From Minisyncoccota bacterium (GTDB lineage Bacteria > Patescibacteriota > Minisyncoccia > Phycocordibacterales > PALSA-1337): a stretch of DNA of 53,958 nucleotides. The translations under genes were made by a program, and so were the position numbers. Each line of letters starts with the position of its first letter. The stretch's first letter is position 1. Below, piece by piece: positions 1 to 53,958 of this stretch. The stretch covers positions 1 through 53,958 of the forward strand of contig DATJGJ010000014.1 in the NCBI GenBank assembly GCA_035495115.1, read 5' to 3'. The notes beneath the pieces were generated by a model. It was not told where the DNA came from. It saw only the letters and a list, made by a program, of their open reading frames with translations, and ran no database searches.

Positions 1-2
1 TC

Positions 3-71
3 GAATGGTTCGATGGAAAAAAGTGGTCAGATGATCTCGAAGAAGTGAAGAAAATACTCGTGAAGAAATAG
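3..71 (+). CDS. 3' end of an unidentified ORF entering the window (...EWFDGKKWSDDLEEVKKILVKK*)
   Basis: Open frame from position 3 to TAG at 69-71, followed by the -10 box of the next gene. Confidence 0.5.
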   Translation, partial: EWFDGKKWSDDLEEVKKILVKK

Positions 72-94
72 GCGGTATCTGCTAATATAACCCT

Positions 95-1489
95 ATGAAT
101 CTTCCTAAACACGTCCACGTCATCGGCATCTGCGGCGTAGCGACCAGCGCGCTCGCTATCGCTTTTCATAAGGCTGGCGTCAAAGTGACCGGCTCAGATA
201 AAGGGTTCTTTCCTCCGGTTTCGACTGAGCTTGAGAAACAAGGGATTACCTTCTACGCCGGTTGGCACCCTGAGAAAATGGTAGCAGATGGTATCCCTGA
301 TCTCGTAGTCATTACCACTGCTTCAGGCACGCAAAATCCCGAAACAATATACGCGAGAGAAAATAATATCCCATCTCTCGGATATACCGAAGTATTCGGC
401 AAGTATTTCATAAAAGAAAAATCAATCGTATGCACTGGCACCTGGGGCAAAACATCATCGAGCGCCCTCTTGTCACACATATTAGAGCAAGCGCACCTAG
501 ATCCAAGCTACATGTTCGGAGGCGTATCCTTATCGCACGAATCATCCGCAAAGATAACCGATAGCGAATGGAGCGTCTTTGAAGGAGATGAATACAAGAG
601 CTCGCCTACAGATCCCACCGCAAAATTCTTTTACTATAAACCAACCCATCTTTTGCTCAGTGCCATATCTTGGGACCATGCCGATCTATACCCAACGGAA
701 GAAAGCTATTTTGACGCATTCAAAAAACTAACTTCTAACATTCCTGAGACTGGGCTGATCGTTGCCAATATGCAACATACTGGGGTTGAAAAGACTCTCC
801 GTGGCTCTACAAAGAAAATCGTCTCCTATGGCTTAATCGGCAGCGATTATTCATATTCAGATATATCACAAACAAAAGATGGGTTGTCTTTTGTGATCAC
901 TCATGCGGAAAAAACGTACAAAATCACTTCGCCGATGCTTGGCTCATTCCAGGCAGAAAATATCACTGGGTGTTTTGCTATGGCACATAACATTGGCATC
1001 ACACCAGAAAAAATAATATCGTCAATCGCAACATTTGCCGGCCTCAAGCGCCGTCTAGAAAAAAGAGTGTCCGGTGATATCACTGTTTTCGACGACATCG
1101 CTCACTCTCCAGAAAAGGCCTCTTCAGTCTTAAAAAACCTTCGCGAAATATATACTGGAAAAATTATCGCAATATTTGAACCAAATATTGGCGGACGAGA
1201 ACGTGAATCGGCTTACAAATACGACAATGCCTTTAAAGATGCAGATACGGTTGTCATTCCTCGTCTAACTAAACTCAAAGTCGCAGAAAATGCCGTTGAA
1301 GTACCCATGGATGGAAAAGAGTTATCGGAGACTATTCAGAAGACCCATAAAAACATCAATTACATGGAAGACGACTCTGCTCTCGTCGATTTTCTCGTTG
1401 CAACAGCAAAAAAAGACGACTGTATCGTCTTTCTTGGGTCACATGGTTTCAGAGGAATGATTGAGGAAACAGTAAAGAAGCTCAGCTAG
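95..1489 (+). CDS. Mur ligase, Mpl/MurC-like
   Basis: N-terminal GICGVAT Rossmann motif, GSD, P-loop GTWGKTS, EGDEY, WDHADLY, DDIAHSP; several substrate-pocket residues are non-canonical. Confidence 0.85.
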   Translation: MNLPKHVHVIGICGVATSALAIAFHKAGVKVTGSDKGFFPPVSTELEKQGITFYAGWHPEKMVADGIPDLVVITTASGTQNPETIYARENNIPSLGYTEVFGKYFIKEKSIVCTGTWGKTSSSALLSHILEQAHLDPSYMFGGVSLSHESSAKITDSEWSVFEGDEYKSSPTDPTAKFFYYKPTHLLLSAISWDHADLYPTEESYFDAFKKLTSNIPETGLIVANMQHTGVEKTLRGSTKKIVSYGLIGSDYSYSDISQTKDGLSFVITHAEKTYKITSPMLGSFQAENITGCFAMAHNIGITPEKIISSIATFAGLKRRLEKRVSGDITVFDDIAHSPEKASSVLKNLREIYTGKIIAIFEPNIGGRERESAYKYDNAFKDADTVVIPRLTKLKVAENAVEVPMDGKELSETIQKTHKNINYMEDDSALVDFLVATAKKDDCIVFLGSHGFRGMIEETVKKLS

Positions 1490-1491
1490 GC

Positions 1492-1665
1492 TTATTTTCC
1501 CTCATCTACAATTTCCGCCTTTACTTCGCCATTATCAGCAATCTCTTTGATAGCAAGCGTCATACCGCAATGGTTACACTCAACGACCATACCTACTGCA
1601 AGGTTCGGATAGCGCGACAAATCAACGTCATTTTTGCATTCTGGGCACACGAGTTTCGTATTCAT
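1492..1665 (-). CDS. LysW-like zinc-ribbon protein, 57 aa (possible carrier protein), ending in ...DEGK
   Basis: CPECK...VVECNHCGMTLAI pattern resembles LysW; start moved to the ATG at 1665; lacks the EDWGE C-terminus. Confidence 0.65.
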   Translation of the reverse strand: MNTKLVCPECKNDVDLSRYPNLAVGMVVECNHCGMTLAIKEIADNGEVKAEIVDEGK

Positions 1666-1766
1666 AGTTTTTAAATCTTGATGGAACATAGATGATAAAT
1701 ACAGCTTCATGTATTCGAGGCTGTCTTTCCATAGTACTTGAAATACGATAGTATGACAATACTTTC

Positions 1767-2687
1767 ATGCAAACTCCCCTCGAACAATACAGCGACCTGG
1801 CGCAGGCTATCGGCGTCACCGACCTCTATTTCAAGCGCGAAGATCTGAGTCCCTACGGCTCGCACAAAGGCAGATCGATACCGGTTATGATCGAGGTATA
1901 CCGCAACCAAGGAGAAAGCCGTTTCGCCATTTCTTCATCTGGAAATGCAGCTCTCGCTGCTGCTATACACATCCAGAAGCACAACCAAGATAAAGTAGAA
2001 AAAGGGATGCGCGAAGCTGGGGGCGATATCATAGATAATTCGCTGTTACAATTGGATATTTTTGTTGGAAACCATATCTCTGAGCATAAATATAAAAAGC
2101 TCCTCGCATATGCCGATGACAATATACGCATCCTCAAAAAAGAGCGCCCTTTGCAAGCACTTACTCAAGCGATGAATGAAGGTATGCGCAGCCTGCGCCA
2201 ATCGACCGATGATCTCGCTCTCAAAGGATACGAATCGCTCGCCGAAGAACTTAGTCTGATCAAAAACCTCGGAGCAGTATTCATTGGCACCTCATCAGGC
2301 ACGACCGCTCAAGCACTTGCCGCATATTTTCTAAATAATGCTGACTCGAAAATCCCTCAGATACATATAGTGCAAACATCTTCGTGCCACCCACTCTCTG
2401 ATGGACTGAACAGTTATGACGGGCCAGACGAGGTATCAGTCGCCGACGCAATCACCGATATTACCGCTTATAGAAAAAATGACCTCATCCCTCTCATTCA
2501 AAAGACGGGTGGGTCAGGTTGGTTCGCTACCAATGAGAATATTGAAGCCGCAGTCATGCTCACAAAAAAACACACTGGCGTAGATATATCAGCCAACAGC
2601 GCACTTTCTGTCGCCGGTGTAATGCAAGCTGCCTATGCGGGACACAATTTTGATGGACCAGTTGTGTGTCTGATTTGCGGCGAGTAG
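1767..2687 (+). CDS. PLP-dependent fold-type II enzyme (threonine synthase/cysteine synthase-like)
   Basis: LYFKREDLSPYGSHKGR (PLP lysine), SSGNAA, GTSSGTT phosphate loop. Confidence 0.85.
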   Translation: MQTPLEQYSDLAQAIGVTDLYFKREDLSPYGSHKGRSIPVMIEVYRNQGESRFAISSSGNAALAAAIHIQKHNQDKVEKGMREAGGDIIDNSLLQLDIFVGNHISEHKYKKLLAYADDNIRILKKERPLQALTQAMNEGMRSLRQSTDDLALKGYESLAEELSLIKNLGAVFIGTSSGTTAQALAAYFLNNADSKIPQIHIVQTSSCHPLSDGLNSYDGPDEVSVADAITDITAYRKNDLIPLIQKTGGSGWFATNENIEAAVMLTKKHTGVDISANSALSVAGVMQAAYAGHNFDGPVVCLICGE

Positions 2688-4025
2688 CTACAATCCCCTC
2701 ACTGCTCTTACAAATACTTCACCTCGCTCTTTTCTCGACGCTTCAATCCCGCATGCGGCAAATCCAGGACTAAAGAGTATCTTATCTCCTTGTCGCGCAT
2801 TGTCTCGTGCAAGGCGCACTGCTTCAGCGATATCAGGCGCGGAGATGATTTTTATCGTATCGAGCGCATTGAGTAATTTGCGCTCTTTCATAGTACCGCT
2901 CCCCGGCAGCAGAATAACGGTATGAGCGCATTCCGGCAATAATCGATACAGCTCGGTATAATCGCAATCACGATCAGCACCACCGAGAATGAGCACGATA
3001 TTTCGATCCTTTGCTATCGAACGCATGCCCACGATCGTCGATTCGGGCGAAATCGAAGCGGTATCGTTGTAAAATTCAATGTTTTTAATTTTTTTGACGA
3101 GCTCCAGCCTACCTTTGAGCGGCTTCCATTTTTCCATGATCGTCTCTGATACTTCATCAGGTACTTTGAAGAGCTGCGCTGCCTGGAGCGCAAGAGAAGC
3201 ATTGTCTTTGTCATGATTCCATAGACTGCCTCCGTTCAAATCAGCGCCAAATACCCATGATGCGGGGATGATAGATGGTTTAGTGCGCAACATCTTTGCT
3301 TTCGGTTGAAATTTAAATGTATGGATAGCGTCGATGACTTCATCGCTCGCAATGATAAAGTTATTGTACGTCTGATAGGTCAATATCTCGAATGGCGATG
3401 TGCTGTATGATCCTTTCGGTGGCACCGTAGTGAAGATGGCCACGTGAGGACTGACGCGCATCTCGTAGAATTCAGGCATCATCTGTTCGATGATGCGGAT
3501 GAGAGCGATATCGCCGCTTTTTATCTTTTTGAGAGCGACGAGTATGCCGTCGCCTGATTCAGGATCGAGCGTGAACATGCTCTGAGTACCATCTGCATCG
3601 CACGCTGCCTCGAGAAGAGGAGCAAGGAGAGAAGTGACAGTCGTCTTGCCGCATGAGCCGATAACACCGACGACTGTTACTGGTGGTGCAAGCCTGAAAA
3701 AGAGCGTCTCAGGATACTCGATCTGTATGCCCTTTTCCCGAGCCGCCTTGAGAAAGGATGAGTCACGAGGATATTCATGCGAAAGGATGATGAGATCCAT
3801 GTCGAGCAGATCATCAGCTGGTATCGAGCTGCATACATAGTTGGCGAGTCCTACCGAACGGAGGAATACGATATGATTTTTGAGGCGCGCTTCGCTTCGA
3901 AGATCATAGACTGAGACGAGAGCATCGGCTTTTATGAGGAATTTCACATCATCTACCATCTCGCCGTGAGGACCGAGACCTATGACTGCGATGCGCTTTC
4001 CTTGGAAATAGGTTCGGGTGTTCAT
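2688..4025 (-). CDS. MurD-like ligase with degenerate active-site motifs
   Basis: IAVIGLG, EYPETLF, P-loop GSCGKTT, GRLE, FYND, LILGG, LFSPG, ERGEVF. Confidence 0.75.
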   Translation of the reverse strand: MNTRTYFQGKRIAVIGLGPHGEMVDDVKFLIKADALVSVYDLRSEARLKNHIVFLRSVGLANYVCSSIPADDLLDMDLIILSHEYPRDSSFLKAAREKGIQIEYPETLFFRLAPPVTVVGVIGSCGKTTVTSLLAPLLEAACDADGTQSMFTLDPESGDGILVALKKIKSGDIALIRIIEQMMPEFYEMRVSPHVAIFTTVPPKGSYSTSPFEILTYQTYNNFIIASDEVIDAIHTFKFQPKAKMLRTKPSIIPASWVFGADLNGGSLWNHDKDNASLALQAAQLFKVPDEVSETIMEKWKPLKGRLELVKKIKNIEFYNDTASISPESTIVGMRSIAKDRNIVLILGGADRDCDYTELYRLLPECAHTVILLPGSGTMKERKLLNALDTIKIISAPDIAEAVRLARDNARQGDKILFSPGFAACGIEASRKERGEVFVRAVRGL

Positions 4026-4083
4026 GGGGGTATTATAGCGTCAAGCGAACCTCTATGACAATTTATTGGCATAAGAGGCGAGC

Positions 4084-4113
4084 GCCGACGATATATGAAC
4101 TTAGTGAATATGG
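4084..4113. repeat. 30-nt dispersed repeat, copy 1 (copy 2 at 33462-33491)
   Basis: gccgacgatatatgaacttagtgaatatgg vs gcagacgatatatgagcgcagcgaatatag, 24/30 identical. Confidence 0.6.
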
Positions 4114-4142
4114 TGGCAAGTAAGACAAACTTTTATAACAAT

Positions 4143-4173
4143 AAAAAAGAGACCCCAGTAAAGAGGTCTCTTT
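4143..4173 (-). terminator. Rho-independent terminator after the 4193-5584 gene
   Basis: aaagagacc/ggtctcttt stem with a U-run on the minus strand. Confidence 0.65.
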
Positions 4174-4192
4174 GTGAAAGAAATGCTGCGAA

Positions 4193-5584
4193 TTACTTCG
4201 CGACAGTTTCCTGTGCTTCGTGAGACGGAGCCGTTGCTGGCGTAGGTTCAAAAGTTAGCCCCATAGTCGCATCCGGCTTTTGGGCCTGAGCCTCTTCTTG
4301 TGCCTTCTTGAACCCTTCCGGATTGATGATGATGTGACGCTCACTGCACCACATCTTGACATACCGCGGGTGCAGGCTGTATTTAATGGCCTTCACGATC
4401 GCATCAACCGGGAGCTGTGTCGGCGGAGCCGATATGGTCTGACTACCGTTGAACAGCTGTTCACCCTTCTTGAAGTAATACCAGTGCGCCAGGCTCGAGT
4501 GAGCATGAGCACCAGGAACACCAAGATCGAACCAGCTGACCGAACCCTTCGCTTTGACCGGCAACTCGAGCCAACGAATCATCCGAACCGCATTCGAGAG
4601 GTTGAGGCCTGGGATCCGCGTATCAACGCAGACCATAACATTACCCTTCGTATTACGGACAACGACGATGTCAGCACCGGCATACCGAGCCGCACGATGA
4701 GCCTGGAGGTTGTCGCTTTCGACGACCATGAGCTTGATCCAACGATCTTTGCCGCGCTGGTCGATCATGATCACCTCCACCATCTTTTTACCCTTGAACT
4801 GGTCAACGAGTTTCCAGAACTCGATCTGATCACCTGACATCTGAATGAGCGGCGTTTCGAGCCAGCTCATAATGTCGCTTCCAGAGCGAGAGAAGTGATA
4901 GAGCGCTTTCACGATGTAGCCGAGCTCAGTCACGCGCCCTTCCGATGCCTTCATGCTCTCATGCATGATCCGGAACATGTGCTCGCGAACCCGCTTGTCT
5001 GCACTAAAGTGCGATTTCAGGTATTGCTCGTCAACGTCCATCAGTTTGAGATGGTCAATCAACGTCTTTTCGCCAGGAACGCCGGCGAAATGATACTGCT
5101 GGTCCCAGATGATGGCTTGGATCGCAAGCATCGCCCATTTGATGACCCCTTGATCATTACCCTTCATCGAACGATTGCACACCTTGACTAGGTCAGCCAA
5201 TTGCGTTGGCGAGCACCCTGCCTTGGTATCGCATTCGAGGACTTCAGCGATGAGCTGTTTGATTTCATTCGGCACACAGTCAGGCCAGAGGAATGCAGCA
5301 ACGAGGGTCGTTGCACATTGTCCCTTGATTCGTTCGATGCCCGAGCGATGCTCATTGAAACGACAATTTTCACCGCAACCGATCGGCAGGATGCCGTTAC
5401 GGTCATGTTCTTCTTCGGATCCCGAGATGTCCTTATCCACGAAGCGGATATAGGCGTTGAGTCCGCCATAGACCATCAGGAGATAATACGCCAGGATTTC
5501 ATCGAGATGAGGCGATTTATGCATCACTACCATCTTGATTCCCGCGATCAGTTTAGCCGACTTTTCATTCAGTGTTATTTTCAC
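4193..5584 (-). CDS. Hypothetical protein, possible MYG1/DHH-like metal-dependent phosphoesterase fold
   Basis: N-terminal HKSPHLDE, IGCG..RFNEH, CATTLV; GTG start; 463 aa open frame. Confidence 0.5.
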   Translation of the reverse strand: MKITLNEKSAKLIAGIKMVVMHKSPHLDEILAYYLLMVYGGLNAYIRFVDKDISGSEEEHDRNGILPIGCGENCRFNEHRSGIERIKGQCATTLVAAFLWPDCVPNEIKQLIAEVLECDTKAGCSPTQLADLVKVCNRSMKGNDQGVIKWAMLAIQAIIWDQQYHFAGVPGEKTLIDHLKLMDVDEQYLKSHFSADKRVREHMFRIMHESMKASEGRVTELGYIVKALYHFSRSGSDIMSWLETPLIQMSGDQIEFWKLVDQFKGKKMVEVIMIDQRGKDRWIKLMVVESDNLQAHRAARYAGADIVVVRNTKGNVMVCVDTRIPGLNLSNAVRMIRWLELPVKAKGSVSWFDLGVPGAHAHSSLAHWYYFKKGEQLFNGSQTISAPPTQLPVDAIVKAIKYSLHPRYVKMWCSERHIIINPEGFKKAQEEAQAQKPDATMGLTFEPTPATAPSHEAQETVAK

Positions 5585-5689
5585 AACGAGCCTTTCTACA
5601 TGGAGCCAGTAAGCTCCGGTTTTGATGTTTATAGCCGTCCGTTCTCACGTTTTTAAAGAACATTCAGCTAGGCAGTATTATACCATAAA

Positions 5690-6007
5690 TCAGCTTAAAG
5701 TCAATATCTTTTTAACCTTAATGAGCTCCTGCAAAATAGCCTGTAATTTAAGCTCTTCTTCGGGTGAGAATGATTTTTCAGCTATAAATTGGCCCATTTT
5801 TCTCATAAACAGCCCGTAGAGGTCATTGTAGTATTCATTCACTATTTTCCTGTTTTCAGGCTTATCTAAATCGTGAATCTGCTCGCTTCTCGGCTTATCG
5901 AATACCCTCATAATCTCTGTGGGGCGTTGTACCCCTTCATAGGTAACGCTCTCGTGATACAAAATACCATCAAGCGATGGTGATGTGATGCTATAGTCTC
6001 GATACAT
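5690..6007 (-). CDS. Hypothetical protein, 105 aa
   Basis: ORF fills the gap downstream of radC on the same strand; protein-like composition. Confidence 0.55.
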   Translation of the reverse strand: MYRDYSITSPSLDGILYHESVTYEGVQRPTEIMRVFDKPRSEQIHDLDKPENRKIVNEYYNDLYGLFMRKMGQFIAEKSFSPEEELKLQAILQELIKVKKILTLS

Positions 6008-6040
6008 TGTAAGTGCGCATATTAACGTATGCGCTGCGTG

Positions 6041-6781
6041 TTAGTACTCGGCTTTGACGCTCGCAAAGCCGTCTCTAGTGATGATGACATGATCAAGGAC
6101 GCGGATACCGAGGATCTTGCCAGCATGGATGAGCTGCTTGGTAATCTCTTCGTCTTCGTGGGATGGGATAGCTTCTCCGGATGGATGATTGTGCGCGATG
6201 ATGACCGCTACGGCGTTTGACTCTATGCCTGAGCGGAAGACTTCGCGCGGATGGACGATATTGGAATTGACGGTGCCGATAGAGATGACTTCGTCGCGAA
6301 TGACGCGGTTGTGTGTGTTGAGGAAAAGCGCGCGCAAATACTCCTTTGGGAGGCCACGCATATCAGCGAGATATTCATAGACGTCTCGGGCATTGCGAAT
6401 AGTCTTGAAACCGGACTCCTTTTTGTCATAGGTGCGGCGACCGAGCTCCCCGAGAGCTACGATTTGCATCGCTTTACCTATAGGAATGTTCGCTTCATCT
6501 GCGAGCTTTTGGGCGTCGCGTTCGGTGAGAACGCTGTTTTCGCCATAGCCGCGGATGAGGCGCTCTGACATTTCAAGAACGTCTTCTTTGACGGTACCGA
6601 CATGCAAAACGATCGCCAAGAGCTCACGCGAAGAAAGAGCTTCTGGGCCTTGTGCCAAAAGTTTTTCGCGTGGCTTCCCTTCCGGAGGCAGATCTCTAAG
6701 AAGGAGAGGATACTCACCTCCATAGGGAGACCGGTCGAGAATCATCGTCGTATCTGGGATGATGTAGCTGCTTTTTTGCAT
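6041..6781 (-). CDS. radC: RadC family JAB/MPN-domain protein
   Basis: KPREKLLAQGPEALSSRELLAI, VHPREVF, HNHPSG..PS..D, LDHVII. Confidence 0.93.
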   Translation of the reverse strand: MQKSSYIIPDTTMILDRSPYGGEYPLLLRDLPPEGKPREKLLAQGPEALSSRELLAIVLHVGTVKEDVLEMSERLIRGYGENSVLTERDAQKLADEANIPIGKAMQIVALGELGRRTYDKKESGFKTIRNARDVYEYLADMRGLPKEYLRALFLNTHNRVIRDEVISIGTVNSNIVHPREVFRSGIESNAVAVIIAHNHPSGEAIPSHEDEEITKQLIHAGKILGIRVLDHVIITRDGFASVKAEY

Positions 6782-6822
6782 GGGAATATTTTACCATCCA
6801 CCATTTTATTTTGGCAATTGTG

Positions 6823-6858
6823 AACAAAAAGCACCAACTTTCGCCGGTGCCTTTTGTT
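6823..6858 (-). terminator. Terminator after pyk
   Basis: aacaaaaagcacc/ggtgccttttgtt inverted repeat. Confidence 0.55.
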
Positions 6859-6898
6859 TACTTGAACCTTTCTGCCTTTTGACCTTTCTCCTTGTTTC

Positions 6899-8326
6899 TT
6901 AAAGTGTCTCAACCAAGATAAGGTTCGTATCCTTTGATCCACCGAATGGGAAGCCCCAGACGATGACCACTTTCTCCCCCTTCTTTGCGAGCTTGTTCTT
7001 GAAAGCAACTTCACGGACGACGACCATAGCCTCCTCTACTGTCTTGAACGTAGGAGTCTCGATAGGCTGACAACCGAATGAAAGCGCGAGCTTATTCAAG
7101 TGCTTTGCAGTATCTGACATGACGAGAACGTGCTCCGCTGGACGATAACGAGCGATCATGCGCGCCGTGCGACCTGAACGAGTCATAGCGACGATGAATG
7201 ATGCATTGCTATCATGAGCGATACGAACTGCTGCCTGAGAGATGACATCAGTGTCACCGTGAGCTTCGACATGGTCAACCATAGTCTCACATGAGCATGA
7301 GTCCTGCTCCACACGGAGAGCAATCTTGGTCATCATTTTGACAGCCTCAACTGGGTACTCGCCGAGAGTAGTTTCCTCTGAGAGCATGATAGCGTCTGTG
7401 CCGTCTTTGATAGCATTGGCGACATCTGAAACTTCAGCACGAGTAGGGATCGGACTCTTGATCATAGACTCGAGCATCTGTGTAGCGACGATGACTGGCT
7501 TGCCGGCTTCGATACATGCGTCGATCATGCGCTTTTGAGCGATAGGTACTTCTTCTGCTGGGATCTCGATGGCGAGGTCGCCGCGGGCAACCATGATACC
7601 ATCAGCTGCTTCGACGATAGCGTCGAGGCATGAAAGAGCCTGAGGAGTCTCGATCTTTGCAATGATGCGCGCATCTGACTTTGCTTTCTTCAATATAGCG
7701 CGAAGCTCATGGATGTCTTCTGGACGGCGAACGAATGAGAGAGCGAAGAAGTCGACTTTGTTCTTGAGACCGAACTCGAGGTCCTTGCGATCTTTTGCGG
7801 TGAGAGCATGGATAGTGAGCTCAGCATCAGGAAGGTTGACGCCTTTCTTGTTGCCGAGAGGACCACCGACGATAACCTTACATACGATATCGTTGCCCTT
7901 CACTTTGGTGATAACGAGGCGCTTCTTGCCATCGTGGACCATGATCGTACCACCAACCTTCACTTCACTTGGAAGCTTTGGGTAGTTGATATAAACACGG
8001 TGCTCATCGCCAGAAGTCTTCTCAGATTCGTTGGTAGTGAGAGTGAATGTCTGACCTTCTTTGAGGACGATACCCTTTTCATCCTTGAACATACCGATAC
8101 GGATCTTTGGGCCGCCGAGGTCTTGGAGGATAGCGACAGGCTTGTCGAGCTTCTTCATAACAGTGCGAAGATTGTCGACGCGACCTTGGTGCTCAGCAAA
8201 ATCTCCGTGCGAGAAGTTGAGACGCATCACGTTCATGCCGGCATTGACGAGCGCTTCGAGCTTTTCGACTGTCTCTGTAGCGGGACCGATAGTACATACG
8301 ATCTTTGTTTTCTTTCCGAGGTTCAT
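6899..8326 (-). CDS. pyk: Pyruvate kinase
   Basis: KTKIVCTIGPA, RLNFSHG, DLGGPKIR, AKIET, MVARGDL, ATQMLESM, PTRAEVSDVANA; real start is the ATG at 8326. Confidence 0.97.
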   Translation of the reverse strand: MNLGKKTKIVCTIGPATETVEKLEALVNAGMNVMRLNFSHGDFAEHQGRVDNLRTVMKKLDKPVAILQDLGGPKIRIGMFKDEKGIVLKEGQTFTLTTNESEKTSGDEHRVYINYPKLPSEVKVGGTIMVHDGKKRLVITKVKGNDIVCKVIVGGPLGNKKGVNLPDAELTIHALTAKDRKDLEFGLKNKVDFFALSFVRRPEDIHELRAILKKAKSDARIIAKIETPQALSCLDAIVEAADGIMVARGDLAIEIPAEEVPIAQKRMIDACIEAGKPVIVATQMLESMIKSPIPTRAEVSDVANAIKDGTDAIMLSEETTLGEYPVEAVKMMTKIALRVEQDSCSCETMVDHVEAHGDTDVISQAAVRIAHDSNASFIVAMTRSGRTARMIARYRPAEHVLVMSDTAKHLNKLALSFGCQPIETPTFKTVEEAMVVVREVAFKNKLAKKGEKVVIVWGFPFGGSKDTNLILVETL

Positions 8327-8436
8327 AGGATAAAGGGGTTGATTAGGGTTGTTTTTTATAATAAATAACGAGGTTCTATCATACGGAAAATGGCTCTGAA
8401 AGTCAAAGCCATTCCACGACGCCCCAATTACGAAGA

Positions 8437-11400
8437 TTACTTTTGATCCCAAGAACCACCACCTTGTGCCGTATCTGAAGTGTCAGTGTTTGAACTGTGC
8501 CCGTGCGTCCTTAGGTAAACACGGAGATACCAACCGACACCACCCCCAATGATGACTACAAGCAGAACAAGCACGATGTTCAACGGATATTTATATTTTT
8601 CGGTAAATGGGACGACAGGACCGGCTGGCGCAACATATGCAACATTTACAGTCTCGGCACCAACAGTTGCTGTTGGCAGATTATTTTCATCAATATACGA
8701 GGTTAACTGCGCAGTATCATACTCGGGCTGAAGCGCGGTTGGGTTTCCATAATAAAGCACGTATGACTGGCCAGGATCTACTTGAAATATAACTGCATAT
8801 AGTGGAACAGAAACACTCACTCGATTGGTGACTGAGAGAGGCGGATTATCATCGTTGACGATCGACAGTCGCACATAACGCGCTCGAACGGGCTGATAAG
8901 ATACATAGTTTGATGCACCATTGAATATTGACGTCGAGATGCGAGAAATAGATCCTTCTCCATTACTTCTCCAGTTAACTGCATCGTCAGAAATAGCTAC
9001 CACGACACGACGGATATAATTTGCGCTCTCAGGATTTACGTTGAGGTCTACCCTATCACTCAGGCGTCCGACTGAACCGAGATCAACGGTAACATCAGTT
9101 GTTTTCTTTTTTGGATCATTGAACACAGTCGCGTTGAGCGACATTGTATCTCTACCGACTATTGTCTCTATATCGCGCTGCGCAGTCATTCCAGTAACTG
9201 TCACAGGATCTTTATCACCTTCACTGATCACTATTTTGAGATATCGCGCTGCAGTAGCAGGGATAGATACGGAATACTTTCCAGACGTAGCACCGGTCGT
9301 TGGATCAGTTACTCGAAAAATAAATCCGTTCGAAGTAACAAGCGACCATGCGTTGCTCTCAGTTGGTAATTGCGAGTCAGAAGAATACACGTGCACCTGG
9401 CTTCTGAAATCAGTAGAAGTGCGAGCAACGCTAATATTCAGACTAGAATAAACTGTCGCCTTCGTACCCATGTCAGCCACAAAAACCGTTGACCCACTCA
9501 ATGTAGACGTGAGCCCTATCAGACGAGCGTTGAGCGTTGGGCCTGACGAAGTCTGATTTTGACTGAGCACATATGGAACCTCATTGCCTTGTTTGTCGAT
9601 AATACGCACATCAGCGAATTGACCAGTTCTCGACGTCCATGAAATATCTGTTGGCAGTACCGCCTTCACAAAACCAGAGGCTGACGGAACAGTGAGCGAA
9701 CGTGCATATTGCCAATCACTCAACGTGAATGCTGCTTCAGCGATGTTGGCGTGAGATATGCCAGCAAGAGCAGCTGTGCCTATGCCGATAAATAATGCAA
9801 GCGATATAATCTGCTTCAAACGGTCTTTGTACTTTATGTAACCGAATGAAACAGCAAGAGCGATAACACCGAAAGCTATGAACGAGATAATGCGATAGAG
9901 CTCGCCGAGATTCCACACATCAACGAGCACCTTGAACGCTGTGACAAAGAAGAGGACAAGGCCAAAACGGCGGAGACTTGCCATTCTACGGGCAAATCCA
10001 ATCGCTGTGAGTACTGCCGCATATAGTGTCCAAAGAATAGAGACGAGCGTATTTGATACATTACGATTACTGGTAATCGTTTCATTATATGTCTTGTTAA
10101 TTTGGTCTACTTGCGCACGAGTATCATACCCATTTGAATATTGTCGAGAATTGGCAACTGTCGCCTGATAATTCTGCGTAAGCTTGTTTGACGCTGCCGC
10201 ATAGTATGAGGTGATCTGCATCGTAAGTGCCCAGAGCGACAACACATTCGCAATAATGAAGAATGCGACGATGCCTCGTTGGCGAATCTCAGCGGTAATG
10301 CTGCCATAACGATTGTATATATGCGCGATGAGATATGCTGCTACGACTGCAAGAGCCAGTACGATGAATGGTGCATTGAAGAATGGCGTGAATTCCAAAC
10401 CATGGTTTGTATTCAAGTACCAATATAGATAGTCGAACAAACCGAGACAATACACAATAAGTCCCATGACCTGAAAACCACGGTTACTGATCACTGAAGC
10501 TATAGCATAGAGCACACAGGCTTCGATGAACCATGCAACAGCTATCCAAGGGCCGGAGAACTGAAGTGGTACGGCGATTGATAAAAATACGACTGCTAAA
10601 CCAGGCAGAAATATATTGAGCGCTGTATCTTGAGGATTTGCCTTATTGACCATGAATACGACGATCATATAGATAGCAGCTACGAGGACAGAGGCGAAGC
10701 CGAGAACATTGTGATACTGAGGATTGAGTAAAACGTATACTATCGTTGCAAATGAAAATGCATTGACACCCATGAGCAGGTAGTCAGCTTCATCCGCTTT
10801 GACGCCAGCAGTGATACCCCGAGCAACCTGAGCGACCAAGAAGATAAGGAATGTCACGATACAGAAAAGTAATACGGGCGGCATGTCAGTCGAGACGTAG
10901 AACGCGCCGAACCACATCATGAAATTAATCGCGGTTCCGACAAATGAAGCCAGATTGAGGCGAGGCCACTTTTTGAAGAAAGAAATGCCGAGAACGCCAA
11001 CGTTGATGAGTGTCATGTACATGAATAGGGTCATCATTGCATTGTCGTGTGAGCCCACCAGTGTTGGCGTAGCAAATGCACCTATCACTGAGACGAGTGC
11101 GAGAGTTTGAGTTGCATTGGTGATACTGATCGCAAAAGCGAGCAATGTTACCAAGAACATAAAGATACCTGTTGTCCCTGAATCAATAAGGTTGTAGAAC
11201 GAATGAGCGGAAAATACTGAGAGGTACAATATTGCGATACCTCCACCCATAATCAAATCAGAATACTGGAGATATTTTGAACGTATATACTGACCGACAC
11301 CGAGAAAGCCCAGACCAGCAATAATACCGATCATCACTCGACCCGCTGGACCGATCCAGTTGTTATCAAACGCATATTTCAAAAAGAACGCGACGCCGAT

Positions 11401-11733
11401 CAACACAGCTGCTATACCGATGCGTCCAAGGATGCGCCCTGATGAGTCTTCAGAAGATATGATATCAACTGTACCTTTTGCACTGGATGATTCAGGTTTT
11501 TGAAGAGGAGATGTTGTTGCAGGTTGAGCCGGATACCCAGCAGCTGAGGGTGCCGCAGGAACATTCTGCTGTACCGAGGAAACAGGGATAGGCGCTCCTG
11601 CCTTCATTTTTTCTTTGAGCTCTGCCACCGTCTTCTCAAGAGCGCTCAACCGAGCGGAGTGGCCCGAAATCATCACAAAAGCGACAAATGGCAGACCGAG
11701 AAGTACGATTGGTATCAAATAGAGTATGAGCAT
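8437..11733 (-). CDS. DUF2339-like polytopic membrane protein fused to a DUF3999-like extracellular domain with a C-terminal TM anchor
   Basis: GRIGIAAVLIGVAFFLKYAFDNNWIGP and KVLVDVWNLGELYRIISF (DUF2339-type); WQYARSL..FADVRIID..G.EVPY and YVLYYGNP..P.YD (DUF3999-type). Confidence 0.75.
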   Translation of the reverse strand: MLILYLIPIVLLGLPFVAFVMISGHSARLSALEKTVAELKEKMKAGAPIPVSSVQQNVPAAPSAAGYPAQPATTSPLQKPESSSAKGTVDIISSEDSSGRILGRIGIAAVLIGVAFFLKYAFDNNWIGPAGRVMIGIIAGLGFLGVGQYIRSKYLQYSDLIMGGGIAILYLSVFSAHSFYNLIDSGTTGIFMFLVTLLAFAISITNATQTLALVSVIGAFATPTLVGSHDNAMMTLFMYMTLINVGVLGISFFKKWPRLNLASFVGTAINFMMWFGAFYVSTDMPPVLLFCIVTFLIFLVAQVARGITAGVKADEADYLLMGVNAFSFATIVYVLLNPQYHNVLGFASVLVAAIYMIVVFMVNKANPQDTALNIFLPGLAVVFLSIAVPLQFSGPWIAVAWFIEACVLYAIASVISNRGFQVMGLIVYCLGLFDYLYWYLNTNHGLEFTPFFNAPFIVLALAVVAAYLIAHIYNRYGSITAEIRQRGIVAFFIIANVLSLWALTMQITSYYAAASNKLTQNYQATVANSRQYSNGYDTRAQVDQINKTYNETITSNRNVSNTLVSILWTLYAAVLTAIGFARRMASLRRFGLVLFFVTAFKVLVDVWNLGELYRIISFIAFGVIALAVSFGYIKYKDRLKQIISLALFIGIGTAALAGISHANIAEAAFTLSDWQYARSLTVPSASGFVKAVLPTDISWTSRTGQFADVRIIDKQGNEVPYVLSQNQTSSGPTLNARLIGLTSTLSGSTVFVADMGTKATVYSSLNISVARTSTDFRSQVHVYSSDSQLPTESNAWSLVTSNGFIFRVTDPTTGATSGKYSVSIPATAARYLKIVISEGDKDPVTVTGMTAQRDIETIVGRDTMSLNATVFNDPKKKTTDVTVDLGSVGRLSDRVDLNVNPESANYIRRVVVAISDDAVNWRSNGEGSISRISTSIFNGASNYVSYQPVRARYVRLSIVNDDNPPLSVTNRVSVSVPLYAVIFQVDPGQSYVLYYGNPTALQPEYDTAQLTSYIDENNLPTATVGAETVNVAYVAPAGPVVPFTEKYKYPLNIVLVLLVVIIGGGVGWYLRVYLRTHGHSSNTDTSDTAQGGGSWDQK

Positions 11734-11782
11734 GGTAGTAGCTAGCTAATTACGACTTTTATTAATATGTCTTAGATTATAC

Positions 11783-11816
11783 CACGCAAAAATCCGCCAA
11801 AGCGGATTTTTGCGTG
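11783..11816. terminator. Terminator hairpin downstream of tRNA-Ile
   Basis: Perfect 15-bp IR cacgcaaaaatccgc-caaa-gcggatttttgcgtg. Confidence 0.75.
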
Positions 11817-11890
11817 TGCGCGCAAGGTTGCCTTATGTAGTGATTATTGTGCGCGCAAGGTTGCTTTATGTAGTGATTATTGTGCGCGCA
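11815..11890 (-). repeat. 33-bp tandem repeat (two full units plus 10 nt) containing the tRNA-Ile 3' end
   Basis: tgtgcgcgcaaggttgc(c/t)ttatgtagtgattat x2, then tgtgcgcgca overlapping the tRNA acceptor stem. Confidence 0.9.
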
Positions 11891-11955
11891 CTAGGATTCG
11901 AACCTAGGACCCCACCAGTATCAGTGGTGTGCTCTACCAACTGAGCTATGCGCGC
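11883..11955 (-). tRNA. tRNA-Ile(GAT)
   Basis: Cloverleaf GCGCGCA/TGCGCGC, anticodon stem CACCA/TGGTG, loop CTGATAC, GGTTCGAATCC; no encoded CCA. Confidence 0.95.
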
Positions 11956-12031
11956 GTACACAGAAATCTAACAGAAAAAAGGCAAAAATACCAGTACCGC
12001 GCAACGAAAGTCATGCTACCATACATATATC

Positions 12032-12547
12032 ATGGACATGATGCGAAACGAAAAATACATACATCGCCTCTTTGATATCAGCTTGATACTCAAGGGTGCC
12101 CATTCAATCATTGAGATCATCGGCGGTTTTGTCGTGCTTTTCATCAGTCAGGATTTCATCACCAGAATGGTTTTGTCGATCACACAAGAAGAGTTGTCTG
12201 ACGATCCGACTGATGCTTTCGCAAACTACCTCATTCACCTCGCTCAATCGTTTTCTATCTCATCTCAGCACTTTATCGCTTTCTATCTCTTGAGCCACGG
12301 TATCGTCAAAGGCTTTCTCGTCTACAACTTGTTCAAAGAAAAGCTCTGGGCCTACCCGCTCGCTATTGTTGTCTTTACACTCTTCGGAATCTACCAGATA
12401 TTCGAATTCTTTCATCGTGGATCGCTCTGGCTCCTCGCACTCACGGTACTCGACATCATCGTCATCGCGCTTACCTGGCATGAGTATAGGTATATGGAGA
12501 AAACCGGCATCAAACCGAAGTGGGACAGTGAGGAAAAAGCACTCTAA
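12032..12547 (+). CDS. DUF2127 family membrane protein
   Basis: LKGAHSIIEIIGG, ELSDDPTD, FYLLSHGIVK, LTWHEY. Confidence 0.85.
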   Translation: MDMMRNEKYIHRLFDISLILKGAHSIIEIIGGFVVLFISQDFITRMVLSITQEELSDDPTDAFANYLIHLAQSFSISSQHFIAFYLLSHGIVKGFLVYNLFKEKLWAYPLAIVVFTLFGIYQIFEFFHRGSLWLLALTVLDIIVIALTWHEYRYMEKTGIKPKWDSEEKAL

Positions 12548-12555
12548 GGTACGTA

Positions 12556-13116
12556 TTACTGATGTACCACATCATAGCGAAGTATCACAGCACCATTCTG
12601 GAAAGGTCTTGATTCACGTAATGTTAAATTACGCTGCTTGTTTGCATCAGTGAACAAATGTCGTCCTTTTCCCAAAATAGTTGGAGCAACGCATAGGCGA
12701 ATCTCATCGAAAAGCCCCGCATTCATCAATGACACAGACAATGTGCCACTGCCGAAAACGTACAGAGGACCACCCTCCTCTTGTTTGAGGCGCTGTATAT
12801 CGCTGACTGCATCACGAACGATGGTTGTATTGTTCCATTCAGCCTTCTCTCGCGTTCGCGAACAAACGATCTTCGCTATACTGTTCATGATCGGCGCTAC
12901 CTGCGGGTCTGTAGCATCAGCACCCGACCAGTATTCGGCCATGCCTTTGTATGTATTTTCACCGAAGACAAGCACACTTGCCTCTGATAGCTGAGTGAGA
13001 ATCAGGGCTTCGAGCTCAGGTCCCCATACGAGCTGATGGAACGAGAGATCCCACGGCTTCTCTCCTTCAAAACAACCATCGAGAGTCACCACATTCCACA
13101 TAATAAGTTTTCTCAT
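12556..13116 (-). CDS. Dihydrofolate reductase family (RibD C-terminal-like) protein
   Basis: MRKLIMWNVVTLDG, FGENTY, VFGSGTL, GLFDEIRL..P.ILGKG. Confidence 0.88.
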   Translation of the reverse strand: MRKLIMWNVVTLDGCFEGEKPWDLSFHQLVWGPELEALILTQLSEASVLVFGENTYKGMAEYWSGADATDPQVAPIMNSIAKIVCSRTREKAEWNNTTIVRDAVSDIQRLKQEEGGPLYVFGSGTLSVSLMNAGLFDEIRLCVAPTILGKGRHLFTDANKQRNLTLRESRPFQNGAVILRYDVVHQ

Positions 13117-13165
13117 ATATGTATATTAATTGAAAAAAGAAGAAGGGGCAAACAATGCTTCACGG

Positions 13166-15505
13166 TCAAGCCAACCTCGCATACGCCTGCTTGGCCAGCT
13201 CAGAGACCTGCATCCAAAAGAATGACCAGACCCAGACAAGGATGATGAGCGACAACGATATGGGCGCTGTCAGGAAGCCGGTAAATGCCAAGGCTGTGGC
13301 AATCAATTGAGTCGTAACTGTGGCAAAGATGACTTGCTTGCTCGGCAGATATTTGAACCATGCATCTTTGGTATGAGCGACATAAACAAGCATATGACCG
13401 GAGACAGTGAGCTTAAGGAAGAACATTGTCTGGATCAAAGGCCACGGCAAATGCAACCAAGCAACCATGATGTAGAGCAGAATAAGACTATTGGCGACGC
13501 CTGTGAGACCAAAGAGCGTACTTAGAGTGAAGCGCTTTTTTGCATCGATATGCGCAGGTTTTTCCGTGGCTTTGACACGATCAAAGGCGAGTGAGATGAT
13601 CGGTACATCATTCAGGAACGCTAATATAATGAGCTGGACCGGCGTCAGTGGATAGGTTTTGAAGATAAGACCGATGACAGCGATAGTGATGATGAGTCGA
13701 AAGCTTTCGGATATACGATAGAGCGAATAGTTGTACAAACGAGCAAAGATATCACGGGCTTCGATGATAGCATCTTTTATGACTGCGATACCGTTCTTCA
13801 ACAACACTATATCAGCCGCACCTTTTAGTGCATCGACTGCCGTAGAAACAGCAAAACCAACATCAGCATTTTTCACAGCTGGCAGGTCGTTGACTCCGTC
13901 GCCAGTCATAGCCACAACATGATGGGCGCGTGCGAGCGAGACTATCTCGTACTTATCTTTTGGCAACACTTCAGCAAAACCACCGATTGAATCGAATCGT
14001 TCTTTCAAAACGACTGCATCGCCGTCCAAAACGCCTCTAGCCACAACATCTCCCTTGATACCGAGTTCACCAGCAATACGCTCACTGATAGCGAGACTAT
14101 CACCCGTGATCATTTTCACTCCGATGCCATTCTGAGACATAAACTCTACTGTTGACTTGGCATCAACATGAAGGCTGTCAGCCAGAAAGAGAATGCCGAC
14201 GAGCGTCATGTTCTTTTCTTCACTGCCCTCTCGGTTGATAGCTATGGCTATGGCCCGATAGCCCCCGTCGGCCCCCTTTTGAACAGCCTCATCAAATCTC
14301 TTTCGATTGTCGACATCCAAAGCGCACAATGACGCAATGATCTGTGGTGCACCAGATGAGATAGCGGACTCTTTGCCGTCTATGGAGACGACAACAGTGC
14401 TTCGTTTCCTCTCCGAATCTCCTGGAGTGTAATCGATAGGAGGGTACGGCTTAATAGACAATGCCTGTGCTTTTTTGAAGATAGCGTCATCAAGCGGATT
14501 GTCGTGCGATTCTGAAACAGCGCTAACCGCATACAGCGCAACATCATGCTCCGTAAAATTATCGAAGGAAATAATACGCTCCACTTTGATGGTGTTTTGA
14601 GTGAGCGTGCCTGTCTTATCAGAAAGTAGCAGGTTAACATTAGCCAGATCTTCGAGAGATGCCAGCCTCCTGACAATCACTTGTTTTTTTGCGAGATTTA
14701 GAATGCCGATCGAGATGATAAGGCTCATAACTGTTGGCAAAGCTACTGGAATACCGGCGATGAGGAGAGAAAGATCGAGTGTAACTACGTCAGTCAATGC
14801 AGAGTGGGTGAAAAGAAGCACTGCGGTCAAAACGATCACAATGAATATGCTTATGATGGAGATGAATTTTGAAACGGACAGTATGTCTTTCTCAAGGGAG
14901 CTTTGACGAGGCTTTACGTCAACAGAGACAATCGTCTTACCAAAAAAAGTGGAGGCGCCAGTCGCAGTCACTGTACCGATGCCATTGCCCGTTGTCACAT
15001 ATGATCCTGAATATGAAATGTCGCCAGCCTTTTTTTCCTTTGGCAAAGATTCGCCAGTGAGAACAGACTCATTGATGGAAAGGTTTTTTGACTCGAGGAT
15101 GGAAATATCGGCTGGCACAACTGCGCCAATCTTGAGCATGATCACATCCCCTTCTACTAGACCGACTGAGTCGATGAGCGTCCACGCTCCATCACGGAAT
15201 ACCGGCACCTTGACGGCAAGATGCGCTTGGAGCTGTTTGATCGATTTGTCTGCCTTTCTTTCATGCCACATACCGATGGCAGAGTTGGATACAAACAAGA
15301 ATAAGATAATCCAAAAATTAACGTCATTGCCGCTGTATAAAGACAGAAAAGCAGCCGCGAGAAGCATGAGCGGTATGAGGGAAAACAAATTCTTTGCAAC
15401 AACAAGGAATAGGTTCTTCTTTTTCTCAGGAAGGCTGTTTGGGCCGTTCCTTTGGAGCATGAGGGATGCTTGTTGTGATGTAAGTCCCAGGTATTTTGTA
15501 GTCAT
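13166..15505 (-). CDS. P-type ATPase, probable type IIIA plasma-membrane H+-efflux ATPase
   Basis: LTGESLP, IPVALP, DKTGTLT, MITGD, TGDGVNDLPA, ND.PIISLAFD; start at ATG 15505. Confidence 0.9.
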   Translation of the reverse strand: MTTKYLGLTSQQASLMLQRNGPNSLPEKKKNLFLVVAKNLFSLIPLMLLAAAFLSLYSGNDVNFWIILFLFVSNSAIGMWHERKADKSIKQLQAHLAVKVPVFRDGAWTLIDSVGLVEGDVIMLKIGAVVPADISILESKNLSINESVLTGESLPKEKKAGDISYSGSYVTTGNGIGTVTATGASTFFGKTIVSVDVKPRQSSLEKDILSVSKFISIISIFIVIVLTAVLLFTHSALTDVVTLDLSLLIAGIPVALPTVMSLIISIGILNLAKKQVIVRRLASLEDLANVNLLLSDKTGTLTQNTIKVERIISFDNFTEHDVALYAVSAVSESHDNPLDDAIFKKAQALSIKPYPPIDYTPGDSERKRSTVVVSIDGKESAISSGAPQIIASLCALDVDNRKRFDEAVQKGADGGYRAIAIAINREGSEEKNMTLVGILFLADSLHVDAKSTVEFMSQNGIGVKMITGDSLAISERIAGELGIKGDVVARGVLDGDAVVLKERFDSIGGFAEVLPKDKYEIVSLARAHHVVAMTGDGVNDLPAVKNADVGFAVSTAVDALKGAADIVLLKNGIAVIKDAIIEARDIFARLYNYSLYRISESFRLIITIAVIGLIFKTYPLTPVQLIILAFLNDVPIISLAFDRVKATEKPAHIDAKKRFTLSTLFGLTGVANSLILLYIMVAWLHLPWPLIQTMFFLKLTVSGHMLVYVAHTKDAWFKYLPSKQVIFATVTTQLIATALAFTGFLTAPISLSLIILVWVWSFFWMQVSELAKQAYARLA

Positions 15506-15529
15506 ATCAATCCATTGTATAATATGGAC

Positions 15530-15958
15530 ATGAATAATCACAGACATATACTCAAAGAGATCGCGAAATTCGCGACCGGACTGGTCACAGCGGATTTTAT
15601 TGTGGCGCTTTGGCTCTTAGATTCAACTATCAGACCCCTCAACTTTTGGGGCGTTACTTTTACTCCATCCATACTTGAAGCCGGTATGGCATTCGACATT
15701 ATTCTGCTCGCCATTCTCATCCATTATGCTTGGCATGCAGATGTACACACTCCATCGATGAGACAACGGACTTTATTCATCGTCGTTGGCGTTATTATGG
15801 GCATTGTCGGTTTGGCGCATCTGTTCCGACTCATCTTTGGTGTGAGCATAGACATCGGAAACTGGGCTGCCCCTTTCTGGCTCAGTTGGATTGGCACCAT
15901 CGTTGCCCTCTACATATCCTATACGAGTTTTAGATTTGCGGCCCATTCAAGGAAATAG
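15530..15958 (+). CDS. Small multi-pass membrane protein
   Basis: Four hydrophobic segments; TATAAT 6 nt before ATG 15530. Confidence 0.7.
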   Translation: MNNHRHILKEIAKFATGLVTADFIVALWLLDSTIRPLNFWGVTFTPSILEAGMAFDIILLAILIHYAWHADVHTPSMRQRTLFIVVGVIMGIVGLAHLFRLIFGVSIDIGNWAAPFWLSWIGTIVALYISYTSFRFAAHSRK

Positions 15959-16038
15959 GGACAGATCTTTGCGACTTTTAATCTATCATTGGGCACGACT
16001 CAAGCATCTATAAATGCTTCTATTTTAACTTTGGGCTG

Positions 16039-16224
16039 GCCAGACTTGGATTCGACCGCGCCTCTCACTTCGCTACCCGCTCCGTTCGGGCTGGTCACCG
16101 GCTCGCACCCGTAGGCGTGCTCGCCTACGGACTCCGCTACGCTCCGTGTGCTCCGCCGTTCGAATCCTGCGCCTGTCATCACTCACTCACTTCGTTCGTT
16201 ACGTGCTGCCAGACTTGGATTCGA
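16039..16224 (-). mobile_element. Miniature palindromic element downstream of tRNA-Gln, bracketed by a 17-bp direct repeat of the tRNA 3' end
   Basis: gccagacttggattcga at 16039-16055 and 16208-16224; internal IR ggattcgacc...gttcgaatcc and hairpin ccgtaggcg-tgct-cgcctacgg. Confidence 0.6.
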
Positions 16225-16276
16225 ACCAAGATACACAGCTCCAGAGGCTGCGGTCCTACCATTAGACGATCTGGCA
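16206..16276 (-). tRNA. tRNA-Gln(CTG)
   Basis: TGCCAGA/TCTGGCA acceptor, GCAGC-CTCTGGA-GCTGT anticodon arm, CTTGGTTCGAATCCAAG T-arm. Confidence 0.93.
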
Positions 16277-16303
16277 ATTTCAAATACCCTTTACTTGGGT
16301 ACC

Positions 16304-16332
16304 TTGCAGAATAACCTAAAAAACAGTATAAA
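16304..16332 (+). promoter_or_regulatory. Sigma70-type promoter TTGCAG-17-TATAAA
   Basis: Exact 17-nt spacer; 25/31 identical to the promoter region at 17082-17112. Confidence 0.65.
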
Positions 16333-16357
16333 TCAAACAAAGGAGACCCTTAGAACA

Positions 16358-17011
16358 ATGAAAATCATTACCAACCCTATCGAGGCCCGCGAGGCTTTGA
16401 AACGGCACAGCATCCCCACCCATCTCTGGGATGGCGGGAATTACAAAACGATCGAACAGTTGATGGAAAGCTTAGAGACCGATGCGATCCAGCTCGAAGA
16501 GCATGACAACCATGGATCGAAGAGCTTAATTCTCCGTGTGAATGTCGTTGTTGCGCACATTCAAGTCTTCAAAGAAAACACTGACACGTGGCACAAGCTC
16601 TACGAGCACAGCGTTTTTTCGCCAAAAACGAATGAATGGAAAAGTCGGCAGCAGTTCAACGGCAGTGTCGCAGGAAAACCACTCCGATCTGAGCCCCTTA
16701 ACTCACAGGGTTTACTCACAGCAATCCAGCGTGAGATCGGTGAAGAACTAGGACAGACTGAACCGCGCTTCAAGCGCCCCGGTCACTACGAGCTTGTTCC
16801 TCGTCACCGCGAGACAGTGGTTGCCTGCGACTGTTATCCAGGGCTACCTGAACATTTCGTTCGCCAGCACTTCCGATGCCTCATTCATCCCAAATTGTAT
16901 CGCAAAAAATACGTTCATGTTGACGAAAAATCGCGACGTATCACAACCTTCAAGTGGGATCCGTTGATATGCCAAGAATACCCTGAGGATGAGATCGTCC
17001 TGGCCAACTGA
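16358..17011 (+). CDS. Hypothetical protein, possible NUDIX-like fold; paralog of the next gene
   Basis: SD AAGGAG before ATG 16358; IPTHLW...KTIEQL and AIQREIGEELG (NUDIX-box-like). Confidence 0.7.
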   Translation: MKIITNPIEAREALKRHSIPTHLWDGGNYKTIEQLMESLETDAIQLEEHDNHGSKSLILRVNVVVAHIQVFKENTDTWHKLYEHSVFSPKTNEWKSRQQFNGSVAGKPLRSEPLNSQGLLTAIQREIGEELGQTEPRFKRPGHYELVPRHRETVVACDCYPGLPEHFVRQHFRCLIHPKLYRKKYVHVDEKSRRITTFKWDPLICQEYPEDEIVLAN

Positions 17012-17043
17012 CACCAGCGAGTCGAGCTTTACACTTAACTCGC

Positions 17044-17068
17044 ACCCTGTAGCAATACAGGGTTTTTT
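17044..17068 (+). terminator. Rho-independent terminator
   Basis: accctgta-gcaa-tacagggt followed by a T-run. Confidence 0.8.
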
Positions 17069-17083
17069 ATTTGATATATAGCC

Positions 17084-17112
17084 TTGCGCAATCACGTAAA
17101 AAACGCTATAAA
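17084..17112 (+). promoter_or_regulatory. Sigma70-type promoter TTGCGC-17-TATAAA
   Basis: Exact 17-nt spacer; homologous to 16302-16332. Confidence 0.65.
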
Positions 17113-17162
17113 AGCAAGCGGACTTCGCAGTAAACCAAAACCAAATAATGGAGGAAACGATT

Positions 17163-17819
17163 ATGCAAAAAAATGAGAAATCAACCGCTGGGGAAATGAC
17201 TCTTGCCCAGTGGCGAGAAAAGGCTCTAAACATTGCAAAAGAAGAGTTGGCCGCAGCAATTACTCCCTATTTTCAAAAAATGGGAATCGACACTGAAATG
17301 TGGGGCAAGACCCCAGGAACACGTTCCTTTGATGACTTTATCACGGCTATGGCTCGACACGATATCCGTATGGAATACGAACTAGGATCGAAAACTTTCG
17401 AAATTGATACCTTGATTCTCAAGATGAGATATCGTATCGGAGACAGGATATGGGAATTGCGCAAAATCTCTGAAGAATACCCCGACGGCAGAGAACAGCA
17501 AACTACTTATCCGTCCTATTTGTTTAGTAACATCACCGGACAAGAGACATCATATACAGCGGCGCTTCGGTGCTTAAGTGAAATCGAACCGAAAATCAAC
17601 TGGTTCGATAAACTTGATAAATTCAGTATCACTCGTGACAGGATTGAGACATTTGAACCACAGGCATCACCTGAATATCCCGGCTTGTCGTTTACCAACA
17701 ATCAGCGCGTGCTAATTTGTGCGATACACTCTGAGTCACTCTACTCAGAGCAATATTTCGTAGTGGTGAATGATATCAAAAACTACTACGGTTGGATGGA
17801 GCTCGATCTGCCCAAATAA
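17163..17819 (+). CDS. Hypothetical protein, possible NUDIX-like fold; diverged paralog of 16358-17011
   Basis: SD GGAGG before ATG 17163; GIDTEMWG, E.YPDGR, ETSYTAALRCLSEI, SPEYPGL (vs CDCYPGL in the paralog). Confidence 0.7.
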   Translation: MQKNEKSTAGEMTLAQWREKALNIAKEELAAAITPYFQKMGIDTEMWGKTPGTRSFDDFITAMARHDIRMEYELGSKTFEIDTLILKMRYRIGDRIWELRKISEEYPDGREQQTTYPSYLFSNITGQETSYTAALRCLSEIEPKINWFDKLDKFSITRDRIETFEPQASPEYPGLSFTNNQRVLICAIHSESLYSEQYFVVVNDIKNYYGWMELDLPK

Positions 17820-17843
17820 CATACATACTTTTTGTGTAAACAC

Positions 17844-17874
17844 ACCGCGCTTCAGCACTGAAGCGCGGTTTTTT
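17844..17874. terminator. Terminator between convergent genes
   Basis: accgcgcttcag/ctgaagcgcggt followed by TTTTT. Confidence 0.8.
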
Positions 17875-17917
17875 ATTCAGCGGAATTATGTCGGCGCAAC
17901 GTCCTTTGAGCGCCGAC

Positions 17918-19618
17918 TTATTTACCCTTTCTCTTCTTGGCCGCTTTCATAAACTCCGTAAAGAGCGGATGCGGTGCGAGCGGTCGTGCCAAGAACTCAG
18001 GGTGGAACTGTGTGCCAAGGAAAAACGGATGCACCGAACGAGGGAGCTCGGCGATCTCCATGAGAGTACCGTCAGGCGACTTGCCCGAGAACACCAGACC
18101 AGCATCTTCTATCTGCTGTATATACTCTGGATTGACCTCATAGCGGTGACGATGGCGCTCCTCGATCTTGTCGGTACCATATGCTTCATGGGCCACACTA
18201 CCCTTCATGAGCTTTGCAGGATACCTACCGAGACGCATCGAGCCTCCATAGTCACCTTCAGCAATTTTTTTCTTTTGGTCAGGCATGATGTCGATGATGA
18301 CATGCTTTGCTTTTGGATCGATCTCCGCAGTATGTGCCCCCGCGAGACCGATGACATTGCGAGCGTACTCTATCGTCAACAACTGCATGCCGTAGCAGAG
18401 GCCAAAGTATGGAATCTTATTTTCACGACAATATCTGATAACATTGAGCTTGCCTTCGATACCGCTCTCGCCGAAACCACCTGGCACGATGATACCATCG
18501 AACTGATCGAGCGCAGAATAGTCAGGCTTCTTGCCTTCAAAATCGCGCGAATTGACCGTATGGATGACCGGCTTAACCTTATTGGCATATCCTGAGAACT
18601 TTATCGCCTCCAAGACAGAGATATAGGCGTCAGTCAGCACAAAGTCTCCTGTATTAAAATATTTACCTACAATGGCGATATTGAGCGTATGTTCATTGAA
18701 ATTCTTTATGCCTTTAGCGAACCTCTTCCACTCATCGAATGTTGGTCCCATCTTCCTTTCAGGCAGACTGAGCGAGTTCATGAGGATCTCGGCGAGCTGA
18801 TCTTTCTCAAAGTTGACCGGCACATCGTATATGCTCTCTATGTCTGGCGCTGATATGACATGCTCAGTTGGTATATTACACGAGATTGCTATCTTCTCTT
18901 TGCGACGATGATCGAGCGGTGTTTCAGCACGAGCAATGATAAAATCTGCATTGACGCCATATGAAGCCAGCTGACGCGCAGCATTTTGCGTTGGACGCGA
19001 CTTCATCTCACCGAGCTTACCTGGTGTCGGCAAATATGAAACCATGATAAACACCACATCTGCAGGGCGTTTCATCTTGAGCATACGAGCTGCTTCGATG
19101 AACATGACGTTCTGATAGTCGCCGATCGTGCCGCCGATCTCGACGATAGATATATCTGACTCATTGAGCTTCGCAGCATGCTCAAAACGATGAACGATCT
19201 CATCACGGATATGTGGTATTGCCTCGACGCACTTCCCGCCATATTTGAGCGCGCGCTCTTTTTCAATAACTTCCCTGTAGATCATCCCTGATGTCATATA
19301 ATCATATTCGCTCGCGTCCCGATTGAGGAAGCGTTCGTAGTTTCCCATGTCCTGATCAGTCTCAAGCCCGTTATTTAAAACAAAAACCTCACCGTGCTCG
19401 GTGGGGTTCATAGTGCCTGCGTCGACGTTGAGATAAGGATCGACTTTGACGAGATTGATGCGGAAGCCTTTGGCAGAGAGGACGGTGCCGATCGAAGAGG
19501 TGGCGATGCCCTTGCCTACTCCCGACATCACGCCGCCGATGACGAAGATGTACTTGTGGGGAGATTTGGGGATCTTGCTCGCAATCTTGTCTGCGACCTT
19601 GGCCGGCTTCTTGTTCAT
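17918..19618 (-). CDS. pyrG: CTP synthase
   Basis: KYIFVIGGVMSGVGKG, DPYLNVDAGTMNPTEHGEVFV, PGGFG, GLCYGMQ, ERHRHRYE, QFHPE; real start ATG 19618. Confidence 0.98.
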   Translation of the reverse strand: MNKKPAKVADKIASKIPKSPHKYIFVIGGVMSGVGKGIATSSIGTVLSAKGFRINLVKVDPYLNVDAGTMNPTEHGEVFVLNNGLETDQDMGNYERFLNRDASEYDYMTSGMIYREVIEKERALKYGGKCVEAIPHIRDEIVHRFEHAAKLNESDISIVEIGGTIGDYQNVMFIEAARMLKMKRPADVVFIMVSYLPTPGKLGEMKSRPTQNAARQLASYGVNADFIIARAETPLDHRRKEKIAISCNIPTEHVISAPDIESIYDVPVNFEKDQLAEILMNSLSLPERKMGPTFDEWKRFAKGIKNFNEHTLNIAIVGKYFNTGDFVLTDAYISVLEAIKFSGYANKVKPVIHTVNSRDFEGKKPDYSALDQFDGIIVPGGFGESGIEGKLNVIRYCRENKIPYFGLCYGMQLLTIEYARNVIGLAGAHTAEIDPKAKHVIIDIMPDQKKKIAEGDYGGSMRLGRYPAKLMKGSVAHEAYGTDKIEERHRHRYEVNPEYIQQIEDAGLVFSGKSPDGTLMEIAELPRSVHPFFLGTQFHPEFLARPLAPHPLFTEFMKAAKKRKGK

Positions 19619-19786
19619 GGAGCTAAGTATATAATATTCAGTAACCGGGAGACAATGACAAAATATATTACAAATTAAAATTACTAAATATACAAATAGT
19701 CTCAGTGGCGTGCGTATATGTGCAGCGGTTTTGGTCAAGGTGGAACATAAAACATTCGGGCCTGTATGCCTCCAACAAAATCGAGA

Positions 19787-19843
19787 TGACGAACTTTTTC
19801 CGTCAGTCCTTATTTTAAGCCAGTGACGAAATTTCTTCGTCAC
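19787..19843 (-). repeat. Dispersed twin-hairpin repeat, copy A (copy B at 42567-42622, opposite strand)
   Basis: Reverse complement aligns to 42567-42622 with 6 mismatches and 1 gap over 57 nt. Confidence 0.85.
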
Positions 19844-19889
19844 CCTATTTTTACGGACTTGTGTCTTGTATTAGTCGCGAAAAAGAAAT

Positions 19890-19934
19890 CCCACCATCTT
19901 GCGACGGTGGGTTCCCGTGTTGAGATGGTGGGTT
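19890..19934 (-). terminator. Terminator with a duplicated left arm
   Basis: Minus strand cccaccgtc-gcaa-gatggtggg then atttctttttc; a second arm cccaccatct lies just upstream. Confidence 0.6.
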
Positions 19935-20163
19935 ACAAAATGGCCTGTGCCGACATTTTTTCATGAGCGCGCAGAGATTCCTCCTGTTCGCTAGTGACGA
20001 AATCTTCACATTCTTTTTTGGTGCCAACGAAGACATCTTTCTCGAGGCCAAACATGCACACAACGACATGTGAGGATGCAGGGCCATCGGTGTTGGAATT
20101 TTGCCTTACTTCAAGGTCTGAAACGCTCCAGACTCGAGTTGCTACTACTCCGGTTTTTATCAT
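19933..20163 (-). CDS. Small hypothetical protein, 76 aa
   Basis: Strong SD (AAGGAG) before ATG and a terminator directly after the stop. Confidence 0.55.
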   Translation of the reverse strand: MIKTGVVATRVWSVSDLEVRQNSNTDGPASSHVVVCMFGLEKDVFVGTKKECEDFVTSEQEESLRAHEKMSAQAIL

Positions 20164-20250
20164 AAAGGACTCCTTAATTGGTTGGAATTGATTTAAGCTG
20201 TTCGGACACCATTATATCAATATAATTGTACCATGTCAAGTACCTAAATA

Positions 20251-21207
20251 CTACACCCTCAAATACTTCCTAGCTGCAACATAGCTCGATACCCCGCCGA
20301 GAAGGATGCCTGACCCCATGATGAGGATGAATATCTGTGGAAAATTGTGGACAAAATACGCCGACAACACATTTACGATAAGCGAGAAATTCGCTGCCAC
20401 ATCGACACCCGCCAAACGCAGGACGATAGAGTCACTCCAATAAGCAAATCCTGCCATGAGGACAAGCGTCAAAATAGCTGAGACGACACCATACATGATA
20501 CCCGACACGACGAATGGGCCACGAACGTAGATATTGCTTGCACCGACGAGCTTCATAACAGAGATCTCATCGCGCGCGGTATAGATGATGAGACGGATCG
20601 TGTTCCAGACGATGATGATGGCCACGAGGATCAGTATGAGAGCAATCGTTGCCCCTACTTGCTCTACCGTTGGGATGATAGCACTCAGGCGGTCGATGAT
20701 GATCTTGTTTTCTTCATAGTTAACCTTATCGATGATAGGTGTACCATCCTGATCTTCGGTATTTTTGCTCGTTAGGAAATTGGCGATATTGCCATACTGA
20801 CCAGGATCTTTAGCTTTGATATTGAGCGCTGCTGGGAATGGATTGCCACCGACTTCTGTGAGGCCTTGCATAATGAGCGCATTGTTTTGCCACTTGTCTT
20901 TGAAAGCGCTGAGAGCCTGGTCGGCAGAGACATACTCGACATCAGCCACTTCAGGCAATGCTTCGATCTCTTTTTTGAGCGAGAGAATATCTGCTTCAGG
21001 AGCTGTCAGCGTAAAGTACACATTGATATCGACTTTATTTTTGACATCGGTCAAAAGTGATCGGCCGAATGCACTGGCGAATACGAGCCCACCGAAAGCC
21101 GAGAGAGAAAGTGTAATGACAACAATAGCAGCAAATGAAAGAAAGCCATTGCGCCAAAAATTGACGAAGCCCGTGCGTGTTATGCGTTTAAAAGTGGTAA
21201 AAATCAT
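20251..21207 (-). CDS. ftsX: Cell division permease FtsX
   Basis: FWRNGFLS, NPFPAALNIK, NTIRL.IY..RDEI.VMKLVGAS..YVRGPF. Confidence 0.93.
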   Translation of the reverse strand: MIFTTFKRITRTGFVNFWRNGFLSFAAIVVITLSLSAFGGLVFASAFGRSLLTDVKNKVDINVYFTLTAPEADILSLKKEIEALPEVADVEYVSADQALSAFKDKWQNNALIMQGLTEVGGNPFPAALNIKAKDPGQYGNIANFLTSKNTEDQDGTPIIDKVNYEENKIIIDRLSAIIPTVEQVGATIALILILVAIIIVWNTIRLIIYTARDEISVMKLVGASNIYVRGPFVVSGIMYGVVSAILTLVLMAGFAYWSDSIVLRLAGVDVAANFSLIVNVLSAYFVHNFPQIFILIMGSGILLGGVSSYVAARKYLRV

Positions 21208-21241
21208 TAGAATAATTAGGTTAATTGGAAATTAGGTCAAT

Positions 21242-21922
21242 TTACAAAATGTACTTCCCCGACTTATCATCACGAATTACTTTCCCGTTTTCCATAGTAA
21301 TGACACGTCCTCCAACAGCATCGACGACGCCTTTATTGTGAGTCGTGAGAAGAACAGTCGTACCCATCTCATTGATCTTCTTCAAAATACGGACGATCTC
21401 AAAAGTATTGGTCGGATCAAGGTTTCCGGTAGGTTCATCAGCAATGATGATGTCTGGCTGGGTAACGATGGCGCGAGCGATAGCCACACGTTGACGCTCG
21501 CCACCCGAGAGCTCATGAGGAAAATTCCAGATCTTATGAGCGAGGTCGACAAGCTCGAGGACATGCGGCACATCTGCTGATATCTCATGATCCGTATGGC
21601 CCGATGCTTCCATAGCAAAAGCGATATTTTCGTAAATAGTCTTGTTCGGTATCAAACGATAATCTTGGAAGACGGTGCCGATACGACGACGTAGCTTGCT
21701 CATCTGTTTTTTATTCAAACTATGCACATTGGTCGACTCGAGGAACACTGAGCCAGCAGTAGGATAATCTTCAGCGATAAGAAGCTTCATGAGGGTCGTC
21801 TTGCCTGCCCCAGAATGACCAACGATAGTGACGAACTCTTTTGGCTCAACACCAAAGCTGACATTGTCGAGGGCAACTGATTTGTCAGGGTATATTTTTG
21901 AGACTTTGTCGTAGTAGATCAT
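21242..21922 (-). CDS. ftsE: Cell division ATP-binding protein FtsE
   Basis: GHSGAGKTT, VFQDYRL, LSGGERQRVAIARA, ADEPTGNLD; adjacent to ftsX. Confidence 0.95.
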   Translation of the reverse strand: MIYYDKVSKIYPDKSVALDNVSFGVEPKEFVTIVGHSGAGKTTLMKLLIAEDYPTAGSVFLESTNVHSLNKKQMSKLRRRIGTVFQDYRLIPNKTIYENIAFAMEASGHTDHEISADVPHVLELVDLAHKIWNFPHELSGGERQRVAIARAIVTQPDIIIADEPTGNLDPTNTFEIVRILKKINEMGTTVLLTTHNKGVVDAVGGRVITMENGKVIRDDKSGKYIL

Positions 21923-21935
21923 AAGTCTAGTATAC

Positions 21936-21993
21936 CAGTAATCCGTAATCAGTAAACGGTGACCGGGACGTGTTTTCTGTTTACTGGTTACTA
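21936..21993. repeat. Two facing heptamer arrays
   Basis: cagtaat ccgtaat cagtaaa cggtgac ... ttttctg tttactg gttacta. Confidence 0.6.
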
Positions 21994-22878
21994 CAACTCC
22001 CTCTCTGCTTCAATAAACATTTCAATATCACCCTCGAGCACCTTATCAACCGAAGAAGTCTCTACATCGGTGCGATGATCCTTGATCATCTTGTACGGAT
22101 GCAAGACATATGAGCGGATCTGATTGCCCCACTCGATAGCAGTAGTCGAAGATATCTGCATACCCTTCTCTTTTGCTTTACGCGCCTCTTCCATATGTTT
22201 CCAGAGCTTGCCACGGAGGATGTCGAGTGCCTTTTCTTTGTTCTGAGCCTGAGAGCGCTCAGAAGTTACATGGATAGATATACCTGTTGGCTTATGAAGC
22301 AAGCGCACTGCAGTTTCACGCTTATTCACGTTCTGACCGCCGGGGCCGCCCGACTTGGCGATCGATATCTCAAGATCTTTATCTTCGACTACCACATCGT
22401 CAGAAGAAGTCTTTTCAAATTCAGGGATGACTTCGACGAGTGAAAAAGATGTCTGACGCTTTTGAGCTGAGTTGAACGGAGAGATGCGAACGAGACGATG
22501 GACACCGGATTCATTTTTGAGCGTGCCATACACGTTTTTGCCAGTAATCTCGATAGTTATATTTCTGTAGCCACCATGATCATTTTCATTTGAATGAATC
22601 ACACCGAAGCTCCAGCCTTTTCCTTCCGCGTAGCGGCGATACATGCGCACGAGCATCGCCGAGAAATCCTCAGCATCGTCGCCTCCCGCGCCAGAGAGGA
22701 TGGAGAGGATAGCGTTGCCCTTGTCGTACTTTCCTATGCCCTCAAGGCTATCTTTGAGGTTTTGCAGCTCTTTGATAGCAGCTTGAGCTTTGTTCTTATC
22801 CTGCCAAAAATCCGCTCCTGCCATAGCGGCTTCGAGGTCGGCTATCTTCTGTTGGATTTTCTCTTTGTCACTATTCAT
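21991..22878 (-). CDS. prfB: Peptide chain release factor 2, short form with no frameshift
   Basis: [23 protein letters not shown] (RF2 SPF motif), [22 protein letters not shown]. Confidence 0.92.
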
Positions 22879-22882
22879 CTTG

Positions 22883-22955
22883 AGCCAAAGGCCGGGATTG
22901 AACCGGCGACCCTCGCTTTACGAAAGCGATGCTCTACCAACTGAGCTACTTTGGC
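22883..22955 (-). tRNA. tRNA-Thr(CGT)
   Basis: GCCAAAG/CTTTGGC, TCGCT-TTCGTAA-AGCGA; no CCA. Confidence 0.95.
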
Positions 22956-22957
22956 GC

Positions 22958-23033
22958 TGGAGCCAATGTCCGGGATTGAACCGGAGACCTCGCCATTACC
23001 AATGGCGTGCTCTACCAACTGAGCTACATTGGC
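22958..23033 (-). tRNA. tRNA-Thr(GGT)
   Basis: GCCAATG/CATTGGC, CGCCA-TTGGTAA-TGGCG, encoded CCA. Confidence 0.96.
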
Positions 23034-23049
23034 GAATTTTGCATTTCAA

Positions 23050-23173
23050 AATTCGGATCGAGAGAATTCTTGTAGCGAAGCTGCAAGAATTTCGAGACCA
23101 GAATTACCTTTCGAAGGGAATTCGGATCAAAAGATTTATTTTAGCGAAGCTGAAATAAATTTTTGACCGAATT
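23050..23173. repeat. Tandem pair of ~55-nt hairpins with GCGAAGC apex
   Basis: Units 23050-23105 and 23119-23173 share their ends and apex; stem changes are compensatory. Confidence 0.85.
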
Positions 23174-23225
23174 TTCTATCTACACGGGTGCAGCTAAGAA
23201 TAGTCTATTTAAGGGATTATTTCAA

Positions 23226-23984
23226 TCACTCAACGATGAACTTCACCTTATTGCTCATTCTTCCCCATGGATAGACAAAGACATTATATTCTCCAGGAAC
23301 GATGCTCAGGTACGATGGGCAGGATTTTCCTGAATATGACGTATCCGCTGTACAATATTTATCCTTCAACGTGAACTTGATCAAGTTATCAGTTGAACCG
23401 GCATCATTGTATATGATCCCTTTTATGCCTGTTGTCGGGTTTTCTATCCATGCATATCTGTCACCTTCAAAACCAGTAAAATGATTACCACTGATCTCAA
23501 CAGCATCACCGATATGCGCAGGCGATGGGGCGACCATGGTGATCGTTGGACCAGTATTGATCAGCCCGGTGAGTTGCGCAACAAAATCATTTATAAATTG
23601 ATCTTGCACTATCTTTACTGTCTTTGCGCCATTCTGTATGCGCACGAGCACTGTCATCATGTCAGGATATGACTGTGGCTTCTGGATCTTTGACTTTATC
23701 AGACCGATAAATGAAGTGACATCCGCGGTGTATTTTTTATCTGAAATATACGCATTAAGCGCAGCAAGCTCCGCATCATCGAGCATTCCAATGTTTCTAT
23801 CAGCCTTAAAAACAGTGCCACCATAGTCCACGGTAATATTGTCATTGAAGCCGGCAATGCCCCCAGTACGCTGGAAATTAAATAGGGTGTGTTCAGGTAA
23901 ATTCTCTACACCGACGGGAATAATAGGAATAAAAACAAGCACACCAAGGATCAAGATTACAAAGAAAATAAGTAGTGGTTTCAT
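23226..23984 (-). CDS. Membrane-anchored/secreted protein with a C-terminal IPT/TIG-like beta domain
   Basis: N-terminal hydrophobic anchor; FQRTGGIAGF; P.AHIGDAVEISGNHF...SNKVKFIVE. Confidence 0.7.
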   Translation of the reverse strand: MKPLLIFFVILILGVLVFIPIIPVGVENLPEHTLFNFQRTGGIAGFNDNITVDYGGTVFKADRNIGMLDDAELAALNAYISDKKYTADVTSFIGLIKSKIQKPQSYPDMMTVLVRIQNGAKTVKIVQDQFINDFVAQLTGLINTGPTITMVAPSPAHIGDAVEISGNHFTGFEGDRYAWIENPTTGIKGIIYNDAGSTDNLIKFTLKDKYCTADTSYSGKSCPSYLSIVPGEYNVFVYPWGRMSNKVKFIVE

Positions 23985-24031
23985 ATGGGTATTGTACAAC
24001 AAATAAATGCTAGTTGGCTCGCTCCGGGCGC

Positions 24032-24057
24032 AAAAAATCCCCTTAAGGGGATTTTTT
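24032..24057. terminator. Terminator after tRNA-Asp
   Basis: aaaaaatcccc-ttaa-ggggatttttt perfect IR. Confidence 0.8.
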
Positions 24058-24060
24058 CTG

Positions 24061-24134
24061 CGCGCCCGGTGGGACTCGAACCCATGACCTCTCCCGTGAC
24101 AGGGGAGCGCTCTAACCAGCTGAGCTACGGGCGC
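24061..24134 (-). tRNA. tRNA-Asp(GTC)
   Basis: GCGCCCG/CGGGCGC, CTCCC-CTGTCAC-GGGAG, G discriminator. Confidence 0.95.
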
Positions 24135-24189
24135 AGTGAAAGGTAGTGTAGCAAAAAATGAGGAAAAGACAAGAAAACGAAAAAAAGTG

Positions 24190-24263
24190 TGTCGGCGGGA
24201 GGAATCGAACCTCCGACCTTGGGCTTATGAGTCCCACGCTCTAACCGACTGAGCTACGCCGAC
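24190..24263 (-). tRNA. tRNA with CAT anticodon (elongator Met or Ile2)
   Basis: GTCGGCG/CGCCGAC, loop CTCATAA, paired 1:72. Confidence 0.92.
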
Positions 24264-24374
24264 ATGACACACTGATATTAACTACATTATCGAGCAGCTG
24301 CGCTTTCTAGCCAAAACAGCTACGCCGACGTAACAGTCAGAATAGCTGAAAAATCGCTAATGTGCAATTGCAAT

Positions 24375-24403
24375 TTGCACCCTGCCCTATTTTGTGCCAC
24401 AAT
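24375..24403 (+). promoter_or_regulatory. Promoter for initiator tRNA, TTGCAC-17-CACAAT with extended -10 TG
   Basis: Exact spacing; ends 10 nt before the mature tRNA 5' end. Confidence 0.6.
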
Positions 24404-24413
24404 AGCCTTCTAT

Positions 24414-24485
24414 CGCGGGGTAGAGCAACGGTAGCTCGTCAGGCTCATAACCTGAAGATTGACGGTTCGATTCCGTCCCCCGCAA
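24414..24485 (+). tRNA. Initiator tRNA-fMet(CAT)
   Basis: CGCGGGG start with C1:A72 mismatch; TCAGG-CTCATAA-CCTGA. Confidence 0.93.
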
Positions 24486-24503
24486 CAAGATCAGTGTCAA
24501 AAG

Positions 24504-25193
24504 CTAAATATAATAAAACTCCTCAAAAACCTTCTTATATAGGTTTATCACGCGTTGCGCTTCATACTTTGTCAACTGAAACGCTGTGCCATCATGAGCA
24601 ATCTTGTTACGTACCAGGTGAGCATCCCATGCCGCTTGGAGATTTTCCATATCGCCTTTCACGACTCTCTTGAGCTTTTCGCCAATACCCTCACCTTGAT
24701 AGCCGAGTGTAGTGAGCACATCCTCGAGCATGATATCTGCTTCCATGATAGCTTGTCGCCAATCGCTTTCATTATCTGAACTGATATGCGTTTGCACGCG
24801 CTCCCAGCGATCAGCGAGAACGTGATCCGGCTTTACATCTGCCTCATATGCTGGCTCGACTTTGAGATCATATTTCTCTTCTTCTTTATTGCGGATATGC
24901 TTGAGTTGTTCGACACAATATATAATCCCAAGCAAAAAGAATAGTGAAACTGGAAAAGCGAGCAAGATGACGATATCGAGCGCTTTTTTCCCAACCATAG
25001 ATATGAGCGGACCGTAGCTACCTGTATATTTATTTGCTTCAGATAAAATATGAGGAACGCCGAAAGCGTTGAGTAACACTTGAAGGTATTCAGATATCGA
25101 AGGCCATGCAGCGATGAGAACGATGAGTCCGATCAAAGCTCCGATCTCAAGACCCGCCACCTCAATTTCCTTTTTTTCTTTTTTATCAGCCAT
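24504..25193 (-). CDS. Membrane protein with a C-terminal HEPN/DUF4145-like helical domain
   Basis: Two TM segments; WRQAIMEAD.MLE.VL...G..G..IGEKLK and AWDAHLVRNKIAH (Rx4H-like). Confidence 0.7.
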   Translation of the reverse strand: MADKKEKKEIEVAGLEIGALIGLIVLIAAWPSISEYLQVLLNAFGVPHILSEANKYTGSYGPLISMVGKKALDIVILLAFPVSLFFLLGIIYCVEQLKHIRNKEEEKYDLKVEPAYEADVKPDHVLADRWERVQTHISSDNESDWRQAIMEADIMLEDVLTTLGYQGEGIGEKLKRVVKGDMENLQAAWDAHLVRNKIAHDGTAFQLTKYEAQRVINLYKKVFEEFYYI

Positions 25194-25217
25194 GGTGAAT
25201 TACACCTATATTATACC

Positions 25218-26681
25218 CTATTTCTCATTCAAAAAATCCTTACCTGCTTTGAAAAGGGCTTTTTCATCACCATGACGGGCAGTCAGCTGCAGTCCGATAG
25301 GCAATTTTTTGCTTTCTTTTTCAACTTCGCCGCACGGGATAGAGATTGCAGGAAGTCCAGTGAGATTCGCGGTAACCGTGAAGATATCTTCGAGATACAT
25401 AGCAACTGGATCAGCAGTCTTCTCCCCCATCTTGAAAGCGGGAGATGGTGCCGTCGGCGTGGCGATGAGATCGACAGATTCAAATGCTTTGAGGAAATCA
25501 TTCGTGATCATTTGGCGCACCGCATTGGCACGGTTGTAATAAGCATCATAGTAGCCAGAAGAAAGAACGTAGGTGCCGAGCAAGATGCGGCGGATGACTT
25601 CTCTGCCGAAGCCAGCGCGACGCGTTTCAAAATAATCTTCAATGACATTTGCGCCATCTTTGTGGAGGCCATATTTCACGCCATCGAAACGAGCCATGTT
25701 CGAAGACACTTCTGCAGGCATGAGGACATAGTAAACCATCAATGAATATGAGATGTTCGGCAATGAAATATCTTTTATCTCATATCCTATTTTTTTGAAT
25801 GATTCGATAGACTCATTGAAAGCAGCGAGCACTGCAGGGTCGATGCCGTCTCCTTTGAGGAAGTCTCGAGGCACGCCGATAACGGGCTTTTTATTTGTGG
25901 CATTCGTATGTATTCGTGTATTGGTGTCATACGTCTTTTCATCAATTGTTGTTCCATCCTTTATATCTTTACCCTTGATCGCATTGAAGACAATTTCGGC
26001 ATCGGCAACAGTATTGGTGACTGGACCGATCTGATCGAGTGATGAACCCATAGCCATGACACCATAGCGCGAGACAGCGCCATAGGTAGGCTTGAGACCG
26101 ACGACACCACAAAAGCTCGCTGGCTGACGGATGGAACCGCCAGTATCTGAACCGAGTGTAAAAAGCGCTCCTTGCATGGCTACTGCAGCGGCTGAACCAC
26201 CCGATGAACCGCCAGCTACTCTGCTCTCATCGTGAGGGTTTTTTGTCGGGCCGAAAGCCGAATTCTCAGTGGATCCGCCCATAGCGAATTCGTCCATGTT
26301 CAAACGACCAAGAAATACCGCCCCCTCGGCTTTGAGCTTGGCGATAACAGTTGCATCGTATGTAGCATGATAGTTCTCAAGAATCTTTGAAGCAGCACTA
26401 GCGATATGTCCTTGGATAAGGATGTTATCTTTAACGCCGCATGGAATACCGCAAAGGAGAGGAAAATCTTGGTTATTGTTTCTTGCTTCTTGTATCTTTT
26501 GATCCGCCTTCTTTGCCTGATCGAGCACATCTGCAAAAACCTCAAGATACGCATTGATAGTCGGGTTTCTCTTTTTGATCTCATCGAGATATGCCTGAGT
26601 CAGTTGTACTGAAGAATATTCCCCTTTCTTCAAGGCTTCATGCGCTTTCTGTATGGTGAGTGTTTTGAGGTCTATGTTCAT
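25218..26681 (-). CDS. gatA: Asp-tRNA(Asn)/Glu-tRNA(Gln) amidotransferase subunit A
   Basis: VKDNI, NMDEFAMGGSTENS, GGSSGGSAAAV, GSDTGGSIRQPA. Confidence 0.97.
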   Translation of the reverse strand: MNIDLKTLTIQKAHEALKKGEYSSVQLTQAYLDEIKKRNPTINAYLEVFADVLDQAKKADQKIQEARNNNQDFPLLCGIPCGVKDNILIQGHIASAASKILENYHATYDATVIAKLKAEGAVFLGRLNMDEFAMGGSTENSAFGPTKNPHDESRVAGGSSGGSAAAVAMQGALFTLGSDTGGSIRQPASFCGVVGLKPTYGAVSRYGVMAMGSSLDQIGPVTNTVADAEIVFNAIKGKDIKDGTTIDEKTYDTNTRIHTNATNKKPVIGVPRDFLKGDGIDPAVLAAFNESIESFKKIGYEIKDISLPNISYSLMVYYVLMPAEVSSNMARFDGVKYGLHKDGANVIEDYFETRRAGFGREVIRRILLGTYVLSSGYYDAYYNRANAVRQMITNDFLKAFESVDLIATPTAPSPAFKMGEKTADPVAMYLEDIFTVTANLTGLPAISIPCGEVEKESKKLPIGLQLTARHGDEKALFKAGKDFLNEK

Positions 26682-26726
26682 ATTATTTGTAGCATTCGTG
26701 CGCTTATCGTAGATTCATATTACGTT

Positions 26727-27017
26727 TTATTGTTCTATCATTTTCTTGACTGCGATAAAGTCCCCCTCTCGGTCAGGCGCCTCGTTGAGCAGTCCTTCTC
26801 GATCAGCAGGGCTCGTCGAATGGACTTCATCTGGTCGCGTCACGTTCTTCACTGCGCCGACGCGGCCTTCCGTATCGAGCGATACATCTACTTTCTTGAG
26901 CTGGTCGACATAATTCAAAATAGAATCGAATTCTTTGACGAGCGAGCTCTTATCGGCATCAGTGAGCTTGATACGCGCGAGAGTTGCGAGCTTTTCTAGT
27001 TCTGCAGGAGTTATCAT
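26727..27017 (-). CDS. gatC: Amidotransferase subunit C
   Basis: LEKLATLARIKL...ILNYVDQL..VD; directly upstream of gatA. Confidence 0.92.
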   Translation of the reverse strand: MITPAELEKLATLARIKLTDADKSSLVKEFDSILNYVDQLKKVDVSLDTEGRVGAVKNVTRPDEVHSTSPADREGLLNEAPDREGDFIAVKKMIEQ

Positions 27018-27136
27018 GGATTGAAGTGTAACAGGCTCTCACCTTTCATTCAACAGGTTGACGCGAGGTGAGTTTATCAGGTATGTTGTGGGATAAATAA
27101 CCGTAGCATGCCAACAACTTCATATTGAAAGGAATT

Positions 27137-27460
27137 ATGCCAATCATACCAAAAGACGTCATGCGGCATTTGCTCGTTGATGATGAAATTTTCGAAAAAT
27201 CCTTCGAGCCTGACGCTAAAAAGACTTTCCTTTGGCGTCTCAAATATCAGCCCGAAGAGATACTCGCTGATATCACCCCCTGTGTCCCTGTCGCTGTTAA
27301 AAGCGTAACGAAAAGTTCGCTCATCATAGCCGACCAAGACGCACATTCTGCAGCCGAGGAAGTCATCGCTGCTTTGAAAGAAAAATTCAAGGATGAGCTT
27401 GAGTCAACTACGCCTGACTCGGCACCTCAGCGCCAAAGTTTCTATTGCATCAAATCATAA
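27137..27460 (+). CDS. Hypothetical protein, 107 aa
   Basis: SD AAAGGA before ATG 27137; own terminator follows. Confidence 0.6.
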   Translation: MPIIPKDVMRHLLVDDEIFEKSFEPDAKKTFLWRLKYQPEEILADITPCVPVAVKSVTKSSLIIADQDAHSAAEEVIAALKEKFKDELESTTPDSAPQRQSFYCIKS

Positions 27461-27469
27461 CAGTTCGCG

Positions 27470-27493
27470 CCACGGAAGCAATTCCGTGGTTTT

Positions 27494-27495
<2 letters not shown>
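27470..27495 (+). terminator. Rho-independent terminator
   Basis: ccacggaa-gcaa-ttccgtgg followed by TTTTTT. Confidence 0.8.
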
Positions 27496-29605
<2,110 letters not shown>

Positions 29606-29644
29606 TCACCCCAAGGGTAGACCTTGAGGGTAGACCCCAATAAA

Positions 29645-30208
29645 CTACTGGAATAATGTATAACGGAGGGCGCGCTCTACTTTGCGAGGACCAGTGATAC
29701 CGCAATCGCCTGTTGGTATAGAGCCACCTTGTGAAGCCTTGCGCCACCCAATGTTATTGCCACGAGAATCTATCTTGGTCACCAAACCCAGCGTTGCATC
29801 GATATACTGGTTAACTATGACCGTCGCGCAACTCGCGGCACCTGACTGATTTTTTTCACCATCAGTTTGACCGCCTGTACCCGTAAACATGACGAATGTT
29901 GTAGTGTAACTACCCGAACCATTTGAGACGAGTTTCGCCTGGAACTGTGCATTACCGCATGATATGTTGTGCGGATTGTTGCTGCCATCAAAAGATGTAG
30001 TAGCGAGACCATTGGTTGTATTGTACAAATTTTCGAGAGCACACTCGAGACCGCTGTCAGCAGCATAAAAAGCGTAGACGGAATCGCGTGCTGACGAAGA
30101 GAGGATGGCCTGCTTACGACTCACTGACAAGATGAAAGCAGCGATGCTCAATACAAGCACTGAGACAATGACGGCAAACAAAAGCGTGTATCCTTTTTCT
30201 GATTTCAT
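29645..30208 (-). CDS. PilX-like minor pilin
   Basis: KGYTLLFAV (no Glu5), AFYAADSGLECA. Confidence 0.8.
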   Translation of the reverse strand: MKSEKGYTLLFAVIVSVLVLSIAAFILSVSRKQAILSSSARDSVYAFYAADSGLECALENLYNTTNGLATTSFDGSNNPHNISCGNAQFQAKLVSNGSGSYTTTFVMFTGTGGQTDGEKNQSGAASCATVIVNQYIDATLGLVTKIDSRGNNIGWRKASQGGSIPTGDCGITGPRKVERALRYTLFQ

Positions 30209-30209
30209 A

Positions 30210-30782
30210 TTAGCGAGTAGTATTAGTCATGAGCTCTTGTAAACGAATCTCATTTGGGATTGATCCATCTGTCCACTGTACGATAACTGTCACTATTGTT
30301 TCTGTACTGCCGTCGCCTACTGGCGTAAAGTAAAAATAACGCATAAACGGACTCGCATGGTATGAACCATTCGGCGTACCAGAAACTATTGGATAGTAGT
30401 AGTTTATTGCAGCATTGACTGACAGCTGGCATGTCGACGTTATATCACACTGCATAACATTTGCGTTCTCTAAACCACTACTGTAGTAACTTGGCACATC
30501 AGGTGTCGTGCACGGATTGTTTTTTGAAGTACATGAGCTATAGTTGAGTCCTTTGAGCCATGGAGTTCCCGTAACTGAAGCATTATTATCTTTGATATTT
30601 TTGATCGACTCCATACCATCCTGTGCGAGATACGTTGCGATCATAGCATTGCGCGACCCAAGCGCGGCAGTGAGAGCTTTATTGGCGACCGTGAGCGGTC
30701 CTGCGATAGCAACCATGAGGATAGCGATGGCTACGAGCGTCTCGACAAGAGTAAAACCTTTTTGTGTATGTTGTGTATTCAT
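30210..30782 (-). CDS. PilV-like minor pilin
   Basis: QKGFTLVETLVAIAIL, ATYLAQDGMESIKN; start ATG 30782. Confidence 0.85.
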   Translation of the reverse strand: MNTQHTQKGFTLVETLVAIAILMVAIAGPLTVANKALTAALGSRNAMIATYLAQDGMESIKNIKDNNASVTGTPWLKGLNYSSCTSKNNPCTTPDVPSYYSSGLENANVMQCDITSTCQLSVNAAINYYYPIVSGTPNGSYHASPFMRYFYFTPVGDGSTETIVTVIVQWTDGSIPNEIRLQELMTNTTR

Positions 30783-30786
30783 ATGA

Positions 30787-31449
30787 TTATCCTTGTGAGC
30801 GCTCAGATATGCTCGTCTGGACATCAAAGACCGACTGATCTTTGACCTTTGTGCCTACATATCCATAGAGACGGATGAAAACCCAGCTATACGGCGTCGA
30901 TCCAGTACCGCCGTACACACCCACTTTATAATCCTGGATTTTCACACCACTTGAAGTGACTGGAAAGAATGGTGCACTATTGCCGCCAATGTTGATGCCT
31001 TGGCCTGTAGAGGTTTCCTCTGCTTTGAATATAGTCACTATCCCATCTGATGATACATGAAACAGATATGCGTAGACGAGTTCACCACCTGAAGGATCAG
31101 TATTTGAAGGATTGAAAGAAATGATAGCATCGCCTCCCGTACCTGAACTACATGTGCCATTGAGGTTGCTTGGCGTATTGGTATATAGATCAGGACCTGT
31201 GACGCACTTAAATGCCGTACCCACGCGCATTTCACGACTGATAGCATCGAGTATAAAACTGACATTGTTCACCCCTGACTGTATCGCTTGCGCTTGCTTG
31301 TTGGCACTGGTGACACGGACGAGTGCACCAACCGCTATGACTGCCACGATAGAAAAGATACCGAGAGACACGATGATCTCAATGAGAGTGAAGCCTCGTT
31401 TTTTTTCAACTATTTTTTTATGTATAGGCATTGAGTGGATCATAGGCAT
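30787..31449 (-). CDS. PilW-like minor pilin
   Basis: KRGFTLIEIIVSLGIF, ILDAISREMRVG. Confidence 0.85.
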   Translation of the reverse strand: MPMIHSMPIHKKIVEKKRGFTLIEIIVSLGIFSIVAVIAVGALVRVTSANKQAQAIQSGVNNVSFILDAISREMRVGTAFKCVTGPDLYTNTPSNLNGTCSSGTGGDAIISFNPSNTDPSGGELVYAYLFHVSSDGIVTIFKAEETSTGQGINIGGNSAPFFPVTSSGVKIQDYKVGVYGGTGSTPYSWVFIRLYGYVGTKVKDQSVFDVQTSISERSQG

Positions 31450-31452
31450 GTA

Positions 31453-32052
31453 TTAGTTACCAACTGATATTTGTCCGTTCTTTCTGATATAGACGACTTC
31501 ACTGTGACTGTTATCAGCTGAGGTCAGAGTGATGAAAGCTATAGGCTGGGTGTTAAGTCCAGGGGTACCGTTCGACGTCACGGTGAATATCGCATTCGGG
31601 TTTGGACGTTTGTATGTAACATCGAGAATATCATTTGGCCCAAGAACATTTGAACCAGTACAATTATCGATGGTTGTAGCGAGGCATATCTGGGTGATTT
31701 TTGCTCCTTGAGTGATGGCATATGTCGTGATTGCTTCCCCACTACCAATGCCGTCATATCTGTTGGCATTTGATCCTGAGTTACTGATATCAGCAAAAAA
31801 AGTGAAGTGTGTCGTATCATTGCCTGCAAAATCGATACCGTATGCAGCATTAAAGTTATCTGTGCTCGCATCTGCACTCTTTACGCTCAAACCATATGTC
31901 TGAGCTGTGCGAATCGTCAGAGCCATATCATATGCAATGTTGGTGAGGAGCGTACCTTGGTTGAAGCTACCATAGCGAGCGATGACAAGAGCAGTCATTG
32001 CGGCGAAAATCGCGATAGAGATGATGAGTTCAATGAGAGTAAATCCTTTCAT
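31453..32052 (-). CDS. FimU/GspH-like minor pilin
   Basis: MKGFTLIELII, IRTAQTYGLSV; TATAAT 6 nt before ATG 32052. Confidence 0.85.
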   Translation of the reverse strand: MKGFTLIELIISIAIFAAMTALVIARYGSFNQGTLLTNIAYDMALTIRTAQTYGLSVKSADASTDNFNAAYGIDFAGNDTTHFTFFADISNSGSNANRYDGIGSGEAITTYAITQGAKITQICLATTIDNCTGSNVLGPNDILDVTYKRPNPNAIFTVTSNGTPGLNTQPIAFITLTSADNSHSEVVYIRKNGQISVGN

Positions 32053-32059
32053 GTGCATA

Positions 32060-32878
32060 TTATAGCGCGAGATTACTGACATACGACATGATAATATCTT
32101 TCAATAAGTGAATATCGATGACTTGGATATGGAATAGGAGCACGAGATACATACCAAGGATGAGATATGGCCCAAATGGTATCTCAATGCGCGGCTTGAA
32201 CTTTTTGTGTGTAGCGAGGAGCCAGATGACTGAGACCGCTGCTGCAAGCCAGAATGCGAGAACGAGAGCATTGATGCCCGCGCTCACACCCAAGAGCCAA
32301 CCAATGCCGAGCGTGAGCTTTGCATCGCCGAGACCCATCCATGCGCCGCGAGAGATGAGCCAGAGAAAAGCGAAAGGGACCGCGAGGACTGGTCCAGCGA
32401 TGAGCATCTCGACTGTAGGGATATGCCACCACGAGCTGCCGCCGATGCACAAACTAAGGAGAGCTATTATACCAAATGAATAGACGAAACCGTCAGGGAT
32501 AATCTTGTGCTTGATATCATAGACCGAGATGACGACGAGCAGACATGCGATAGCGAGTTGGAAAAGCGTCACCATGCCCGCAAGCGGATCTACTGGAGGA
32601 TACGCAAAGAAAATAAGGACGAAGATAGCTCCTGCAATGAACTCAACGAGTGGATACTGCCATGAGATCTTGCTCTTGCACTTGCGACATGAGCCTTTTT
32701 GGACCGCGAAGCTGAAGAGAGGCACAAGCTCTTTCCAAGTCAGCGATGTGCCGCATGACATACACTTTGATCTGCCCCCGAGCCCCATACCAGTATTGAA
32801 TCGGAGCGCCACCACATTCAAGAAACTTCCTACGACCGTACCGAAGATGAATGAAAGTATGAGGGAGAGAGTATCCAT
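32060..32878 (-). CDS. pilD: Prepilin peptidase
   Basis: GSFLNVV..R, CMSC..CRKC, YDIKHKIIPD, MGLGDAKL, IPFGPYL. Confidence 0.95.
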   Translation of the reverse strand: MDTLSLILSFIFGTVVGSFLNVVALRFNTGMGLGGRSKCMSCGTSLTWKELVPLFSFAVQKGSCRKCKSKISWQYPLVEFIAGAIFVLIFFAYPPVDPLAGMVTLFQLAIACLLVVISVYDIKHKIIPDGFVYSFGIIALLSLCIGGSSWWHIPTVEMLIAGPVLAVPFAFLWLISRGAWMGLGDAKLTLGIGWLLGVSAGINALVLAFWLAAAVSVIWLLATHKKFKPRIEIPFGPYLILGMYLVLLFHIQVIDIHLLKDIIMSYVSNLAL

Positions 32879-32881
32879 GGA

Positions 32882-33403
32882 TTATTTTGTGCTTATGCAG
32901 TAGTCAGACTGATATGACGTTGAGTCGTAGCAATGCCAGCTTGGCGCACTTACACTATTGACGCTCAAGAAAGTACTGAGTACGTCATTCGAATAACTAT
33001 TTTGTTGAGGTGCGATGTTTTTATTTTCAAGAAGCGCGTGCAGGACGTAGTCAGTCTGATTTGTATTGATTAAATAATCATACACATTCCCTGTCGAAGG
33101 ATCTTTTGGAACAACTGAAATGTATGAGCCAAAGGTCACGCCCGCTGCGCAGCCTTGGCTCGTATCCAAGCTTGTCGGATACTGTCCGCAACGATCAAAA
33201 TATTGTTCGAGAGCGAGTTGGATCTGATTGATATCAGAGACGCGCTGCGAATCGCGAGATTTTGACTTTGATGCAGTGAGACTGGTAACGATGATGCCTG
33301 TGAGGATGGCAATGATCGAGATCACGATGAGGAGCTCAACGAGAGTGAATCCACGACGCGCTGAATTGTTAAAAAACGAAGTACGAAAGATATTGAATTT
33401 CAT
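32882..33403 (-). CDS. Type IV pilin (GspG-like)
   Basis: RRGFTLVELLIVISII, SRDSQRVSDI.QIQ.ALEQY, VPKDP. Confidence 0.9.
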   Translation of the reverse strand: MKFNIFRTSFFNNSARRGFTLVELLIVISIIAILTGIIVTSLTASKSKSRDSQRVSDINQIQLALEQYFDRCGQYPTSLDTSQGCAAGVTFGSYISVVPKDPSTGNVYDYLINTNQTDYVLHALLENKNIAPQQNSYSNDVLSTFLSVNSVSAPSWHCYDSTSYQSDYCISTK

Positions 33404-33461
33404 GAGTAAATTATAACGTCAAATGAGGATTTATGGAAGCATGCTTACATGAAATCCGAAT

Positions 33462-33491
33462 GCAGACGATATATGAGCGCAGCGAATATAG
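33462..33491. repeat. 30-nt dispersed repeat, copy 2, inside an imperfect IR
   Basis: Matches 4084-4113; contains GAGCGCAGCGA; flanked by ggaagcatgct/agcatgactttcc. Confidence 0.6.
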
Positions 33492-33507
33492 CATGACTTT
33501 CCATATG

Positions 33508-33539
33508 CAAACCACCCGCTCACTCGAGCGGGTGGTTTG
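33508..33539 (-). terminator. Hairpin after the probable major pilin gene
   Basis: Perfect 14-bp IR caaaccacccgctc/gagcgggtggtttg. Confidence 0.7.
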
Positions 33540-33558
33540 GTAAAATGTTAATTTTTAA

Positions 33559-34092
33559 CTATTTACACTGCACTTTACTTGTACTGTCTGTGCCATATGT
33601 AGGCCATGTTCCAGATGTGTTAGTGAGAGTTCTTCCTGAAGAATCAACACACTGGTAACCTGCGTTTGTTCTTGCATAAATAGCATAATCAGTAGTCTTT
33701 GTACCGGCACCACTGGTACTTGTGAGAATCAACGCACCCCAAGTTGTTCCAGATGTTGGAATAGAAGCTGATGTAAATTTACTTGTTCCACCGTTCAATG
33801 AATTGATATCCCCAAGAACAGTTGTAAGATTTACTGCACCGGCAGCCGCATTTGTCGTTGTTGCGACTGTAGCTGTGCCACTAACCTGAATATCAGGATA
33901 ACCCGCACCATCAAAATCAGCTTCGAGCTGGTTTCTTACTTGGTTGAGTTCAGTTTGTATACGTGCATCACTACCCTTTTGGCGTGCTGAGTTCAAAGAA
34001 ACGAGAACGACTGATGACAAAATACCGATAATAGCGATAACGACGAGCAATTCGATGAGGGTGAAACCTCCTTTCTTATTCATTTTCTTCAT
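33559..34092 (-). CDS. Type IV pilin, probable major pilin, Ser/Thr-rich
   Basis: KGGFTLIELLVVIAIIGILSSVVLVSLNSARQK, C-terminal Cys pair; own upstream TATAAT and downstream hairpin. Confidence 0.9.
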   Translation of the reverse strand: MKKMNKKGGFTLIELLVVIAIIGILSSVVLVSLNSARQKGSDARIQTELNQVRNQLEADFDGAGYPDIQVSGTATVATTTNAAAGAVNLTTVLGDINSLNGGTSKFTSASIPTSGTTWGALILTSTSGAGTKTTDYAIYARTNAGYQCVDSSGRTLTNTSGTWPTYGTDSTSKVQCK

Positions 34093-34221
34093 TGTAAATA
34101 AAGTTTACTAATAAATTTTCTAATAAACAGACCTTTGAGGGGTTGTTGGGGTTATTATACCACTGCCAGAAAAAGCAAGTAAAATCAACGTGGGGATAAC
34201 ATATCTTCCCTTCCAAAAATA

Positions 34222-35433
34222 CTACTGCGTACTAGCGATGTTATATATAGGAATGAGCACAGAAGCCAACAAAACGGCCACACCTCCACCGAGCATGACG
34301 ATCATGAGTGGTTCGATGAGTGATACAAGCGATTCGACTGCAGTTTCTACTTCACGAGCATAGAAATGTGCTACTGTTTTCAAGATACTACCAGACTCAC
34401 CTGTCTCTTCGCCGACTTTCATCATTTGGACCATGATACCTGGGATCTCACTAGGATTGTTCGATAGAGACTCTGAGAGCGTCTTACCTCCTTTTACTGA
34501 CTCAACGGCAGATGTGATGATGCCTTCGTATATCCTATTGTTGACGACATTTGAAGTGAGCTCGAGCGCGCGGACCATCGGTATACCTGAAGCGAGCATA
34601 GTCGACATGTTGTCTGATATACGCGAAAGATACAGCTTTTTATAGAGTGAACTCACATATGGTATGTGGAGCTTGAAGCTATCAAAAGCAATATGCCCCT
34701 GAGGTGTACGGACAAAGCGGATAAGGAAGAAACCGACGACAATAGCGACAGCAAGTAAGATAAAACCATACTGGACCAAGAAGTTACTGATACCCATGAT
34801 CACTTTTGTATACGAAGGTAGATCGCCGCCATTTTCAGTGAGGATCGCGCTGATTTTCGGGATAACCACGGTGAACATGAGGATCATGACTGTCATAAAG
34901 GTAATGACGATGAATGCTGGATATATGAGCGCCCCCTTGACCTTTGACGAAAGCTCGTATGCACGATCGAGATAGTCCGCGAGATACTGGAATGTTTGAT
35001 CGAGCTTACCAGACTCCTCGCCCGCCTTGACCATACTGACATAAAATTCTGAGAAGACCTTTGGGTGCTTTGAAAGCGCATTTGAGATAGAGCTACCTGA
35101 CTGCAGATCGTCAGCAATCTCAGTCAATTTTTTCGCAAGGACCTGATTTTCAGTCTCGCCGCCGAGCAGACGGAAGACGCGGAGGGCCGAAACCTGAGCC
35201 TCAAAGAGTGTCGACAGCTGACGCGACAGGATGACCACATCCTTGTTCGAAACACGATCAAAGATGCTCAGATTCATCGACAAGATAGAGTTTGATGCAC
35301 CTTCCTCATGGATCGAGGTGAGGACGAGACCGCGGCGCTGAAGAGACGCAATCGCAATGTCAGTGTTCACTGCATCTATTGATCCAGTTCTTTTGGCCCC
35401 TGTTTGATCGACTGCTTCGTAGTTAAATAACAT
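34222..35433 (-). CDS. pilC: Type IV pilus platform protein PilC
   Basis: AGEESGKLD, ALIYPAF, MMKVGEETG, LIEPLMI. Confidence 0.95.
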   Translation of the reverse strand: MLFNYEAVDQTGAKRTGSIDAVNTDIAIASLQRRGLVLTSIHEEGASNSILSMNLSIFDRVSNKDVVILSRQLSTLFEAQVSALRVFRLLGGETENQVLAKKLTEIADDLQSGSSISNALSKHPKVFSEFYVSMVKAGEESGKLDQTFQYLADYLDRAYELSSKVKGALIYPAFIVITFMTVMILMFTVVIPKISAILTENGGDLPSYTKVIMGISNFLVQYGFILLAVAIVVGFFLIRFVRTPQGHIAFDSFKLHIPYVSSLYKKLYLSRISDNMSTMLASGIPMVRALELTSNVVNNRIYEGIITSAVESVKGGKTLSESLSNNPSEIPGIMVQMMKVGEETGESGSILKTVAHFYAREVETAVESLVSLIEPLMIVMLGGGVAVLLASVLIPIYNIASTQ

Positions 35434-35479
35434 AAGATAAGTATAAAGGTATAAAGTGTGAAAGTATAGAGTATAAAGA

Positions 35480-36538
35480 CTAAATCATTCTCTCCAGGTT
35501 CTTTGGATTGAGAGAGTTGAGATATGCGCTCTCCACACTGATCTCACCGGTACGAACAAGCTCGGCCAATGAACGGTTGAGATCAATCATGCCCTCTTGT
35601 GAACTGGTCTCGATGACTGTATTAATCTCATGAGTGCGTCGTTCGCGGATAAGATTTGAAACTGCATTGTTGTTTATGAGCAATTCATATGCAGGGATGA
35701 GGCCGCCAGAGATACGAGGGATCAGACGCTGCGAAAAGATGCCCGTGAGTGAGCCAGCGAGCTGGACGCGAATCTGGTCTTGTTGGTTTGCAGGGAATGA
35801 ATCAATGATACGATCGATCGTTTGTGCTGCATTGTTCGTATGAAGCGTTGAAAAAACGAGGTGACCAGTCTCAGCTGCGGTGACCGCGGTAGCGATAGTC
35901 TCGGTATTGCGCATCTCACCGACCATACACACATCGATGTCTTCACGGAACATAGCTGAGAGCGCATCAGGAAAATCAGGCGTATCAAGTCTAACTTCGC
36001 GCTGATCGATGATGGATTTCTTTGATTCAAAAAGATACTCGATCGGATCTTCGATGGTGAGTATGTGCTCTGTGCGCGTCTGGTTGATAATCTCGACGAG
36101 AGCGGCGAGCGTTGTCGTCTTGCCTTGACCGATCGGACCCACTACAAGAAAGAATCCTTGTGGCTTGCGCGTAAATGTTTCGAGGATAGGAGGCAACTTG
36201 AGCTCAGCCAAAGTGCGTATACCCTTTGGAATGAGACGGAGGGCGATCGCAAGGCTTCCCTGACGGTAGAAAACGTTGCCGCGGAAGCGCGCATGAGGCA
36301 TGTTATATGAAAAATCGACATCCCTCTTTTCTTCCAAGATCTTTTTATTTGGCTCTGACAAAAAAACATTGACGAAGCCTTCGAGGTCTTTTTCGGTAAG
36401 AGCAGCTCGTTTGACGAGTGGTATCAACTCTCCTGATGAACGTATAACAGGAGATCGTCCAACCGAAAGATGCAGGTCAGATGCATTTTCTTTGATTATC
36501 AAATTGACTAATTCTTCGATCTCTTTTTTGTATTCCAT
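35480..36538 (-). CDS. pilT: PilT-family pilus ATPase
   Basis: ASDLHL, Walker A GPIGQGKTT, TIEDPIEY, VGEMR, AAETGHLVFSTLHT, AVSNLIRE. Confidence 0.92.
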   Translation of the reverse strand: MEYKKEIEELVNLIIKENASDLHLSVGRSPVIRSSGELIPLVKRAALTEKDLEGFVNVFLSEPNKKILEEKRDVDFSYNMPHARFRGNVFYRQGSLAIALRLIPKGIRTLAELKLPPILETFTRKPQGFFLVVGPIGQGKTTTLAALVEIINQTRTEHILTIEDPIEYLFESKKSIIDQREVRLDTPDFPDALSAMFREDIDVCMVGEMRNTETIATAVTAAETGHLVFSTLHTNNAAQTIDRIIDSFPANQQDQIRVQLAGSLTGIFSQRLIPRISGGLIPAYELLINNNAVSNLIRERRTHEINTVIETSSQEGMIDLNRSLAELVRTGEISVESAYLNSLNPKNLERMI

Positions 36539-36568
36539 AATATTTTCTATTTACTATTGCTAATTGCT

Positions 36569-36979
36569 TTATACTTTCTTGCTTGCAGTTATTTTTTCGA
36601 CTTGAGCGAGCACTTCGGAAGGAATAGTCGTCGCTTTGACGATATATCCGTCGACATTGAGCTTTTTTGCTCGCGCAATGTCGTCAGACGCACCTTGGTT
36701 TGTCAGCATGATCACAACCGCATGAGGCGCGAGCTGATCTCGACGAAGACTAGCTACAAATTCCAAACCGTCCATTCCCGGCATAACGATATCTGACAGC
36801 AATACATCGGGCACATATCCATCCTTGACCAACTTGAGCGCGACTGCTGTCCCGTCTGCTGTTTTGACCTCATACCCTGCTTTACTGAACTTGATAGCAT
36901 ACATATCCAACAAAAATTGATCGTCATCTACCAGCAGAACTTTTTTATTTGGTGAGGTAGTTGGAATATCCATATGCAT
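36569..36979 (-). CDS. Stand-alone response regulator receiver domain
   Basis: LLVDDD, DIVMPGMDG, LTN, YIVK. Confidence 0.93.
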   Translation of the reverse strand: MHMDIPTTSPNKKVLLVDDDQFLLDMYAIKFSKAGYEVKTADGTAVALKLVKDGYVPDVLLSDIVMPGMDGLEFVASLRRDQLAPHAVVIMLTNQGASDDIARAKKLNVDGYIVKATTIPSEVLAQVEKITASKKV

Positions 36980-37006
36980 TATTATAATTCATTCGCATGT
37001 AAAGGG

Positions 37007-38791
37007 CTATTTGACGGTTTCATCTTCATACAGGAGCTCATCGTAGCCGAGCTTCTTTACTTCTTCTATCGGAATTGTCTTTTCGAATGCCTTGATCATA
37101 GCGTCTTCTTTGAGTCGCAACATGCCCTTGCTGCGCGCTATGCGACCGATTTCGGAAGCATTGGGATTTTTGAGAATAGCCTCTTCAATATCTTTGTCCA
37201 TGGTAAACATTTCAAAAACCGCCATACGTCCACGAGTTCCCTTTGGAAATTCTGAAGTTGGTTTCGCTTTCATGACGGTAGGCGAAAATGGTATTTCCTT
37301 TTTATACTGTTCAGGCAAATCAGAAAATGAATGGTCGACCATCGCTTTGAGGCTGCCCTCGACTGGTACCGGCTCACCCTGACCAGGCGGCAAGAGACTA
37401 ACGAGACGCTGTGCAATAGCGAGCACGAGAGTAGGTGCGATCAGATACGGATCGACTCCCATATCGATCAAACGAGGGATAACGCCAGCAGCATCATTGG
37501 TATGCAACGTAGAGAACACAAGGTGACCTGTCAAAGCTGCCTGAACAGCAAGCTGAGCTGTCTCTTTGTCGCGGATCTCACCGACCATGATGATATCTGG
37601 GTCCTGACGAAGCGTGGTGCGCAAACCGGTATCGAATGTATATCCGATCTCAGGACGAACTTGAGACTGACTGACACCTTCAATGGTGTATTCCACTGGA
37701 TCTTCGAGGGAAAGCACGTTATAGCTCTCTCGATCTACTTCTGAAAGGACAGAATAGAGCGTCGTTGATTTTCCTGATCCTGTCGGTCCAGTGATGAGAA
37801 TCAGTCCATAGGGACGATTGATTGCGTCTTTGAGCATAGCGAGATTTTTCTTTGAGAGACCGAGCTGATCGATCGTACGAACACCCTTTGCCTGGTCGAG
37901 GATACGCATCACCACCTTCTCTCCAAAATATGAAGGAAATGTAGAAACACGGAAGTCGACGCGACGACCATCGATGCGTGCCGAAAAACGGCCGTCCTGA
38001 GGCTTTCTCTTTTCATCGAGGCGCATATTTGAGATAACTTTGATGCGTGCGACCACTGCTGAGTGCACTTGTGGCGGCAGTACGAGACTCGTATTCAAAA
38101 CACCGTCGACACGAAAACGCACACGGACCTTGTCGCGCATATGCTCGATGTGCACATCAGACGCTTCACCTTCTACGGCATAGCGCACAACCGTTGCGAC
38201 GATTTTGACGATAGGAGCATCTTCGATGATCAGCGACTCATCTTGCTGGCCTTTGCCGTCTTTTGACTTCGCACCATCTGCTGTAGCAGTATCTTTTCTA
38301 TTGATAGTATCTTCAGGCGTGATAGAGAGCTCGGTCTCCAATTCTGAAAGGGCTTGTGTGACTTCACCGGTAATGCCTTTGTACATCTCGATAACTTTAT
38401 TGAAATCATCGATAGTGATGAGGAACATCTTGTATGGGATATTCTTTTTTGCCGCGAGGAAGTTGAGAGCATCGCGCGCCTCCATGTTGTCAGGATCGAC
38501 GATACCTACTTCGAGCACCCCTTCTTTGAGACCGATCGGCGCGAAGCGGTAGTGTGCAGCTGATTCTTCTGGGATATAGTCGAGTGCTTCAAAAGGAATC
38601 GATGCATCTGCGATTGAGCGAACTGGCATATTCAAAAACTCGCCACGTGCAGCCAAAATATCTTCGGGCTTTACGCCTCGCCCTATCAGGATTTCATCGA
38701 GCGACGCTCCGCCGCTTATAGCCGTACGGATGGTGCGAATATCATCCTTGGTGATCAGGTTTTTGTTGAGGAGTATATCGATAACACTCAT
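37007..38791 (-). CDS. pilB: PilB/GspE assembly ATPase
   Basis: ASDVHIE, RFRVDGVL, PQDGRF, GPTGSGKSTTLY, LRQDPDIIMVGEIRD, TLHTND. Confidence 0.95.
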   Translation of the reverse strand: MSVIDILLNKNLITKDDIRTIRTAISGGASLDEILIGRGVKPEDILAARGEFLNMPVRSIADASIPFEALDYIPEESAAHYRFAPIGLKEGVLEVGIVDPDNMEARDALNFLAAKKNIPYKMFLITIDDFNKVIEMYKGITGEVTQALSELETELSITPEDTINRKDTATADGAKSKDGKGQQDESLIIEDAPIVKIVATVVRYAVEGEASDVHIEHMRDKVRVRFRVDGVLNTSLVLPPQVHSAVVARIKVISNMRLDEKRKPQDGRFSARIDGRRVDFRVSTFPSYFGEKVVMRILDQAKGVRTIDQLGLSKKNLAMLKDAINRPYGLILITGPTGSGKSTTLYSVLSEVDRESYNVLSLEDPVEYTIEGVSQSQVRPEIGYTFDTGLRTTLRQDPDIIMVGEIRDKETAQLAVQAALTGHLVFSTLHTNDAAGVIPRLIDMGVDPYLIAPTLVLAIAQRLVSLLPPGQGEPVPVEGSLKAMVDHSFSDLPEQYKKEIPFSPTVMKAKPTSEFPKGTRGRMAVFEMFTMDKDIEEAILKNPNASEIGRIARSKGMLRLKEDAMIKAFEKTIPIEEVKKLGYDELLYEDETVK

Positions 38792-38801
38792 ATTGATTTA
38801 T

Positions 38802-39143
38802 TTAGCGAGTACTACCTGTTGACGATTGCGCCGAAAGCCCAGGTATCGGAGCAAAAGGATTTGGGCGGCCGACATTTACTGGAGGAATAACGACTGAGTA
38901 ATCTACGAGAGTGCTGTACCCTGTATCTTGAAAAAGCTTTGTATCGATCTTGAGAGACTGTATCTGATTGAGGAGATTGAGAACGCGTACACCTACTGCA
39001 GCAGTCGCATTATCCGTGCTTTGAAGCGAGGTTGCAGCGGGAGTGGCGTTTGATGCAAAAAAGTAATACCCAAGAACAACAGCCGCTATGATGAGTAGCA
39101 TCCAGATCGTTGATTTACTTGCTGAGGGTTTGTTGTTATTCAT
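38802..39143 (-). CDS. Small bitopic pilus-locus protein
   Basis: N-terminal TM; GRPNPFAP motif; position between pilO and pilB. Confidence 0.75.
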   Translation of the reverse strand: MNNNKPSASKSTIWMLLIIAAVVLGYYFFASNATPAATSLQSTDNATAAVGVRVLNLLNQIQSLKIDTKLFQDTGYSTLVDYSVVIPPVNVGRPNPFAPIPGLSAQSSTGSTR

Positions 39144-39148
39144 AGATA

Positions 39149-39754
39149 TTATTGGCGAAGATAGTATGTATTGAGCTGAACCGAGAAATCATACGTACCA
39201 GTATCGTTGGCAGTTACCGTCAAATGTGTGAGATCCATGATGCGCAAATTTGCTTCCAACGCCTGCATCAGACCGATGAACTGCTGGTAGGTCGCTGATA
39301 CGCTGAATGAAATACTGACCGTGTCGAGTGTTGCGATCGAAATGCCCCCAGTGTCCTTTTGACCGAATCCTTGAGCGCCATTTGGACCTGTAGCACTCGC
39401 AGAAGAAGCGGTAGGCGTGGTTGGAGCTGATGTCTTGGTGGACGCAGTTATATTTTTTAATGAAAGACCGTTTTGCTGGCCAACATTATTGAGATCAATC
39501 ACCAAACGGATATTATCGACGGTATCAGGGAGCATCTTATCGAGTTTTTCACGATCCTGTATGGAGATGCTGTTGTAATCGTCAGTGACTTTTTTGCGTA
39601 GCGAGATGAGCGTTTCGGCATTTTTGATAGCAGAAGAATACTGATCATTGACTGCTTTGATGACTTTTGCCTCTGCCCACAGGTTACTGGTATAGCTAAA
39701 ATAAATTGCACCAGCGATGATTATGAGAATTGTTGCAGTAATATTTCTATTCAT
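39149..39754 (-). CDS. pilO: PilO-like protein
   Basis: N-terminal TM, LDKMLP, LEANLRIMDL; start ATG 39754. Confidence 0.8.
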   Translation of the reverse strand: MNRNITATILIIIAGAIYFSYTSNLWAEAKVIKAVNDQYSSAIKNAETLISLRKKVTDDYNSISIQDREKLDKMLPDTVDNIRLVIDLNNVGQQNGLSLKNITASTKTSAPTTPTASSASATGPNGAQGFGQKDTGGISIATLDTVSISFSVSATYQQFIGLMQALEANLRIMDLTHLTVTANDTGTYDFSVQLNTYYLRQ

Positions 39755-39758
39755 AAAA

Positions 39759-40472
39759 TTATTGAGTGGTGAACGGATTTGGCGCACTGGTATTGGTGTT
39801 TTGCTGAGGAGCTTGATTTACTGGCGCATCAGAGCTTGCGGCAGATGCTGGAGATACCAACTTTTCGTATGACAATGTGCTTGGATCGACAACGGCAGAG
39901 AAACCAAACGAAACGCTTCGGTTAGCATTGAGGACAGGGTTCGTCAAAACGGGATTTTTGATGACTTTGCGCAAACCATAGTCGTCGAGCTTGCTCAATA
40001 CGTCAGACTGGAAAGCAACCGCACTCAAACTGGTACCAAGTCCCTGAAGAGAGATCTTGATACCATCTGATCCAGTCGTTGGAGCGGTGAGATCCATACT
40101 CAAAAAACGCACATTCTCGATAGTAAGTCGTCCGATGATATCGAATATCTGCGATAGAGCGAGGTGATTGTTGAGAAGTTGGCGAGCATAACCGATCTTC
40201 ACGTCTTGGTTCTTGAGCTTTTCGATGAGATCAGTGTTGAATTCTTTTTCACGTGCGGCGAGCTGCTCTTTTTGAGTGACCTGATCGTTGATCAAATACT
40301 GTTTGTACGCATATGTACCACCTGCAGCGACGAGCGATGCAATGAAGAGGATCGTCGCAATAGTCATGAAGATGCTCGACGTATGTTTTCTCGGTGCCAC
40401 AGAAGAAACGCCGCCGATAGCAGAGGCAATCGGTTTCTTTGGGATAAAAGAGGTTTGGAATTTAGTCTCCAT
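39759..40472 (-). CDS. PilN-like protein
   Basis: FQTSFIPKKP, TM segment, coiled region; position between pilM and pilO. Confidence 0.7.
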   Translation of the reverse strand: METKFQTSFIPKKPIASAIGGVSSVAPRKHTSSIFMTIATILFIASLVAAGGTYAYKQYLINDQVTQKEQLAAREKEFNTDLIEKLKNQDVKIGYARQLLNNHLALSQIFDIIGRLTIENVRFLSMDLTAPTTGSDGIKISLQGLGTSLSAVAFQSDVLSKLDDYGLRKVIKNPVLTNPVLNANRSVSFGFSAVVDPSTLSYEKLVSPASAASSDAPVNQAPQQNTNTSAPNPFTTQ

Positions 40473-40527
40473 AATTCCTCTGAATTATAGCAGGAATTAG
40501 AAAAGAAGTACTGTGAATAAGTCTCCC

Positions 40528-41637
40528 CTACTGCTGTTCTGCAAGCCTACGTAGAGCAGTGCCGATAGCAACAGCGAATTCAGGTCCGGCTTGCGCAAAT
40601 TCTTCTGCAAGAAAAGCTGGCGTTTCCAATTTTCCAAATGGATCAGCATATATAACATCGGTCTGAAAACTTATCCTTGCTAGATCAGTGAAACCTTTGA
40701 GGAGCACGCCACCTCCCGTCAAAATAACTTTGCTGATATTCTTTGCATATTTCTTCTGATAGCTGAGGAGCGTCGCATTGGCCTCATAAAATATATAGTC
40801 GAGATTTACTGTGATAATCTCAGTCAATTCTTTGTATTCTGGCCCGCCCTTAAGCCCAAAAAGACGCTTCATCGACTCGGCCTCGCTGACGGAGATGCTG
40901 AGCGCCTTTGATAGCGCAAGAGTGATATCCTGACTGCCTTTATTGATAATATGAGCTGTACGCAAGATACCTCTTTCGACTATATATAGCTTGGTAGAGC
41001 GAGCACCAAAGTCGATGATCATATTTGTAACAAGCCCCTGATCAACTACGGCACGGATAGCACTAAAAATCTCTATCTCATAAAAGCTCGGTGTGAGGCC
41101 GCTCCCTGTCATGATAGTTTGATAGGTATTGAGATATTCGTTGTGGATGGCGACTACGAGGACATCGCTGCCTTGTTTTTCAGTCTTCGAGCTATCTTCT
41201 TCGGTCACATAGTTCTCTTCTTTTGGTATGACTGACCAATCGAGAAGCACTTCATTGAGCGGCACGGGGATATACTTACGCGCTTCGATAGCAACAACTT
41301 CACCGAGCTGCTTTTCTGGCACAGGAGGCACCGTAATGAATGTGATGAGACTGGATGACAAAGGCAGTGCCGTACCACAAGAAAGCGTCGTTGTTTTTGC
41401 TTCACGCAAAATATCTTTGATCGCTTCGATTGTTTTGTCGGGCTGGAGCGAAACTGCGCGACCGACTTCCGTGCTTGCATATGGACCAAGAGCCAGTTCG
41501 CCGTATGTTTCAAGAACGGCTCTACCCCTCTTTTTCTTTATCTGTACAACTTTGATTGCAGATGAACCAATATCAATACCGAGAACACTGGTCTCTTTTT
41601 TGAGAAATGAACCAAAAAGCGAACTGAGAGATATCAT
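40528..41637 (-). CDS. pilM: Type IV pilus assembly protein PilM
   Basis: GIDIGSSAIKVV, EARKYIP, IDFGARST, LTGGG, AVAIGTALR; start ATG 41637. Confidence 0.93.
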   Translation of the reverse strand: MISLSSLFGSFLKKETSVLGIDIGSSAIKVVQIKKKRGRAVLETYGELALGPYASTEVGRAVSLQPDKTIEAIKDILREAKTTTLSCGTALPLSSSLITFITVPPVPEKQLGEVVAIEARKYIPVPLNEVLLDWSVIPKEENYVTEEDSSKTEKQGSDVLVVAIHNEYLNTYQTIMTGSGLTPSFYEIEIFSAIRAVVDQGLVTNMIIDFGARSTKLYIVERGILRTAHIINKGSQDITLALSKALSISVSEAESMKRLFGLKGGPEYKELTEIITVNLDYIFYEANATLLSYQKKYAKNISKVILTGGGVLLKGFTDLARISFQTDVIYADPFGKLETPAFLAEEFAQAGPEFAVAIGTALRRLAEQQ

Positions 41638-41731
41638 GTCCCTAGTGTACATTGAAAATACTAAACTGAAAAGTTGTTAACGCTGGATAATCCACTAAAA
41701 TATCTATGCGCCCTAGGGGCATTTTATTTTA

Positions 41732-42526
41732 ATGAACATACTCAGGATTATGTATGAAACGATTCTCGAAGCGCTTTTTCCTTTATCTGAGACTGAAAAG
41801 GAGCTTTTTTCATGTCGGCCGTGTGATATTTCAAGTATTTTACCGCCATCACCGAATTATTCGGGCCTTGCAGTACCATTACCTGAAGGCACGTCGCTAT
41901 TTGCCTATAAAGACACGAGAGTTGAGCAGCTTATCTGGAACATCAAGTACAAGAAGTCCAGGCAGGCTGTTGAGATTGGTGGATATGAGTTGTTTGGAAA
42001 ATTATGTGAAATAAATATGGTGGCACCTGCTTCAGATTTTCAGGACACGCCGTCAAAGCCTGCTGGCTTTGCGGCTGGTTCTCAGTCGCCTACGCTCCTT
42101 CCGAAACGTCCTTCAAATTCCGAAGCAGGTGCCACTCGACTACTTATAATTCCCATTCCAATTACAAAGCTACGCCGACGCGAACGTGGGTATAATCAGT
42201 GCGAATTGTTGGTCGATGAGGTGGAACGATTGGATAAAGAAGCTAAATTTATTTCTGAAAATAACTTACTCATTCGTATGCATCATGATGGGCGGCATAC
42301 ATTAAAAGGACGCACGGACAGAGTCGAGAGCGCCAAAGGGATATTTGGAGTAGATGAAAGTACACTGAAAAAACTGACAGAAAAATATGGCGCAGATAAG
42401 ATTAAAAACTGTAAGGTAGTGATCATCGACGATGTTATTACAACCGGCAGCACCATGCGAGAAGCTATCGACACCATGAAAAAATCCGGATTCACGAATG
42501 TGTCCGGACTTTCAGTGGCACATTAA
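41732..42526 (+). CDS. comF: ComF family phosphoribosyltransferase-like competence protein with a ~39-aa insertion
   Basis: LIWNIKYK, IPIP...RRRERGYNQ, IDDVITTGST. Confidence 0.88.
   Translation: MNILRIMYETILEALFPLSETEKELFSCRPCDISSILPPSPNYSGLAVPLPEGTSLFAYKDTRVEQLIWNIKYKKSRQAVEIGGYELFGKLCEINMVAPASDFQDTPSKPAGFAAGSQSPTLLPKRPSNSEAGATRLLIIPIPITKLRRRERGYNQCELLVDEVERLDKEAKFISENNLLIRMHHDGRHTLKGRTDRVESAKGIFGVDESTLKKLTEKYGADKIKNCKVVIIDDVITTGSTMREAIDTMKKSGFTNVSGLSVAH
42020..42135. mobile_element. In-frame palindromic insertion in comF
   Basis: Perfect 14-bp terminal IR gtggcacctgcttc/gaagcaggtgccac; internal hairpin caaagcc-tgct-ggctttg; reading frame stays open. Confidence 0.75.
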
Positions 42527-42566
42527 ATGGGCACGGTTAGCTAGTTGTCTGTTTTCTAAAATGAGA

Positions 42567-42622
42567 GTGACGAAAAATTTCGTCAGTGGCTCAAAATATG
42601 GACTGACGAAGAAAGTTCTTCA
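42567..42622 (+). repeat. Dispersed twin-hairpin repeat, copy B
   Basis: gtgacgaaaaatttcgtca...ctgacgaagaaagttcttca; homologous to the reverse complement of 19787-19843. Confidence 0.85.
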
Positions 42623-42646
42623 GTTATATCTGGCGAGAAGTCTGAC

Positions 42647-43846
42647 TCAGACAAACTTAACAAATCTCCTCTTGCCAATTTTCATAGTATCACCTGATTT
42701 TGGTGCCCAGTTCAAATCTGACACCTTTGTACCGTCGGCATATTTTACTGCCCCGCTTTCAATCAATCTCCGCCACTCAGCTTTTGATGGAATAATTTCT
42801 TTTTCGATAAGCAGATTAACAAACATTGGTGAACAAGGAATGTTCATGATTTCATCAGCATCAGGCACTCCTCCCTTCGCGAAAGTAGCGATGAATGCCT
42901 CTTCTGCAGAAACTGCCGCAAGCTCGCCGTGGATCCTTTTTACAATATCTTTTGCAATGATAGCTTTTGCCATGCGCGGACCCTGCTTCATTATGCTTTC
43001 TTTTTCATTCATAGGGATGCGCGTGCAATTCACGAACAATGGTTCGAGCATTGGGTCTGGTAGAGACATCAAAGAACCGAAAAGATCATTTGCTGACTGA
43101 TCGATGAAAACGCCTGTGCCGTTGGACTTGGACATGAGCTGTCCAGTCGCTGGGTTGGCGATGAGGTTGAGAGCGATGACGAATTTTTCCTTATCCTTGA
43201 GCTTCTTCATGAGCGTGCGACCAGAGAGCGCATTGAAGATCTGATCCGTGCCACACAACTCAGCATCAACATCCATAGCCACACTGTCATATCCTTGCAT
43301 GAGCGGATACATAAACTCGTGGAGATGGATTGGCGAACCCTCTTTGAGACGCTTCTGGAACATGTCGCGCTCTATCATCTGTTGGACCGTGAAGTTCGAA
43401 GAGAGACTGAGGATATCGGCAAAAGAAAGCTTGGCGAGCCACTCTGAATTGTGACGGATAGTGGCTGGATTGGTCTTGTCTTTGAAATCTATGAGAGGAC
43501 TGATCTGTCTGACCCAGTTGGACATATTTTGAACGACATCTTCTTTGGACAATTGCTTGCGAGTTGCGCTCTTATCACTTGGGTCACCTATTTGTGCTGT
43601 GAAGTCCCCGAAAAGCACGATAACTTCATGACCTAACTGTCTCAGTTCTTCTAGGAAAATGAAATTCTTTGCATGACCAAGATGAATGGCGGTATGAGTT
43701 GGATCAAGGCCGTAGTATATCTTTATCCTCTCACCAGCTAGCATTTTTTTTACCAAAGCTTCTTTTGACGGGTATACATCCGTGACAGTACCGCGAGCAA
43801 AGAGCTCATCTATTCTTTTTTGATCAACCTTATTCATAAAAGCCAT
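42647..43846 (-). CDS. tyrS: Tyrosine--tRNA ligase
   Basis: YGLDPT..IHLGH (HIGH), GDFTAQIGDPS, YPLMQGYD, GTDQ.FN, LMSKS, S4-like C-terminus. Confidence 0.96.
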   Translation of the reverse strand: MAFMNKVDQKRIDELFARGTVTDVYPSKEALVKKMLAGERIKIYYGLDPTHTAIHLGHAKNFIFLEELRQLGHEVIVLFGDFTAQIGDPSDKSATRKQLSKEDVVQNMSNWVRQISPLIDFKDKTNPATIRHNSEWLAKLSFADILSLSSNFTVQQMIERDMFQKRLKEGSPIHLHEFMYPLMQGYDSVAMDVDAELCGTDQIFNALSGRTLMKKLKDKEKFVIALNLIANPATGQLMSKSNGTGVFIDQSANDLFGSLMSLPDPMLEPLFVNCTRIPMNEKESIMKQGPRMAKAIIAKDIVKRIHGELAAVSAEEAFIATFAKGGVPDADEIMNIPCSPMFVNLLIEKEIIPSKAEWRRLIESGAVKYADGTKVSDLNWAPKSGDTMKIGKRRFVKFV

Positions 43847-43868
43847 ATTAGCATTAATTTCTCAAACA

Positions 43869-43906
43869 AAAAATACCTCCCGCCAATAGATTCGAGAGGT
43901 ATTTTT
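43869..43906. terminator. Terminator after nitroreductase
   Basis: aaaaatacctc/gaggtattttt IR. Confidence 0.65.
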
Positions 43907-43933
43907 ACTCTTCACCTGAGTGCAATTGTAGTG

Positions 43934-44566
43934 TTACACCGTAATAAAGAGGTCTTTCTTTGCGCGACGGACTTTTTTGTACGATGCAGAGGCATCATTT
44001 ACAGTGTCACGATAACCGAGAGCGAGGATGACAACGCTCTTCAAGCCTTTTTCTTTGAGACCGAGGACTTCGTCGAGCTTTGCTGGTTCAAACCCTTCCA
44101 TAGGAGTAGAGTCGACGCCTTCAATTGCTGCTGCAGTGAGGCCGGTACCGAGAGCAATGTATGCTTGTCGCGCTGCCCAGTTCACTTTCCCTGCAGCATC
44201 AAGACTATTAACAGTGCCCATAATGTACTGCTTGAAACCATCGAGAGCAGCGATATCCATGCCGCGCGTATCAGCCACAAGCTTCATATAGTCATCGACA
44301 TTCTTTTCGGTAATTGTATCCCATGCGGCGAATACGAGCAGATGCGAGCTCTCTACTATCTGCGGCTGCATCCATGCTGTTGCTTGGATCTTTTTTCGGA
44401 CTTCCGGATCAGTGATGACGAACACCTTATAAGGAGTCAGTCCATACGACGAAGGAGCGAGACGGATCGCCTCCAAGATAGCGTCGATCTTCTCTTGTGG
44501 AACCGCCTTCCCATTCATTCTCTTTGTTGCATAACGCCATTCGAGCTGTTGTATGAGTGTATTCAT
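43934..44566 (-). CDS. Nitroreductase family (NfsB-like) FMN oxidoreductase
   Basis: WRYATK, RLAPSSYG, STPMEGF, LALGYR, KVRR. Confidence 0.92.
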   Translation of the reverse strand: MNTLIQQLEWRYATKRMNGKAVPQEKIDAILEAIRLAPSSYGLTPYKVFVITDPEVRKKIQATAWMQPQIVESSHLLVFAAWDTITEKNVDDYMKLVADTRGMDIAALDGFKQYIMGTVNSLDAAGKVNWAARQAYIALGTGLTAAAIEGVDSTPMEGFEPAKLDEVLGLKEKGLKSVVILALGYRDTVNDASASYKKVRRAKKDLFITV

Positions 44567-44628
44567 ATATCTTTTTATTTTAATTTAGATCCATTTTTTA
44601 AAACTAGTTCACTCATCTTACGCTTCTA

Positions 44629-44662
44629 ACTTTACATTGTAAAGTACTTTACATAGTAAACC
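44629..44662. promoter_or_regulatory. Tandem palindromic operators ACTTTAC-N3-GTAAAGT, probable HxlR-family sites
   Basis: Perfect 7-3-7 box at 44629-44645 and a near-perfect copy at 44646-44662, between divergent genes. Confidence 0.75.
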
Positions 44663-44682
44663 ACGCATGCTAGCCTATGTCT

Positions 44683-45012
44683 ATGGCACCATCCCCTACA
44701 CATAAAGCAGGAACGAGAGATATGCATTCAACGAAAACCTGCCCTATCGCAGAGGTAGCAGAGCTTTTGTCGGATACATGGACGATGCTCATCATCCGTG
44801 ATCTTCTCAAAGGGCCAATGCGCTTTTGCGAGCTCGAGCGATCACTCGAAGGAGTCAGCACCCGCACACTCACTCTCAAGCTCAAGAAGCTGATGACAGA
44901 AAAAGTAATATCGAAAGAAGAGGAGTCCCACTACTACTCAATCACCAAACAAGGCATGCACCTCGGTGCTGTTATCGATGCGATGAGAGATTACGGTAAA
45001 GCCTATCTATAA
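44683..45012 (+). CDS. HxlR/DUF24 family winged-helix regulator
   Basis: CPIAEVAELLSDTWTMLIIRDL, GVSTRTL..KLK; start 44683 chosen from TAGCCT-6-ATG (44677 also possible). Confidence 0.9.
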   Translation: MAPSPTHKAGTRDMHSTKTCPIAEVAELLSDTWTMLIIRDLLKGPMRFCELERSLEGVSTRTLTLKLKKLMTEKVISKEEESHYYSITKQGMHLGAVIDAMRDYGKAYL

Positions 45013-45073
45013 AAAATCAAAACACTACAATAGCACTATGGCTACATTGTAATATCTGATACGACAGTGCAAA

Positions 45074-47533
45074 ATGTTCATTAATAACATGAGCTTAAAA
45101 CGCATATTCAGTTCGCCATGGACCATAAGTGCCCTAAGTGGCATCGCTCTTATCCTAATTAATTGGTCAGATTTCTATTTGTATTGGAGCTCGCCATTTA
45201 TCCAGGGATGGGATGGTCAGGGACATGCATCTATTGGTGAATACTATTCTGATCACATTTTTCCAAGCACCTGGGGCTGGGTCAGCCAGTGGTATGCAGG
45301 TATGCCATTCCCACAATTCTACCCCCCGTTATTTTATTTTGTCATGGCAATATTCCATCATATTTTGCCATTTATATCTTATATCACCACCTTCAAAGCA
45401 TTTGTCATCATTTTACAATTATCACTTCCAGCTGCGCTCACATTCTTCGTAGCTCACAGAAAAAAAAGTGTTTCAGCACTATGGTTTACTGGAATCTTTT
45501 CTGTGCTTCTCACATCTTCTCACTATGATATTTTTGGCGGGTATGGCATGAATACCATGTCTACTTTTCACACCGGAATGATCGCTCAATTACTCGGTTT
45601 TGTATTTCTCATCGCCTGGTTGCATTATTTTCTGCAAATCGAACAGAACATCCGTGCCCGTTACCTCAGTATCTTATTTCTTTTTCTTACTTTTCTTGCC
45701 AATGCACATAACGACATAGTTACCTTCCTCATATTTGTCACAATATTCTTACACTCTTTTGTGCCTCTCATAGTGAAGATGATAAAAAAAGAAGAGTGGT
45801 ACAAAAAGGAACACTGGTTGCATGCACTTAAACTGTTTCTTTTATATTTTCTGTGCGGAGCCATCCCCCTTATCGCTACCTCATTTTGGACGGTACCTCT
45901 TTTATACACTTATACATATTTCGTAACAGGGTCATTGTTTAGTGGACCCAGCGTTTCAAGCCTGCTCATGTCAGTCTGGCTACTGCCTTTCATAGCAATG
46001 ATTGTTTTTTTTGTTCACAAAAAAATAAAGAACAGAGATGCTCTTATACTCATGACATCCATACTCCTTGTAGTAGCACTTACCTATCTACCAAATATTT
46101 ATCATTTAGCTATACCGACACACATCAACCGTTGGTTCGGTGTGGTGATATTCATGTTACCGATCGTATGTGGCCTCATATATGATGACTTCCTCCTTAT
46201 AATCGATAGGTTCATAAAGCACCGTATCCTCATATTTATACTTGGAATCATCATAATATTTGTAGGAACCGGAAGCTATCGAATTGAGAATTCAAATGGT
46301 TTTTATTTTAATTACGATAAAGATCATTTTGATCAAATCGTGTCATACATACAGTCAAATAAAAAAGATCTCGGCATCACCGCAGTAGAAAGTGTTGAAG
46401 TTACGGATACGCCAAAAATGTTCATATATGATTCGATATTTGGTCAGTACGGCGATGGGGCGGCCACGTTTGTATTGAGAGAATCATCGATAAACTCTCT
46501 TTTTATGACACCTATCAGAAACTCTATCTCGCTTGACCATGAGAGTTGGGGGCTTGTGAGCTTTCTTGTCTTCAATGATCATTTCTTGAAACAAAATATC
46601 ACAGATGATCTCGATCGTGCCGAAAAGGCAGGGATACAATCTTTCTTTGTCAGATCAAAGTACACTAAAGATCTGCTCAATTCAGATCAACGAATATCAT
46701 TGAAAGCGACATTTGGAAACTGGCAACTATTTGCTTTCAAGACAAAAACCGTTCGCGCAGAAATATTTTCATATAAACCTATCGTATTTTATGGCAATCT
46801 GACATTCAAAGACAGATGGAATACAGACTACGATTGGAATCGCTTACAGGAAGAGCTTTTATTCTGGAATAAAAAAAAGATTATCCTCTCATATGCTTCG
46901 AATCAACTGCTTGATACGAGTACTGATCTTTATTTAGCTTCAACAACAGTCATAACTTCATATCACTATATAGATGAAATTACTGCCGCAAGAAAACTAA
47001 TATCTTATTCTAAAACAAATCACTTGATACTTGTTGCCGAGCGCGACCCTCTTTTCTTCAAGATAAAAGACATATATCTATCGAGCAGTACAACTAAAAA
47101 ATACAACATAACACTTGTCGATCATTTGAGTAACGGTATCATTGATGATGATCCTCTAGAAAATCAGCTTGGCACAGTATTCGCAAATATGGAACATAAC
47201 GATCTCTATCCGTACACTACGGATATCCACATCAAAGATACACATATAAGCGACTCTCGAATACAGGTAGAGTTAAGCGGCACCTCAACTGTCCCGCTAC
47301 CGATACTGGTAAAAACTAGTTATTTCCCAGCATGGCAACGTGCTGATAATGAACCCATATACCTGGGTTCGTCAGCATTCATGCTTACATATGCCACGAG
47401 CAGCTTTGAGATAAACTTCACTACACCGACTTATGTGAAAATTGGCTGGTATATTTCTTTTATAGTCTTAATTGGAACAGTTATTTTATACTATTTTGAT
47501 AGACGCCAGAAGAGAGATTGGTTCGTATCTTGA
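45074..47533 (+). CDS. Large polytopic membrane protein, GT-C fold (PTPS-related family), probable glycosyltransferase
   Basis: WDGQGH..W.WV..WYAGMPFPQFYPPL, about 12 TM segments, extracellular domain, SYFPAW near the C-terminal TM. Confidence 0.75.
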   Translation: MFINNMSLKRIFSSPWTISALSGIALILINWSDFYLYWSSPFIQGWDGQGHASIGEYYSDHIFPSTWGWVSQWYAGMPFPQFYPPLFYFVMAIFHHILPFISYITTFKAFVIILQLSLPAALTFFVAHRKKSVSALWFTGIFSVLLTSSHYDIFGGYGMNTMSTFHTGMIAQLLGFVFLIAWLHYFLQIEQNIRARYLSILFLFLTFLANAHNDIVTFLIFVTIFLHSFVPLIVKMIKKEEWYKKEHWLHALKLFLLYFLCGAIPLIATSFWTVPLLYTYTYFVTGSLFSGPSVSSLLMSVWLLPFIAMIVFFVHKKIKNRDALILMTSILLVVALTYLPNIYHLAIPTHINRWFGVVIFMLPIVCGLIYDDFLLIIDRFIKHRILIFILGIIIIFVGTGSYRIENSNGFYFNYDKDHFDQIVSYIQSNKKDLGITAVESVEVTDTPKMFIYDSIFGQYGDGAATFVLRESSINSLFMTPIRNSISLDHESWGLVSFLVFNDHFLKQNITDDLDRAEKAGIQSFFVRSKYTKDLLNSDQRISLKATFGNWQLFAFKTKTVRAEIFSYKPIVFYGNLTFKDRWNTDYDWNRLQEELLFWNKKKIILSYASNQLLDTSTDLYLASTTVITSYHYIDEITAARKLISYSKTNHLILVAERDPLFFKIKDIYLSSSTTKKYNITLVDHLSNGIIDDDPLENQLGTVFANMEHNDLYPYTTDIHIKDTHISDSRIQVELSGTSTVPLPILVKTSYFPAWQRADNEPIYLGSSAFMLTYATSSFEINFTTPTYVKIGWYISFIVLIGTVILYYFDRRQKRDWFVS

Positions 47534-48215
47534 GCAAATCTTTGAACATCTTTTGTGATGAACGAAAAGGTTTGAGATTTCCATTATTATTGTGTGACCA
47601 GGTAACACCTATCTCGGCGATACTCAGTTTTTTTGCTTGAGCAATGGCGAGCACTTCAGTATCAAAAGCTAGCCCAGATATAGTCATAAGAGGAAAAATC
47701 TCTTCAATCGCCCTTTTGTTGAACATCTTTAGTCCACACTGGCTGTCGTTAATGGTTTGCTTCAGCAGCATTTTACGCAGAAAATTATATGTTTTACTCA
47801 TGAATCGTCGGATAAGTGGAAACGGCACAGGTACATTGCTTCCTGACACATATCGAGATGCAATCACGATATCGCTGGTTTCAATATGTGTGTACAGAGA
47901 CAAGATCTCATCTAAACTCGCAGAAAAATCAACATCAGTGAATACTGTATGTGGCGCCTTACTTGCACTCATTCCAGTTTTAACCGCAAAGCCTTTACCT
48001 TTATTTTCTTTGTATGAAATAAGTACTATGCGAGAGTCTGGATGTAGTTCATTATAGACATGTATTTGTGAGGCGGTATCATCAGATGACCCGTCGTCGA
48101 CAAAGATAACTTCCTGCATAAGTTCAGGATACCTTTCTACAAAATCTGTCACTGTTTCCAATGCGCGACCAATACGCCGACTCTCATTGAAGACTGGCAC
48201 CACGATCGAGATCAT
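47481..48215 (-). CDS. GT2 polyprenyl-phosphate glycosyltransferase (Dol-P-Glc synthase/GtrB-like)
   Basis: SIVVPVFNE, DDGSSD, NKGKG.AV, FTDVD, DSQCGLK, FDTEVL. Confidence 0.9.
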   Translation of the reverse strand: MISIVVPVFNESRRIGRALETVTDFVERYPELMQEVIFVDDGSSDDTASQIHVYNELHPDSRIVLISYKENKGKGFAVKTGMSASKAPHTVFTDVDFSASLDEILSLYTHIETSDIVIASRYVSGSNVPVPFPLIRRFMSKTYNFLRKMLLKQTINDSQCGLKMFNKRAIEEIFPLMTISGLAFDTEVLAIAQAKKLSIAEIGVTWSHNNNGNLKPFRSSQKMFKDLLKIRTNLSSGVYQNSIK

Positions 48216-48220
48216 AAATA

Positions 48221-48736
48221 TTAAGGGTTACTCACTGTACCGCCACCGATAATGTTATTAACGCTTATTGAAGGTGAAAATGTATTTGATCCTATAAGAA
48301 TACCTTCAGTGTAATTGGGCACTGAAGCACTGCTCTTTGATTCCGAAACGTACATGACTATACCCGCTTTAGCATTTCCTGACGTAACGTCAGTTTGATA
48401 ATAATAAACGTACTGACCTTGGTTTAAAGGATCTTGAAGTACTTTGCTGATATACCCACCTGTTACAAGAGCATTGAGTGCCGAAGTAAAGTTTGCGCCT
48501 GTACAAGTTGTTGTTGGGCATGGTGGGTAACCGTTATGATCTAGATCATACAGAGCAAGAGCATTTCTGAGTTGAACCATATCTGAAGTACGATTTGCGT
48601 CTCTTCCCTTTGCACGAGCTATATTGGTAGAAGTAAGGATAACAGAAGAAAGCAGTGATATGATGGCTATAACAACAAGCAACTCGATGAGGGTAAAGCC
48701 TTTTTGATGTTGAATATGTGATGGAGTATGTTTCAT
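48221..48736 (-). CDS. Type IV pilin (orphan, outside the main pil locus)
   Basis: QKGFTLIELLVVIAIISLLSS, RDANRTSD, QDP; Ser/Thr/Asn-rich. Confidence 0.9.
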   Translation of the reverse strand: MKHTPSHIQHQKGFTLIELLVVIAIISLLSSVILTSTNIARAKGRDANRTSDMVQLRNALALYDLDHNGYPPCPTTTCTGANFTSALNALVTGGYISKVLQDPLNQGQYVYYYQTDVTSGNAKAGIVMYVSESKSSASVPNYTEGILIGSNTFSPSISVNNIIGGGTVSNP

Positions 48737-48740
48737 ATGT

Positions 48741-49007
48741 TTACTGGATGCTTTTAGACTGTATGAACTCTTCGGGCGTTATCAACCCATTTTGATAATT
48801 AAATGAGTGGTACAAAATAACTGCTCCCACAATAAAAACCCCAATAAGTATCAACAAAAAAACATTTGCCTGATTCTCATTCTTTACGATATTTTTATTA
48901 ATTAAAAAACTAACGATGCTTGGTTTCTTTGCACTTGCTTGAAAGCGCGCATACAAAAGATGCCCCTGTGCTCCCTGATTGTCTCCATCAAATTCAATGT
49001 TACTCAT
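48741..49007 (-). CDS. Small membrane protein
   Basis: VSFLINKNIVKNENQAN followed by one TM; 4 nt from the pilin start, same strand. Confidence 0.7.
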   Translation of the reverse strand: MSNIEFDGDNQGAQGHLLYARFQASAKKPSIVSFLINKNIVKNENQANVFLLILIGVFIVGAVILYHSFNYQNGLITPEEFIQSKSIQ

Positions 49008-49113
49008 GAGAATAAAGTTAAGAGATAAATAATATATTGTTTTTTATTATATGCAATAAATTCACATAATCATACTGAACTATGGGGATATCACAACATG
49101 ATATAATTGCCAC

Positions 49114-49545
49114 ATGCATACCCCGTTCCAAGCAGGATTTCTGAAAATGAGTAAATTTGGCACTAGCGGAATCATTGCCACAGGTACAAATATAAGTGTT
49201 TTGTACTTACTGACATCTAAAATCGGATTCTGGTATATAACTTCTACCATATTTGCGTTCATCACTGCATTTATAGTTAGTTTTACGCTTCAAAAATACT
49301 GGGTGTTTGGGAATAGGGATAACGCAGTAATATATAAACATGCGAGTTCATTCTTTATTGTTGCTATAATAAATCTCATTCTCAACACTTTTCTTATGTA
49401 TATCTGTGTTGAATATATTCGACTGGAATATATCGCATCCCAAGTGATCGTGAGCGGTATGATCGCCTACGAAAGCTACTTTCTCTACAGAAAAATATTT
49501 GCAATGCAATATAAAAAATTACTTATAAAAAACCACCTCACATAA
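49114..49545 (+). CDS. GtrA family flippase
   Basis: KFGTSGIIAT, SFTLQKYWVF, four TM segments. Confidence 0.88.
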   Translation: MHTPFQAGFLKMSKFGTSGIIATGTNISVLYLLTSKIGFWYITSTIFAFITAFIVSFTLQKYWVFGNRDNAVIYKHASSFFIVAIINLILNTFLMYICVEYIRLEYIASQVIVSGMIAYESYFLYRKIFAMQYKKLLIKNHLT

Positions 49546-49556
49546 GGTGATTTTTT
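49527..49556. terminator. Bidirectional terminator
   Basis: aaaaaaccacct/aggtgatttttt between convergent genes. Confidence 0.6.
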
Positions 49557-49578
49557 GATTTAGCTAAGGCTTATTATC

Positions 49579-49899
49579 TTACTGAGCTGGCGTGTGCGGA
49601 TGATTGCCATGATGATCCTCGTCGTGATTCGTGTGACCGTGGCGCTTCTTGTGCCACTCTTTGACGAAGAAGATAATATAGACTGCTTCGAGGATACCGG
49701 CGGTGTTCAAGATAAGGAGAGCGATGAACCACCACTTCTCATCGCGCTTTGCGGCATGCCAGAGCGCATAACCCTTGAGGGCAATGACTAGGGCAAAGAA
49801 GACAGCGGCGAGAATGCCGAGCAAAATCATGCCTGGACCAAAGCCGTAGCCCCACGGAGAGCCATACATATGACCGTAACCAAATGTTGAATACATCAT
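49579..49899 (-). CDS. DUF5652-like membrane protein with a His-rich tail
   Basis: KGYALWHAAKRDEKWWFIALLILNTAGILE. Confidence 0.8.
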   Translation of the reverse strand: MMYSTFGYGHMYGSPWGYGFGPGMILLGILAAVFFALVIALKGYALWHAAKRDEKWWFIALLILNTAGILEAVYIIFFVKEWHKKRHGHTNHDEDHHGNHPHTPAQ

Positions 49900-50014
49900 A
49901 ATAATATTGAGATTAGCTGATATGTCCCTATTCTACCACATATTATTTAGTCAAATTACAGGTTATAATTGATATATAGGGTATTTAAAATCAGTAATTT
50001 ATAACAATACTATT

Positions 50015-50434
50015 ATGCTTCCAATCAACCTATTCGCAGTGATCGTCGCAGCAGTCGTTGCTTTTGTACTCGGTTTCTTGTTCCATGGACCAATATCAGG
50101 AAAGTTGTGGATGAAGCTCGCCAATATTCATCCAACAGGCAATGAAAAATTCGCTGACATGGTGCCTCAGATGCTCTGGAACCTTCTTTCAAATCTCGTC
50201 ACAGCATATGTGCTCGCTATCGTGTATCTTTTCGCATCAACATCCCCTTTCATGGGCGTGACCGGTGCATGGGGCGGCATCATCACTGGCCTCTGGGTTT
50301 GGCTCGGCTTCCTCGTCACTTCATCGTCAATCGAAGTCATCTGGATGGGACGCACAGTCAAGCTCTGGCTCTTTGAGACCGTCTGCTCGCTCATCGTCAT
50401 GATCGCTATGGGAGCTATCATCGGCGCTTGGTAA
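50015..50434 (+). CDS. DUF1761 family membrane protein
   Basis: INLFAVIVAAVVAFVLGFL..GP..GKLWM, GAIIGAW. Confidence 0.8.
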   Translation: MLPINLFAVIVAAVVAFVLGFLFHGPISGKLWMKLANIHPTGNEKFADMVPQMLWNLLSNLVTAYVLAIVYLFASTSPFMGVTGAWGGIITGLWVWLGFLVTSSSIEVIWMGRTVKLWLFETVCSLIVMIAMGAIIGAW

Positions 50435-50457
50435 TATCCATAACGCTGAAATAATAT

Positions 50458-50925
50458 ATGCAAAAAATCACCCCATTCCTCTGGTTCGATAAGAAAATGA
50501 AAGAGATCACGGACTACTATATATCCATATTCCCTGGCGCAAAGGTTACGAGCAAGGGAGAGCTTTCTGATACGCCTTCTGGCGAGGTAGAGATGGCAAC
50601 GCTTGAGATATTCGGACAGGAACTGAGTATGATGACCGCTGGTCCTATGTTCAAGTTCAACGAAGCTGTATCATTTGTCATCAACTGCAAAGATCAGGCG
50701 GAGATAGACTACTACTGGGACAAGCTCACTGCCAACGGCGGTCAAGAGAGCATGTGCGGATGGTGCAAGGATAAGTACGGTTTGTCATGGCAAGTTGTGC
50801 CAGACACCATGAGCGAGATGATGTCGACTGGCACCAAGGAACAGATCGGCCGCGTTACGCAGGCATTTCTGAAAATGAAGAAGTTTGATTTGAAGACATT
50901 GCAGGAGGCATTTGAGGGGAAATAA
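50458..50925 (+). CDS. VOC family protein (PhnB/3-dmu-9-MT-like)
   Basis: QKITPFLWFD, FNEAVSF, EIDYYWDKL, CGWCKDKYGLSWQVVP. Confidence 0.92.
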   Translation: MQKITPFLWFDKKMKEITDYYISIFPGAKVTSKGELSDTPSGEVEMATLEIFGQELSMMTAGPMFKFNEAVSFVINCKDQAEIDYYWDKLTANGGQESMCGWCKDKYGLSWQVVPDTMSEMMSTGTKEQIGRVTQAFLKMKKFDLKTLQEAFEGK

Positions 50926-50952
50926 AATAGAAAACCTTTTCTCATCCCTCAC

Positions 50953-51009
50953 GTGACGTGCGCAGGCACGTCACTCGCTTCCTTGCTCACTCACTACGTT
51001 CGCTCGCTG
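50953..51009 (-). repeat. Palindromic/GNA-motif element just downstream of tRNA-Ser(GCT)
   Basis: gtgacgtgc-gcag-gcacgtcac hairpin; ctcactcactacgttcg matches 16182-16198 at 16/17. Confidence 0.7.
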
Positions 51010-51096
51010 CGGAACCGGAGGGATTCGAACCCTCGAGGCCCGTTAAGGCCTGCCTCTTTAGCAAAGAGGTATGTTAGACCACTCCACCACGGTTCC
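51010..51096 (-). tRNA. tRNA-Ser(GCT)
   Basis: GGAACCG/CGGTTCC, CCTCT-TTGCTAA-AGAGG, long variable arm, G73. Confidence 0.92.
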
Positions 51097-51124
51097 AGTC
51101 GAGCTATTCTGGCATAAAATGCAA

Positions 51125-51601
51125 CTAATTCAAAGTCCAAATAGCGTAGTTGAGAAATGCGGCGAAAGTGACCCAAGCGATATATGGAACAAGCAGATAC
51201 CCTGCAAGCTTGGATATCTTGAAGAATGCGATAATCGTCGCCAATATAGCGATCCAGAGAAAGAGTATTTCTACAAATGCCCCACCAGGGTTATGCGCGC
51301 CAAAGAAGATGATAGACCAGCATACGTTAAGAATGAGTTGCGCCAAAAAAAGAGCGACGGCAATCTTTACATCTCTTTGAGCGAGACCTTTTTGCCAGAC
51401 AAGAAAGAGCGCGATGCCCATGAGAGCAAAGAGCGTTGTCCATACTGGCCCGAAAATCCAGTTTGGCGGAGAGAACGTCGGCCTGATGATATCTGCGTAC
51501 CACGTCGTGATCGAGGAAACTGTGAAGAATGACCCGACTATACCTGCGAGCTCAGACAATACGATCGCAGATACGAGTTTGAGAGATGTTTTTATATTCA
51601 T
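51125..51601 (-). CDS. tspO: TspO/MBR family protein
   Basis: WYADIIRP.FSPPNWIFGPVWT, LVPYIAWV.FA..LN. Confidence 0.93.
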   Translation of the reverse strand: MNIKTSLKLVSAIVLSELAGIVGSFFTVSSITTWYADIIRPTFSPPNWIFGPVWTTLFALMGIALFLVWQKGLAQRDVKIAVALFLAQLILNVCWSIIFFGAHNPGGAFVEILFLWIAILATIIAFFKISKLAGYLLVPYIAWVTFAAFLNYAIWTLN

Positions 51602-51706
51602 GATTCAATTGTATATCATTGCGCATTTTTTGTCTGATTGTTGTAAATTGGTGCCATTTTCCGTATAGTATGTGAGTTCTCAGATATATTATTGAGGACC
51701 GCACAT

Positions 51707-51793
51707 GGAGAGATGGCTGAGTGGTTTAAGGCAGCGGTTTACTAAACCGCCGTTCCCTCACGGGAACCGTGGGTTCGAATCCCACTCTCTCCG
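51707..51793 (+). tRNA. tRNA-Ser with unusual anticodon ACT
   Basis: GGAGAGA/TCTCTCC, GCGGT-TTACTAA-ACCGC, long variable arm gttccc-tcac-gggaac, G73. Confidence 0.9.
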
Positions 51794-51808
51794 CAGAAAA
51801 AACTTGAG

Positions 51809-52672
51809 ATGACAATCCCTGCTTTCATCAAAATCGTCAGCATATTCTACAAAAAGAATAAGCGCGACATGCCATGGCGCACCGACACAAACCCCTACTA
51901 CATCGTGGTCTCTGAGATTATGCTCCAACAGACGCAAGTACACCGCGTCACCGGCAAATTCGATTCATGGATCAAGCGCTTCCCCGACTGGCAAACGCTG
52001 GCAAAAGCCTCGACAAAAGATGTTCTCCAAGAATGGTCAGGGCTTGGGTACAATAGGCGCGCGCTTTTCTTGAAGAGGATCGCTGAGACTATTACCGATA
52101 ATGGAAGAACGGGAGGTGTCCTACCGAAAACTGTCGACGAACTAACACAGCTCCCTGGTATCGGACCAAATACGGCCGGCTCTATTCTTGCTTTTGCATT
52201 CAACATTCCACACCCTTTCATTGAGACCAATATCCGTTCAGTCTATATCCATCATTTCTTTGCTGAGATAGAAAAGGCTGAAGGCAAAAAAGCGTGTAAA
52301 AAGATCAGTGATACTCAAATCATGCCTTTAATTGAAAAAACACTAAAGAATAAAAATATCACTCGCAATCCTCGTGAATGGTACTGGGCGCTCATGGACT
52401 ACGGGTCATATCTGAAAAAGAATATTCCTAACCCTTCTCGTAATAGCGTACATCATGTGAAGCAGAAGGCTTTCAAGGGTTCCAACCGCGAGCTGCGCTC
52501 GAAAATATTAAAGATCATCATGAAACAATCTTTGACGAGTGAAATGATTGAGAAACAGTTGAAGAAAGGGGCACCGGCGTACACGGGTGAACAAATAAAA
52601 AAGAATGTGGAAGGGCTTATGAAAGAGGGGTTTATTGCTCAGACAGGCAAAAAATATAAAATCAGCCTATAA
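51809..52672 (+). CDS. mutY: MutY-like HhH-GPD glycosylase lacking the 4Fe-4S motif
   Basis: RDMPWR, VSEIMLQQTQV, W.GLGYNRRA, LPGIGPNTA, ALMDYG. Confidence 0.88.
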   Translation: MTIPAFIKIVSIFYKKNKRDMPWRTDTNPYYIVVSEIMLQQTQVHRVTGKFDSWIKRFPDWQTLAKASTKDVLQEWSGLGYNRRALFLKRIAETITDNGRTGGVLPKTVDELTQLPGIGPNTAGSILAFAFNIPHPFIETNIRSVYIHHFFAEIEKAEGKKACKKISDTQIMPLIEKTLKNKNITRNPREWYWALMDYGSYLKKNIPNPSRNSVHHVKQKAFKGSNRELRSKILKIIMKQSLTSEMIEKQLKKGAPAYTGEQIKKNVEGLMKEGFIAQTGKKYKISL

Positions 52673-52680
52673 TTAAGCCC

Positions 52681-53958
52681 ATGCCCGTCATCACTCCTGA
52701 AATCACTGTCTCTGAATATTTCCGCCTGACGCCCATCCAAAAAGACGCCTTGAAAAAAATAGGCATCACCACGCTCCGCGACCTCCTATATCATTTCCCC
52801 GTCCGCTATGGCGACACAGCTGAAGCAAAAAATATCGAGACGCTCGGTAAGGGCGACACTGCAGTCATATTCGGCAAGATCACCAATCTCAAAGCGAGTA
52901 AAGGATTCAAGACGAAGATGACCATGGCGACAGCTACTGTCGAAGATGAAACTGGCAAGATCCAGTGCGTCTGGTTCAATCAACCCTATCTCGCAAAGAT
53001 GACACCAGAAGGTGCGATGGTTCGCATAGAGGGAAAGGTTTCGGAAAGAAGAAAAAAGGAGACGAACAAAGTACCCCCAGAAACTTCTTTTTCTGAGCGT
53101 AGCGGTAGCGAAGCGAGTTACGCAGCGAATGAAAAAGAAGTTTCTGTGGGTGCTGCCCGTCTCTATTTCTCCAACCCTAAAATCGAAGTAGTCGACAAGC
53201 TCCCTATCGGCGTTGGAGACTCCCTCTTCGGCGATACTGGCGAAGCTCATACCCTTTACCCCGTTTACCCCGAGTCGCGAGGCATTACGTCGAGCTGGAT
53301 GTACCACGCCATCCAAAAGCTTTTCAAAAGCGGTCTCCTCGACAACATGATCGACGTACTCCCAGGACACCTTCTCGTCAAATATCATCTGCCGAGCCTC
53401 AAGACCGCGCTCATCTGGATGCACACTCCCCTCAAACGCGAAGATGCGCTCTCTGCTCGCAAGCGCTTTTCATTTGAAGAGATATTTATCATTCAGCTCG
53501 GCAAACAGCAAGCTCGCAGAGAATATGAGAAACATCCGGCCTTCGTCATAGAAGCGGACGATGTCCATGTCCGTGAATTCATTAAGCGTTTTCCCTTCAC
53601 CGCCACTGAAGCACAAACGAAGGCAGTCGAGACTATCCTTGGTGATATGCGCCGTGAATATGCCATGTCGCGTCTCCTCGAAGGCGACGTAGGCTCGGGC
53701 AAGACAGCGGTGGCAGCTTCTGCAGCATATGCCATCATCACCTCGCGTCCACCGAAAGTCCCTCGTCTCGCTGGTTCGAACCCAAATCCACTTGCCAAAG
53801 GATCTGCGACAGCTGGCCAAGGTAACCTCCAGGTAGCATACATGTGCCCAACAGAAATCTTGGCGACGCAGCATTTCGAATCATTCATCCAATACTTTTC
53901 GTATATGCCGATACAGATCGGCCTCATCACTGGTTCTGGTTGCCGCAAATTTCCTTCA
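52681..53958 (+). CDS. recG: ATP-dependent DNA helicase RecG, partial (runs off the window end; absent from the ORF track)
   Basis: My translation from ATG 52681: LLYHFPVRY, WFNQPYL, YPVYP, FEEIF, T.AQ, RLLEGDVGSGKT, QVAYMCPTEILATQH. Confidence 0.95.
   Translation, partial: MPVITPEITVSEYFRLTPIQKDALKKIGITTLRDLLYHFPVRYGDTAEAKNIETLGKGDTAVIFGKITNLKASKGFKTKMTMATATVEDETGKIQCVWFNQPYLAKMTPEGAMVRIEGKVSERRKKETNKVPPETSFSERSGSEASYAANEKEVSVGAARLYFSNPKIEVVDKLPIGVGDSLFGDTGEAHTLYPVYPESRGITSSWMYHAIQKLFKSGLLDNMIDVLPGHLLVKYHLPSLKTALIWMHTPLKREDALSARKRFSFEEIFIIQLGKQQARREYEKHPAFVIEADDVHVREFIKRFPFTATEAQTKAVETILGDMRREYAMSRLLEGDVGSGKTAVAASAAYAIITSRPPKVPRLAGSNPNPLAKGSATAGQGNLQVAYMCPTEILATQHFESFIQYFSYMPIQIGLITGSGCRKFPS
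53078..53146. mobile_element. In-frame 69-bp palindromic insertion in recG
   Basis: Perfect 16-bp IR cagaaacttctttttc/gaaaaagaagtttctg; the loop holds GCGTAGC and GCGAAGC; exactly 23 codons. Confidence 0.8.

Follow-up and report, generated by a model that had tools for sequence, protein, structure and literature searches.

A lysine-terminated LysW-like protein and its conserved gene partners in Patescibacteria: a possible carrier route to the second residue of the cell-wall peptide

What might a small zinc-ribbon protein do when it resembles the amino-acid carrier LysW, ends in lysine, and is encoded beside a PLP enzyme and two altered Mur ligases? Such a cluster lies at the start of a 53,958-nucleotide stretch of DNA (the whole of which is called the window here) from an ultra-small soil bacterium. 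A preliminary description of this DNA proposed a carrier-protein-based route to an unusual wall or surface peptide, with a Mur-type ligase possibly loading the carrier. In the current analysis, we find that the cluster belongs to a widespread gene module, for which no published description was found, and that this module probably takes part in producing the second residue of the wall peptide.

The four genes and the motifs originally quoted for them are present at the positions claimed, as judged from open reading frames, sequence reading, and domain matches. An Mpl/MurC-like ligase of 464 residues with three Mur ligase domains (95..1489, plus strand) and a MurD-like protein of 445 residues (2688..4025, minus strand) converge, with gaps of 2 nt and 0 nt, on a divergent pair formed by the zinc-ribbon gene (1492..1710, minus strand) and the gene for a 306-residue fold-type II PLP enzyme (1767..2687, plus strand). 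The longest frame of the zinc-ribbon gene encodes 72 residues, and alternative starts give 65 (MFHQ) or, most probably, 57 (MNTKL, at 1662). The spacer of about 104 bp common to the divergent pair contains a promoter-like site for the carrier gene (1731..1759, minus strand; TTGTCA-17-TACTAT, 9/12, a consensus match only), and a strong promoter-like site lies just 5′ of the MurD-like gene (4032..4061, minus strand; TTGTCA-18-TATAAT, 11/12), preceded by a terminator-like hairpin at 4173-4146. At the very edge, a frame truncated by the start of the window (3..68, plus strand; EWFDGKKWSDDLEEVKKILVKK*) matches the C-terminus of an aminoacyl-tRNA-protein transferase-like (ATE/Bpt-like) gene that relatives carry 5′ of their Mpl-like gene; these bases thus represent its 3′ end, and the window cuts a longer operon. 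No window ORF of at least 80 residues was matched by profiles built on the ATP-grasp, NlpC/P60-like, ATE-like, and MraY proteins of relatives, the window holds no Mur ligase beyond the two, and Pfam scans of 26 of its larger ORFs returned housekeeping genes only. The earlier statement that lysXZYJK genes are missing from the window holds as far as these partner profiles and scans reach.

The small protein carries the motif CPEC-x19-CNHC and the C-terminus EIVDEGK. The Pfam and NCBIfam LysW models score it under their cutoffs (PF21344, Zn_ribbon_LysW, 23.8 bits against 27), and a sequence profile search of the PDB retrieved LysW at E = 0.2–0.4, not ahead of other zinc ribbons. A LysW fold is nevertheless predicted: when the AF2 model (pLDDT 86.8) was compared with the PDB by Foldseek, hits 1–6 were all LysW chains (TM 0.59–0.70), taken from complexes with ArgX, LysZ, LysY, and LysX, which upholds the LysW likeness first proposed. 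Three profiles of the family, whose mean net charge is about −6, matched 279, 575, and 1585 database proteins. The C-terminal lysine, already singled out in the preliminary description, proved invariant in 391/391 retrieved relatives with two CxxC pairs, and is preceded by E-[G/E]. Pairwise comparison of the last seven codons revealed differences of about 5% at codon positions 1 and 2 and of 54% at position 3; the tail, terminal lysine included, is under strong purifying selection. Family size, the invariant lysine, and this codon pattern together identify a real gene, far beyond chance.

A covalent role does not follow from the fold, and the zinc ribbon could instead be a structural or regulatory partner of a PLP racemase or dehydratase that acts on free substrate, with the wall synteny reflecting co-regulation only. 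The weak sequence similarity to LysW would fit such a partner, as would the tightest linkage in the locus, which is the divergent pairing with the PLP gene. The predicted tail also speaks against a carrier, since residues 47–54 pair as a strand in the model and only about three terminal residues are free, far below the flexible tail of LysW. Set against this are the invariant lysine and E-x-K tail, which persist across about 30% sequence divergence and favour a chemically used terminus, the absence of any other ribbon among the six best fold matches, and the constancy of a ligase and amidase pair in the neighbourhood. We consider a purely non-covalent role unlikely, though it retains a real share of the probability. 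A carrier role is proposed here by analogy with LysW.

Gene neighbourhoods, in which partner homology in distant lineages was checked with profiles, changed the interpretation of the locus. Across distant Patescibacteria, the carrier is constantly accompanied by three proteins, the PLP enzyme, an ATP-grasp ligase, and an NlpC/P60-like amidase of the cytoplasm, and the set usually adjoins mraY; Mur ligases are not among these constant partners. Four distant loci place the carrier gene beside a PALP–ATP-grasp–NlpC/P60–MraY series, a fifth (L088) has the same genes in a looser arrangement, and a Dojkabacteria locus (L084) has the four core genes with no Mur ligase and no wall gene within 10 kb. 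Within the source clade, counts corrected for contig ends were 72/73 for PALP, 68/70 for the MurD-like gene, 63/65 for the ATE-like gene, 55/57 for NlpC/P60-like, and 50/53 for ATP-grasp. In the source genome, the ATP-grasp and amidase genes should therefore lie just upstream of the window, to judge from these relatives, which explains their absence from the earlier four-gene reading. One locus (L090) counts against a role for this pair, as neither gene was found within 10 kb even though the carrier, PALP, Mpl-like, ATE-like, and MraY genes are present. Of the four-gene linkage originally suggested, the carrier–PLP pair is retained in other genomes, linkage of the Mpl-like gene is confined to "DEGK" lineages, and the source clade alone has the MurD-like gene as a neighbour.

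This distribution bears directly on the idea that the four window genes form a functional unit in which a Mur-type ligase loads the carrier, either by adding an amino acid to the α-carboxylate of the lysine or by joining an activated carboxylate to its ε-amine. Coupling amines to activated carboxylates is indeed Mur ligase chemistry, and the carrier gene directly adjoins the Mpl-like gene in 70/71 cases in the clade and in four further DEGK-type loci. However, in EEEK-type lineages, where the carrier still occurs with the PLP enzyme, ATP-grasp, and amidase, no ligase of the Mpl/MurC type lies within 10 kb, the Dojkabacteria locus dispenses with Mur ligases over the same distance, and the conserved candidates for loading and unloading are the ATP-grasp and the amidase.

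The ligases themselves are non-canonical, as had been claimed. The 464-residue protein matches all three Mur domains, scores 257 bits with murC (cutoff 335) and 224 bits with mpl (cutoff 389), and has Mpl as its best PDB match (3hn7; PMC3060825). It shares with Mpl the GICG start of the UDP loop, EGDEY followed by an extra 7-residue loop (MurC lacks the loop in the alignments examined), DHAD (here WDHAD), RR, and a C-terminal S-x-G-F, and it retains the P-loop (GTWGKT). The Mpl-specific FAHH, EPRSNT, and AFFDKRSK are replaced by IAHS (in DDIAHSP), EPNIGGR (in FEPNIGG; EPNxGxR in the family), and SSPTDPTAK. Moreover, Mpl is a recycling enzyme, whereas the Mpl-like gene is fixed in a biosynthetic operon adjoining mraY. 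Its catalytic core is thus intact and its amine-substrate domain altered, a pattern that favours the idea of Mur-type loading.

The 445-residue protein matches MurD-like_N and Mur_ligase_C but not the Pfam domain Mur_ligase_M, and scores 143 bits with murD (cutoff 212), while aligning over its full length with MurD 3lk7 (E = 5e-24). Its P-loop and its N- and C-terminal domains are retained; the MurD positions HLD (H183), K198, DSKxTN, and K348 are substituted, with the loss of the Mg-binding histidine, the carbamoyl-lysine, and the D-Glu-binding residues. These substitutions are conserved in 68 orthologues, and the family has invariant motifs of its own (EYPET, QTYNN, AKMLRTK, and PGSGT). General sequence divergence does not account for the deviation of the two ligases, as the adjacent MurE of a relative scores 413 against a cutoff of 257. 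Confined to one clade and stripped of its metal-binding histidine and carbamoyl-lysine, the MurD-like protein is a poor candidate for loading, and Mur-type loading, the part of the preliminary description that the neighbourhood data do not support, now seems very unlikely.

The ATP-grasp protein retains the E-x-N motif and yields a confident three-domain model (pLDDT 90.7), with PurK, biotin carboxylase, and amino-acid/peptide ligases as nearest folds. Assignment as a LysX/RimK-like enzyme was ruled out by sequence and fold, which weakens the analogy with LysW. The amidase has an invariant GIDCS cysteine, two invariant histidines, and no obvious N-terminal signal sequence. In one relative, the two share a single 774-codon frame. 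Glutathionylspermidine synthetase/amidase likewise couples an ATP-dependent amide ligase with a papain-like (CHAP/NlpC-P60-type) cysteine amidase for the same amide to an amine; unlike the present module, it handles small molecules only, with no carrier protein, PLP enzyme, or wall context.

In fold, the closest known system is that of the LysW/ArgW amino-group carriers (with LysX/ArgX, LysZ, LysY, LysJ, and LysK; Thermus, Sulfolobus, Thermococcus, and the AmCP of Streptomyces). Both systems comprise an acidic zinc ribbon of about 55 residues with a conserved C-terminal tail, accompanied by an ATP-grasp ligase and by a hydrolase that might load and unload it. Whereas LysW/ArgW end in glutamate and serve lysine and arginine synthesis, the module described here has a terminal lysine and a cell-wall context, employs an ATP-grasp of the PurK/biotin-carboxylase/amino-acid-ligase type, and has a fold-II PLP enzyme and an NlpC/P60 amidase in place of kinase, reductase, and aminotransferase.

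The PLP enzyme (PALP, E = 5e-30) has invariant residues that include the PLP lysine K34, SSGN, and SSGT. Its family profile retrieved ThrC (8e-22), serine dehydratase (2e-17), and aspartate racemase 5ybw (2e-16) from the PDB, and by sequence it is a distinct family, roughly equidistant from threonine synthase, serine dehydratase, and the fold-II Asp/Ser racemases. That threonine synthase rather than a racemase is nearest argues against racemization; in its favour, the closest relatives of known structure include fold-II racemases of aspartate and serine. The Arg of the ThrC NPYR motif, which binds the substrate phosphate, aligns with the nearly invariant Ala151 of the family.

The location of the module points to the wall. 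Genes for wall precursors are linked to it in all lineages examined but one, and mraY lies within a few kb in 10/11 distant loci and 59/61 clade loci; in two loci, the module occupies the usual murD slot between mraY and murG-ftsW. The proposed wall or surface route is supported to this extent, apart from its Mur-type loading step. One might suppose that a non-wall product (for example, a modified amino acid, cofactor, or small secondary metabolite) is built on the carrier and that genome compaction brought wall genes close by chance, since Streptomyces carrier-protein pathways make non-proteinogenic amino acids and the Dojkabacteria locus lacks a wall gene nearby. The recurrence of mraY makes this highly improbable, as does the very small size of these genomes, which are poor in secondary metabolism.

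We favour, at close to but short of an even chance, a carrier system of reverse polarity that supplies the position-2 (D-Glu) unit of peptidoglycan. LysW offers the carboxyl group of its terminal glutamate; the small protein, an acidic zinc ribbon, would expose the ε-amine of its invariant lysine at its tip. The ATP-grasp would tether an acidic amino acid to this lysine, most likely L-Glu via its γ-carboxyl, the PLP enzyme would act on the free α-amino acid head, with inversion to D as its most likely reaction, and the amidase would cut the γ-D-glutamyl-lysine-type bond, regenerating the carrier. The product would enter position 2 of the stem peptide, a step that normally takes MurI and MurD, by way of a presumed hand-over to UDP-MurNAc. 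In the source lineage, the Mpl-like ligase and the tRNA-dependent transferase of the ATE type probably act on the unit, either on the carrier or once released, and the MurD-like protein may be a catalytically degenerate remnant or adaptor. A plain racemase would be enough for D-Glu, which counts against the need for a tether.

Two known systems share parts of this logic. In Xanthomonas, MurD2 ligates L-Glu to UDP-MurNAc-L-Ala and MurL then epimerises it on the nucleotide, so that D-Glu reaches position 2 by a non-canonical route, without a free-substrate glutamate racemase and by inversion on a tethered residue, as proposed here. There, however, the tether is the UDP-MurNAc-peptide, MurD2 is catalytically intact, and MurL does not use PLP; here, the tether would be a protein, the candidate enzyme is PLP-dependent, and the MurD-like protein is degenerate. 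Butirosin biosynthesis (BtrI/BtrJ/BtrK) combines a carrier protein, a γ-glutamylating ATP-grasp, and a PLP enzyme whose substrate is the tethered residue, with the γ-glutamyl handle that we propose, but there the residue is attached by a thioester to a phosphopantetheinyl ACP, the PLP enzyme is a decarboxylase with another fold, and the pathway belongs to secondary metabolism.

The transferases near the module suggest another use of the lysine. An acylated carrier lysine, with its free ε-amine and α-carboxylate, could mimic L-Lys at stem position 3, and the small protein would then serve as a stand-in acceptor, a primer, or a regulator in side-chain or cross-bridge chemistry (e.g., branching of the Lys ε-amine with D-Asp or D-Glu) rather than in position-2 supply. 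The D-aspartate ligase of Enterococcus is a precedent for an ATP-grasp acting on a Lys ε-amine, the PLP enzyme has a fold-II aspartate racemase among its close structural relatives, and tRNA-dependent transferases of the branching type are always nearby (ATE-like in the source clade, FemAB in EEEK-type loci). Lysine mimicry leaves the murD-slot position and the degenerate MurD-like protein unexplained, and a protein mimic of a small-molecule acceptor brings no obvious benefit; we judge it distinctly unlikely. Position-2 supply, by contrast, is favoured by the slot between MraY and the Mpl-like gene. It is occupied by the ATE/Bpt-like gene in the source clade, one homologue of which (L004) matches arginyltransferase models at E = 7e-9 and PF04377 weakly, and in another locus (L085) a DgcN-like gene adjoins the Mpl-like gene instead; enzymes of both families acylate the α-amine of an acidic amino acid.

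The four-gene arrangement at 95-4025 was recovered as open reading frames exactly as given in the preliminary description, and all of the motifs reported there (GTWGKT, DDIAHSP, FEPNIGG, and CPEC...CNHC with the EIVDEGK end) were found in the window sequence. The forward strand encodes the Mpl-like Mur ligase (464 aa, 95-1489; identified as an ORF and by Pfam and NCBIfam) and the fold-II PLP enzyme (306 aa, 1767-2687; ORF and domain scan), and the reverse strand encodes the zinc-ribbon carrier (1492-1710 as the longest ORF, or 57 aa from the MNTKL start at base 1662) and the MurD-like protein (445 aa, 2688-4025; ORF and domain scan). Family assignments of the four proteins were confirmed by Pfam and NCBIfam, yet all curated cutoffs were missed. 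The convergent genes abut, with 2 nt between the Mpl-like and carrier genes (1489/1492) and 0 nt between the PLP enzyme and MurD-like genes (2687/2688); no terminator was found between either pair, so antisense overlap of the convergent transcripts must occur. Because the C-terminus of an ATE-like gene is present at 3-68 on the forward strand (reading EWFDGKKWSDDLEEVKKILVKK up to its stop codon), an operon running ATP-grasp, NlpC/P60, MraY, ATE-like, and Mpl-like almost certainly lies immediately upstream and is cut by the window edge. The remainder of the 54-kb window carries Patescibacteria housekeeping genes (CTP synthase, FtsEX, RF2, GatA, LigA, type IV pilus genes, TyrRS, and RecG). The DNA is of soil-metagenome origin. 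Sequencing runs containing the stretch are DNA-type or unclassified and come from soil and landfill metagenomes; as for transcript evidence, there was no RNA-class run among them.

The carrier has a CPEC-x19-CNHC zinc ribbon, and its AF2 model (pLDDT 86.8) retrieved LysW chains at Foldseek PDB ranks 1-6 (TM 0.59-0.70), taken from complexes with ArgX, LysZ, LysY, and LysX, with nothing else close. On the predicted structure, it is a zinc ribbon with the LysW fold in the 50-60 aa size class. The match is weak by sequence, at E = 0.2-0.4 in a PDB profile search, 23.8 bits against a cutoff of 27 for the Pfam LysW family (PF21344), and 25.7 bits against a cutoff of 75 for the NCBIfam LysW model (NF041070); a precomputed PF21344 match is nonetheless present on many relatives. 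Three carrier family profiles matched 279, 575, and 1585 database proteins, and all named relatives belong to Patescibacteria (Taylorbacteria, Paceibacterota, Magasanikbacteria, Dojkabacteria, and Spechtbacteria). A terminal lysine occurs in 391 of the 391 family members retrieved with two CxxC pairs, most of which end in EGK (262) or EEK (119), and the mean net charge, about -6, is that of an acidic family. Two tail types, ...VDEGK and ...IEEEK, emerged when 1.8 billion representative proteins were searched with a profile. Among 26 equal-length genes compared pairwise, the last seven codons differ at position 1 in 5%, at position 2 in 4%, and at position 3 in 54% of comparisons; since the differences are almost all in third positions, the tail is held at the protein level, and the carrier is a real, selected gene with an invariant terminal lysine. 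In the model, residues 47-54 are paired as a strand, leaving approximately three residues (E-G-K) protruding. Candidate starts give proteins of 57, 65, or 72 aa, and distant members begin 2-10 residues before CPEC; the segment MFHQDLKT (1663-1710, reverse strand), upstream of the MNTKL start, recurs with the consensus M[FIY][HSQ]Q[ND]LKT in many relatives annotated at 64-65 aa.

LysW and ArgW carry a C-terminal Glu in an EDWGE-type tail, the carboxyl group of which binds the amino group of the substrate, and their genes cluster with those for a LysX/ArgX-type ATP-grasp enzyme, LysZ, LysY, LysJ, and LysK. The carrier described here lacks both the Glu tail, ending instead in EIVDEGK, and this set of partners: none of them was detected in the scanned window ORFs, which agrees with the earlier remark that no lysXZYJK genes are in the window, and none was detected within 10 kb in 91 related loci. 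We also considered whether the carrier could be an N-terminal zinc ribbon that has split off from a ThrC-like enzyme and rejected the idea, because the alignment to solved ThrC structures starts near residue 30 and leaves no domain unaccounted for, the carrier fold matches LysW only, and its tail is under selection.

A scan of one genome per species identified relatives in 325 species, of which 80 loci were kept as the clade of the window. Gene order is fixed across these loci: PK, RadC, a 105-aa ORF, MurD-like / PALP (the PLP enzyme) / carrier / Mpl-like, ATE/Bpt-like, MraY, NlpC/P60-like, and ATP-grasp. Counted as present over visible loci and corrected for contig ends, the partners are PALP (72/73), Mpl-like (70/71), MurD-like (68/70), ATE-like (63/65), MraY (59/61), NlpC/P60-like (55/57), and ATP-grasp (50/53), and apparent departures from this pattern mostly trace to frameshifts or to N-filled scaffold gaps (loci L005, L010, L052, and L077). 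A second Mur ligase was found neither in the 54-kb window nor within 10 kb of the module in the 80 clade loci. RadC, a JAB-domain protein, was weighed as the peptidase that unloads the carrier and was rejected, its adjacency being specific to the clade and seen in 0/11 distant loci. The 105-aa ORF (5690-6007, reverse strand) is kept between RadC and the MurD-like gene across the clade, with the conserved residues Y..SPSL.G...Y.G..RP; it has no family match and is missing from the distant loci. In the window, a 463-aa DHH/MYG1-like gene (4193-5584, reverse strand), the product of which has no Pfam or NCBIfam match, is situated between the 105-aa ORF and the MurD-like gene. It was rejected as a member of the unit and is a lineage-specific insertion, given that it occurs in only 7/80 relatives; the MurD-like gene downstream of it has its own pair of terminator-like and promoter-like sites (4173-4146 and 4061-4032).

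Eleven distant loci from other Patescibacteria lineages, sorted by EEEK or DEGK tail, define which partners are constant. Four EEEK loci have the arrangement carrier / PALP-ATP-grasp-NlpC/P60-MraY, a fifth carries this set with two additional genes inserted and mraY at a distance of 3.5 kb, and a Dojkabacteria locus has carrier / PALP-ATP-grasp-NlpC/P60 with no wall gene within 10 kb. Two DEGK loci are arranged as in the window clade, with an ATP-grasp-NUDIX fusion and no MurD-like gene; in another DEGK locus, the ATP-grasp and amidase genes were not found within 10 kb, and a Spechtbacteria locus (L085) shows PALP / carrier / Mpl-like and then a gene for a DgcN-like DUF1611 protein. The latter gene (3117-4253, reverse strand; 195 bits against a cutoff of 480) adjoins the Mpl-like gene in the slot that the ATE-like gene occupies in the window clade, and the contig stops 720 bases past the PLP gene, so that an ATP-grasp or amidase gene in the EEEK-type position could be off the contig. 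Profile HMMs showed that PALP, ATP-grasp, and NlpC/P60-like proteins belong to the same families across the distant loci at 27-36% identity. From this comparison, the carrier and the PLP enzyme form the constant core, which the ATP-grasp enzyme and the amidase accompany in almost every case and which usually adjoins mraY, whereas the Mpl-like link is limited to DEGK lineages and the MurD-like link to the window clade. Two EEEK loci place the module between mraY and murG-ftsW, which is the position of murD in the canonical division/cell-wall cluster. Much of the Candidate Phyla Radiation has the module fixed within this cluster, in places at the murD site; in the lineage studied here, the module retains a degenerate MurD-like gene as a neighbor.

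The upstream genes were characterized on L004, a close relative. Its MraY scores 183.6 bits against a cutoff of 192, its ATE-like protein matches arginyltransferase models (E = 7e-9), a 259-aa protein matches NlpC/P60 (22.8 bits), and a 416-aa protein is an ATP-grasp_3 member. In the NlpC/P60-like protein, the GIDCS cysteine and two histidines are invariant, and no N-terminal signal sequence is obvious; neither this protein nor the ATE-like protein had a significant sequence match in the PDB. The ATP-grasp model is confident (pLDDT 90.7), with PurK, biotin carboxylase, and amino-acid/peptide ligases as its nearest folds, and its PDB sequence matches are confined to Ddl (E = 0.004) and an uncharacterized ATP-grasp protein (E = 0.0015). 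LysX and RimK are absent both from these sequence matches and from the best 50 fold matches. Assignment as a LysX/RimK or Ddl orthologue was accordingly rejected on the basis of the weak sequence matches and the PurK, biotin carboxylase, and amino-acid ligase folds.

The invariant features of the PLP enzyme, namely the PLP lysine (SHKGRS), SSGN, and a Gly-rich loop, are general to fold II. A profile of the family searched against the PDB matched threonine synthase (8e-22), serine dehydratase (2e-17), and a fold-II aspartate racemase (2e-16), with serine racemases next, which places the enzyme at about equal distance from the first three at the profile level. All ThrC models scored far below their cutoffs, at most 42 bits. 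The Arg of the ThrC NPYR motif, which binds the substrate phosphate, aligns with the nearly invariant Ala151 of the PLP-enzyme family; because of this replacement, the enzyme is not a threonine synthase.

The Mpl-like protein scores 257 bits against a cutoff of 335 for TIGR01082 (murC) and 224 bits against 389 for TIGR01081 (mpl), and its top PDB match is the Mpl structure 3hn7. It retains the P-loop, EGDEY, WDHAD, and RR, with GTWGKT, EGDEY, and WDHAD conserved in 70 orthologues, and the catalytic set of the Mur superfamily (P-loop, Mg-binding Glu and His, and the Glu/carbamoyl-Lys for the second metal) is present. It differs from MurC in a 7-residue loop after EGDEY, missing in MurC, and in having EPNIGGRE at the position of QPHTYSRT. 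In H. influenzae MurC, L-Ala is bound by His376, Arg377, and Arg380 of the PH.YSR motif (PMC3060825). Since this motif is replaced and the score falls below the cutoff, the protein does not qualify as a MurC. Motifs specific to Mpl are GI(C/G)GTFM, (S/T)AFFDKRSK, FAHH, EPRSNT, and SNG, with FAHH and EPRSNT among the candidates for peptide specificity proposed in the Mpl structure paper (PMC3060825). GICG, the loop length, loop D and KF, RR, and S-H-G-F are kept in the window protein, whereas TFM is altered, FAHH becomes IAHS, and EPRSNT becomes EPNIGG, and the family's own conserved motif is EPNxGxR. By its motifs, the protein is a competent ligase with an unusual amine site. New from this window are this motif-level comparison with Mpl, the codon-level evidence of selection on the carrier tail, and the lineage that keeps a degenerate MurD-like gene by the module.

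The MurD-like protein scores 143 bits against a cutoff of 212 for TIGR01087 (murD), gives no match to the Mur_ligase_M Pfam domain, and aligns over its full length with MurD 3lk7 (E = 5e-24). It keeps the P-loop, the N-terminal domain, and the C-terminal SP..A...F..RG motif. By contrast, the site of the Mg-binding catalytic His183 (E. coli numbering) reads PKGSYS for THLDYH, the carbamoylated Lys198 site QTY for AAK, the D-Glu-binding DSK(A/S)TN motif DTASIS for DSKSTN, and the D-Glu-binding Lys348 site GGADRD for GGxDKG; these replacements were read from the alignment with 3lk7, and a second alignment, with an E. coli MurD sequence, gave the same result. They are conserved in 68 orthologues, and the family has new invariant motifs of its own (EYPET, QTYNN, AKMLRTK, and PGSGT). 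General divergence in these bacteria does not explain the deviation, because a MurE encoded beside the module in another lineage exceeds its cutoff (413 bits; cutoff, 257). The MurD-like protein is under selection, but canonical acyl-phosphate formation is unlikely.

Of the ideas put forward previously, the carrier concept and the cell-wall connection both stand, whereas loading of the carrier by a Mur-type ligase was not borne out: neither Mur ligase accompanies the carrier in every lineage, the MurD-like one is degenerate in its catalytic residues, and the module has a conserved pair of ligase and amidase. We tentatively propose a load-modify-unload cycle on the terminal Lys that would give the position-2 D-Glu unit of the stem peptide, and we rate this proposal slightly below an even chance. 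The ATP-grasp enzyme, as an ATP-dependent carboxylate-amine ligase, would load the carrier; the PLP enzyme, which would need a free alpha-amino acid head, would modify the tethered residue; and the papain-like NlpC/P60 amidase would unload it, the classic substrates of this amidase family being gamma-D-glutamyl-diamino-acid bonds. In this scheme, the covalent tether, the nature of the tethered residue, and the reaction of the PLP enzyme are inferred. By analogy with LysW, the invariant terminal side chain of which is its attachment point, the residue would be attached to the Lys epsilon-amine, and a free alpha-amino group and alpha-carboxyl group require a tether through a side-chain carboxyl, which points to Glu or Asp. 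The position-2 D-Glu unit is favored by the placement of the module in the murD slot, the degenerate state of the MurD-like protein, an intact MurE elsewhere, and the presence of the ATE/Bpt-like gene between MraY and Mpl-like, with the DgcN-like gene beside Mpl-like in L085; in both the ATE/Bpt and DgcN families, the reaction is acylation of an acidic amino acid at its alpha-amine. Against this proposal stand the shortness of the predicted tail, an ATP-grasp enzyme that is not LysX-type, a PLP enzyme nearest to threonine synthase, one locus without the ligase and amidase nearby, and the consideration that a tether is not obviously required merely for D-Glu.

A fuller version, which we regard as improbable, would have L-Ala-D-Glu built on the carrier and not on UDP-MurNAc, and then joined to UDP-MurNAc by the Mpl-like ligase. 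The ATP-grasp enzyme would tether the gamma-carboxyl of L-Glu to the terminal Lys, the PLP enzyme would epimerize the tethered L-Glu to D-Glu, and the ATE/Bpt-like transferase, from a family that recognizes N-terminal acidic residues, would add L-Ala from Ala-tRNA. The Mpl-like ligase would join the dipeptide to UDP-MurNAc, and NlpC/P60 would cut the gamma-D-Glu-Lys bond to leave UDP-MurNAc-L-Ala-D-Glu for canonical MurE. If true, MurC, MurD, and MurI would be bypassed, and the MurD-like protein would be a pseudo-enzyme remnant of the replacement.

Few bacterial pathways are as conserved or as thoroughly studied as peptidoglycan precursor synthesis (MurA-F, MraY), which is also a major target for drugs. 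A carrier-protein step within this pathway, if true, would add something genuinely new to textbook wall biochemistry, would account for the "gaps" reported for wall synthesis in these bacteria, and would broaden the LysW carrier principle from a tail that presents a carboxyl to one that presents an amine. No published description of the module was found in the literature on LysW-type carriers and Patescibacteria wall synthesis. Its components are small soluble proteins.

Several relatives show further variation around the module. In locus L082 (13048-15369, reverse strand), the ATP-grasp (residues 50-484) and NlpC/P60-like (511-755) regions share a single 774-codon frame, and the MurD-like gene is missing between the 105-aa ORF and the PLP gene; both features may be assembly artefacts, as the contig holds 10 N. 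The ATP-grasp-NUDIX fusion of the Magasanikbacteria-type relatives spans 15122-16765 in L089 and 18118-19731 in L091 (both reverse strand), and a separate NUDIX gene is situated between the carrier and Mpl-like genes in L089 (10216-10767), L090 (10216-10773), and L091 (10420-10992); the NUDIX fusion and neighbor may indicate a link to a nucleotide-diphosphate substrate. In the EEEK loci L086 and L092, genes for a DegT/DnrJ/EryC1-type aminotransferase (3476-4732 and 3373-4659, respectively, both forward strand), an alpha/beta hydrolase, and FemAB are flanked by those for two MurE/MurF-like ligases adjoining the module, which suggests more non-standard stem-peptide or sugar chemistry.

Follow-up and report, generated by a model that had tools for sequence, protein, structure and literature searches.

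In the whole 53,958-nt stretch of DNA analysed here (the window), a preliminary description listed six short structured elements and regarded them as one non-autonomous palindromic family. Whether these elements are real, whether they belong together and how they could have arisen are the questions raised by this locus. Except for 33435-33503, the six are real elements resembling Rickettsia palindromic elements (RPEs), and they fall into several families rather than one.

Structured elements and shared motifs in the window

Each listed element was folded as single-stranded DNA (ssDNA) and compared with 200 shuffles (z-score). Strong palindromes were found in three of the six, namely the comF element (z = -7.0), the recG element (z = -5.8) and the pair upstream of tRNA-Thr (23050-23173, z = -8.4); no other local inverted repeat in the window is as long as those of recG and comF. 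The other three comprise a direct-repeat-bounded insert behind tRNA-Gln (16039-16224, z = -1.4, one local 9-bp hairpin), a fragment of the same type behind tRNA-Ser (50953-51009, z = -2.1, a single 9-bp hairpin only) and the following stretch, which was rejected as a structured element (z = +0.29, no related copy found):

33435-33503, no strand: intergenic DNA between two pilin genes, unstructured, not an element

This stretch has the 10-mer CGCAGCGAAT in common with the recG core (local alignment p = 0.01).

The strings quoted in the preliminary description are all present at their coordinates. When counted against 100 dinucleotide shuffles of the window, GTAGCGAAG (3 observed, 0.29 expected) was reached by no shuffle, whereas GAGCGTAG (3 observed, 1.27 expected) was reached in 17 and is not significant. 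RAGCGAAS is not enriched (10 observed, 8.5 expected). GCGNAGC is mildly over-represented within the window, with 39 occurrences against 27.0 ± 5.1 expected, a number reached in 2 of the 100 shuffles. The proposed GCGAAGC apices exist in the tRNA-Thr-type hairpins but form no hairpin apex elsewhere, and the tRNA-Gln and comF elements each contain the TGCT/AGCA-looped hairpin, although a shared tetraloop alone is not significant. Shared 8-mers are a weak link among all six elements.

Pairwise local alignments against shuffles related the tRNA-Gln insert to the tRNA-Ser portion and to the recG core, and the tRNA-Ser portion and the tRNA-Thr hairpins to recG (p ≤ 0.003 each). The comF core was not significantly similar to any other listed element (p = 0.12 to 0.94). 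Among the cores, that of recG resembles the tRNA-linked inserts and that of comF none of the other elements. Moreover, the comF copy is the window's only match to the family-1 covariance model R1 (119.8 bits, E = 8e-32), recG reaching 13.9 bits, the level of a generic hairpin, so the six items do not form one family.

The comF insert belongs to a multi-copy family

The comF insert (family 1) consists of the following parts:

42020-42135, plus strand: palindromic element within comF (ORF 41732-42526), matched by R1
42020-42040, plus strand: left copy-specific arm, pairing with 42115-42135
42041-42111, plus strand: conserved core, with 36 invariant columns over 22 copies
42115-42135, plus strand: right copy-specific arm, pairing with 42020-42040

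Its 21-nt arms are 90% complementary, and the core between them runs through a GGAC helix, hairpin P3 (GCCG-T-CAAAGCC TGCT GGCTTTG-CGGC), single-stranded TGGTTCTC, a CGCCTACGC block and CCGAAACGTCC. The core is translated as DTPSKPAGFAAGSQSPTLLPKRPS, and the element lengthens ComF by 36 aa compared with an insertion-free relative; ComF of L200 (228 aa) and many other homologues lack it. In the AlphaFold model of ComF, pLDDT is 52-58 across the insert versus 93-98 in the flanks.

BLAST matches to the element were found in comF of L001 and at an intergenic site in L005, and in related loci totalling 0.4 Mb R1 gave 29 matches. A pattern requiring exact anchors was scanned against 185,579 species genomes, so that copy numbers are minimum values and divergent subfamilies are under-represented; among the matches listed, true copies occur only in Paceibacterota-type MAGs. 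Homologues of ComF and RecG come from Patescibacteria, Taylorbacteria and Paceibacterota MAGs, which places the window in a Paceibacterota/Taylorbacteria-like CPR bacterium. At least 26 copies were collected from 13 GTDB representative MAGs, one metagenome contig and the window, with several copies on separate contigs of one MAG (at least five in JBAYIX01 and at least three each in JAVHOW01, CAYPPJ01, CAZRRZ01 and CAYTZE01). For the comF insert, a non-autonomous repeat family with further copies, as first proposed, is therefore real. No description of this repeat family was found in the literature.

Family-1 copies are intergenic or lie in frame in ComF, SecA, DnaG, Tgt, an ABC ATPase and a methyltransferase, the last five hosts being confirmed by Pfam (SecA, DnaG, TGT, ABC ATPase, SAM methyltransferase). 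The suggestion that such elements add peptide loops to unrelated core proteins is thereby borne out. The 19 copies in long ORFs use only two of the six reading frames, DTPS (10 copies) and GRFG (9 copies), and the RTRR sense frame is unused in long ORFs, even though it is also stop-free in 22 of 22 copies. In-gene copies occupy only about seven sites, which recur across genomes, and both orientations were found at one site in ComF, SecA and the methyltransferase. Intergenic copies start a few bases past stop codons. Insertion-free counterparts exist for comF, recG, the tRNA-Ser flank and one intergenic copy, the last being at the pilB-response regulator junction.

That the shared motifs and palindromes are chance or assembly artefacts is barely credible. 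GAGCGTAG and the structureless 33435-33503 do fit this explanation, and contig L089 resembles a fold-back chimera at the element, but at least 14 independent assemblies, made in different studies, contain one and the same core, in frame and beside intact genes, and fold z-scores reach down to -8. It is largely refuted for comF, recG and the tRNA-Thr hairpins and stands only for 33435-33503.

Covarying structure of the family-1 core

All family-1 copies share one plan, in which copy-specific stems of 15-25 bp enclose a conserved core, some 70 nt long, whose hairpins covary, and their folds are identical in kind. Across 22 copies, 82% of cells are paired versus 64% in shuffles, and the covariation score is 0.49 versus 0.17, a value reached by 0 of 500 shuffles. 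Pairing is nearly complete in P3 (99.6% of cells), where 7 of 11 pairs show compensatory changes and the bulged T (column 32) is invariant. The core consensus comprises a GGGAC/GTCCC helix, a hairpin with the bulged T and a YTGSTR loop, single-stranded TGGTTCTC, an optional second hairpin and CCGAARC. In the L192 copy, a further palindrome is nested inside the P4 loop.

Strong helix covariation, intergenic copies beginning just after stop codons and tRNA-Thr-type hairpins located in tRNA leaders would suit a role as structured RNA (a small RNA, a regulatory hairpin or an RNase III processing site, for example). This explanation is very improbable: roughly one in two in-gene copies runs antisense to the mRNA of its host gene, frame use shows translation, and no element matched an Rfam family even at E ≤ 10. 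In addition, counts of G:T versus A:C mismatches identify no strand, the sense strand having no G:U excess over A:C.

Cores cluster by genome and arms may remain with the site

Core identity is 0.906 between different sites of the same genome, 0.818 for one host site compared across genomes and 0.804 for all other pairs, that is, cores cluster by genome. Outer arms are only about 29-37% identical between copies, which is near random. In L100 and L128, 27 of 30 arm positions are identical and the cores are only 76% identical, and in L141 and L163 the arms at an orthologous site have diverged with pairing retained. The core tops a long stem, of which the outer 10-20 bp vary by copy. Within a genome, copying or homogenisation, via copy-and-paste or gene conversion, may act on the core as a unit, the arms remaining with the site. 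Arm complementarity would be kept by within-strand templating, and recombination between arms could flip the element in place.

Between genomes in which ComF proteins share only about 50% identity, cores retain 80-90%, a conservation that could reflect host function rather than selfish spread. Family 1 might then be an old, immobile, vertically inherited insertion whose core is kept for a DNA-level function (for example, a protein-binding site), with within-genome similarity arising through co-evolution or gene conversion. The approximately seven recurring in-gene sites fit old vertical inheritance as well as targeting, and the diverged yet pairing arms of L141 and L163 point the same way. As points against mobile DNA, no insertion polymorphism was seen between near-identical genomes, no target-site duplication was evident at family-1 copies, and neither an autonomous relative in the fetched loci nor a copy in the viral contigs searched was found. 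We nevertheless consider an old, immobile insertion kept for a host function unlikely, since JBAYIX01 has at least five intergenic copies at sites unoccupied in other genomes (one of them empty in the window and L200), presence is patchy among close ComF and RecG relatives, and copies within coding sequences in either orientation are hard to reconcile with a host function.

The preliminary description also reported no mobilising enzyme in the window, and a Pfam scan of 20 window ORFs agrees, revealing no transposase, integrase or candidate mobilising enzyme. It is quite unlikely that a HUH enzyme encoded elsewhere (IS200/IS605 TnpA or RAYT) moves all these elements as one ssDNA family, recognising the P3 bulged-T hairpin, with GCGNAGC mini-hairpins nucleating folding. 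The structure is conserved independently of orientation to the host gene, and conserved terminal inverted repeats and direct target duplications are lacking, as in IS200/IS605 derivatives; the invariant bulged T at column 32 may resemble IS608 end hairpins, a lead only, and the mild excess of GCGNAGC is also compatible. Yet the listed six are not one family, no HUH gene is among the 20 window ORFs scanned, GCGAAGC stands at the apex only in tRNA-Thr-type hairpins, and no conserved tetra- or pentanucleotide lies beside copies because the outer arms are copy-specific.

The recG insert and the tRNA-associated inserts

The second in-frame palindrome lies in RecG:

53070-53154, plus strand: palindromic in-frame insertion in the RecG wedge-domain loop (fold z-score for 53078-53146)
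53070-53093 and 53131-53154, plus strand: arms, 24 nt each, 92% complementary
53094-53130, plus strand: core (TGAGCGTAGCGGTAGCGAAGCGAGTTACGCAGCGAAT)

Most of the 120 closest homologues have no insertion in this loop, and the site is empty in the syntenic relative L200 (RecG 81% identical). The recG core matches the 3' block of the tRNA-Gln insert at 20 of 24 positions (GAGCGTAGC-GGTAGCGAAGCGAG against GAACGGAGCGGGTAGCGAAGTGAG), a relation resting on a 24-nt alignment of AGCG-rich sequence, and no further copies of the core were found in about 0.3 Mb of related DNA. The recG insert is a second palindromic insertion, at a loop that would be an insertion hot spot, with a core related to the tRNA-linked inserts and not to family 1.

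Three tRNA genes of the window have inserts or hairpins at their flanks:

16039-16055, minus strand: distal 17-nt direct repeat, copy of the tRNA-Gln 3' end (T loop into acceptor stem), identical to 16208-16224
16056-16207, minus strand: GC-rich tRNA-linked insert of about 150 nt directly 3' of tRNA-Gln(CTG)
16208-16224, minus strand: proximal 17-nt direct repeat, the genuine tRNA-Gln 3' end (tRNA 16205-16276)
50940-51008, minus strand: about 70 nt from the 5' part of a tRNA-linked insert that follows tRNA-Ser(GCT) directly on its 3' side, with no distal tRNA-end repeat
23050-23099, plus strand: tRNA-Thr-type hairpin unit 1, 5' of minus-strand tRNA-Thr(GGT)
23119-23168, plus strand: tRNA-Thr-type hairpin unit 2, repeating unit 1 in tandem with 78% identity (repeat family D6)

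The tRNA-Gln element had been credited with terminal inverted repeats; its ends are instead a direct repeat of the tRNA 3' end. Its interior contains the hairpin CCGTAGGCG-AGCA-CGCCTACGG and blocks homologous to those of the insert behind tRNA-Ser in L001. The window's tRNA-Ser portion is 93% identical to this L001 insert over 30 nt, beyond which a hairpin at the same position has a different but still pairing stem sequence; the flank is empty in L116, L005, L128 and L015. A like architecture occurs behind tRNA-Glu (L192) and tRNA-Val (L102), and in all four tRNAs (Gln, Ser, Glu and Val) the 3' end is repeated, over 17-20 nt, at a distance of 128-155 nt or more downstream. Integrative elements that target tRNA genes, and their integrase-less derivatives (such as CIMEs), are flanked by attL and attR. 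The four inserts are similarly bounded by a tRNA 3'-end direct repeat starting in the T loop, but their interiors are only 128-165 nt and contain no gene, and the Gln and Ser inserts have interior blocks in common though their repeats match different tRNAs. The Gln and Ser flank inserts (about 130-165 nt), duplicating the last 17-20 nt of the tRNA, may be likened to a miniature integrated element without integrase.

The two tandem 69-nt units 5' of tRNA-Thr have a GCGAAGC apex. In unit 1, the base (AATTCGGATCGAGAGA / TTCGAGACCAGAAT) is conserved, the mid-stem varies and the apex is TAGCGAAGCT; the unit is 88% identical to L102:5940-5989, 5' of tRNA-Val, and has a related copy at L088:1300-1350. 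These hairpins probably represent a separate family located 5' of tRNA genes.

Comparison with known systems

RPEs are non-coding palindromic repeats of about 100-150 bp, present several times per genome and often in frame in unrelated housekeeping genes, where each family encodes a conserved peptide and the proteins tolerate the extra segment (PMC10969869). Family 1 is likewise a short, multi-copy palindromic repeat inserted in frame in housekeeping genes, with a conserved peptide and a tolerated segment, a likeness in form. It differs in its host phylum (CPR/Paceibacterota), in conserving only the central ~70 nt with copy-specific outer stems, in the clustering of cores by genome and in the two orientations at one site. 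Classical bacterial MITEs (for example Correia, ERIC and BOX) are also small, non-autonomous and structured and lie between and within genes, but they are marked by conserved terminal inverted repeats, by direct target-site duplications and by a recognisable parent IS; no such feature was found here. GC-rich hairpin inserts in a genome of lower G+C, like these inserts, are also represented by yeast mitochondrial GC clusters and Allomyces double-hairpin elements.

REP/REPIN-RAYT systems and IS200/IS605-derived PATEs share GC-rich imperfect hairpins, plausible recognition as ssDNA and the lack of terminal inverted repeats and target duplications. The family-1 core contains CGTC and the GTAG complement (CTAC), tetranucleotides also found in REPs as classified in PMC3733652. 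In contrast, REPs are 20-40 nt, extragenic and typically high-copy, REPINs have conserved arms and a variable loop, the reverse of family 1, and no RAYT or TnpA gene is among the 20 window ORFs scanned. The coding palindromes of Nematomorpha mitochondria are also long inverted repeats within translated protein-coding genes, but there the protein sequence encoded by both arms is conserved and a shared core is lacking (PMC6649704). Family 1, by contrast, is defined by its common core, and the loop residues encoded by its arms are not conserved.

In summary, with a probability of roughly 60%, this Paceibacterota (CPR) genome carries at least three kinds of short non-coding insert, in which family 1 represents selfish or neutral, lineage-specific, dispersed RPE-like palindromic repeats and the recG and tRNA-linked inserts are distinct from it. 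Family 1 would be DNA that lasts in intergenic positions and, in translated form, in the surface loops of housekeeping proteins, and the surviving reading frames may be the only two giving hydrophilic peptides, DTPS..AAGS..PKRPS or, on the other strand, GRFG..EPAA..DGVS.

Structured elements in the window

The window has a G+C content of about 46% and carries nine tRNA genes as well as type IV pilus genes, comF, recG, pyrG, ligA and prfB. The nearest homologues of its ComF and RecG are all from MAGs of Patescibacteria, Candidatus Taylorbacteria and Paceibacterota, which assigns the window to a CPR bacterium within the Paceibacterota. All of the strings quoted in the preliminary description, which listed six structured elements in tRNA flanks, intergenic DNA and coding frames, were confirmed at their positions. 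When each item was folded as single-stranded DNA against 200 shuffles, three proved strongly structured, one contained a single hairpin, and the remaining two had no significant overall structure.

Structure of the six items relative to 200 shuffles
23050-23173, tRNA-Thr item: strong structure, z = -8.4
42020-42135, comF item: strong structure, z = -7.0
53078-53146, recG item: strong structure, z = -5.8
50953-51009, tRNA-Ser item: one hairpin, z = -2.1
16039-16224, tRNA-Gln item: overall structure not significant, z = -1.4
33435-33503, intergenic item between pilin genes: no structure at all, z = +0.3

No other local inverted repeat in the window is as long as the recG and comF palindromes. 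The ends of the tRNA-Gln item, described as inverted, are in direct orientation and repeat 17 nt of the tRNA 3' end (16039-16055 and 16208-16224). The palindromic inserts are real. The proposal that all six items form one family capped by GCGNAGC does not stand. A covariance model (R1) built from 22 copies of the repeat to which the comF insert belongs, hereafter family 1, detected the comF copy alone in the window (119.8 bits), with recG at the level of a generic hairpin (13.9 bits). In pairwise local alignments against shuffles, the comF core, the conserved ~70 nt at the element centre, did not match any other listed item (p = 0.12 to 0.94).

The proposed cap is also not common to the items. 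GCGNAGC occurs 39 times in the window (27 +/- 5 expected) and GTAGCGAAG three times (0.29 expected), while three occurrences of GAGCGTAG (1.3 expected) are not significant, RAGCGAAS is not enriched window-wide, and 15 occurrences of TAGCGAAG in 315 kb of related loci (about 9.6 expected) are not convincing. GCGNAGC was supposed to form the apex of every element's stem; it sits on a 12-bp stem only at 23075, 23144 and L102:5959 (L-numbers denote loci from related MAGs or contigs), its local stem in recG is just 4 bp, and it is absent from the comF core, where the loop is TGCT. Among the items, GCGAAGC caps a long stem in the tRNA-Thr-type hairpins only. The pairwise local alignments linked the tRNA-Gln, tRNA-Ser, recG-core and tRNA-Thr-hairpin sequences (p <= 0.003), the best match being between the recG core and the 3' block of the tRNA-Gln insert (20/24 identical), and 33435-33503 was marginal against the recG core alone (p = 0.01). 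The list comprises at least three kinds of element, and one listed item is no element.

The comF insert belongs to a dispersed palindromic repeat family

The suggestion that the comF insert is a non-autonomous repeat with further copies elsewhere is supported by matches in related loci, in scanned genomes and to R1. The comF element is 85% identical over 81 nt to an insert in comF of L001 and 84% identical over 69 nt to an intergenic site between pilB-like and response-regulator genes in L005. R1 gave 29 matches in 0.4 Mb of related loci. Two conserved blocks were also sought in one genome per species across 185,579 species, a scan in which copy numbers are lower bounds. Among the matches listed, all true copies are in Paceibacterota-type MAGs, some of them automatically labelled Saccharibacteria, and five MAGs have at least 3-5 copies each on different contigs; the other matches listed were rejected as chance matches in high-G+C genomes or as an unrelated conserved protein motif. 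No copy was found in the viral contigs searched. A profile of the 34-aa insert peptide retrieved just 4 matches from 1.84 billion cluster representatives, which is uninformative because 50%-identity clusters are often represented by insertion-free proteins. We could not find a description of these elements, or of the family-1 core motif as a text string, in the literature covered.

All copies share one fold, with minimum free energies from -41 to -104 kcal/mol and the following parts.

Parts of the family-1 fold, from the outside inwards and along the core
Outer stem: 15-25 bp, sequence copy-specific
Small internal loop: follows the outer stem
Helix: GGGAC/GTCCC
Hairpin P3: GCCG(T)C-N6-YTGSTR-N6'-GCGGC, bulged T invariant
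Single-stranded segment: TGGTTCTC
Hairpin P4: GGCCGC-CTAC-GCGGCC, in a subset of copies
CCGAARC: after the P4 position

In the alignment of 22 copies, 36 columns are invariant, 99.6% of the cells in P3 are paired, and 7 of its 11 pairs show changes on both sides. The covariation score of the whole structure was 0.49, compared with 0.17 in shuffles, and was reached by 0 of 500 shuffles; the signal was lost once partner columns were slid. Counts of G:T versus A:C mismatches did not single out either strand. A hammerhead or other small ribozyme was rejected by eye: there is no CUGAUGA box, and some copies have GAAGC in place of GAAAC.

Family 1 adds peptide loops to unrelated core proteins

In-frame insertion into core proteins, also proposed earlier, is supported by 19 copies within long ORFs of unrelated housekeeping genes, where the encoded peptides are conserved. 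Two frames account for all of them, a sense frame (DTPS...) for ten copies and a single antisense frame (GRFG..EPAA..DGVS) for nine, even though a second sense frame is stop-free in all 22 aligned copies. Besides ComF, the hosts confirmed by Pfam are an ABC ATPase, DnaG primase, a SAM methyltransferase, tRNA-guanine transglycosylase and SecA, the last at two sites. In ComF, SecA and the methyltransferase, one and the same site can hold a copy in either orientation. Among 29 aligned ComF proteins, one linker insertion is present in some homologues and missing from many others, and where present its peptide DTPSxxAxxAAGSxSPSxxPKRPS is conserved. In the AlphaFold model of the window ComF (mean pLDDT 86), the insert is a coil of low confidence (pLDDT 52-58) whose neighbouring elements are well predicted (93-98).

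One MAG has, in addition to a family-1 copy at another site of its SecA, a second and different palindromic in-frame insert in that protein (L092:1688-1773, reading ..VIPAKAGIQ..RLRWND..), each arm of which holds a small hairpin CCCGC-GAAG-GCGGG.

Empty sites and the probable separate histories of core and arms

Empty sites were found in L200, a syntenic relative (pil genes-comF-tyrS...recG) with a RecG 81% identical to that of the window. Its ComF, 228 aa long, lacks exactly the 36 codons of the palindrome, and its RecG lacks the window insert. The junction between pilB and the response regulator gene is filled in L005 (162 nt), but the window has only 27 nt there and L200 only 7 nt.

Core identity averages 0.906 for different sites of one genome, 0.818 for a shared host site across genomes, and 0.804 for all other pairs, whereas outer-arm identity is about 0.3 in every comparison class (29-37% between copies); the inner ~9 nt of the arms are semi-conserved and the rest are not. 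The comF copies of L100 and L128 have arms identical at 27/30 positions and cores only 76% identical, and the L100 comF core is 98.6% identical to that of the dnaG copy in the same genome. These identities indicate that the core is copied or homogenised inside a genome without the arms taking part. This could reflect transposition into stems already in place, gene conversion, or an insertion after which the stem grew. In the copy of L192, an extra small palindrome is nested within the P4 loop. We consider it unlikely that the mobile unit is the ~70-nt core alone, either entering or being exchanged between the tips of site-specific stems or inversely duplicating the flanking target on insertion, and we know of no mode of transposition or conversion in bacteria with core-only movement into stem tips or inverted target duplication. 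If true, such movement would mean that nested, onion-like palindromes are built inside essential genes across a CPR lineage. No parent autonomous IS sharing the ends of family 1 was seen among the window ORFs and the related loci examined.

Long palindromes outside family 1, with arms of 29-44 bp and spacers of 32-71 nt, are also present in related MAGs (L003:473-624, L005:10658-10777, L081:5014-5132, L116:3058-3174, L141:3395-3500, L180:1658-1794, L088:3357-3493 and L160:1402-1529), and the one in L180 lies immediately next to a family-1 copy. Carrying palindromic inserts seems to be a general feature of the lineage. On the 5-kb contig L089, the sequence to the right of the element (~4783-4850) is the reverse complement of the upstream secA of L160, and this contig was probably misassembled by folding back at the palindrome.

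The recG insert

The loop in the RecG wedge domain is short in most of the 120 closest homologues, and insertions there are confined to the window and a minority of homologues (e.g., P0130, P0135, P0164, P0172 and P0178). L128 and L203, with a RecG 75% identical to that of the window, carry a different palindrome in the same loop, the core of which has a P3-like hairpin, GCAAAGCC-AGCA-GGCTTTG, which scores 40 bits with R1. The window recG core, TGAGCGTAGCGGTAGCGAAGCGAGTTACGCAGCGAAT, has no second copy in about 0.3 Mb of related DNA, and by pairwise alignment resembles the 3' block of the tRNA-linked inserts. Relative to the empty site of L200, the right end of the window insert, AGTTTCTG, is an inverted copy of the left host bases, CAGAAACT, and the L203 insert shows the same inverted relation (GCAGAAAACG...CGTTCTTCTGC). 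This hints that the flank was duplicated in inverted form or that the palindrome grew outwards, in a loop too variable for firm alignment. In ComF, however, neither arm has a counterpart in L200, both being additional there.

In a Taylorbacteria MAG, a large serine recombinase gene (L204:1242-2726; domains Resolvase, Recombinase and Zn_ribbon_recom) immediately precedes recG, which has its own loop insert as well as a divergent family-1-like copy at L204:4056-4169.

Inserts and hairpins at tRNA genes

A third kind of element lies at tRNA 3' ends.

tRNA-linked inserts
tRNA-Gln (window): GC-rich insert of ~150 nt, then a repeat of the final 17 nt of the tRNA
tRNA-Ser (L001): same layout, 19-nt repeat
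tRNA-Glu (L192): same layout, 20-nt repeat
tRNA-Val (L102): same layout, 18-nt repeat

The Gln and Ser inserts have blocks in common at both ends, and the flank of the window tRNA-Ser carries no more than the first ~70 nt of such an insert. Empty tRNA-Ser flanks were found in L116, L005, L128 and L015. The interiors (128-165 nt) contain no ORF or integrase gene. The inserts bear the signature of integration at tRNA 3' ends, without room for an integrase gene.

The tRNA-Thr item consists of two tandem hairpin units 5' of the gene, each with a conserved base, a mid-stem that varies but remains paired, and the apex TAGCGAAGCT. Hairpins of this type also occur 5' of tRNA-Val in L102 (88% identity) and at L088:1300.

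Two other observations concern the tRNA genes. A tRNA-Ser at 51707-51794 (+) has the anticodon loop TTACTAA, giving the anticodon ACT with A34, which is unusual in bacterial tRNA-Ser; it neighbours a normal tRNA-Ser(GCT) at 51009-51096 (-), and the pair is kept in a related MAG (L128:4586-4673). A 33-nt tandem duplication, 97% identical, lies at 11815-11880 on the 3' side of tRNA-Ile (11882-11955, minus strand).

Comparison with known systems

Rickettsia palindromic elements (RPEs) are short palindromic repeats, often in frame in unrelated genes, with a conserved peptide per family (PMC10969869). By analogy, they appear to be the closest counterpart of family 1, which is likewise a short non-coding repeat dispersed in several copies per genome, palindromic with a stable hairpin, and in frame in unrelated housekeeping genes with a conserved peptide. 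Resemblance and not membership is claimed because the host phylum differs. Unlike RPEs, family 1 combines site-specific arms with a conserved core, its cores group by genome, and it appears to flip in place. It works as RPEs do, with an unusual architecture.

Classical MITEs are rejected on two defining features: the terminal inverted repeats of family 1 are not conserved between copies, and the copies inspected have no flanking direct repeat as a direct target-site duplication. REP/REPIN-RAYT systems comprise 20-40-nt extragenic palindromes, typically high-copy, that have conserved arms, share a GTAG/CGTC head and come with a REP-flanked RAYT gene. Family 1 does not fit that description, with many intragenic copies, conservation of the centre instead of the arms, and few copies per genome detected. 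PATEs derived from IS200/IS605 have subterminal imperfect hairpins at both ends, insert 3' of a fixed tetra- or pentanucleotide, and have a Y1 TnpA in the genome; in family 1, P3 with its bulged T is universal and P4 is in a subset only, and the variable outer arms leave no fixed tetranucleotide at the flanks. An HUH enzyme acting on family 1 is a possible mobiliser. The tRNA-linked inserts resemble tRNA-targeting elements with attL/attR sites in being bounded by a direct repeat of the tRNA 3' end, but differ in the absence of an integrase gene. In Rfam searches, tRNAs alone passed the gathering thresholds across the whole window; at E <= 10, the comF element, tRNA-Gln flank, tRNA-Thr hairpins and recG insert otherwise gave sub-threshold unrelated families, mostly miRNA precursors and snoRNAs.

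Other features of the window

Two 48-nt sequences at 19787-19834 and 42575-42622, 22.7 kb apart, form an inverted repeat pair with 88% complementarity, and TGACGAA..TTCGTCA palindromes occur in each. The first copy occupies the spacer upstream of pyrG, the second follows comF closely, and the pair may represent an operator or some other small repeat. The listed pyrG ORF, 17918-19843 (-), probably has its GTG start too far upstream, since the CTP synthase domain begins only at residue 96. Six short genes at 30210-34092 and 48221-48736 share a type IV pilin N-terminal motif (GFTLIELI...), visible as a 42-nt repeat family. A low-G+C island at 45000-50000 (36-39%) encodes an 819-aa protein without a Pfam match, a GT2 glycosyltransferase, GtrA and a pilin-like protein. 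This island, the tRNA-Ser pair and a putative DNA-glycosylase-like gene at 51809-52672 (MutY/Nth-like by eye) are extra in the window, as the comF-recG gap of L200 is about 2.4 kb.

Significance for CPR bacteria

CPR bacteria have tiny genomes and are thought to be repeat-poor. The in-frame inserts in SecA, DnaG, Tgt, RecG and ComF indicate that selfish or neutral DNA reshapes their core proteins, as RPEs do in Rickettsia. In CPR annotations, the inserts account for some of the "extra loops" that are lineage-specific and for some small spurious ORFs. They also probably give rise to fold-back misassemblies. The family can be censused directly with R1 and with its two peptide signatures, DTPS..AAGS..PKRPS and GRFG..EPAA..DGVS. 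Because of its unusual layout, with a conserved core, site-specific arms, cores clustering by genome and apparent in-place flipping, family 1 offers a tractable case for the origin, persistence and homogenisation of palindromes within coding DNA.

What the first reader, a model, noticed from the sequence alone, without database searches (positions are those of the whole stretch)
42020..42135. 116-bp palindromic element read through in frame inside comF
Seen: 14-bp perfect terminal IR, imperfect inner stem and internal hairpin caaagcc-tgct-ggctttg followed by ctacgctcc. The tRNA-Gln element has the same order of parts (hairpin with TGCT loop, then ctacgctcc). It encodes a Pro/Ser/Ala-rich ~39-aa insert (VAPASDFQDTPSKPAGFAAGSQSPTLLPKRPSNSEAGAT) just before the IPIP motif. 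Both clear in-frame cases in this window are in DNA-handling genes, which may be chance.
Basis: partly seen in the sequence, partly recalled or inferred. Interest (0 to 1): 0.68.

Follow-up and report, generated by a model that had tools for sequence, protein, structure and literature searches.

The report
Palindromic insert translated inside comF
A 116-base GC-rich DNA palindrome sits in frame inside the comF gene of an uncultured Patescibacteria bacterium; it belongs to an apparently undescribed family of small selfish DNA elements that lodge in loops of essential proteins, much as Rickettsia palindromic elements do.

Summary
Window 42020-42135 is a strong palindrome (14-bp perfect ends, fold z about -7) inside a ComF-like ORF, and it encodes a 39-aa Pro/Ser/Ala-rich loop. 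It is not a private quirk of this gene. The same roughly 95-nt branched-hairpin core occurs at this comF site in 16 of 120 ComF homologues, in either orientation. It also occurs in frame in secA (two sites), dnaE, tgt and a SAM-methyltransferase, with a divergent subtype in recG, and in intergenic DNA of other Patescibacteria.

Junction and loop bases are conserved. All helices covary (97.5% paired, almost no G-U), and the outer 15-25 bp arms differ in every copy. Cores cluster by genome, not by host gene. One comF relative lacks exactly 141 nt (47 codons).

Best reading: a non-autonomous, DNA-level palindromic element, tolerated as a disordered surface loop, invertible in place and lost by deletion. 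How it moves and how its arms arise are unresolved; part of the arms is copied from host flank. The proposed kinship with the tRNA-Gln flank is not demonstrated. I classify it as a new variant of a known kind (RPE or intragenic-REP-like).

The parts
41732..42526 (+). ComF-like host gene (264 aa), in the conserved order pilM - comF - tyrS
   Evidence: ORF list. Pfam PF00156 and TIGR00201 match aa 138-263 only. 562 homologues, mostly Patescibacteria ComF. The same synteny is seen in L081-L085.
42020..42135 (.). Whole palindromic element (116 nt). As translated it is aa 97-135, 42020-42136, 39 codons.
   Evidence: Inverted repeat and fold statistics. Absent from the nearest insert-free orthologues P0004 and P0006. 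AlphaFold2 predicts coil with pLDDT about 56-66 between helix 77-96 and strand 137-141.
42020..42040 (.). Left outer arm. It is specific to this copy: 14 bp perfect, 21 nt at 90%.
   Evidence: Arm sequences differ in every copy of the family.
42115..42135 (.). Right outer arm, complementary to 42020-42040
42030..42124 (+). Conserved core unit as matched by the family covariance model
   Evidence: Model R1, 102.6 bits, E = 8.7e-30, the only significant hit in the window.
42042..42046 (+). Closing stem, 5' side (AGGAC; family consensus GGGAC). Pairs with 42108-42112 (GTCCT).
   Evidence: Alignment and consensus fold.
42049..42075 (+). Side-branch hairpin 1: invariant GCCG/CGGC base, a 7-bp stem that differs between copies (here CAAAGCC/GGCTTTG) and a TGCT loop
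   Evidence: All 7 variable stem pairs show changes on both sides across the 22 copies, and the helix is 99.6% paired.
42076..42083 (+). Conserved junction strand TGGTTCTC. GGTTC pairs with GAAAC of 42103-42107; the G/A at the first pair covaries with C/T.
   Evidence: Pair 48-131 is G-C in 18 copies and A-U in 4. Invariant columns.
42084..42099 (+). Apical hairpin 2. It is eroded here (AGTCGC-CTAC-GCTCCT); the family consensus is GGCCGC-CTWC-GCGGCC.
   Evidence: Other copies carry nested extra hairpins in this loop (L083, L101, L103).
42100..42112 (+). Conserved junction strand TCCGAAAC plus the 3' side of the closing stem (GTCCT)

Best explanation
The segment is one copy of a family of small (about 95-140 bp), GC-rich, non-autonomous palindromic DNA elements of Patescibacteria.

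Structure. Each copy has a conserved core: a closing stem (GGGAC/GTCCC), a side-branch hairpin with a TGCT loop, two conserved junction strands (TGGTTCTC and TCCGAAAC) and an apical hairpin. The core is flanked by 15-25 bp outer arms. The arms are self-complementary but differ in every copy.

How it persists. The element survives in gene-dense genomes where it falls in a tolerant surface loop and keeps the reading frame. It is then transcribed and translated as a disordered Pro/Ser/Ala/Gly-rich peptide (...DTPS..AAGS..PKRPS...). In ComF that peptide lies between the N-terminal helical part and the first strand of the phosphoribosyltransferase domain.

What is shown:
- family membership;
- dispersal in unrelated genes and in intergenic DNA;
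- covarying helices without G-U pairs, which indicates symmetry kept at the DNA level;
- both orientations at the same site in orthologues;
- presence or absence as a unit of whole codons;
- cores that resemble each other by genome rather than by host gene.

What is inferred:
- The core is a folded-DNA recognition site for a trans-acting enzyme, or is copied between sites by recombination.
- The arms are built or extended by inverted copying of adjacent host sequence, and kept perfect by template switching or fold-back synthesis at the hairpin.
- Recombination between the arms inverts the element in place.
- Slippage across the hairpin base deletes it.

The window's copy is inherited, not new. 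It shares a related hairpin-1 stem and related arms with its closest relative L081. Its apical hairpin is eroded. If inverted it would introduce two stop codons, so it is effectively locked in its present orientation.
For: Family and dispersal
- The exact pattern GACACGCCGT-N18-CGGCTRGTTCTC occurs in the window and in comF of L001, L004, L081-L085.
- It also occurs in 15 further copies on 14 metagenome loci of 41-56% GC.
- Hosts: comF, secA site 1 (L106, L110, L113), secA site 2 (L106), dnaE (L100), a SAM-methyltransferase (L094, L102) and tgt (L109), plus intergenic sites (L087, L088, L091, L097, L101).
- The covariance model adds a divergent subtype at one recG site (L003, L004, L083) and a subtype 3' of tRNA-Ser genes.

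Structure maintained at the DNA level
- 97.5% of pair cells are standard pairs, against 81% in shuffles and 33-46% for slid partners. 105 cells changed on both sides, against 33 expected. Only 3 of 570 cells are G-U.
- Outer arms: 445 Watson-Crick pairs, 5 G-T, 14 A-C. In mRNA orientation the count is G-T 8 against A-C 8.

A discrete insert
- The closest DnaE orthologues (82-86% identical) read FTVxKxxx-YRIRFGL, without the 126 nt. None of 120 DnaE homologues carries the element.
- L117 comF lacks exactly 141 nt (47 codons) relative to L083.

Orientation
- The reverse complement sits at the same site in comF (L004, P0032, P0043, P0076), secA (L113 against L110, with identical 67/67 cores) and the methyltransferase (L094 against L102).

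Turnover or concerted evolution
- Copies in different genes on one contig are 66/67 identical (L089 comF against L100 dnaE; L106a against L106b). comF copies of different genomes are 45-61/67 identical.

Frame
- Genic copies always use the DTPS frame or its in-place inversion partner (EGRFG..DGVSR), which is the only open minus frame.

Arms partly derived from the host
- In tgt the downstream arm ends in the native P-A-L-F codons (ALFGI aligns to Z. mobilis TGT). The upstream arm is their 10/11 inverted copy.
- comF arms of L083, L004 and L089 run into the native VVV(I/L)P codons.

Tolerated loop
- AlphaFold2 gives mean pLDDT 88 for ComF; the insert is coil with pLDDT about 56-66.

No partner gene
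- No transposase lies next to intergenic copies or among the window ORFs scanned.
Against: - No second copy exists in this 54-kb window, so mobility is shown only by comparison across genomes.
- No terminal repeats are shared between copies. No clear target duplication is seen, only a 4-nt CCAC at the L083/L117 gap, which could equally be the microhomology used for a deletion. No associated enzyme was found, so the mechanism of movement is unknown.
- The data do not separate true transposition from ancient insertions whose cores are homogenised by gene conversion.
- Strong conservation of unpaired junction bases could also mean a cellular function.
- There are no transcript or protein data for the insert. 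Reads laid on the region showed neither excision nor inversion variants, but only assembled contigs were available.
- In dnaE both arms appear to be extra relative to orthologues, which does not fit a simple 'one arm is native' rule.
Confidence: 0.75

Rival explanations
1. The core is a functional structured RNA embedded in mRNAs. It could be a cis-regulatory element, an RNase III or other processing site, a small ribozyme, or a small RNA. On this reading the conserved junction and loop bases are kept for that function, and coding through it is secondary.
For: - The three-way architecture is very stable, with strictly conserved unpaired bases and covarying helices.
- The RNA fold has z -7.7.
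- It has persisted for a long time at the comF site, across proteins only about 55% identical.
Against: - No Rfam family matches at E <= 10.
- G-U pairs are almost absent (3 of 570 cells). Arm mismatches show no G-U over A-C bias in mRNA orientation (8 against 8), unlike RNA helices under selection.
- The element occurs in either orientation relative to host transcription at the same site, even with identical cores (L110 against L113).
- It occurs in unrelated genes and in intergenic DNA, with no common context.
Confidence: 0.1
2. The palindrome is transcribed but not translated. It would be removed from the mRNA, or bypassed by the ribosome, like the byp elements of Magnusiomyces mitochondria or the T4 gene 60 gap, so that ComF is made without the 39 aa.
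For: - GC-rich palindromic inserts in coding genes that are bypassed are known (cited in PMC6649704).
- A hairpin of -56 kcal/mol inside a coding sequence is an obstacle to ribosomes.
Against: - Every genic copy is free of stop codons in the host frame and always in the same element frame, although other frames exist.
- The two gaps that could be measured are whole numbers of codons: 141 nt and 126 nt.
- Decayed copies remain in frame as ordinary peptide (P0018, P0055, P0022).
- None of this would be required if the segment were skipped.
Confidence: 0.04
3. The segment is a native, protein-level linker of ComF that is conserved because the peptide matters. On this reading the palindromy is a by-product.
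For: A recognisable DTPS..AAGS..PKRPS peptide is present in 13 of 120 ComF homologues at the same position.
Against: - Orthologues carry the reverse complement, which encodes an unrelated acidic peptide (GRFG..EGEGEPAA..DGVSR).
- Amino-acid changes follow base-pair covariation.
- Many close orthologues lack the segment entirely.
- The same DNA is in secA, dnaE, tgt, a methyltransferase and intergenic DNA.
- The structure model predicts the insert as low-confidence coil.
Confidence: 0.03
4. There is no mobile unit. Each palindrome would have arisen locally by template-switch or fold-back errors of replication, as proposed for coding palindromes in nematomorph mitochondria, and the similarity between copies would be convergent.
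For: - Arms are copy-specific and partly copied from adjacent host sequence.
- Active maintenance of perfect arms is a known phenomenon (PMC6649704).
Against: - A 67-nt core that is 66/67 identical in comF and dnaE of one contig, and at least 63/67 identical between secA, tgt and methyltransferase copies on different contigs, cannot be convergent.
- Covariance-model scores are 76-113 bits.
Confidence: 0.05

Closest known systems
Rickettsia palindromic elements (RPE-1 to RPE-10)
   Same: Palindromic repeats of about 100-150 bp in a reduced, gene-dense genome. They are inserted in frame in many unrelated housekeeping genes and read through as an extra peptide compatible with the fold. They have no obvious transposase, terminal repeats or target duplication, and they decay with time (PMC10969869; PMC3733652).
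   Different: - Different phylum, and no sequence relation was tested or evident.
- RPE copies are alike along their length, whereas here only the core is shared and the outer arms are unique to each copy.
- Here both orientations occur at one site, and all helices covary while junction bases are fixed.
Intragenic REP elements (GTAG- and CGTC-tagged palindromic repeats; Di Nocera et al. 2013)
   Same: Small GC-rich hairpins with variable stems and conserved short tags. Some lie inside genes and encode 20-80 aa, often in replication and repair genes (uvrA/B, recB, dnaE, ligase) and tRNA-modifying genes. Hairpin 1 of this element is always preceded by CGTC.
   Different: - REPs are 20-40 bp single hairpins, typically in high copy number and mostly intergenic.
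- This element is a branched unit of about 95 nt, in low copy number (about one per 50-400 kb in the DNA seen).
- The CGTC here is partly base-paired, not an unpaired tag.
- No RAYT gene was seen.
Coding palindromes of nematomorph mitochondrial genes
   Same: Long, near-perfect inverted repeats inside functional protein genes. Their arms are unique to each site and appear to be actively kept identical. Template switching was proposed, and the repeats behave like parasitic DNA (PMC6649704).
   Different: Those palindromes have no shared core and both arms encode conserved protein. Here a conserved foreign core sits at the centre and the product is a disordered insert.
Classical bacterial MITEs (Correia, ERIC, RUP and others)
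   Same: Short non-autonomous repeats with inverted ends. Occasional in-frame intragenic copies are known.
   Different: MITE families share their terminal inverted repeats, make target-site duplications and usually have a parent insertion sequence. None of these was found here.
Integron attC sites and IS200/IS605 or REP-RAYT substrates (folded single-stranded DNA sites)
   Same: They are recognised by structure plus a few conserved unpaired bases, while stem sequences vary freely. This is the same conservation pattern as in this core.
   Different: This is a resemblance of pattern only. No integrase or HUH transposase was found, and no reaction is known. In attC the conserved bases are at the ends, whereas here they are in the centre.

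Membership tests
Rickettsia palindromic elements (RPE) | Palindromic repeat of about 100-150 bp present in several copies per genome | tested here: met
   116-141 nt; fold z about -7. Two copies lie on one 856-kb contig, two lie in one secA gene, and five contigs of one sample each carry one.
Rickettsia palindromic elements (RPE) | Inserted in frame in unrelated protein genes and encoding a conserved peptide | tested here: met
   Found in comF, secA (two sites), dnaE, tgt, a methyltransferase and recG, always in one frame pair.
Rickettsia palindromic elements (RPE) | Sequence similarity to RPE consensus sequences; occurrence in Rickettsiales | not testable with these tools
   No RPE library was available. 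The host is Patescibacteria, and Rfam has no match.
Rickettsia palindromic elements (RPE) | Copies alike over their whole length | tested here: not met
   Outer arms are unique to each copy, with no shared 12-mers beyond chance.
MITE | Terminal inverted repeats shared by all family members | tested here: not met
   Arms differ between copies whose cores are 66/67 identical.
MITE | Direct target-site duplication | tested here: inconclusive
   No common direct repeat is seen at the arm ends (by inspection). A 4-nt CCAC lies at both ends of the 141-nt L083/L117 gap; it may be a duplication or a deletion microhomology.
MITE | Related autonomous element with a transposase | tested here: not met
   No transposase domain was found in genes beside five intergenic copies, nor in 38 window ORFs scanned. 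Whole genomes were not available.
REP / RAYT system | 20-40 bp hairpin with an unpaired GTAG or CGTC tag at one end | tested here: inconclusive
   CGTC precedes hairpin 1 in nearly all copies, but its CG is paired with the CGGC base, and the unit is a branched structure of about 95 nt.
REP / RAYT system | RAYT (Y1 transposase) gene in the genome | not testable with these tools
   Only 54 kb of this genome is available. None was seen among the ORFs scanned.
Known RNA families (Rfam 15), including small ribozymes | Covariance-model match | tested here: not met
   No match at E <= 10 in 41700-42600. Only tRNAs match in the whole window.
Translational bypass elements (byp, T4 gene 60) | Insert not readable in frame (stop after the take-off codon, length not a multiple of three) | tested here: not met
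   The frame is open through all genic copies. The measured gaps are 126 and 141 nt.

The most novel reading that the evidence does not exclude
The core may be a new kind of mobile DNA that builds its own palindrome. After it enters a site, adjacent host sequence would be copied in inverted orientation to form copy-specific arms (an inverted target duplication), and these would be kept perfect by hairpin-templated synthesis. The arms would then allow the core to flip in place. Essential proteins (ComF, SecA, RecG, Tgt, DnaE) would carry one of two alternative loops, a basic Pro/Ser-rich one or an acidic Gly/Glu-rich one. The element may have settled on the only frame pair that stays open in both orientations. 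This would be a mode of insertion and of protein-loop variation not described for bacterial elements.
Probability: 0.2. Interest if true: 0.8.

Novelty: new variant of a known kind. Interest (0 to 1): 0.62.

Why it matters
- **Where selfish DNA hides.** Patescibacteria have tiny, gene-dense genomes with few recognised mobile elements. This family shows that selfish DNA persists there by sitting inside the loops of essential proteins, as in Rickettsia. It may be one source of the many unexplained inserts in their proteins.
- **Annotation.** Such inserts break domain matches: the comF model covers only aa 138-263 here. They also break assemblies, since contigs of another run end at the element.
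- **Mechanism.** The fixed junction bases, freely covarying helices, copy-specific arms and in-place inversion point to a DNA-structure-based mechanism. If worked out, it would bear on how palindromes arise and are maintained in genomes.

Tried and rejected
- **Rfam search.** Region at E <= 10 and whole window: nothing but tRNAs.
- **Second copy in the window.** Sought by repeat finding and by an unfiltered covariance-model search: none.
- **tRNA-Gln flank.** Tested as a relative by the model, by fold statistics and by alignment with the tRNA-Ser-linked subtype. No convincing relation.
- **Reads and contigs of four public runs.** No joints or variants, because only contigs were available. One run holds another copy with its own arms.
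- **Pre-existing palindrome at the target.** Flanks beyond the arms show no excess complementarity (mean z 0.5).
- **Donor of the arms.** Arm 12-mers match nothing but chance hits in all fetched DNA.
- **Viral contigs.** The exact pattern gives 0 hits. A looser pattern gives one chance hit that the model rejects.
- **False positives in the metagenome scan.** 17 of the 31 loci were an unrelated conserved gene of 63-71% GC bacteria that shares the 22 specified bases by chance.
- **Ideas considered and dropped.** Hammerhead, twister and other ribozymes (no core motifs, no Rfam hit); intein or intron (too small, in frame); DNA uptake sequence (GCCGTCTG appears only in some copies).

Full report
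**1.

Window 42020-42135 reads GTGGCACCTGCTTC...GAAGCAGGTGCCAC. The 14-bp ends are perfectly complementary and extend to 21 nt at 90%. The 14-mer occurs nowhere else in the window. Inside lie the hairpin CAAAGCC-TGCT-GGCTTTG (42054-42071) and CTACGCTCC (42090-42098). The segment folds far better than shuffles: DNA z -6.98, RNA z -7.73, 0 of 200 shuffles as good.

It lies in ORF 41732-42526 (+), 264 aa. This is a ComF-type phosphoribosyltransferase whose family models match only aa 138-263. The gene sits between pilM and tyrS, an order kept in relatives. The homologues are almost all from Patescibacteria (Parcubacteria, Taylorbacteria) metagenome bins. The element encodes aa 97-135.

**2. It is an insert, and it is DNA that is conserved, not protein**

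In an alignment of 45 ComF homologues, the closest insert-free relatives run straight from the helix to the IIPxPIT strand (P0004 ...EYINKQ-PTDMACLILPMPIT; also P0006). Others carry a similar peptide, DTPS..AAGS..PKRPS.

- The DNA of six such orthologues shows the same nucleotide core: GGGACACGCCGT, a 7-bp stem, TGCT, the return stem, CGGCTGGTTCTC, a second hairpin, then TCCGAAAYGTCCC.
- In these copies the stems differ but always pair. Long outer stems have unrelated sequences.
- In L004 the whole element is the reverse complement at the same comF site and encodes GRFGGREGGREPAATSAEVDGVSR instead.
- Of the 120 best ComF homologues, 13 carry the forward peptide and 3 the reverse one. Others carry decayed or partly deleted versions.

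**3. It is a dispersed family**

One scan of metagenome contigs used the 22 conserved bases and returned 31 loci.

- 17 are an unrelated gene of high-GC bacteria.
- 14 loci (15 copies; 41-56% GC) are true copies with the full architecture, each with its own near-perfect arms of 15-25 bp.

Their hosts are:

| Host | Loci and orientation |
|---|---|
| secA, site 1 | L106 and L110 forward, L113 reversed |
| secA, site 2 | L106, in the same gene as site 1 |
| dnaE | L100 |
| SAM-methyltransferase | L102 forward, L094 reversed |
| tgt | L109 reversed |
| a response-regulator gene | L103 |
| intergenic DNA next to ordinary housekeeping genes | L087, L088, L091, L097, L101 |

L089 (comF) and L100 (dnaE) lie on the same 856,588-bp contig.

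A covariance model built from 22 copies behaves as follows:

- It scores the training copies at 76-113 bits.
- It finds only the comF copy in the window (102.6 bits, E = 9e-30; next best E = 0.83).
- It picks up more distant relatives: a subtype at one site of recG in L003, L004 and L083; a subtype just 3' of tRNA-Ser genes in L014, L017 and L019; and a long-hairpin variant in L101.

A public landfill metagenome that holds this comF also holds a further copy with different palindromic flanks.

**4. Anatomy and the level at which it is maintained**

Counting pairs on the 22-copy alignment:

- 97.5% of cells are standard pairs, against 81% in shuffles and 33-46% when partners are slid.
- 16 of 26 pairs, and 105 cells, show changes on both sides, against 33 cells expected.
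- G-U pairs are almost absent: 3 cells of 570.
- The junction strands also pair (GGTTC with GAAAC), with a G-C to A-U switch.

The element is therefore a long rod with one side branch.

The outer arms show 445 Watson-Crick pairs, 5 G-T, 14 A-C and 28 other. In mRNA orientation the count is G-T 8 against A-C 8. This is the signature of symmetry kept in DNA, where both strands matter or one arm is copied from the other. It is not the signature of an RNA helix under selection. Rfam has no match.

**5. Frames**

The forward strand is open in all three frames, yet every genic forward copy is read in the DTPS frame. This holds at five independent sites. On the reverse strand only one frame is open in consensus copies, and all reversed genic copies use it.

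These two frames are exchanged by in-place inversion of a symmetric segment. So the frame pair observed is the one that tolerates flipping. This last step is inference. The window's copy would acquire two stops if flipped.

**6. Gain, loss and turnover**

- **dnaE.** The closest orthologues (82-86% identical in the region) read FTVxKxxx(x)YRIRFGL. L100 has 42 extra codons, arms included, and none of 120 homologues has the element.
- **comF.** L117 (P0046) lacks exactly 141 nt (47 codons) relative to L083 (10289-10429). The sequence next to the site is about 94% identical (80% over the whole gene). A 4-nt CCAC lies at both gap ends. L117 retains a 24-nt quasi-palindrome, TCACAACCACCGCGGTGATCGTGA, that corresponds to the outermost arms.
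- Because most of that clade carries the element, I read L117 as a deletion across the hairpin base. L002 looks like an internal-deletion remnant.
- **Core identities.**
  - Copies in different genes on the same contig: 66/67.
  - Copies on five contigs of one sample: 61-65/67.
  - Copies in secA, tgt and the methyltransferase on different contigs: 63-65/67.
  - comF copies of different genomes: 45-61/67.
- Cores therefore follow genomes and lineages, not host genes. Either they move, or they are homogenised between sites.
- **The window's copy.** Its hairpin-1 stem and arms are related to those of L081, the closest relative (ComF 73% identical), so the window's copy is inherited.

**7. Where the arms come from**

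- Arms end sharply. Flanks beyond them are not complementary, and arm sequences match nothing else in the DNA fetched.
- In tgt the downstream arm ends in CCC GCC TTG TT, the native Pro-Ala-Leu-Phe of the conserved ALFGI motif (aligned to Zymomonas TGT). The upstream arm begins with its 10/11 inverted copy, AACAAGGTGGG.
- In comF of L083, L004 and L089 the downstream arm runs into the native Val-Val-Val-Ile/Leu-Pro codons, and the upstream arm encodes Thr-Thr-Thr as their inverse.
- At least the outer part of the arms is therefore an inverted copy of host flank.
- In dnaE both arms look extra, so the rule is not simple.
- Nested extra hairpins in the apical loop of L083, L101 and L103 show that hairpin loops are themselves insertion points.
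- Template switching or fold-back synthesis at hairpins has been proposed for perfect coding palindromes elsewhere (PMC6649704). It is the most economical explanation of arm growth and perfection, but it is not shown here.

**8. Consequence for the protein**

AlphaFold2 on the ComF alignment gives a confident fold (mean pLDDT 88, pTM 0.83). Residues 97-136 are coil at pLDDT about 56-66, between helix 77-96 and strand 137-141. This is consistent with a tolerated surface loop. Translation itself is inferred from frame conservation, not observed.

**9. Comparison with known systems**

- The closest parallels are Rickettsia palindromic elements and intragenic REPs, which also decorate replication and repair proteins.
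- This family differs in three ways: phylum; a fixed branched core with all helices free to vary; and copy-specific arms with both orientations at one site.
- It fails the defining tests of MITEs: no shared terminal repeats, no clear target duplication, no parent element.
- Four full-text searches found no description of such an element in Patescibacteria.

**10. Verdict**

The finding is real. The element is a new variant of the known kind 'palindromic selfish DNA read through in protein genes'. Its mechanism is unresolved and potentially interesting.

Noticed in passing
window 53070-53154 (inside recG, which starts near 52680 and runs off the window end): This is a second in-frame palindrome: 24-nt arms at 92% complementarity, DNA fold z -6.4. 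It lies at exactly the recG site where L003, L004 and L083 carry a divergent subtype of the core. Here the centre is only 38 nt (TGAGCGTAGCGGTAGCGAAGCGAGTTACGCAGCGAATG). The downstream arm is homologous to those of L004 and L083.
   Followed up: partly
window 16040-16055 and 16209-16224; GC-rich stretch 16056-16204: The 3' part of tRNA-Gln (ccagacttggattcga) is repeated about 170 nt away. About 150 nt of GC-rich DNA lies between the repeats and contains a 9-bp hairpin with a TGCT loop. Its reverse complement shares GAGCGTAGCGG and GCGG(G)TAGCGAAG with the centre of the recG palindrome. It may be an insertion into or beside the tRNA gene.
   Followed up: partly
L014 12555-12642, L017 16788-16886, L019 15191-15284; window 50930-51008: A subtype related to the core (21-32 bits) lies about 50 nt 3' of tRNA-Ser genes in three genomes. 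In the window, the 3' flanks of tRNA-Ser and tRNA-Gln share a motif (ctcactcactacgttcgctcg against cactcactcacttcgttcgtt).
   Followed up: partly
window 42575-42622 and 19787-19834: A 48-nt inverted pair, 88% alike, made of TGACGAA...TTCGTCA hairpins. One copy lies in the convergent comF-tyrS spacer, so it is probably a repeated bidirectional terminator.
   Followed up: no
proteins P0121, P0139 and others, at the DnaE loop between FTV and IRFGL: The same DnaE loop that holds the element in L100 carries other long inserts in other Patescibacteria, some encoding ..RLRGNDK.. or ..RLRGDDK.. peptides. This suggests that other repeat families use the same tolerant loop. P0130 looks like a decayed copy (GGLQDTQSSPPLP).
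   Followed up: no
L008 comF linker (about 10001-10660): A comF without the core has a perfect 10-bp palindrome, TGGCAAGGCC-A-GGCCTTGCCA, at the insertion position. It may be arms left behind after loss of a core.
   Followed up: no
window 45001-50000: A low-GC stretch (36-39%, against about 46% elsewhere). It holds an 819-aa ORF without Pfam matches, a family-2 glycosyltransferase, a GtrA-like protein and a pilin-like protein, and may be an acquired island.
   Followed up: no
L086, L090, L092, L093 and 13 more loci of 63-71% GC: A conserved protein gene of high-GC bacteria contains GACACGCCGT-N19-CGGCTGGTTCTC by coincidence. This is a warning for pattern-only searches for this element.
   Followed up: yes
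window 17921-19843 (-): The CTP synthase ORF has about 96 residues ahead of the first Pfam-matched residue. The upstream part overlaps the repeated hairpin region at 19787-19852, so the true start is probably further downstream.
   Followed up: no

Follow-up and report, generated by a model that had tools for sequence, protein, structure and literature searches.

A review describes all ANN anticodons of split codon boxes, except that of Ile, as universally missing; the Ser-Arg box is named, and the same is stated for phages (PMC8007984). The survey of tRNA gene sets in that review took in no Patescibacteria. A review table lists a tRNA-Ser(ACU) for the chlorovirus ATCV-1 (PMC4810235), and beyond this entry we found no literature on Ser(ACU) in bacteria, CPR or phages.

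Several described tRNAs can be compared with the tRNA-Ser(ACT) reported here. The TadA substrates, tRNA-Arg(ACG) and the tRNA-Leu(AAG) of some Firmicutes, also have an encoded A34. The loop of tRNA-Arg(ACG) shares U33-A34-C35 and A37-A38 with tRNA-Ser(ACT), but it has G36 where the loop of the latter (UUACUAA) has U36, which sets this loop apart from that of a TadA substrate; moreover, inosine in tRNA-Ser(ACT) would misread AGA (Arg). In E. coli, TadA deaminated three of the 15 A34 anticodons tested; all three end in G36 and ACU was not among them (PMC11066159). Mycoplasma tRNA-Thr(AGU) has an encoded A34 that is expected to remain adenosine (PMC11066159, PMC3711424), and unmodified A34 reads beyond U in Mycoplasma tRNA-Thr(AGU) and tRNA-Pro(AGG) (PMC11066159). 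However, A34 tRNAs of this type serve four-codon boxes, in which they take the place of the G34 tRNA and read more than one codon, whereas tRNA-Ser(ACT) belongs to the split Ser/Arg box and has a G34 partner. An engineered M. jannaschii tRNA with the same ACU anticodon stayed A34 in E. coli and discriminated AGU from AGC by at least 95:5 (PMC11066159). The values reported for an ACU tRNA in that host are 9.4% for AGU, 0.36% for AGG and below detection for AGC and AGA (PMC11066159). This engineered tRNA is an artificial construct that is aminoacylated with Tyr and contains C32 instead of U32; it is a functional analogue and not a relative.

The tRNA-Ser(ACT) locus and its surroundings

The window, i.e. 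the whole stretch of 53,958 nucleotides that was analysed (contig DATJGJ010000014.1 of the Minisyncoccota bacterium assembly GCA_035495115.1), carries two tRNA-Ser genes among the following features:

51009-51096, minus strand: tRNA-Ser(GCT), loop TTGCTAA, body 65% identical to that of tRNA-Ser(ACT) (ARAGORN; Rfam, 56.3 bits)
51125-51601, minus strand: TspO/MBR gene, between both Ser tRNAs (Pfam PF03073, E 4e-51)
51641-51669, plus strand: weak sigma-70-like promoter match TTGTAA-17-TATAGT, about 38 nt upstream of tRNA-Ser(ACT)
51707-51794, plus strand: tRNA-Ser(ACT), class II, no encoded CCA (ARAGORN and Rfam RF00005)
51741-51743, plus strand: anticodon ACT (A34 C35 T36) within the loop TTACTAA (51739-51745), read directly
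51809-52672, plus strand: MutY-like A/G-specific adenine glycosylase, directly downstream of tRNA-Ser(ACT), named after its homologues

ARAGORN, Rfam and direct reading agree on a complete Ser-type cloverleaf with a long variable arm, G73, the loop TTACTAA and ACT at 51741-51743, as described in the earlier sequence-only reading of this DNA. The gene scores 56.9 bits against RF00005 (E 1.1e-9, full-length over model positions 1-71), above the gathering score of 29, and thus belongs to the Rfam tRNA family. Its stems, read directly, are an acceptor stem of 7 bp, a D stem of 3 bp, an anticodon stem GCGGT/ACCGC and a T stem GTGGG/CCCAC. The variable arm (51752-51767), which has a 6-bp stem and a 4-nt loop, is that of a class-II tRNA, and the discriminator G73 lies at 51793. 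The acceptor end G1-C72/G2-C71/A3-U70 (GGA...TCC G) is the same as in the tRNA-Ser(GCT) of the window. The T stem, the T loop and the G18-G19 region resemble those of a standard elongator. The long variable arm, the acceptor stem and G73 are the elements by which SerRS recognises its tRNAs; the anticodon plays no part. Judging from these identity elements, tRNA-Ser(ACT) would be charged by SerRS through its variable arm, acceptor stem and G73.

Like the canonical bacterial Ser(GCU), the window tRNA is a class-II tRNA with G73, C35-U36 and A37-A38, and its loop is the TTGCTAA loop save for position 34. In contrast to it, tRNA-Ser(ACT) has A at 51741 instead of the G34 that defines AGY-decoding Ser(GCU), and a Ser(GCU) is itself co-resident. 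The C35-U36 followed by A37 is the sequence context for t6A37 on ANN-reading tRNAs. The two Ser genes diverge around the TspO gene and are separated by a gap of 611 bp, in line with the distance of about 600 bp noted earlier. They share 57 of 88 positions, which bears out the view that their bodies are widely different. The sigma-70-like consensus scan gave three sites vs 1.2 expected in shuffles, and the sequence of the promoter match upstream of tRNA-Ser(ACT) is not conserved in the related locus L001 (see below).

The window encodes Mur ligases, pyruvate kinase, CTP synthase, FtsEX, a release factor, GatA and LigA, together with a type IV pilus cluster, TyrRS, MutY and the start of RecG. 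Among these window genes, nothing phage-like surrounds tRNA-Ser(ACT) and there is no phage tRNA array; its context is that of an ordinary chromosome. The window annotation includes no Fem/MurM-like gene near it. Exact-sequence lookup of the window MutY, in its 287-aa and 267-aa versions, returned no record, and homologues were used instead. The best matches of this protein are in MAGs named Patescibacteria, Pacebacteria, Parcubacteria and Paceibacterota.

Some other characteristics of the window were recorded. The region 46001-50000, just upstream of the tRNA pair, has a G+C content of about 0.38 vs about 0.46 elsewhere. This low-G+C stretch is probably an island of variable cell-surface genes; it encodes an 819-aa protein without Pfam match (45074-47533), as well as a family-2 glycosyltransferase, a pilin-like protein, GtrA and DUF5652. 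In a tRNA cluster (22882-24486), a tandem of Thr(cgt) and Thr(ggt) with a spacing of 2 nt is followed by Asp(gtc) and Met(cat); the cluster also includes a second Met(cat) in divergent orientation. The release-factor ORF (21991-22878, minus strand; PCRF and RF-1 domains) is only 294 aa long, its PCRF profile match starts from position 86 and tRNA-Thr(cgt) begins 4 nt upstream of it. Hence, the usual N-terminal part of the release factor appears to be missing.

Conservation of the ACT anticodon in related bacteria

Relatives were found in two ways, from contigs encoding MutY homologues (five contigs) and by a metagenome scan (30 contigs). The scan pattern combined the D arm and the anticodon arm, with 34 nt fixed and the anticodon left as NNN, and therefore samples close versions of the body. 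A survey of relatives for GCT or TGA in this same tRNA body had been suggested when the gene was first noticed; neither was encountered, and ACT was present in all 30 contigs of this free-anticodon scan. Considering all 35 other contigs retrieved, two are cut inside the gene and the remaining 33 of 33 carry ACT. About 34-36 contigs, window included, have a complete copy, and these correspond to 10 distinct tRNA sequences.

Cloverleaf pairing is kept at 98.8% across the 10 distinct sequences. One variable-arm pair changes on both sides from C-G to U-A and one acceptor pair changes from G-C to G-U. Because the tRNA is nearly invariant, covariation statistics are thin, with one compensatory pair. 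The median identity between loci is 95% for the tRNA, whereas the 100-nt flanks reach 57-60%, as unrelated sequences do under that scoring. RecG of the window is 59-91% identical to that of the Ser(ACT)-bearing loci, and identity as low as 59% indicates that the clade is old.

In about two thirds of the related loci, Ser(act) has a Ser(gct) in its vicinity. For instance, both genes are side by side in L001 (GCA_040384165.1; MutY 80% identical), the Ser(ACT) of which differs from that of the window by one base in the variable loop, while its flanks are unalignable. The pair is also present in L003 (GCA_017991475.1; MutY 70%), which has the compensatory variable-arm change, and in L159-L163 (MutY 70%), found in many assemblies. 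The arrangement of the pair varies: the Ser(gct)-TspO-Ser(act) block (window 51009-51794) is inverted in L159-L163 (L159 4969-5765), and both Ser tRNAs adjoin without TspO between them in L003 (2326-2586). The two inverted Ser genes may mediate rearrangements.

Relatives also carry a tRNA-Ile(TAT), an anticodon listed in a review as normally lost in prokaryotes. It is located just downstream of recG in L001 (6649-6723), L003 (8288-8362), L004 (7582-7656) and L159 (9946-10019); the window ends inside recG. Further copies were found in L132 (4644-4717), L140 (3610-3682), L142 (10277-10351) and L156 (386-459).

tRNA-Ser(ACT) is a real and conserved tRNA, which probably functions in translation. 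If position 34 were neutral it would have drifted, yet ACT is invariant in the complete copies. Furthermore, G34 would give an ordinary tRNA and yet never appears in the sampled contigs, which points to selection on A itself. In the most likely interpretation, tRNA-Ser(ACT) is a functional elongator tRNA under purifying selection within a deep clade of Patescibacteria (Paceibacteria/Parcubacteria-like).

tRNA-Ser(ACT) in viral contigs

IMG/VR viral contigs were scanned for TTACTAA followed, at a Ser-type distance, by GGTTCGAATCC, which gave at least 120 contigs (L164-L283). ARAGORN identified tRNA-Ser(act) in 117 of the 120 listed matches, hence in at least 117 viral contigs, with 101 distinct sequences (for instance L173 4292-4335 and L167 357-400). 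The listed viral genes sit in tRNA arrays with Thr(tgt), Asn(gtt), Glu(ttc), Gln(ttg), Arg(tct), Lys(ttt) and Ile(tat), beside genes with matches to phage families (RNA ligase, DNA ligase, exonuclease). For the other NNY boxes, the tRNAs of these arrays almost always have G34 (Asn gtt 51, Asp gtc 19, Tyr gta 17, Cys gca 16), and Ser(gct) occurs once. A control scan of viral contigs for tRNA-Asn(ATT), another A34 anticodon of a split box, found only eight tRNAs, in eight contigs among L326-L362; this tRNA is thus much rarer in viral contigs than Ser(ACT). In cultured phages, the nearest tRNA-Ser in GenBank have TGA or GCT, and similarity searches gave no Ser(ACT). The claim that bacterial A34 is essentially limited to Arg(ACG) agrees with the literature (PMC8007984), but it has to be amended for viral contigs, in which Ser(ACT) is frequent.

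The virus-encoded Ser(ACU) have the same anticodon and loop as the window tRNA, and some share its whole anticodon arm: the exact arm, GGCAGCGGTTTACTAAACCGCCG, is found in 33 viral contigs in its ACT version and in 13 in its GCT version. However, the viral genes belong to tRNA arrays, usually without Ser(GCT), whereas the window tRNA is chromosomal and beside Ser(GCT). The listed viral bodies have a median identity of 76% with the window tRNA (best, 85%), and the CPR Ser(ACT) body was not found in viral contigs.

Origin of tRNA-Ser(ACT)

A genome collection was scanned with a loose pattern, GGCAGCGGTNTNNNANACCGCCG, which gave 121 matches in at least 120 genome stretches. The anticodon arm GGCAGCGGT...ACCGCCG proved to be a common Ser arm. 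The 121 matches listed comprise 113 Ser(TGA) with the loop CTTGAAA, from other phyla, four Ser(GCT) with the loop TTGCTAA, two Ser(CGA), one non-tRNA and one Ser(ACT). This last one is an independent cellular tRNA-Ser(ACT) of a Planctomycetaceae MAG (L033 2976-3066, minus strand; NSIA01000045.1), the contig of which is high in GC and carries MoaA/MoaC/MoeA-like genes. In its acceptor stem and T arm, this tRNA resembles some viral Ser(ACT), and its T stem has a T-T mismatch.

Since the loop of the window tRNA is TTGCTAA with a single G34-to-A change, the simplest origin is a Ser(GCU)-type loop, from either an old paralogue or a phage-borne copy. Body identity to the window tRNA is 85% for a Holospora GCT tRNA, 86% for a Desulfuromonadaceae TGA tRNA and 85% for the best viral ACT tRNA; with such near-equal values, the parent body cannot be told. 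Orthology with Ser(TGA) was also considered, on the basis of the similar body and of the location of Ser(ACT) next to Ser(CGA) in L152/L153. It was rejected, as it needs three anticodon changes vs one from a GCT-type loop. A local inversion would not yield ACT and was likewise discarded as a source.

Proposed decoding by tRNA-Ser(ACT)

The 54 ORFs of the window contain 180 AGT, 186 AGC, 96 AGA and 57 AGG codons, AGA making up 14% of the Arg codons. In codon-level alignments of orthologues among the clade loci, AGA is aligned with Arg in 61%, Lys in 18% and Ser in 3.7% of cases, a profile close to that of CGN codons and unlike that of AGT or AGC. AGA therefore encodes Arg, without recoding. The sequence-only reading had also considered ambiguous decoding or reassignment of AGA, which is not supported by this normal usage; low-level misreading of AGA by tRNA-Ser(ACT) may nevertheless occur. 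AGT is not enriched, its T fraction in the clade being 0.54 vs 0.50-0.68 in other NNT boxes. Hence, plain matching of codon supply fails to explain why the tRNA is retained. Moreover, since Ser(GCU) is already able to wobble onto AGU, the selective benefit of Ser(ACT) is unclear.

The co-retention of Ser(GCT) argues that the two tRNAs are not redundant. Inosine at position 34 would allow Ser(ACT) to read AGC as well and to misread AGA; as Ser(GCT) is kept and AGA is Arg, an unmodified A34 is favoured. We therefore consider it probable that Ser(ACT) is a serine tRNA with an unmodified A34 that would read AGU by Watson-Crick pairing. Among the three readings initially proposed for this gene, this one has the best support (conserved ACT, retained Ser(GCT), no G36, behaviour of the ACU anticodon in E. 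coli). We infer that the tRNA is expressed, contains no inosine and decodes AGU only. In such a scheme, SerRS would charge the tRNA, A34 would stay unmodified and pair with U of AGU, and the neighbouring tRNA-Ser(GCU) would cover AGC.

To our knowledge, serine is the only split-box NNY family with a synthetase that ignores the anticodon. This indifference may explain why A34 would be tolerated for Ser and not for Asn, Asp, Tyr, His, Cys or Phe. In our view, as a G34-to-A mutant could stay charged by SerRS, the exception occurs in the Ser box.

Other explanations were weighed against this AGU reader. A relaxed TadA might convert A34 to inosine, in which case Ser(ACT) would read AGU, AGC and AGA, and AGA would be ambiguous between Arg and Ser. 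The loop does keep the U33-A34-C35 core of a TadA substrate, and some bacterial TadA have a wider range than that of E. coli, for instance on Leu(AAG) in Lactobacillales and Oenococcus (PMC8007984, PMC11066159). However, AGA behaves as an Arg/Lys codon in the clade alignments and is used for 14% of Arg, Ser(GCT) is co-retained though I34 would make it redundant, and E. coli TadA leaves the ACU anticodon unmodified, its three modified anticodons all ending in G36 (PMC11066159); this explanation is accordingly improbable. A tblastn search with E. coli TadA, plus a deaminase motif search, gave no TadA-like match or deaminase motif in the window or in 257 kb of clade loci, a sample too small to inform on the whole genome; no tRNA-Arg(ACG) was found there either. 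A non-ribosomal role, for example in regulation or in supplying Ser for the aminoacylation of cell walls or lipids, would make the anticodon tolerable because the tRNA would rarely be on the ribosome. Dedicated non-ribosomal tRNAs exist for Gly and Ser in staphylococci, and the anticodon is irrelevant for SerRS. Nevertheless, an irrelevant anticodon should drift, whereas ACT is invariant in every complete copy; in addition, the T stem, T loop and G18-G19 region are elongator-like and no Fem/MurM-like gene is nearby, all of which makes such a role highly improbable. As for an artefact of sequencing or assembly, or a Ser(GCT) copy that is decaying as a pseudogene, a single G-to-A change does separate the loop from the common Ser(GCT) loop, and the sporadic Ser(ACT) of the Planctomycetaceae MAG has a T-stem mismatch. 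This is effectively refuted by the agreement of independent contigs on ACT, by the 98.8% pairing and by a conservation of about 95% next to randomised flanks.

Ser(ACT) could also read AGU but be kept as a guard or a spare rather than for speed, and it may have been acquired from phages. As a guard, it would out-compete a tRNA-Arg(UCU) which, being poorly modified, could misread AGY. As a spare, it would decode AGY while escaping a nuclease that attacks the anticodon loop of tRNA-Ser(GCU), a function that has been proposed for some phage tRNAs. Consistent with this, Ser(ACT) is typical of phage-like tRNA arrays, its exact arm GGCAGCGGTTTACTAAACCGCCG is more often ACT (33 viral contigs) than GCT (13), the clade also has a tRNA-Ile(TAT), which is common in such arrays too, and codon supply does not account for retention, AGT not being enriched. 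However, no nuclease, toxin or loss of a modification enzyme was identified. With regard to acquisition from phages, the CPR body is absent from viral contigs, the context is ordinary chromosomal and the best viral match (85%) does not surpass the Ser(TGA) or Ser(GCT) bodies of bacteria (85-86%); tRNA sequences are too short for transfer to be proven by identity. Overall, we regard a guard or spare as unlikely. In a more speculative version, to which we give little credence, Ser(ACU) would be a mobile tRNA of large uncultivated phages that was domesticated by the Patescibacteria clade, either as an AGY decoder unseen by Ser(GCU)-directed nucleases or with a novel modification of A34, and not for codon supply. 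If this were true, the presence of a 'universally forbidden' A34 in a split-box anticodon would have been selected for, in connection with conflict or with a minimal modification machinery.

Significance

These data contradict the statement that split-box A34 anticodons are universally absent (PMC8007984), since a clade keeps Ser(ACU), probably under selection, alongside Ser(GCU), and since Ser(ACU) is frequent in phage-like contigs. They are relevant to annotation pipelines, which may flag Ser(ACT) genes as suspect, and to codon-reassignment engineering aimed at AGU. Moreover, the bacteria of this clade may provide natural material to study in vivo decoding by unmodified A34. They would also be a test case of what usually makes A34 and G34 mutually exclusive, and of whether the indifference of a synthetase to the anticodon permits an exception.

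Follow-up and report, generated by a model that had tools for sequence, protein, structure and literature searches.

An in-frame palindrome in recG of a patescibacterium as a probable copy of a dispersed hairpin-repeat family

How a long, perfectly paired inverted repeat comes to lie, and to persist, within the reading frame of a conserved gene is the question raised by a locus close to the end of the 53,958-nt stretch of Minisyncoccota DNA analyzed here (the window). The original prediction, made from the letters alone, was that a palindrome had been inserted in frame into the wedge region of RecG and that it was either recent or selected at the nucleic acid level. In the reading that we favor, with a probability of roughly 0.7, this palindrome is a degenerate member, shortened by an internal deletion, of a family of GC-rich hairpin repeats dispersed in the genomes of Paceibacteria-type Patescibacteria. 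The family itself is best read as one of in-frame repeats resembling the Rickettsia palindromic elements (RPEs), and is apparently undescribed in Patescibacteria; a literature search turned up no account of palindromic elements inserted in frame in Patescibacteria or the candidate phyla radiation.

The palindrome and its place in RecG

The identity of the host gene is clear from 7811 RecG homologs that carry the PF17191, PF00270 and PF00271 domains. Both hallmarks of the wedge domain are present, namely, the OB wedge itself (PF17191, RecG_wedge, in the homologs) and the conserved aromatic motif, with WFNQPY aligned to WFNQDY of Thermotoga maritima RecG (1GM5). The open reading frame that starts at 52681 runs uninterrupted through the element (...MVRIEGKVS ERRKKETNKVPPETSFSERSGSEASYAANEKEVSVGAAR LYFSNP...), and its translation bears out the frame and the peptide originally placed between VRIEGKV and LYFSNP; PPETSFSERSGSEASYAANEKEVSVG is a peptide stretch of this insert.

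A repeat search recovered the predicted 16-bp perfect inverted repeat, with the core CAGAAACTTCTTTTTC, as well as the 69-bp perfect-armed unit, within longer arms of 24 nt that are 92% complementary, with one G·T pair and one mismatch; the whole hairpin-forming element comprises 85 bp (53070-53154) and is in frame. The supposed span of exactly 23 codons holds for the length (69 bp) but not for the phase, because the perfect unit begins at codon position 2. The loop had been given without its first T, the spacer being 37 nt long. The stacked GNA motifs pointed out in that loop, GCGTAGC and GCGAAGC, do occur in the spacer; the notion that GNA mini-hairpins as such are the point of the apical loop found no support beyond their membership in the shared blocks discussed below.

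Among inverted repeats with arms at most 150 nt apart, the recG palindrome is the longest in the 54-kb window, where chance alone would, by simple arithmetic, produce about 0.002 perfect inverted repeats of 16 nt spaced by up to 150 nt. Folded as RNA, the element reaches -49.7 kcal/mol (z = -7.3, with none of 200 shuffles equaling it), and the DNA fold yields z = -6.4, so that in both forms it makes the long hairpin typical of RPE-like elements.

Within the protein, the insert occupies a hypervariable beta-hairpin loop of the wedge, between the strands VRIEGKVS and LYFSNP, that is 39 aa long here and 7 aa in many relatives, with an overall range of 7 to 95 aa. The insert is absent from some orthologs (L078, L079, L080 and many others), and the original claim of an in-frame insertion into a variable wedge/OB loop is supported by L078, 89% identical at the amino acid level, and by many other relatives, all short-looped and hairpin-free. 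Structure prediction, which had been proposed as a check, also agrees: in the AlphaFold2 model, the strands at residues 113-122 and 161-164 are confident, whereas the intervening insert is disordered, with residues 134-158 at pLDDT < 50 and without secondary structure. The model thus predicts that the insert sits in a disordered surface loop compatible with the RecG fold, and it would seem from the sequence to be translated as a floppy loop that RecG tolerates. This 39-aa loop is very probably dispensable and should not be taken for a functional adaptation of the wedge. A profile of the GASIAQSQQALTRVG-type insert peptides, run against 5.8 billion proteins, gave no match at E <= 10 and hence no further host proteins, although the motif is too short for this negative to carry weight.

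Table 1. Features of the recG palindrome and of related elements in the window
Feature	Position	Strand	Basis or remarks
recG, 5' 426 codons, continues past window end	52681..53958	+	translation, homologs, alignment to 1GM5
Hypervariable wedge loop, residues 122-160 (ERRKK...GAAR)	53044..53160	+	loop-length comparison, AlphaFold2
Left arm of recG palindrome	53070..53093	+	AGTACCCCCAGAAACTTCTTTTTC; perfect core 53078-53093
Apical spacer of recG palindrome	53094..53130	+	37 nt, GC-rich (57%)
Block GAGCGTAGCGG in recG apex	53095-53105	+	common to 16041-16175 element
Block GGTAGCGAAGCGAG in recG apex	53104-53117	+	common to 16041-16175 element
Right arm of recG palindrome	53131..53154	+	GAAAAAGAAGTTTCTGTGGGTGCT; perfect core 53131-53146
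Second copy, in comF-family gene (ORF 41732-42526, +)	42019..42136	-	in frame, opposite orientation to gene; arms 42020-42040 and 42115-42135
Third copy, intergenic, just downstream of tRNA-Gln (16205-16276, -)	16041..16175	-	

Upkeep of pairing among related loci

The closest ortholog, L077 (JAZKBV010000003.1), is 91% identical at the amino acid level, with flanks at 84-87% nucleotide identity to the window. A close ortholog with an equally long loop devoid of an inverted repeat would have spoken against the original prediction; instead, L077 has a longer homologous loop that contains the same element, with perfect 24-bp arms. Relative to the window, these arms differ by four compensatory double substitutions in 24 pairs, and palindromy is therefore kept at the nucleic acid level. 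The initial alternative of a recent insertion or one selected as nucleic acid is accordingly settled to the extent that the pairing is maintained and the element is not merely young, but there is also a third option beside the two, namely, correction or re-copying of the arms templated by the hairpin itself.

The same comparison bears on the suspicion of an assembly or amplification artefact with a chimeric inverted junction. Amplified or low-coverage metagenomes are known to yield inverted chimeras, but here the orthologous element is present in an independent assembly, that of L077, comparable hairpins, likewise in frame, turn up in dozens of assemblies (JGI, ENA, NCBI and Logan), and the reading frame is intact, all of which makes an artefact extremely improbable.

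The phenomenon extends to recG of related Paceibacteria, where 15 of the 18 distinct wedge loops that reach 29 aa or more are hairpin-forming (codon-shuffle z of -2.9 or lower, down to -10.8), compared to z values from -1.5 to +1.6 for same-length segments of the same genes and close to 0 for loops of up to 25 aa. The wedge loops recovered from 76 loci all keep the frame and contain no stop codon, and none of the remaining loci showed a frame-broken recG. A second recG loop, located after the Walker A motif, and a loop of comF likewise harbor in-frame hairpin inserts.

This regularity is pertinent to the idea, already raised with the original prediction, that the insert is an intervening sequence that is lost on the way to mature RecG, through removal from the mRNA (intron-like, or by RNase processing and religation), ribosomal skipping of the kind known from T4 gene 60 or the mitochondrial bypass elements, or excision from the protein. 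A compact, strong fold located exactly between two conserved strands is what one would look for in such a case. However, the hairpin inserts of recG and comF are all divisible by 3 and stop-free in the host frame, which is expected if they are translated and needless if they are excised or bypassed; the bypass elements of yeast mitochondria, for instance, which the ribosome skips, are free to be out of frame. Moreover, there are no ribozyme or intron matches and no intein motifs, and at 85-250 nt, the inserts are too short for group I or group II introns, so an intervening sequence is very improbable.

We further considered a pre-existing quasipalindrome as the seed of the insert, formed by pairing of the purine-rich RRKK codons with the pyrimidine-rich LYFS codons. 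Because 19 empty sites show a mean z of 0.03, this possibility was rejected.

Copies elsewhere and the AGCA core

In the window alone, there are three hairpin elements per 54 kb: the one in recG, another in a comF-family gene and a third next to tRNA-Gln. The comF host is identified by Pfam PF00156 and by ComF annotations, and many ComF homologs lack the insert. The comF copy (fold z = -7.4) contains, on the minus strand at 42050-42074, the core hairpin CCG CAAAGCC AGCA GGCTTTG A CGG. In the 16-kb copy, a 9-bp stem without a bulge carries an AGCA loop (16109-16130), and the right arm repeats 17 nt of the tRNA-Gln 3' end (16055-16039 versus 16224-16208). The elements are richer in GC than their hosts, with 57% for the comF copy against 43.5% for comF, and 67% for the 16-kb copy.

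The connection of the recG palindrome to these elements lies in its apex. Both GAGCGTAGCGG and GGTAGCGAAG[C/T]GAG occur exactly twice in the window, in recG and in the 16-kb element (at 16134-16144 and 16064-16077), in collinear order, and in the latter, the two blocks flank the AGCA hairpin. A gapped alignment of the recG and 16-kb elements scores 33.6, against 18.7 +/- 3.6 for shuffles. Among 146 loci ascertained by way of recG and comF, another apex block, AGCGAAGCGAGT, turns up 4 times, against about 0.1 expected; this and the other copy counts refer to those loci and are not genome-wide. Each of these occurrences falls within or beside a predicted intergenic hairpin, in other genomes tRNA-adjacent or intergenic ones (three genomes).

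Links between genes and genomes are evident also apart from the recG palindrome itself. The wedge insert of L081 and the site-2 insert of L086 share 41 nt with 100% identity, and 23 nt of this shared core recur, on the other strand, in the comF copy of the window. The core of the family consists of a 7-bp stem capped by an invariant AGCA tetraloop, after which there is usually a bulged A. The stems covary: the comF orthologs, which were located by protein homology rather than by a hairpin search, have apical stems that are fully paired though different (CAAAGCC, CGACCTC, CTGCGCC and CAACGCT). Among tetraloop hairpins of at least 6 bp, AGCA is the commonest loop (21 cases, against a median of 2), and it accounts for 15 of the 49 matches, summed over all 256 possible loops, to the arrangement of 3 bp, 7 bp, tetraloop, 7 bp, bulged A and 3 bp. 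Such copies have been found at several sites within recG, in either orientation within comF, and beside tRNA genes.

Judged by the full definition of the core (7-bp stem, AGCA, bulged A and a lower stem of at least 3 bp), the comF copy belongs, whereas the recG copy lacks this hairpin. A covariance model of the core recovers the comF copy at E = 4e-11, this copy having itself been in the training set, and barely recovers the 16-kb copy (E = 1.6); the recG copy is not among its hits. Because the AGCA hairpin is absent and the covariance model misses it, the family membership of the recG copy rests on the short shared blocks.

It could be argued, then, that the palindrome is purely local, produced by in-situ inverted duplication (template switching) within a mutationally permissive loop in the ancestor shared by the window and L077, the block matches being coincidental. 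The arms are indeed unique to the recG locus: the exact repeat pattern (both 16-mers with a gap of 25-50 nt) has no match in collections of genome or metagenome contigs, and arm-like sequences elsewhere in the window occur only at chance level. The miss by the covariance model fits this view too, as do the GAAACTG-type sequences that the element-free L078, L079 and L080 have where one arm sits. In-situ inverted duplication does occur, because one arm of some family copies is clearly copied from the host, as with the inverted host flank that forms an arm of some tRNA-adjacent copies. That arms always copy the conserved host flank is, however, not tenable as a general rule, being true of some copies only; among the recG wedge copies, complementarity between flank and insert exceeds that in codon-shuffled controls only in L108 and L093, and weakly in L096. 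Against a local origin stand the two collinear blocks confined to recG and the 16-kb element in the window, the recurrence of the apex block in three other genomes, the family-type hairpins that occupy the same loop in many other lineages, and the empty sites, which show no intrinsic seeding hairpin. On balance, a purely local origin seems rather unlikely.

The compensatory changes between the window and L077, the recurrence of hairpins at this one recG loop in many lineages and the location of all AGCA hairpins seen in recG (14 of 14) on the coding strand could also reflect a selected cis-acting structure, such as an element affecting mRNA stability or a site for RNase III, a pause in translation that helps the wedge to fold, or a DNA cruciform. 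This interpretation is distinctly unlikely in view of the lack of a hairpin in L078, L079, L080 and about 50 short-loop loci, with RecG fully conserved in close relatives, and of the occurrence of the same element types in either orientation in comF and in intergenic sequence flanking tRNA genes. Furthermore, the sequence, length and position of the arms are all free to vary, and Rfam 15 gave no relevant covariance-model match at E <= 10 over the recG element or related inserts.

A possible mode of spread and comparison with known systems

Assuming that the recG palindrome is a degenerate family copy, a scenario for its origin can be sketched. In gene-dense genomes, such elements would survive where the harm is small, that is, in disordered protein loops and tRNA flanks, with the intragenic copies retained as in-frame, stop-free inserts that would be translated. 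The family might spread, or might once have spread, as folded single-stranded DNA, recognized through its loop and bulge by a putative enzyme. Complementarity of the arms could be kept or regenerated by hairpin-templated copying, through template switching or fold-back synthesis, which could also place host flank into the opposite arm; selection on RecG function is probably not what keeps the arms complementary. The conserved AGCA/bulged-A hairpin would then offer a handle for finding the enzyme that recognizes it.

More tentatively, the elements could make up an undescribed class of Paceibacteria repeats in which the conserved part is the core, with AGCA, the covarying 7-bp stem and the bulged A, and the arms are formed afresh at every site by inverted copying of the neighboring host sequence, such as tRNA 3' ends or conserved codons, the recG palindrome being a decayed product. 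The candidate mechanisms would include core-seeded fold-back or template-switch synthesis and target pairing by a single-stranded intermediate, which would be handled by the candidate enzyme that binds single-stranded DNA hairpins. If this possibility, doubtful as it is, turned out to be true, propagation and insertion would differ from those of classical MITEs, RPEs and REPINs. Locus-specific arms that mirror the host would provide a natural system for the study of the birth, growth and correction of palindromes where repair systems are pared down.

Several known systems resemble these elements in part. In quasipalindrome correction, or template-switch mutagenesis (the Ripley model), arms change together, imperfect repeats become perfect and flanks are copied in inverted form; this, however, is a mutational process rather than an element, and leaves unexplained the blocks that are common to unlinked sites and genomes. 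The GC clusters of yeast mitochondria are GC-rich mobile hairpins in protein genes, some of them in frame and translated, and are similar to our elements in being GC-rich hairpins within the protein-coding genes of a compact, AT-richer genome, but they belong to a eukaryotic organelle and are unrelated in sequence.

The bacterial MITEs (ERIC, BOX, Correia, QMITE) are likewise small non-autonomous repeats able to fuse in frame with host open reading frames (PMC10969869). They are, however, defined by conserved terminal inverted repeats, target-site duplications and kinship with insertion sequences, none of which was found here: the three window copies have arms that bear no relation to one another, orthologous comF copies carry different arms, neither recG nor comF shows an evident target-site duplication, and the 50 open reading frames of the window contain no transposase domains, RAYT included. 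A 17-nt direct repeat of the tRNA-Gln 3' end does bracket the 16-kb copy.

The REPINs and REPs, mobilized by HUH enzymes of the RAYT type, share with the present family the capacity to form hairpins, vertical persistence and preservation of the hairpin through compensatory changes, which are common in REPINs (PMC3116915). TnpA-REP and the TnpA of IS200/IS605 recognize folded single-stranded DNA via a loop, bulge or mismatch (PMC3116915, PMC8266576), a mode of recognition that fits an invariant loop with a bulged base. However, REPINs are extragenic symmetric doublets with highly conserved termini and a 5' GTAG, whereas the copies described here are largely intragenic, without conserved termini, with GTAG in some copies only and then as a loop, and with an asymmetric core composed of two different hairpins; moreover, no RAYT is encoded in the window.

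The closest parallel appears to be with the RPEs, palindromic repeats of about 100-150 bp that insert in frame into unrelated housekeeping genes of a reduced, gene-dense genome, each adding a peptide, and that are judged compatible with the protein fold because of their surface position (Ogata et al. 2000, as summarized in PMC10969869). Like them, the present elements appear to be dispersed palindromic repeats of roughly this size in a reduced, gene-dense genome, with many in-frame copies in surface loops of unrelated housekeeping genes, and no transposase is known for either. Rickettsia belongs to a different phylum, and the likeness proposed here is one of functional class; homology to the RPE-1 to RPE-10 consensus sequences would not be expected across phyla. 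In the patescibacterial elements, by contrast, conservation resides in the internal structured core. The outer arms differ from locus to locus and sometimes consist of inverted host sequence, orthologous genes carry different subfamilies, in both orientations, in one and the same loop, and some copies lie beside tRNA 3' ends. If the family is real, inserts of this kind would account for some of the so far unexplained insertions and differences in length among candidate phyla radiation proteins, where they confound alignments, orthology calls and structure predictions, and Patescibacteria would become the second, phylogenetically remote case, after Rickettsia, of selfish palindromic repeats written into proteins.

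The recG palindrome and its closest relatives

No short-range inverted repeat in the 54 kb scanned is longer than the palindrome predicted within recG, which both a repeat search and folding z-scores confirm. Its peptide context had been given correctly, and its geometry needs two small amendments: the perfect 16-mer is part of 24-nt arms, with one G·T pair and one C/T mismatch, that enclose a 37-nt spacer. By our own calculation, 54 kb should contain about 0.002 inverted repeats with perfect 16-nt arms spaced at most 150 nt apart. The fold has -49.7 kcal/mol and z = -7.3 for RNA and z = -6.4 for DNA; none of 200 shuffles equaled it.

The host protein has thousands of homologs, the nearest of which are labeled Paceibacterota, Taylorbacteria or "Patescibacteria group", with the PF17191 (RecG_wedge) domain. 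Its WFNQPY aligns with WFNQDY, the aromatic wedge motif of Thermotoga maritima RecG (1GM5), and the palindrome lies about 20 residues downstream, where a turn joins strands VRIEGKVS and LYFSNP. This turn is variable: among 120 homologs and 76 loci fetched from related genomes (L numbers below), the shortest versions have 7 aa (ERRKTGE is one) and the longest 95 aa, with 39 aa in the window. In an AlphaFold2 model built on 60 sequences, the insert is predicted to form the floppy tip of a beta-hairpin, because the flanking strands (residues 113-122 and 161-164) are confident and residues 134-158 are disordered coil with pLDDT < 50.

The original prediction held that the palindrome was either recent or selected at the nucleic acid level, and would have yielded to close orthologs with a homologous loop devoid of the repeat. 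In the closest ortholog, L077 (JAZKBV010000003.1; 91% aa identity, flanks 84-87% identical to the window in nucleotides), the homologous loop is longer (53 aa) and its arms, AGCGCTGCCAGAAACTGCTTTTTC and GAAAAAGCAGTTTCTGGCAGCGCT, are complementary without mismatch over 24 bp. The arms have evolved by compensatory change: four pairs differ between the window and L077 on both sides and are still Watson-Crick (A-T to G-C, C-G to T-A, C-G to G-C, T-A to G-C), and at two more, changed on one side, L077 has a Watson-Crick pair in place of the window's G·T wobble or mismatch. Selection on the protein cannot explain these changes because they recode both peptides, S to A in one arm and E to A in the other. 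Since L077 keeps perfect arms with compensatory changes, the arms have stayed palindromic from the split of the two lineages onward, over about 15% nucleotide divergence; maintenance at the nucleic acid level thus stands, and a merely recent origin does not. L078, at about the same distance (89% aa), has a 23-aa loop and no hairpin (z = +1.4).

Features of the window and of related loci (window coordinates unless a locus is named)
Feature	Coordinates	Strand	Remarks
recG, first 426 codons (5')	ATG at 52681	+	
recG palindrome arms	53070-53093 / 53131-53154		24 nt, 92% complementary, 37 nt apart (repeat search)
Perfect 16-mer CAGAAACTTCTTTTTC	53078-53093		reverse complement at 53131-53146
Second recG loop	53743-53829		
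comF-family ORF	41732-42526		ComF-family phosphoribosyltransferase; adjoins type IV pilus/competence cluster
comF copy	42019-42136	AGCA core on -	in-frame 118-nt hairpin, z = -7.4
16-kb copy	16041-16175	-	135 nt, 67% GC, directly downstream of tRNA-Gln
Second GAGCGTAGCGG and GGTAGCGAAGCGAG	16134-16144 and 16064-16077	-	collinear with recG
17-nt direct repeat TCGAATCCAAGTCTGGC	16224-16208 and 16055-16039	-	brackets the 16-kb copy
tRNA-adjacent hairpins	L081 1140-1230; L007 30-120; L144 18960-19090; L099 2440-2570; L130 6974-7056		
Compact intergenic copy	L045 156-242		
tRNA-Ser pair (ARAGORN)	51707-51794, 51009-51096	+, -	anticodons ACT and GCT
Release-factor ORF	21991-22878	-	PCRF and RF-1 domains
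Structured segment	23041-23200		36% GC, beside tRNA-Thr pair
Structured segment	6420-6620		inside radC-like ORF

In-frame hairpins at permissive loops

In-frame hairpin inserts recur at a few permissive loops. Of the distinct wedge loops, 18 reach 29 aa or more, and 15 of these form strong hairpins (codon-shuffle z -2.9 to -10.8), compared with -1.5 to +1.6 in same-length segments of the same genes and about 0 in loops of 25 aa or less. They fold into long, nearly unbroken stems across the whole insert; every wedge loop is in frame and free of stop codons, and the remaining loci checked showed no recG with a broken frame. A second recG loop, from the Walker A helix to QVAYMCPTEIL, varies from 12 to 69 aa, with z of -6 to -9 in several long forms, and hosts AGCA-type hairpin elements in other lineages. 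In the window, this loop has no hairpin, and it is conserved in L077 and L078; its approximately 26 extra residues (SRPPKVPRLAGSNPNPLAKGSATAGQ) include a T-loop-like GGTTCGAACCC. A further variable insert (…GNIGAGTKIGADGGIKIGTDIGEISGQG…), downstream of LYLSNPEIKP in the recG of some distant homologs (L039, L124), suggests additional permissive RecG loops.

The ComF homologs, 213 to 314 aa long, differ in length by one loop at a single position, where the element is present in either orientation or absent. Many read (R/Q)DTPS..AAGS..PKRP(S/E)N in this loop and others FGPS...DGVS, the complementary-strand reading of the element; in four ortholog DNAs, hairpins with z of -3.8 to -9.4 occupy the same site in either orientation.

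Many of these elements share a core: a stem of 7 bp capped by an invariant AGCA tetraloop, after which there usually come a bulged A and a further stem of 3-4 bp. The wedge insert of L081 and the second-loop insert of L086, in different genomes and at different sites, share 41 nt at 100% identity by BLAST, whereas their host proteins are much more diverged, and 23 nt of this core recur on the opposite strand in the comF copy. Among tetraloop hairpins of at least 6 bp in 860 kb of window and loci, AGCA is the commonest loop (21 matches, median 2), and of the 49 matches that the 256 possible loops together give with the complete bulged-A motif, 15 are AGCA. The core stems take at least 10 different sequences; double changes affect 10 of 10 pairs, a count that is not independent evidence because the sequences were preselected as hairpins. 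Independent evidence of covariation comes from the ComF inserts, which were found via protein homology: each has an apical stem that pairs completely, and the stems differ (CAAAGCC, CGACCTC, CTGCGCC, CAACGCT). The cores are thus common to sites, genomes and orientations, and covary. Flanking blocks set subfamilies, each at more than one kind of site: GCG/CGC (recG wedge and second loop), GGA/TCC (recG wedge, a third recG site and one intergenic site) and CCG/CGG (comF). Compact intergenic copies occur in L045 and L047, the elements are GC-richer than their hosts, and no Rfam family matches any of those examined. Judged from shared sequence, the inserts appear to be one family rather than independent accidents.

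The recG copy, the 16-kb copy and the origin of the arms

The AGCA hairpin is absent from the recG element, which the core covariance model does not match; the link to the family is the apical 37 nt of the palindrome. The blocks GAGCGTAGCGG and GGTAGCGAAGCGAG occur exactly twice each in the window (the second GGTAGCGAAGCGAG with one mismatch), and in the 16-kb intergenic copy, they flank a 9-bp/AGCA hairpin. The gapped alignment of the recG apex with this copy scores 33.6 (shuffles, 18.7 +/- 3.6), and relative to it the recG copy looks as though about 58 nt had been lost internally between short AGCGG repeats. The apex block AGCGAAGCGAGT occurs four times in 146 loci (about 0.1 expected), in L130, L081 and L007. 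In L130, it forms the tip of an 83-nt intergenic hairpin, with 18 of 19 nt identical to the recG apex; in L081 and L007, it lies inside predicted hairpins or next to them, and the hairpin of L081 directly follows tRNA-Ser. On these alignments, we consider it probable (roughly 0.7) that the recG copy belongs to the wider family.

Relatives' hairpins with the same blocks adjoin tRNA-Ser or tRNA-Ile genes. The tRNA-Ser pair of the window is conserved upstream of recG in L022, L081 and L099; A34, as in its ACT anticodon, would be unusual in a bacterial Ser tRNA. Elsewhere in the window, the release-factor ORF matches the PCRF profile from position 86 only; its N-terminus may be missing or, perhaps through programmed frameshifting of the prfB type, encoded in a different frame. 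The segment beside the tRNA-Thr pair folds far more stably than its composition would suggest (z about -5, sliding-window scan), and the one within the radC-like ORF is predicted to fold moderately strongly (z = -3.35) and has no family-type inverted repeat.

Copies with common inner blocks have different outer arms: those of the three window copies are unrelated to each other, and orthologous comF copies differ in the arms while conserving the interior. For several copies, one arm can be identified with certainty as host sequence, and the other is its inverted complement. The left arm of L081 is the tRNA-Ser 3' end itself; the 3' end of the tRNA is repeated where the 16-kb copy and the L144 element end; conserved ERRAKKP codons form the left arm in L108; and GK-L codons are part of the right arm in L093 and L096, where a Leu codon has changed synonymously from CTC to TTA and the opposite arm, in step, from GAG to AAA. 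The left arm of the 16-kb copy is an imperfect inverted copy of TCGAATCCAAGTCTGGC, and the bracket resembles an att-type duplication or an arm templated by the flank. Copying of the host flank is not a general rule because in most recG wedge copies flank-to-insert complementarity is not above control. "Empty" alleles could be either ancestral or deletion derivatives retaining one arm.

Possible propagation and comparison with known elements

The findings support the original interpretation and extend it to a repeat family. Such selfish repeats would persist where they are harmless, and copies within genes are presumably translated, given that only an element retained in mRNA and read by ribosomes needs a length divisible by 3 and no stops. 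Enzymes acting on single-stranded DNA hairpins (TnpA-REP, IS200/IS605 TnpA, IntI, relaxases) read determinants of the loop and bulged-base type (PMC8266576); the resemblance of the invariant loop and bulged base to these suggests that the family propagates through folded single-stranded DNA. Hairpin-templated copying might keep or remake the arms, yielding double changes in one step, and could write host flank into the opposite arm. A search of the window's ORFs for a mobilizing gene found none. Taken alone, the recG palindrome is most probably a passenger, decayed and harmless, and the interest lies in the family to which it points.

A full-text literature search found no description of in-frame palindromic elements in Patescibacteria. 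Of the hallmarks of classical MITEs, conserved terminal repeats are absent, target-site duplication was not seen at recG or comF, and no parent insertion sequence was found in the window. REPIN hairpins are likewise kept by compensatory changes (PMC3116915), but are extragenic, with conserved ends. The nearest precedent is provided by the Rickettsia palindromic elements, repeats of about 150 bp that interrupt unrelated genes in frame within a reduced genome (PMC10969869). The elements described here behave alike but combine a conserved internal core with locus-specific arms.
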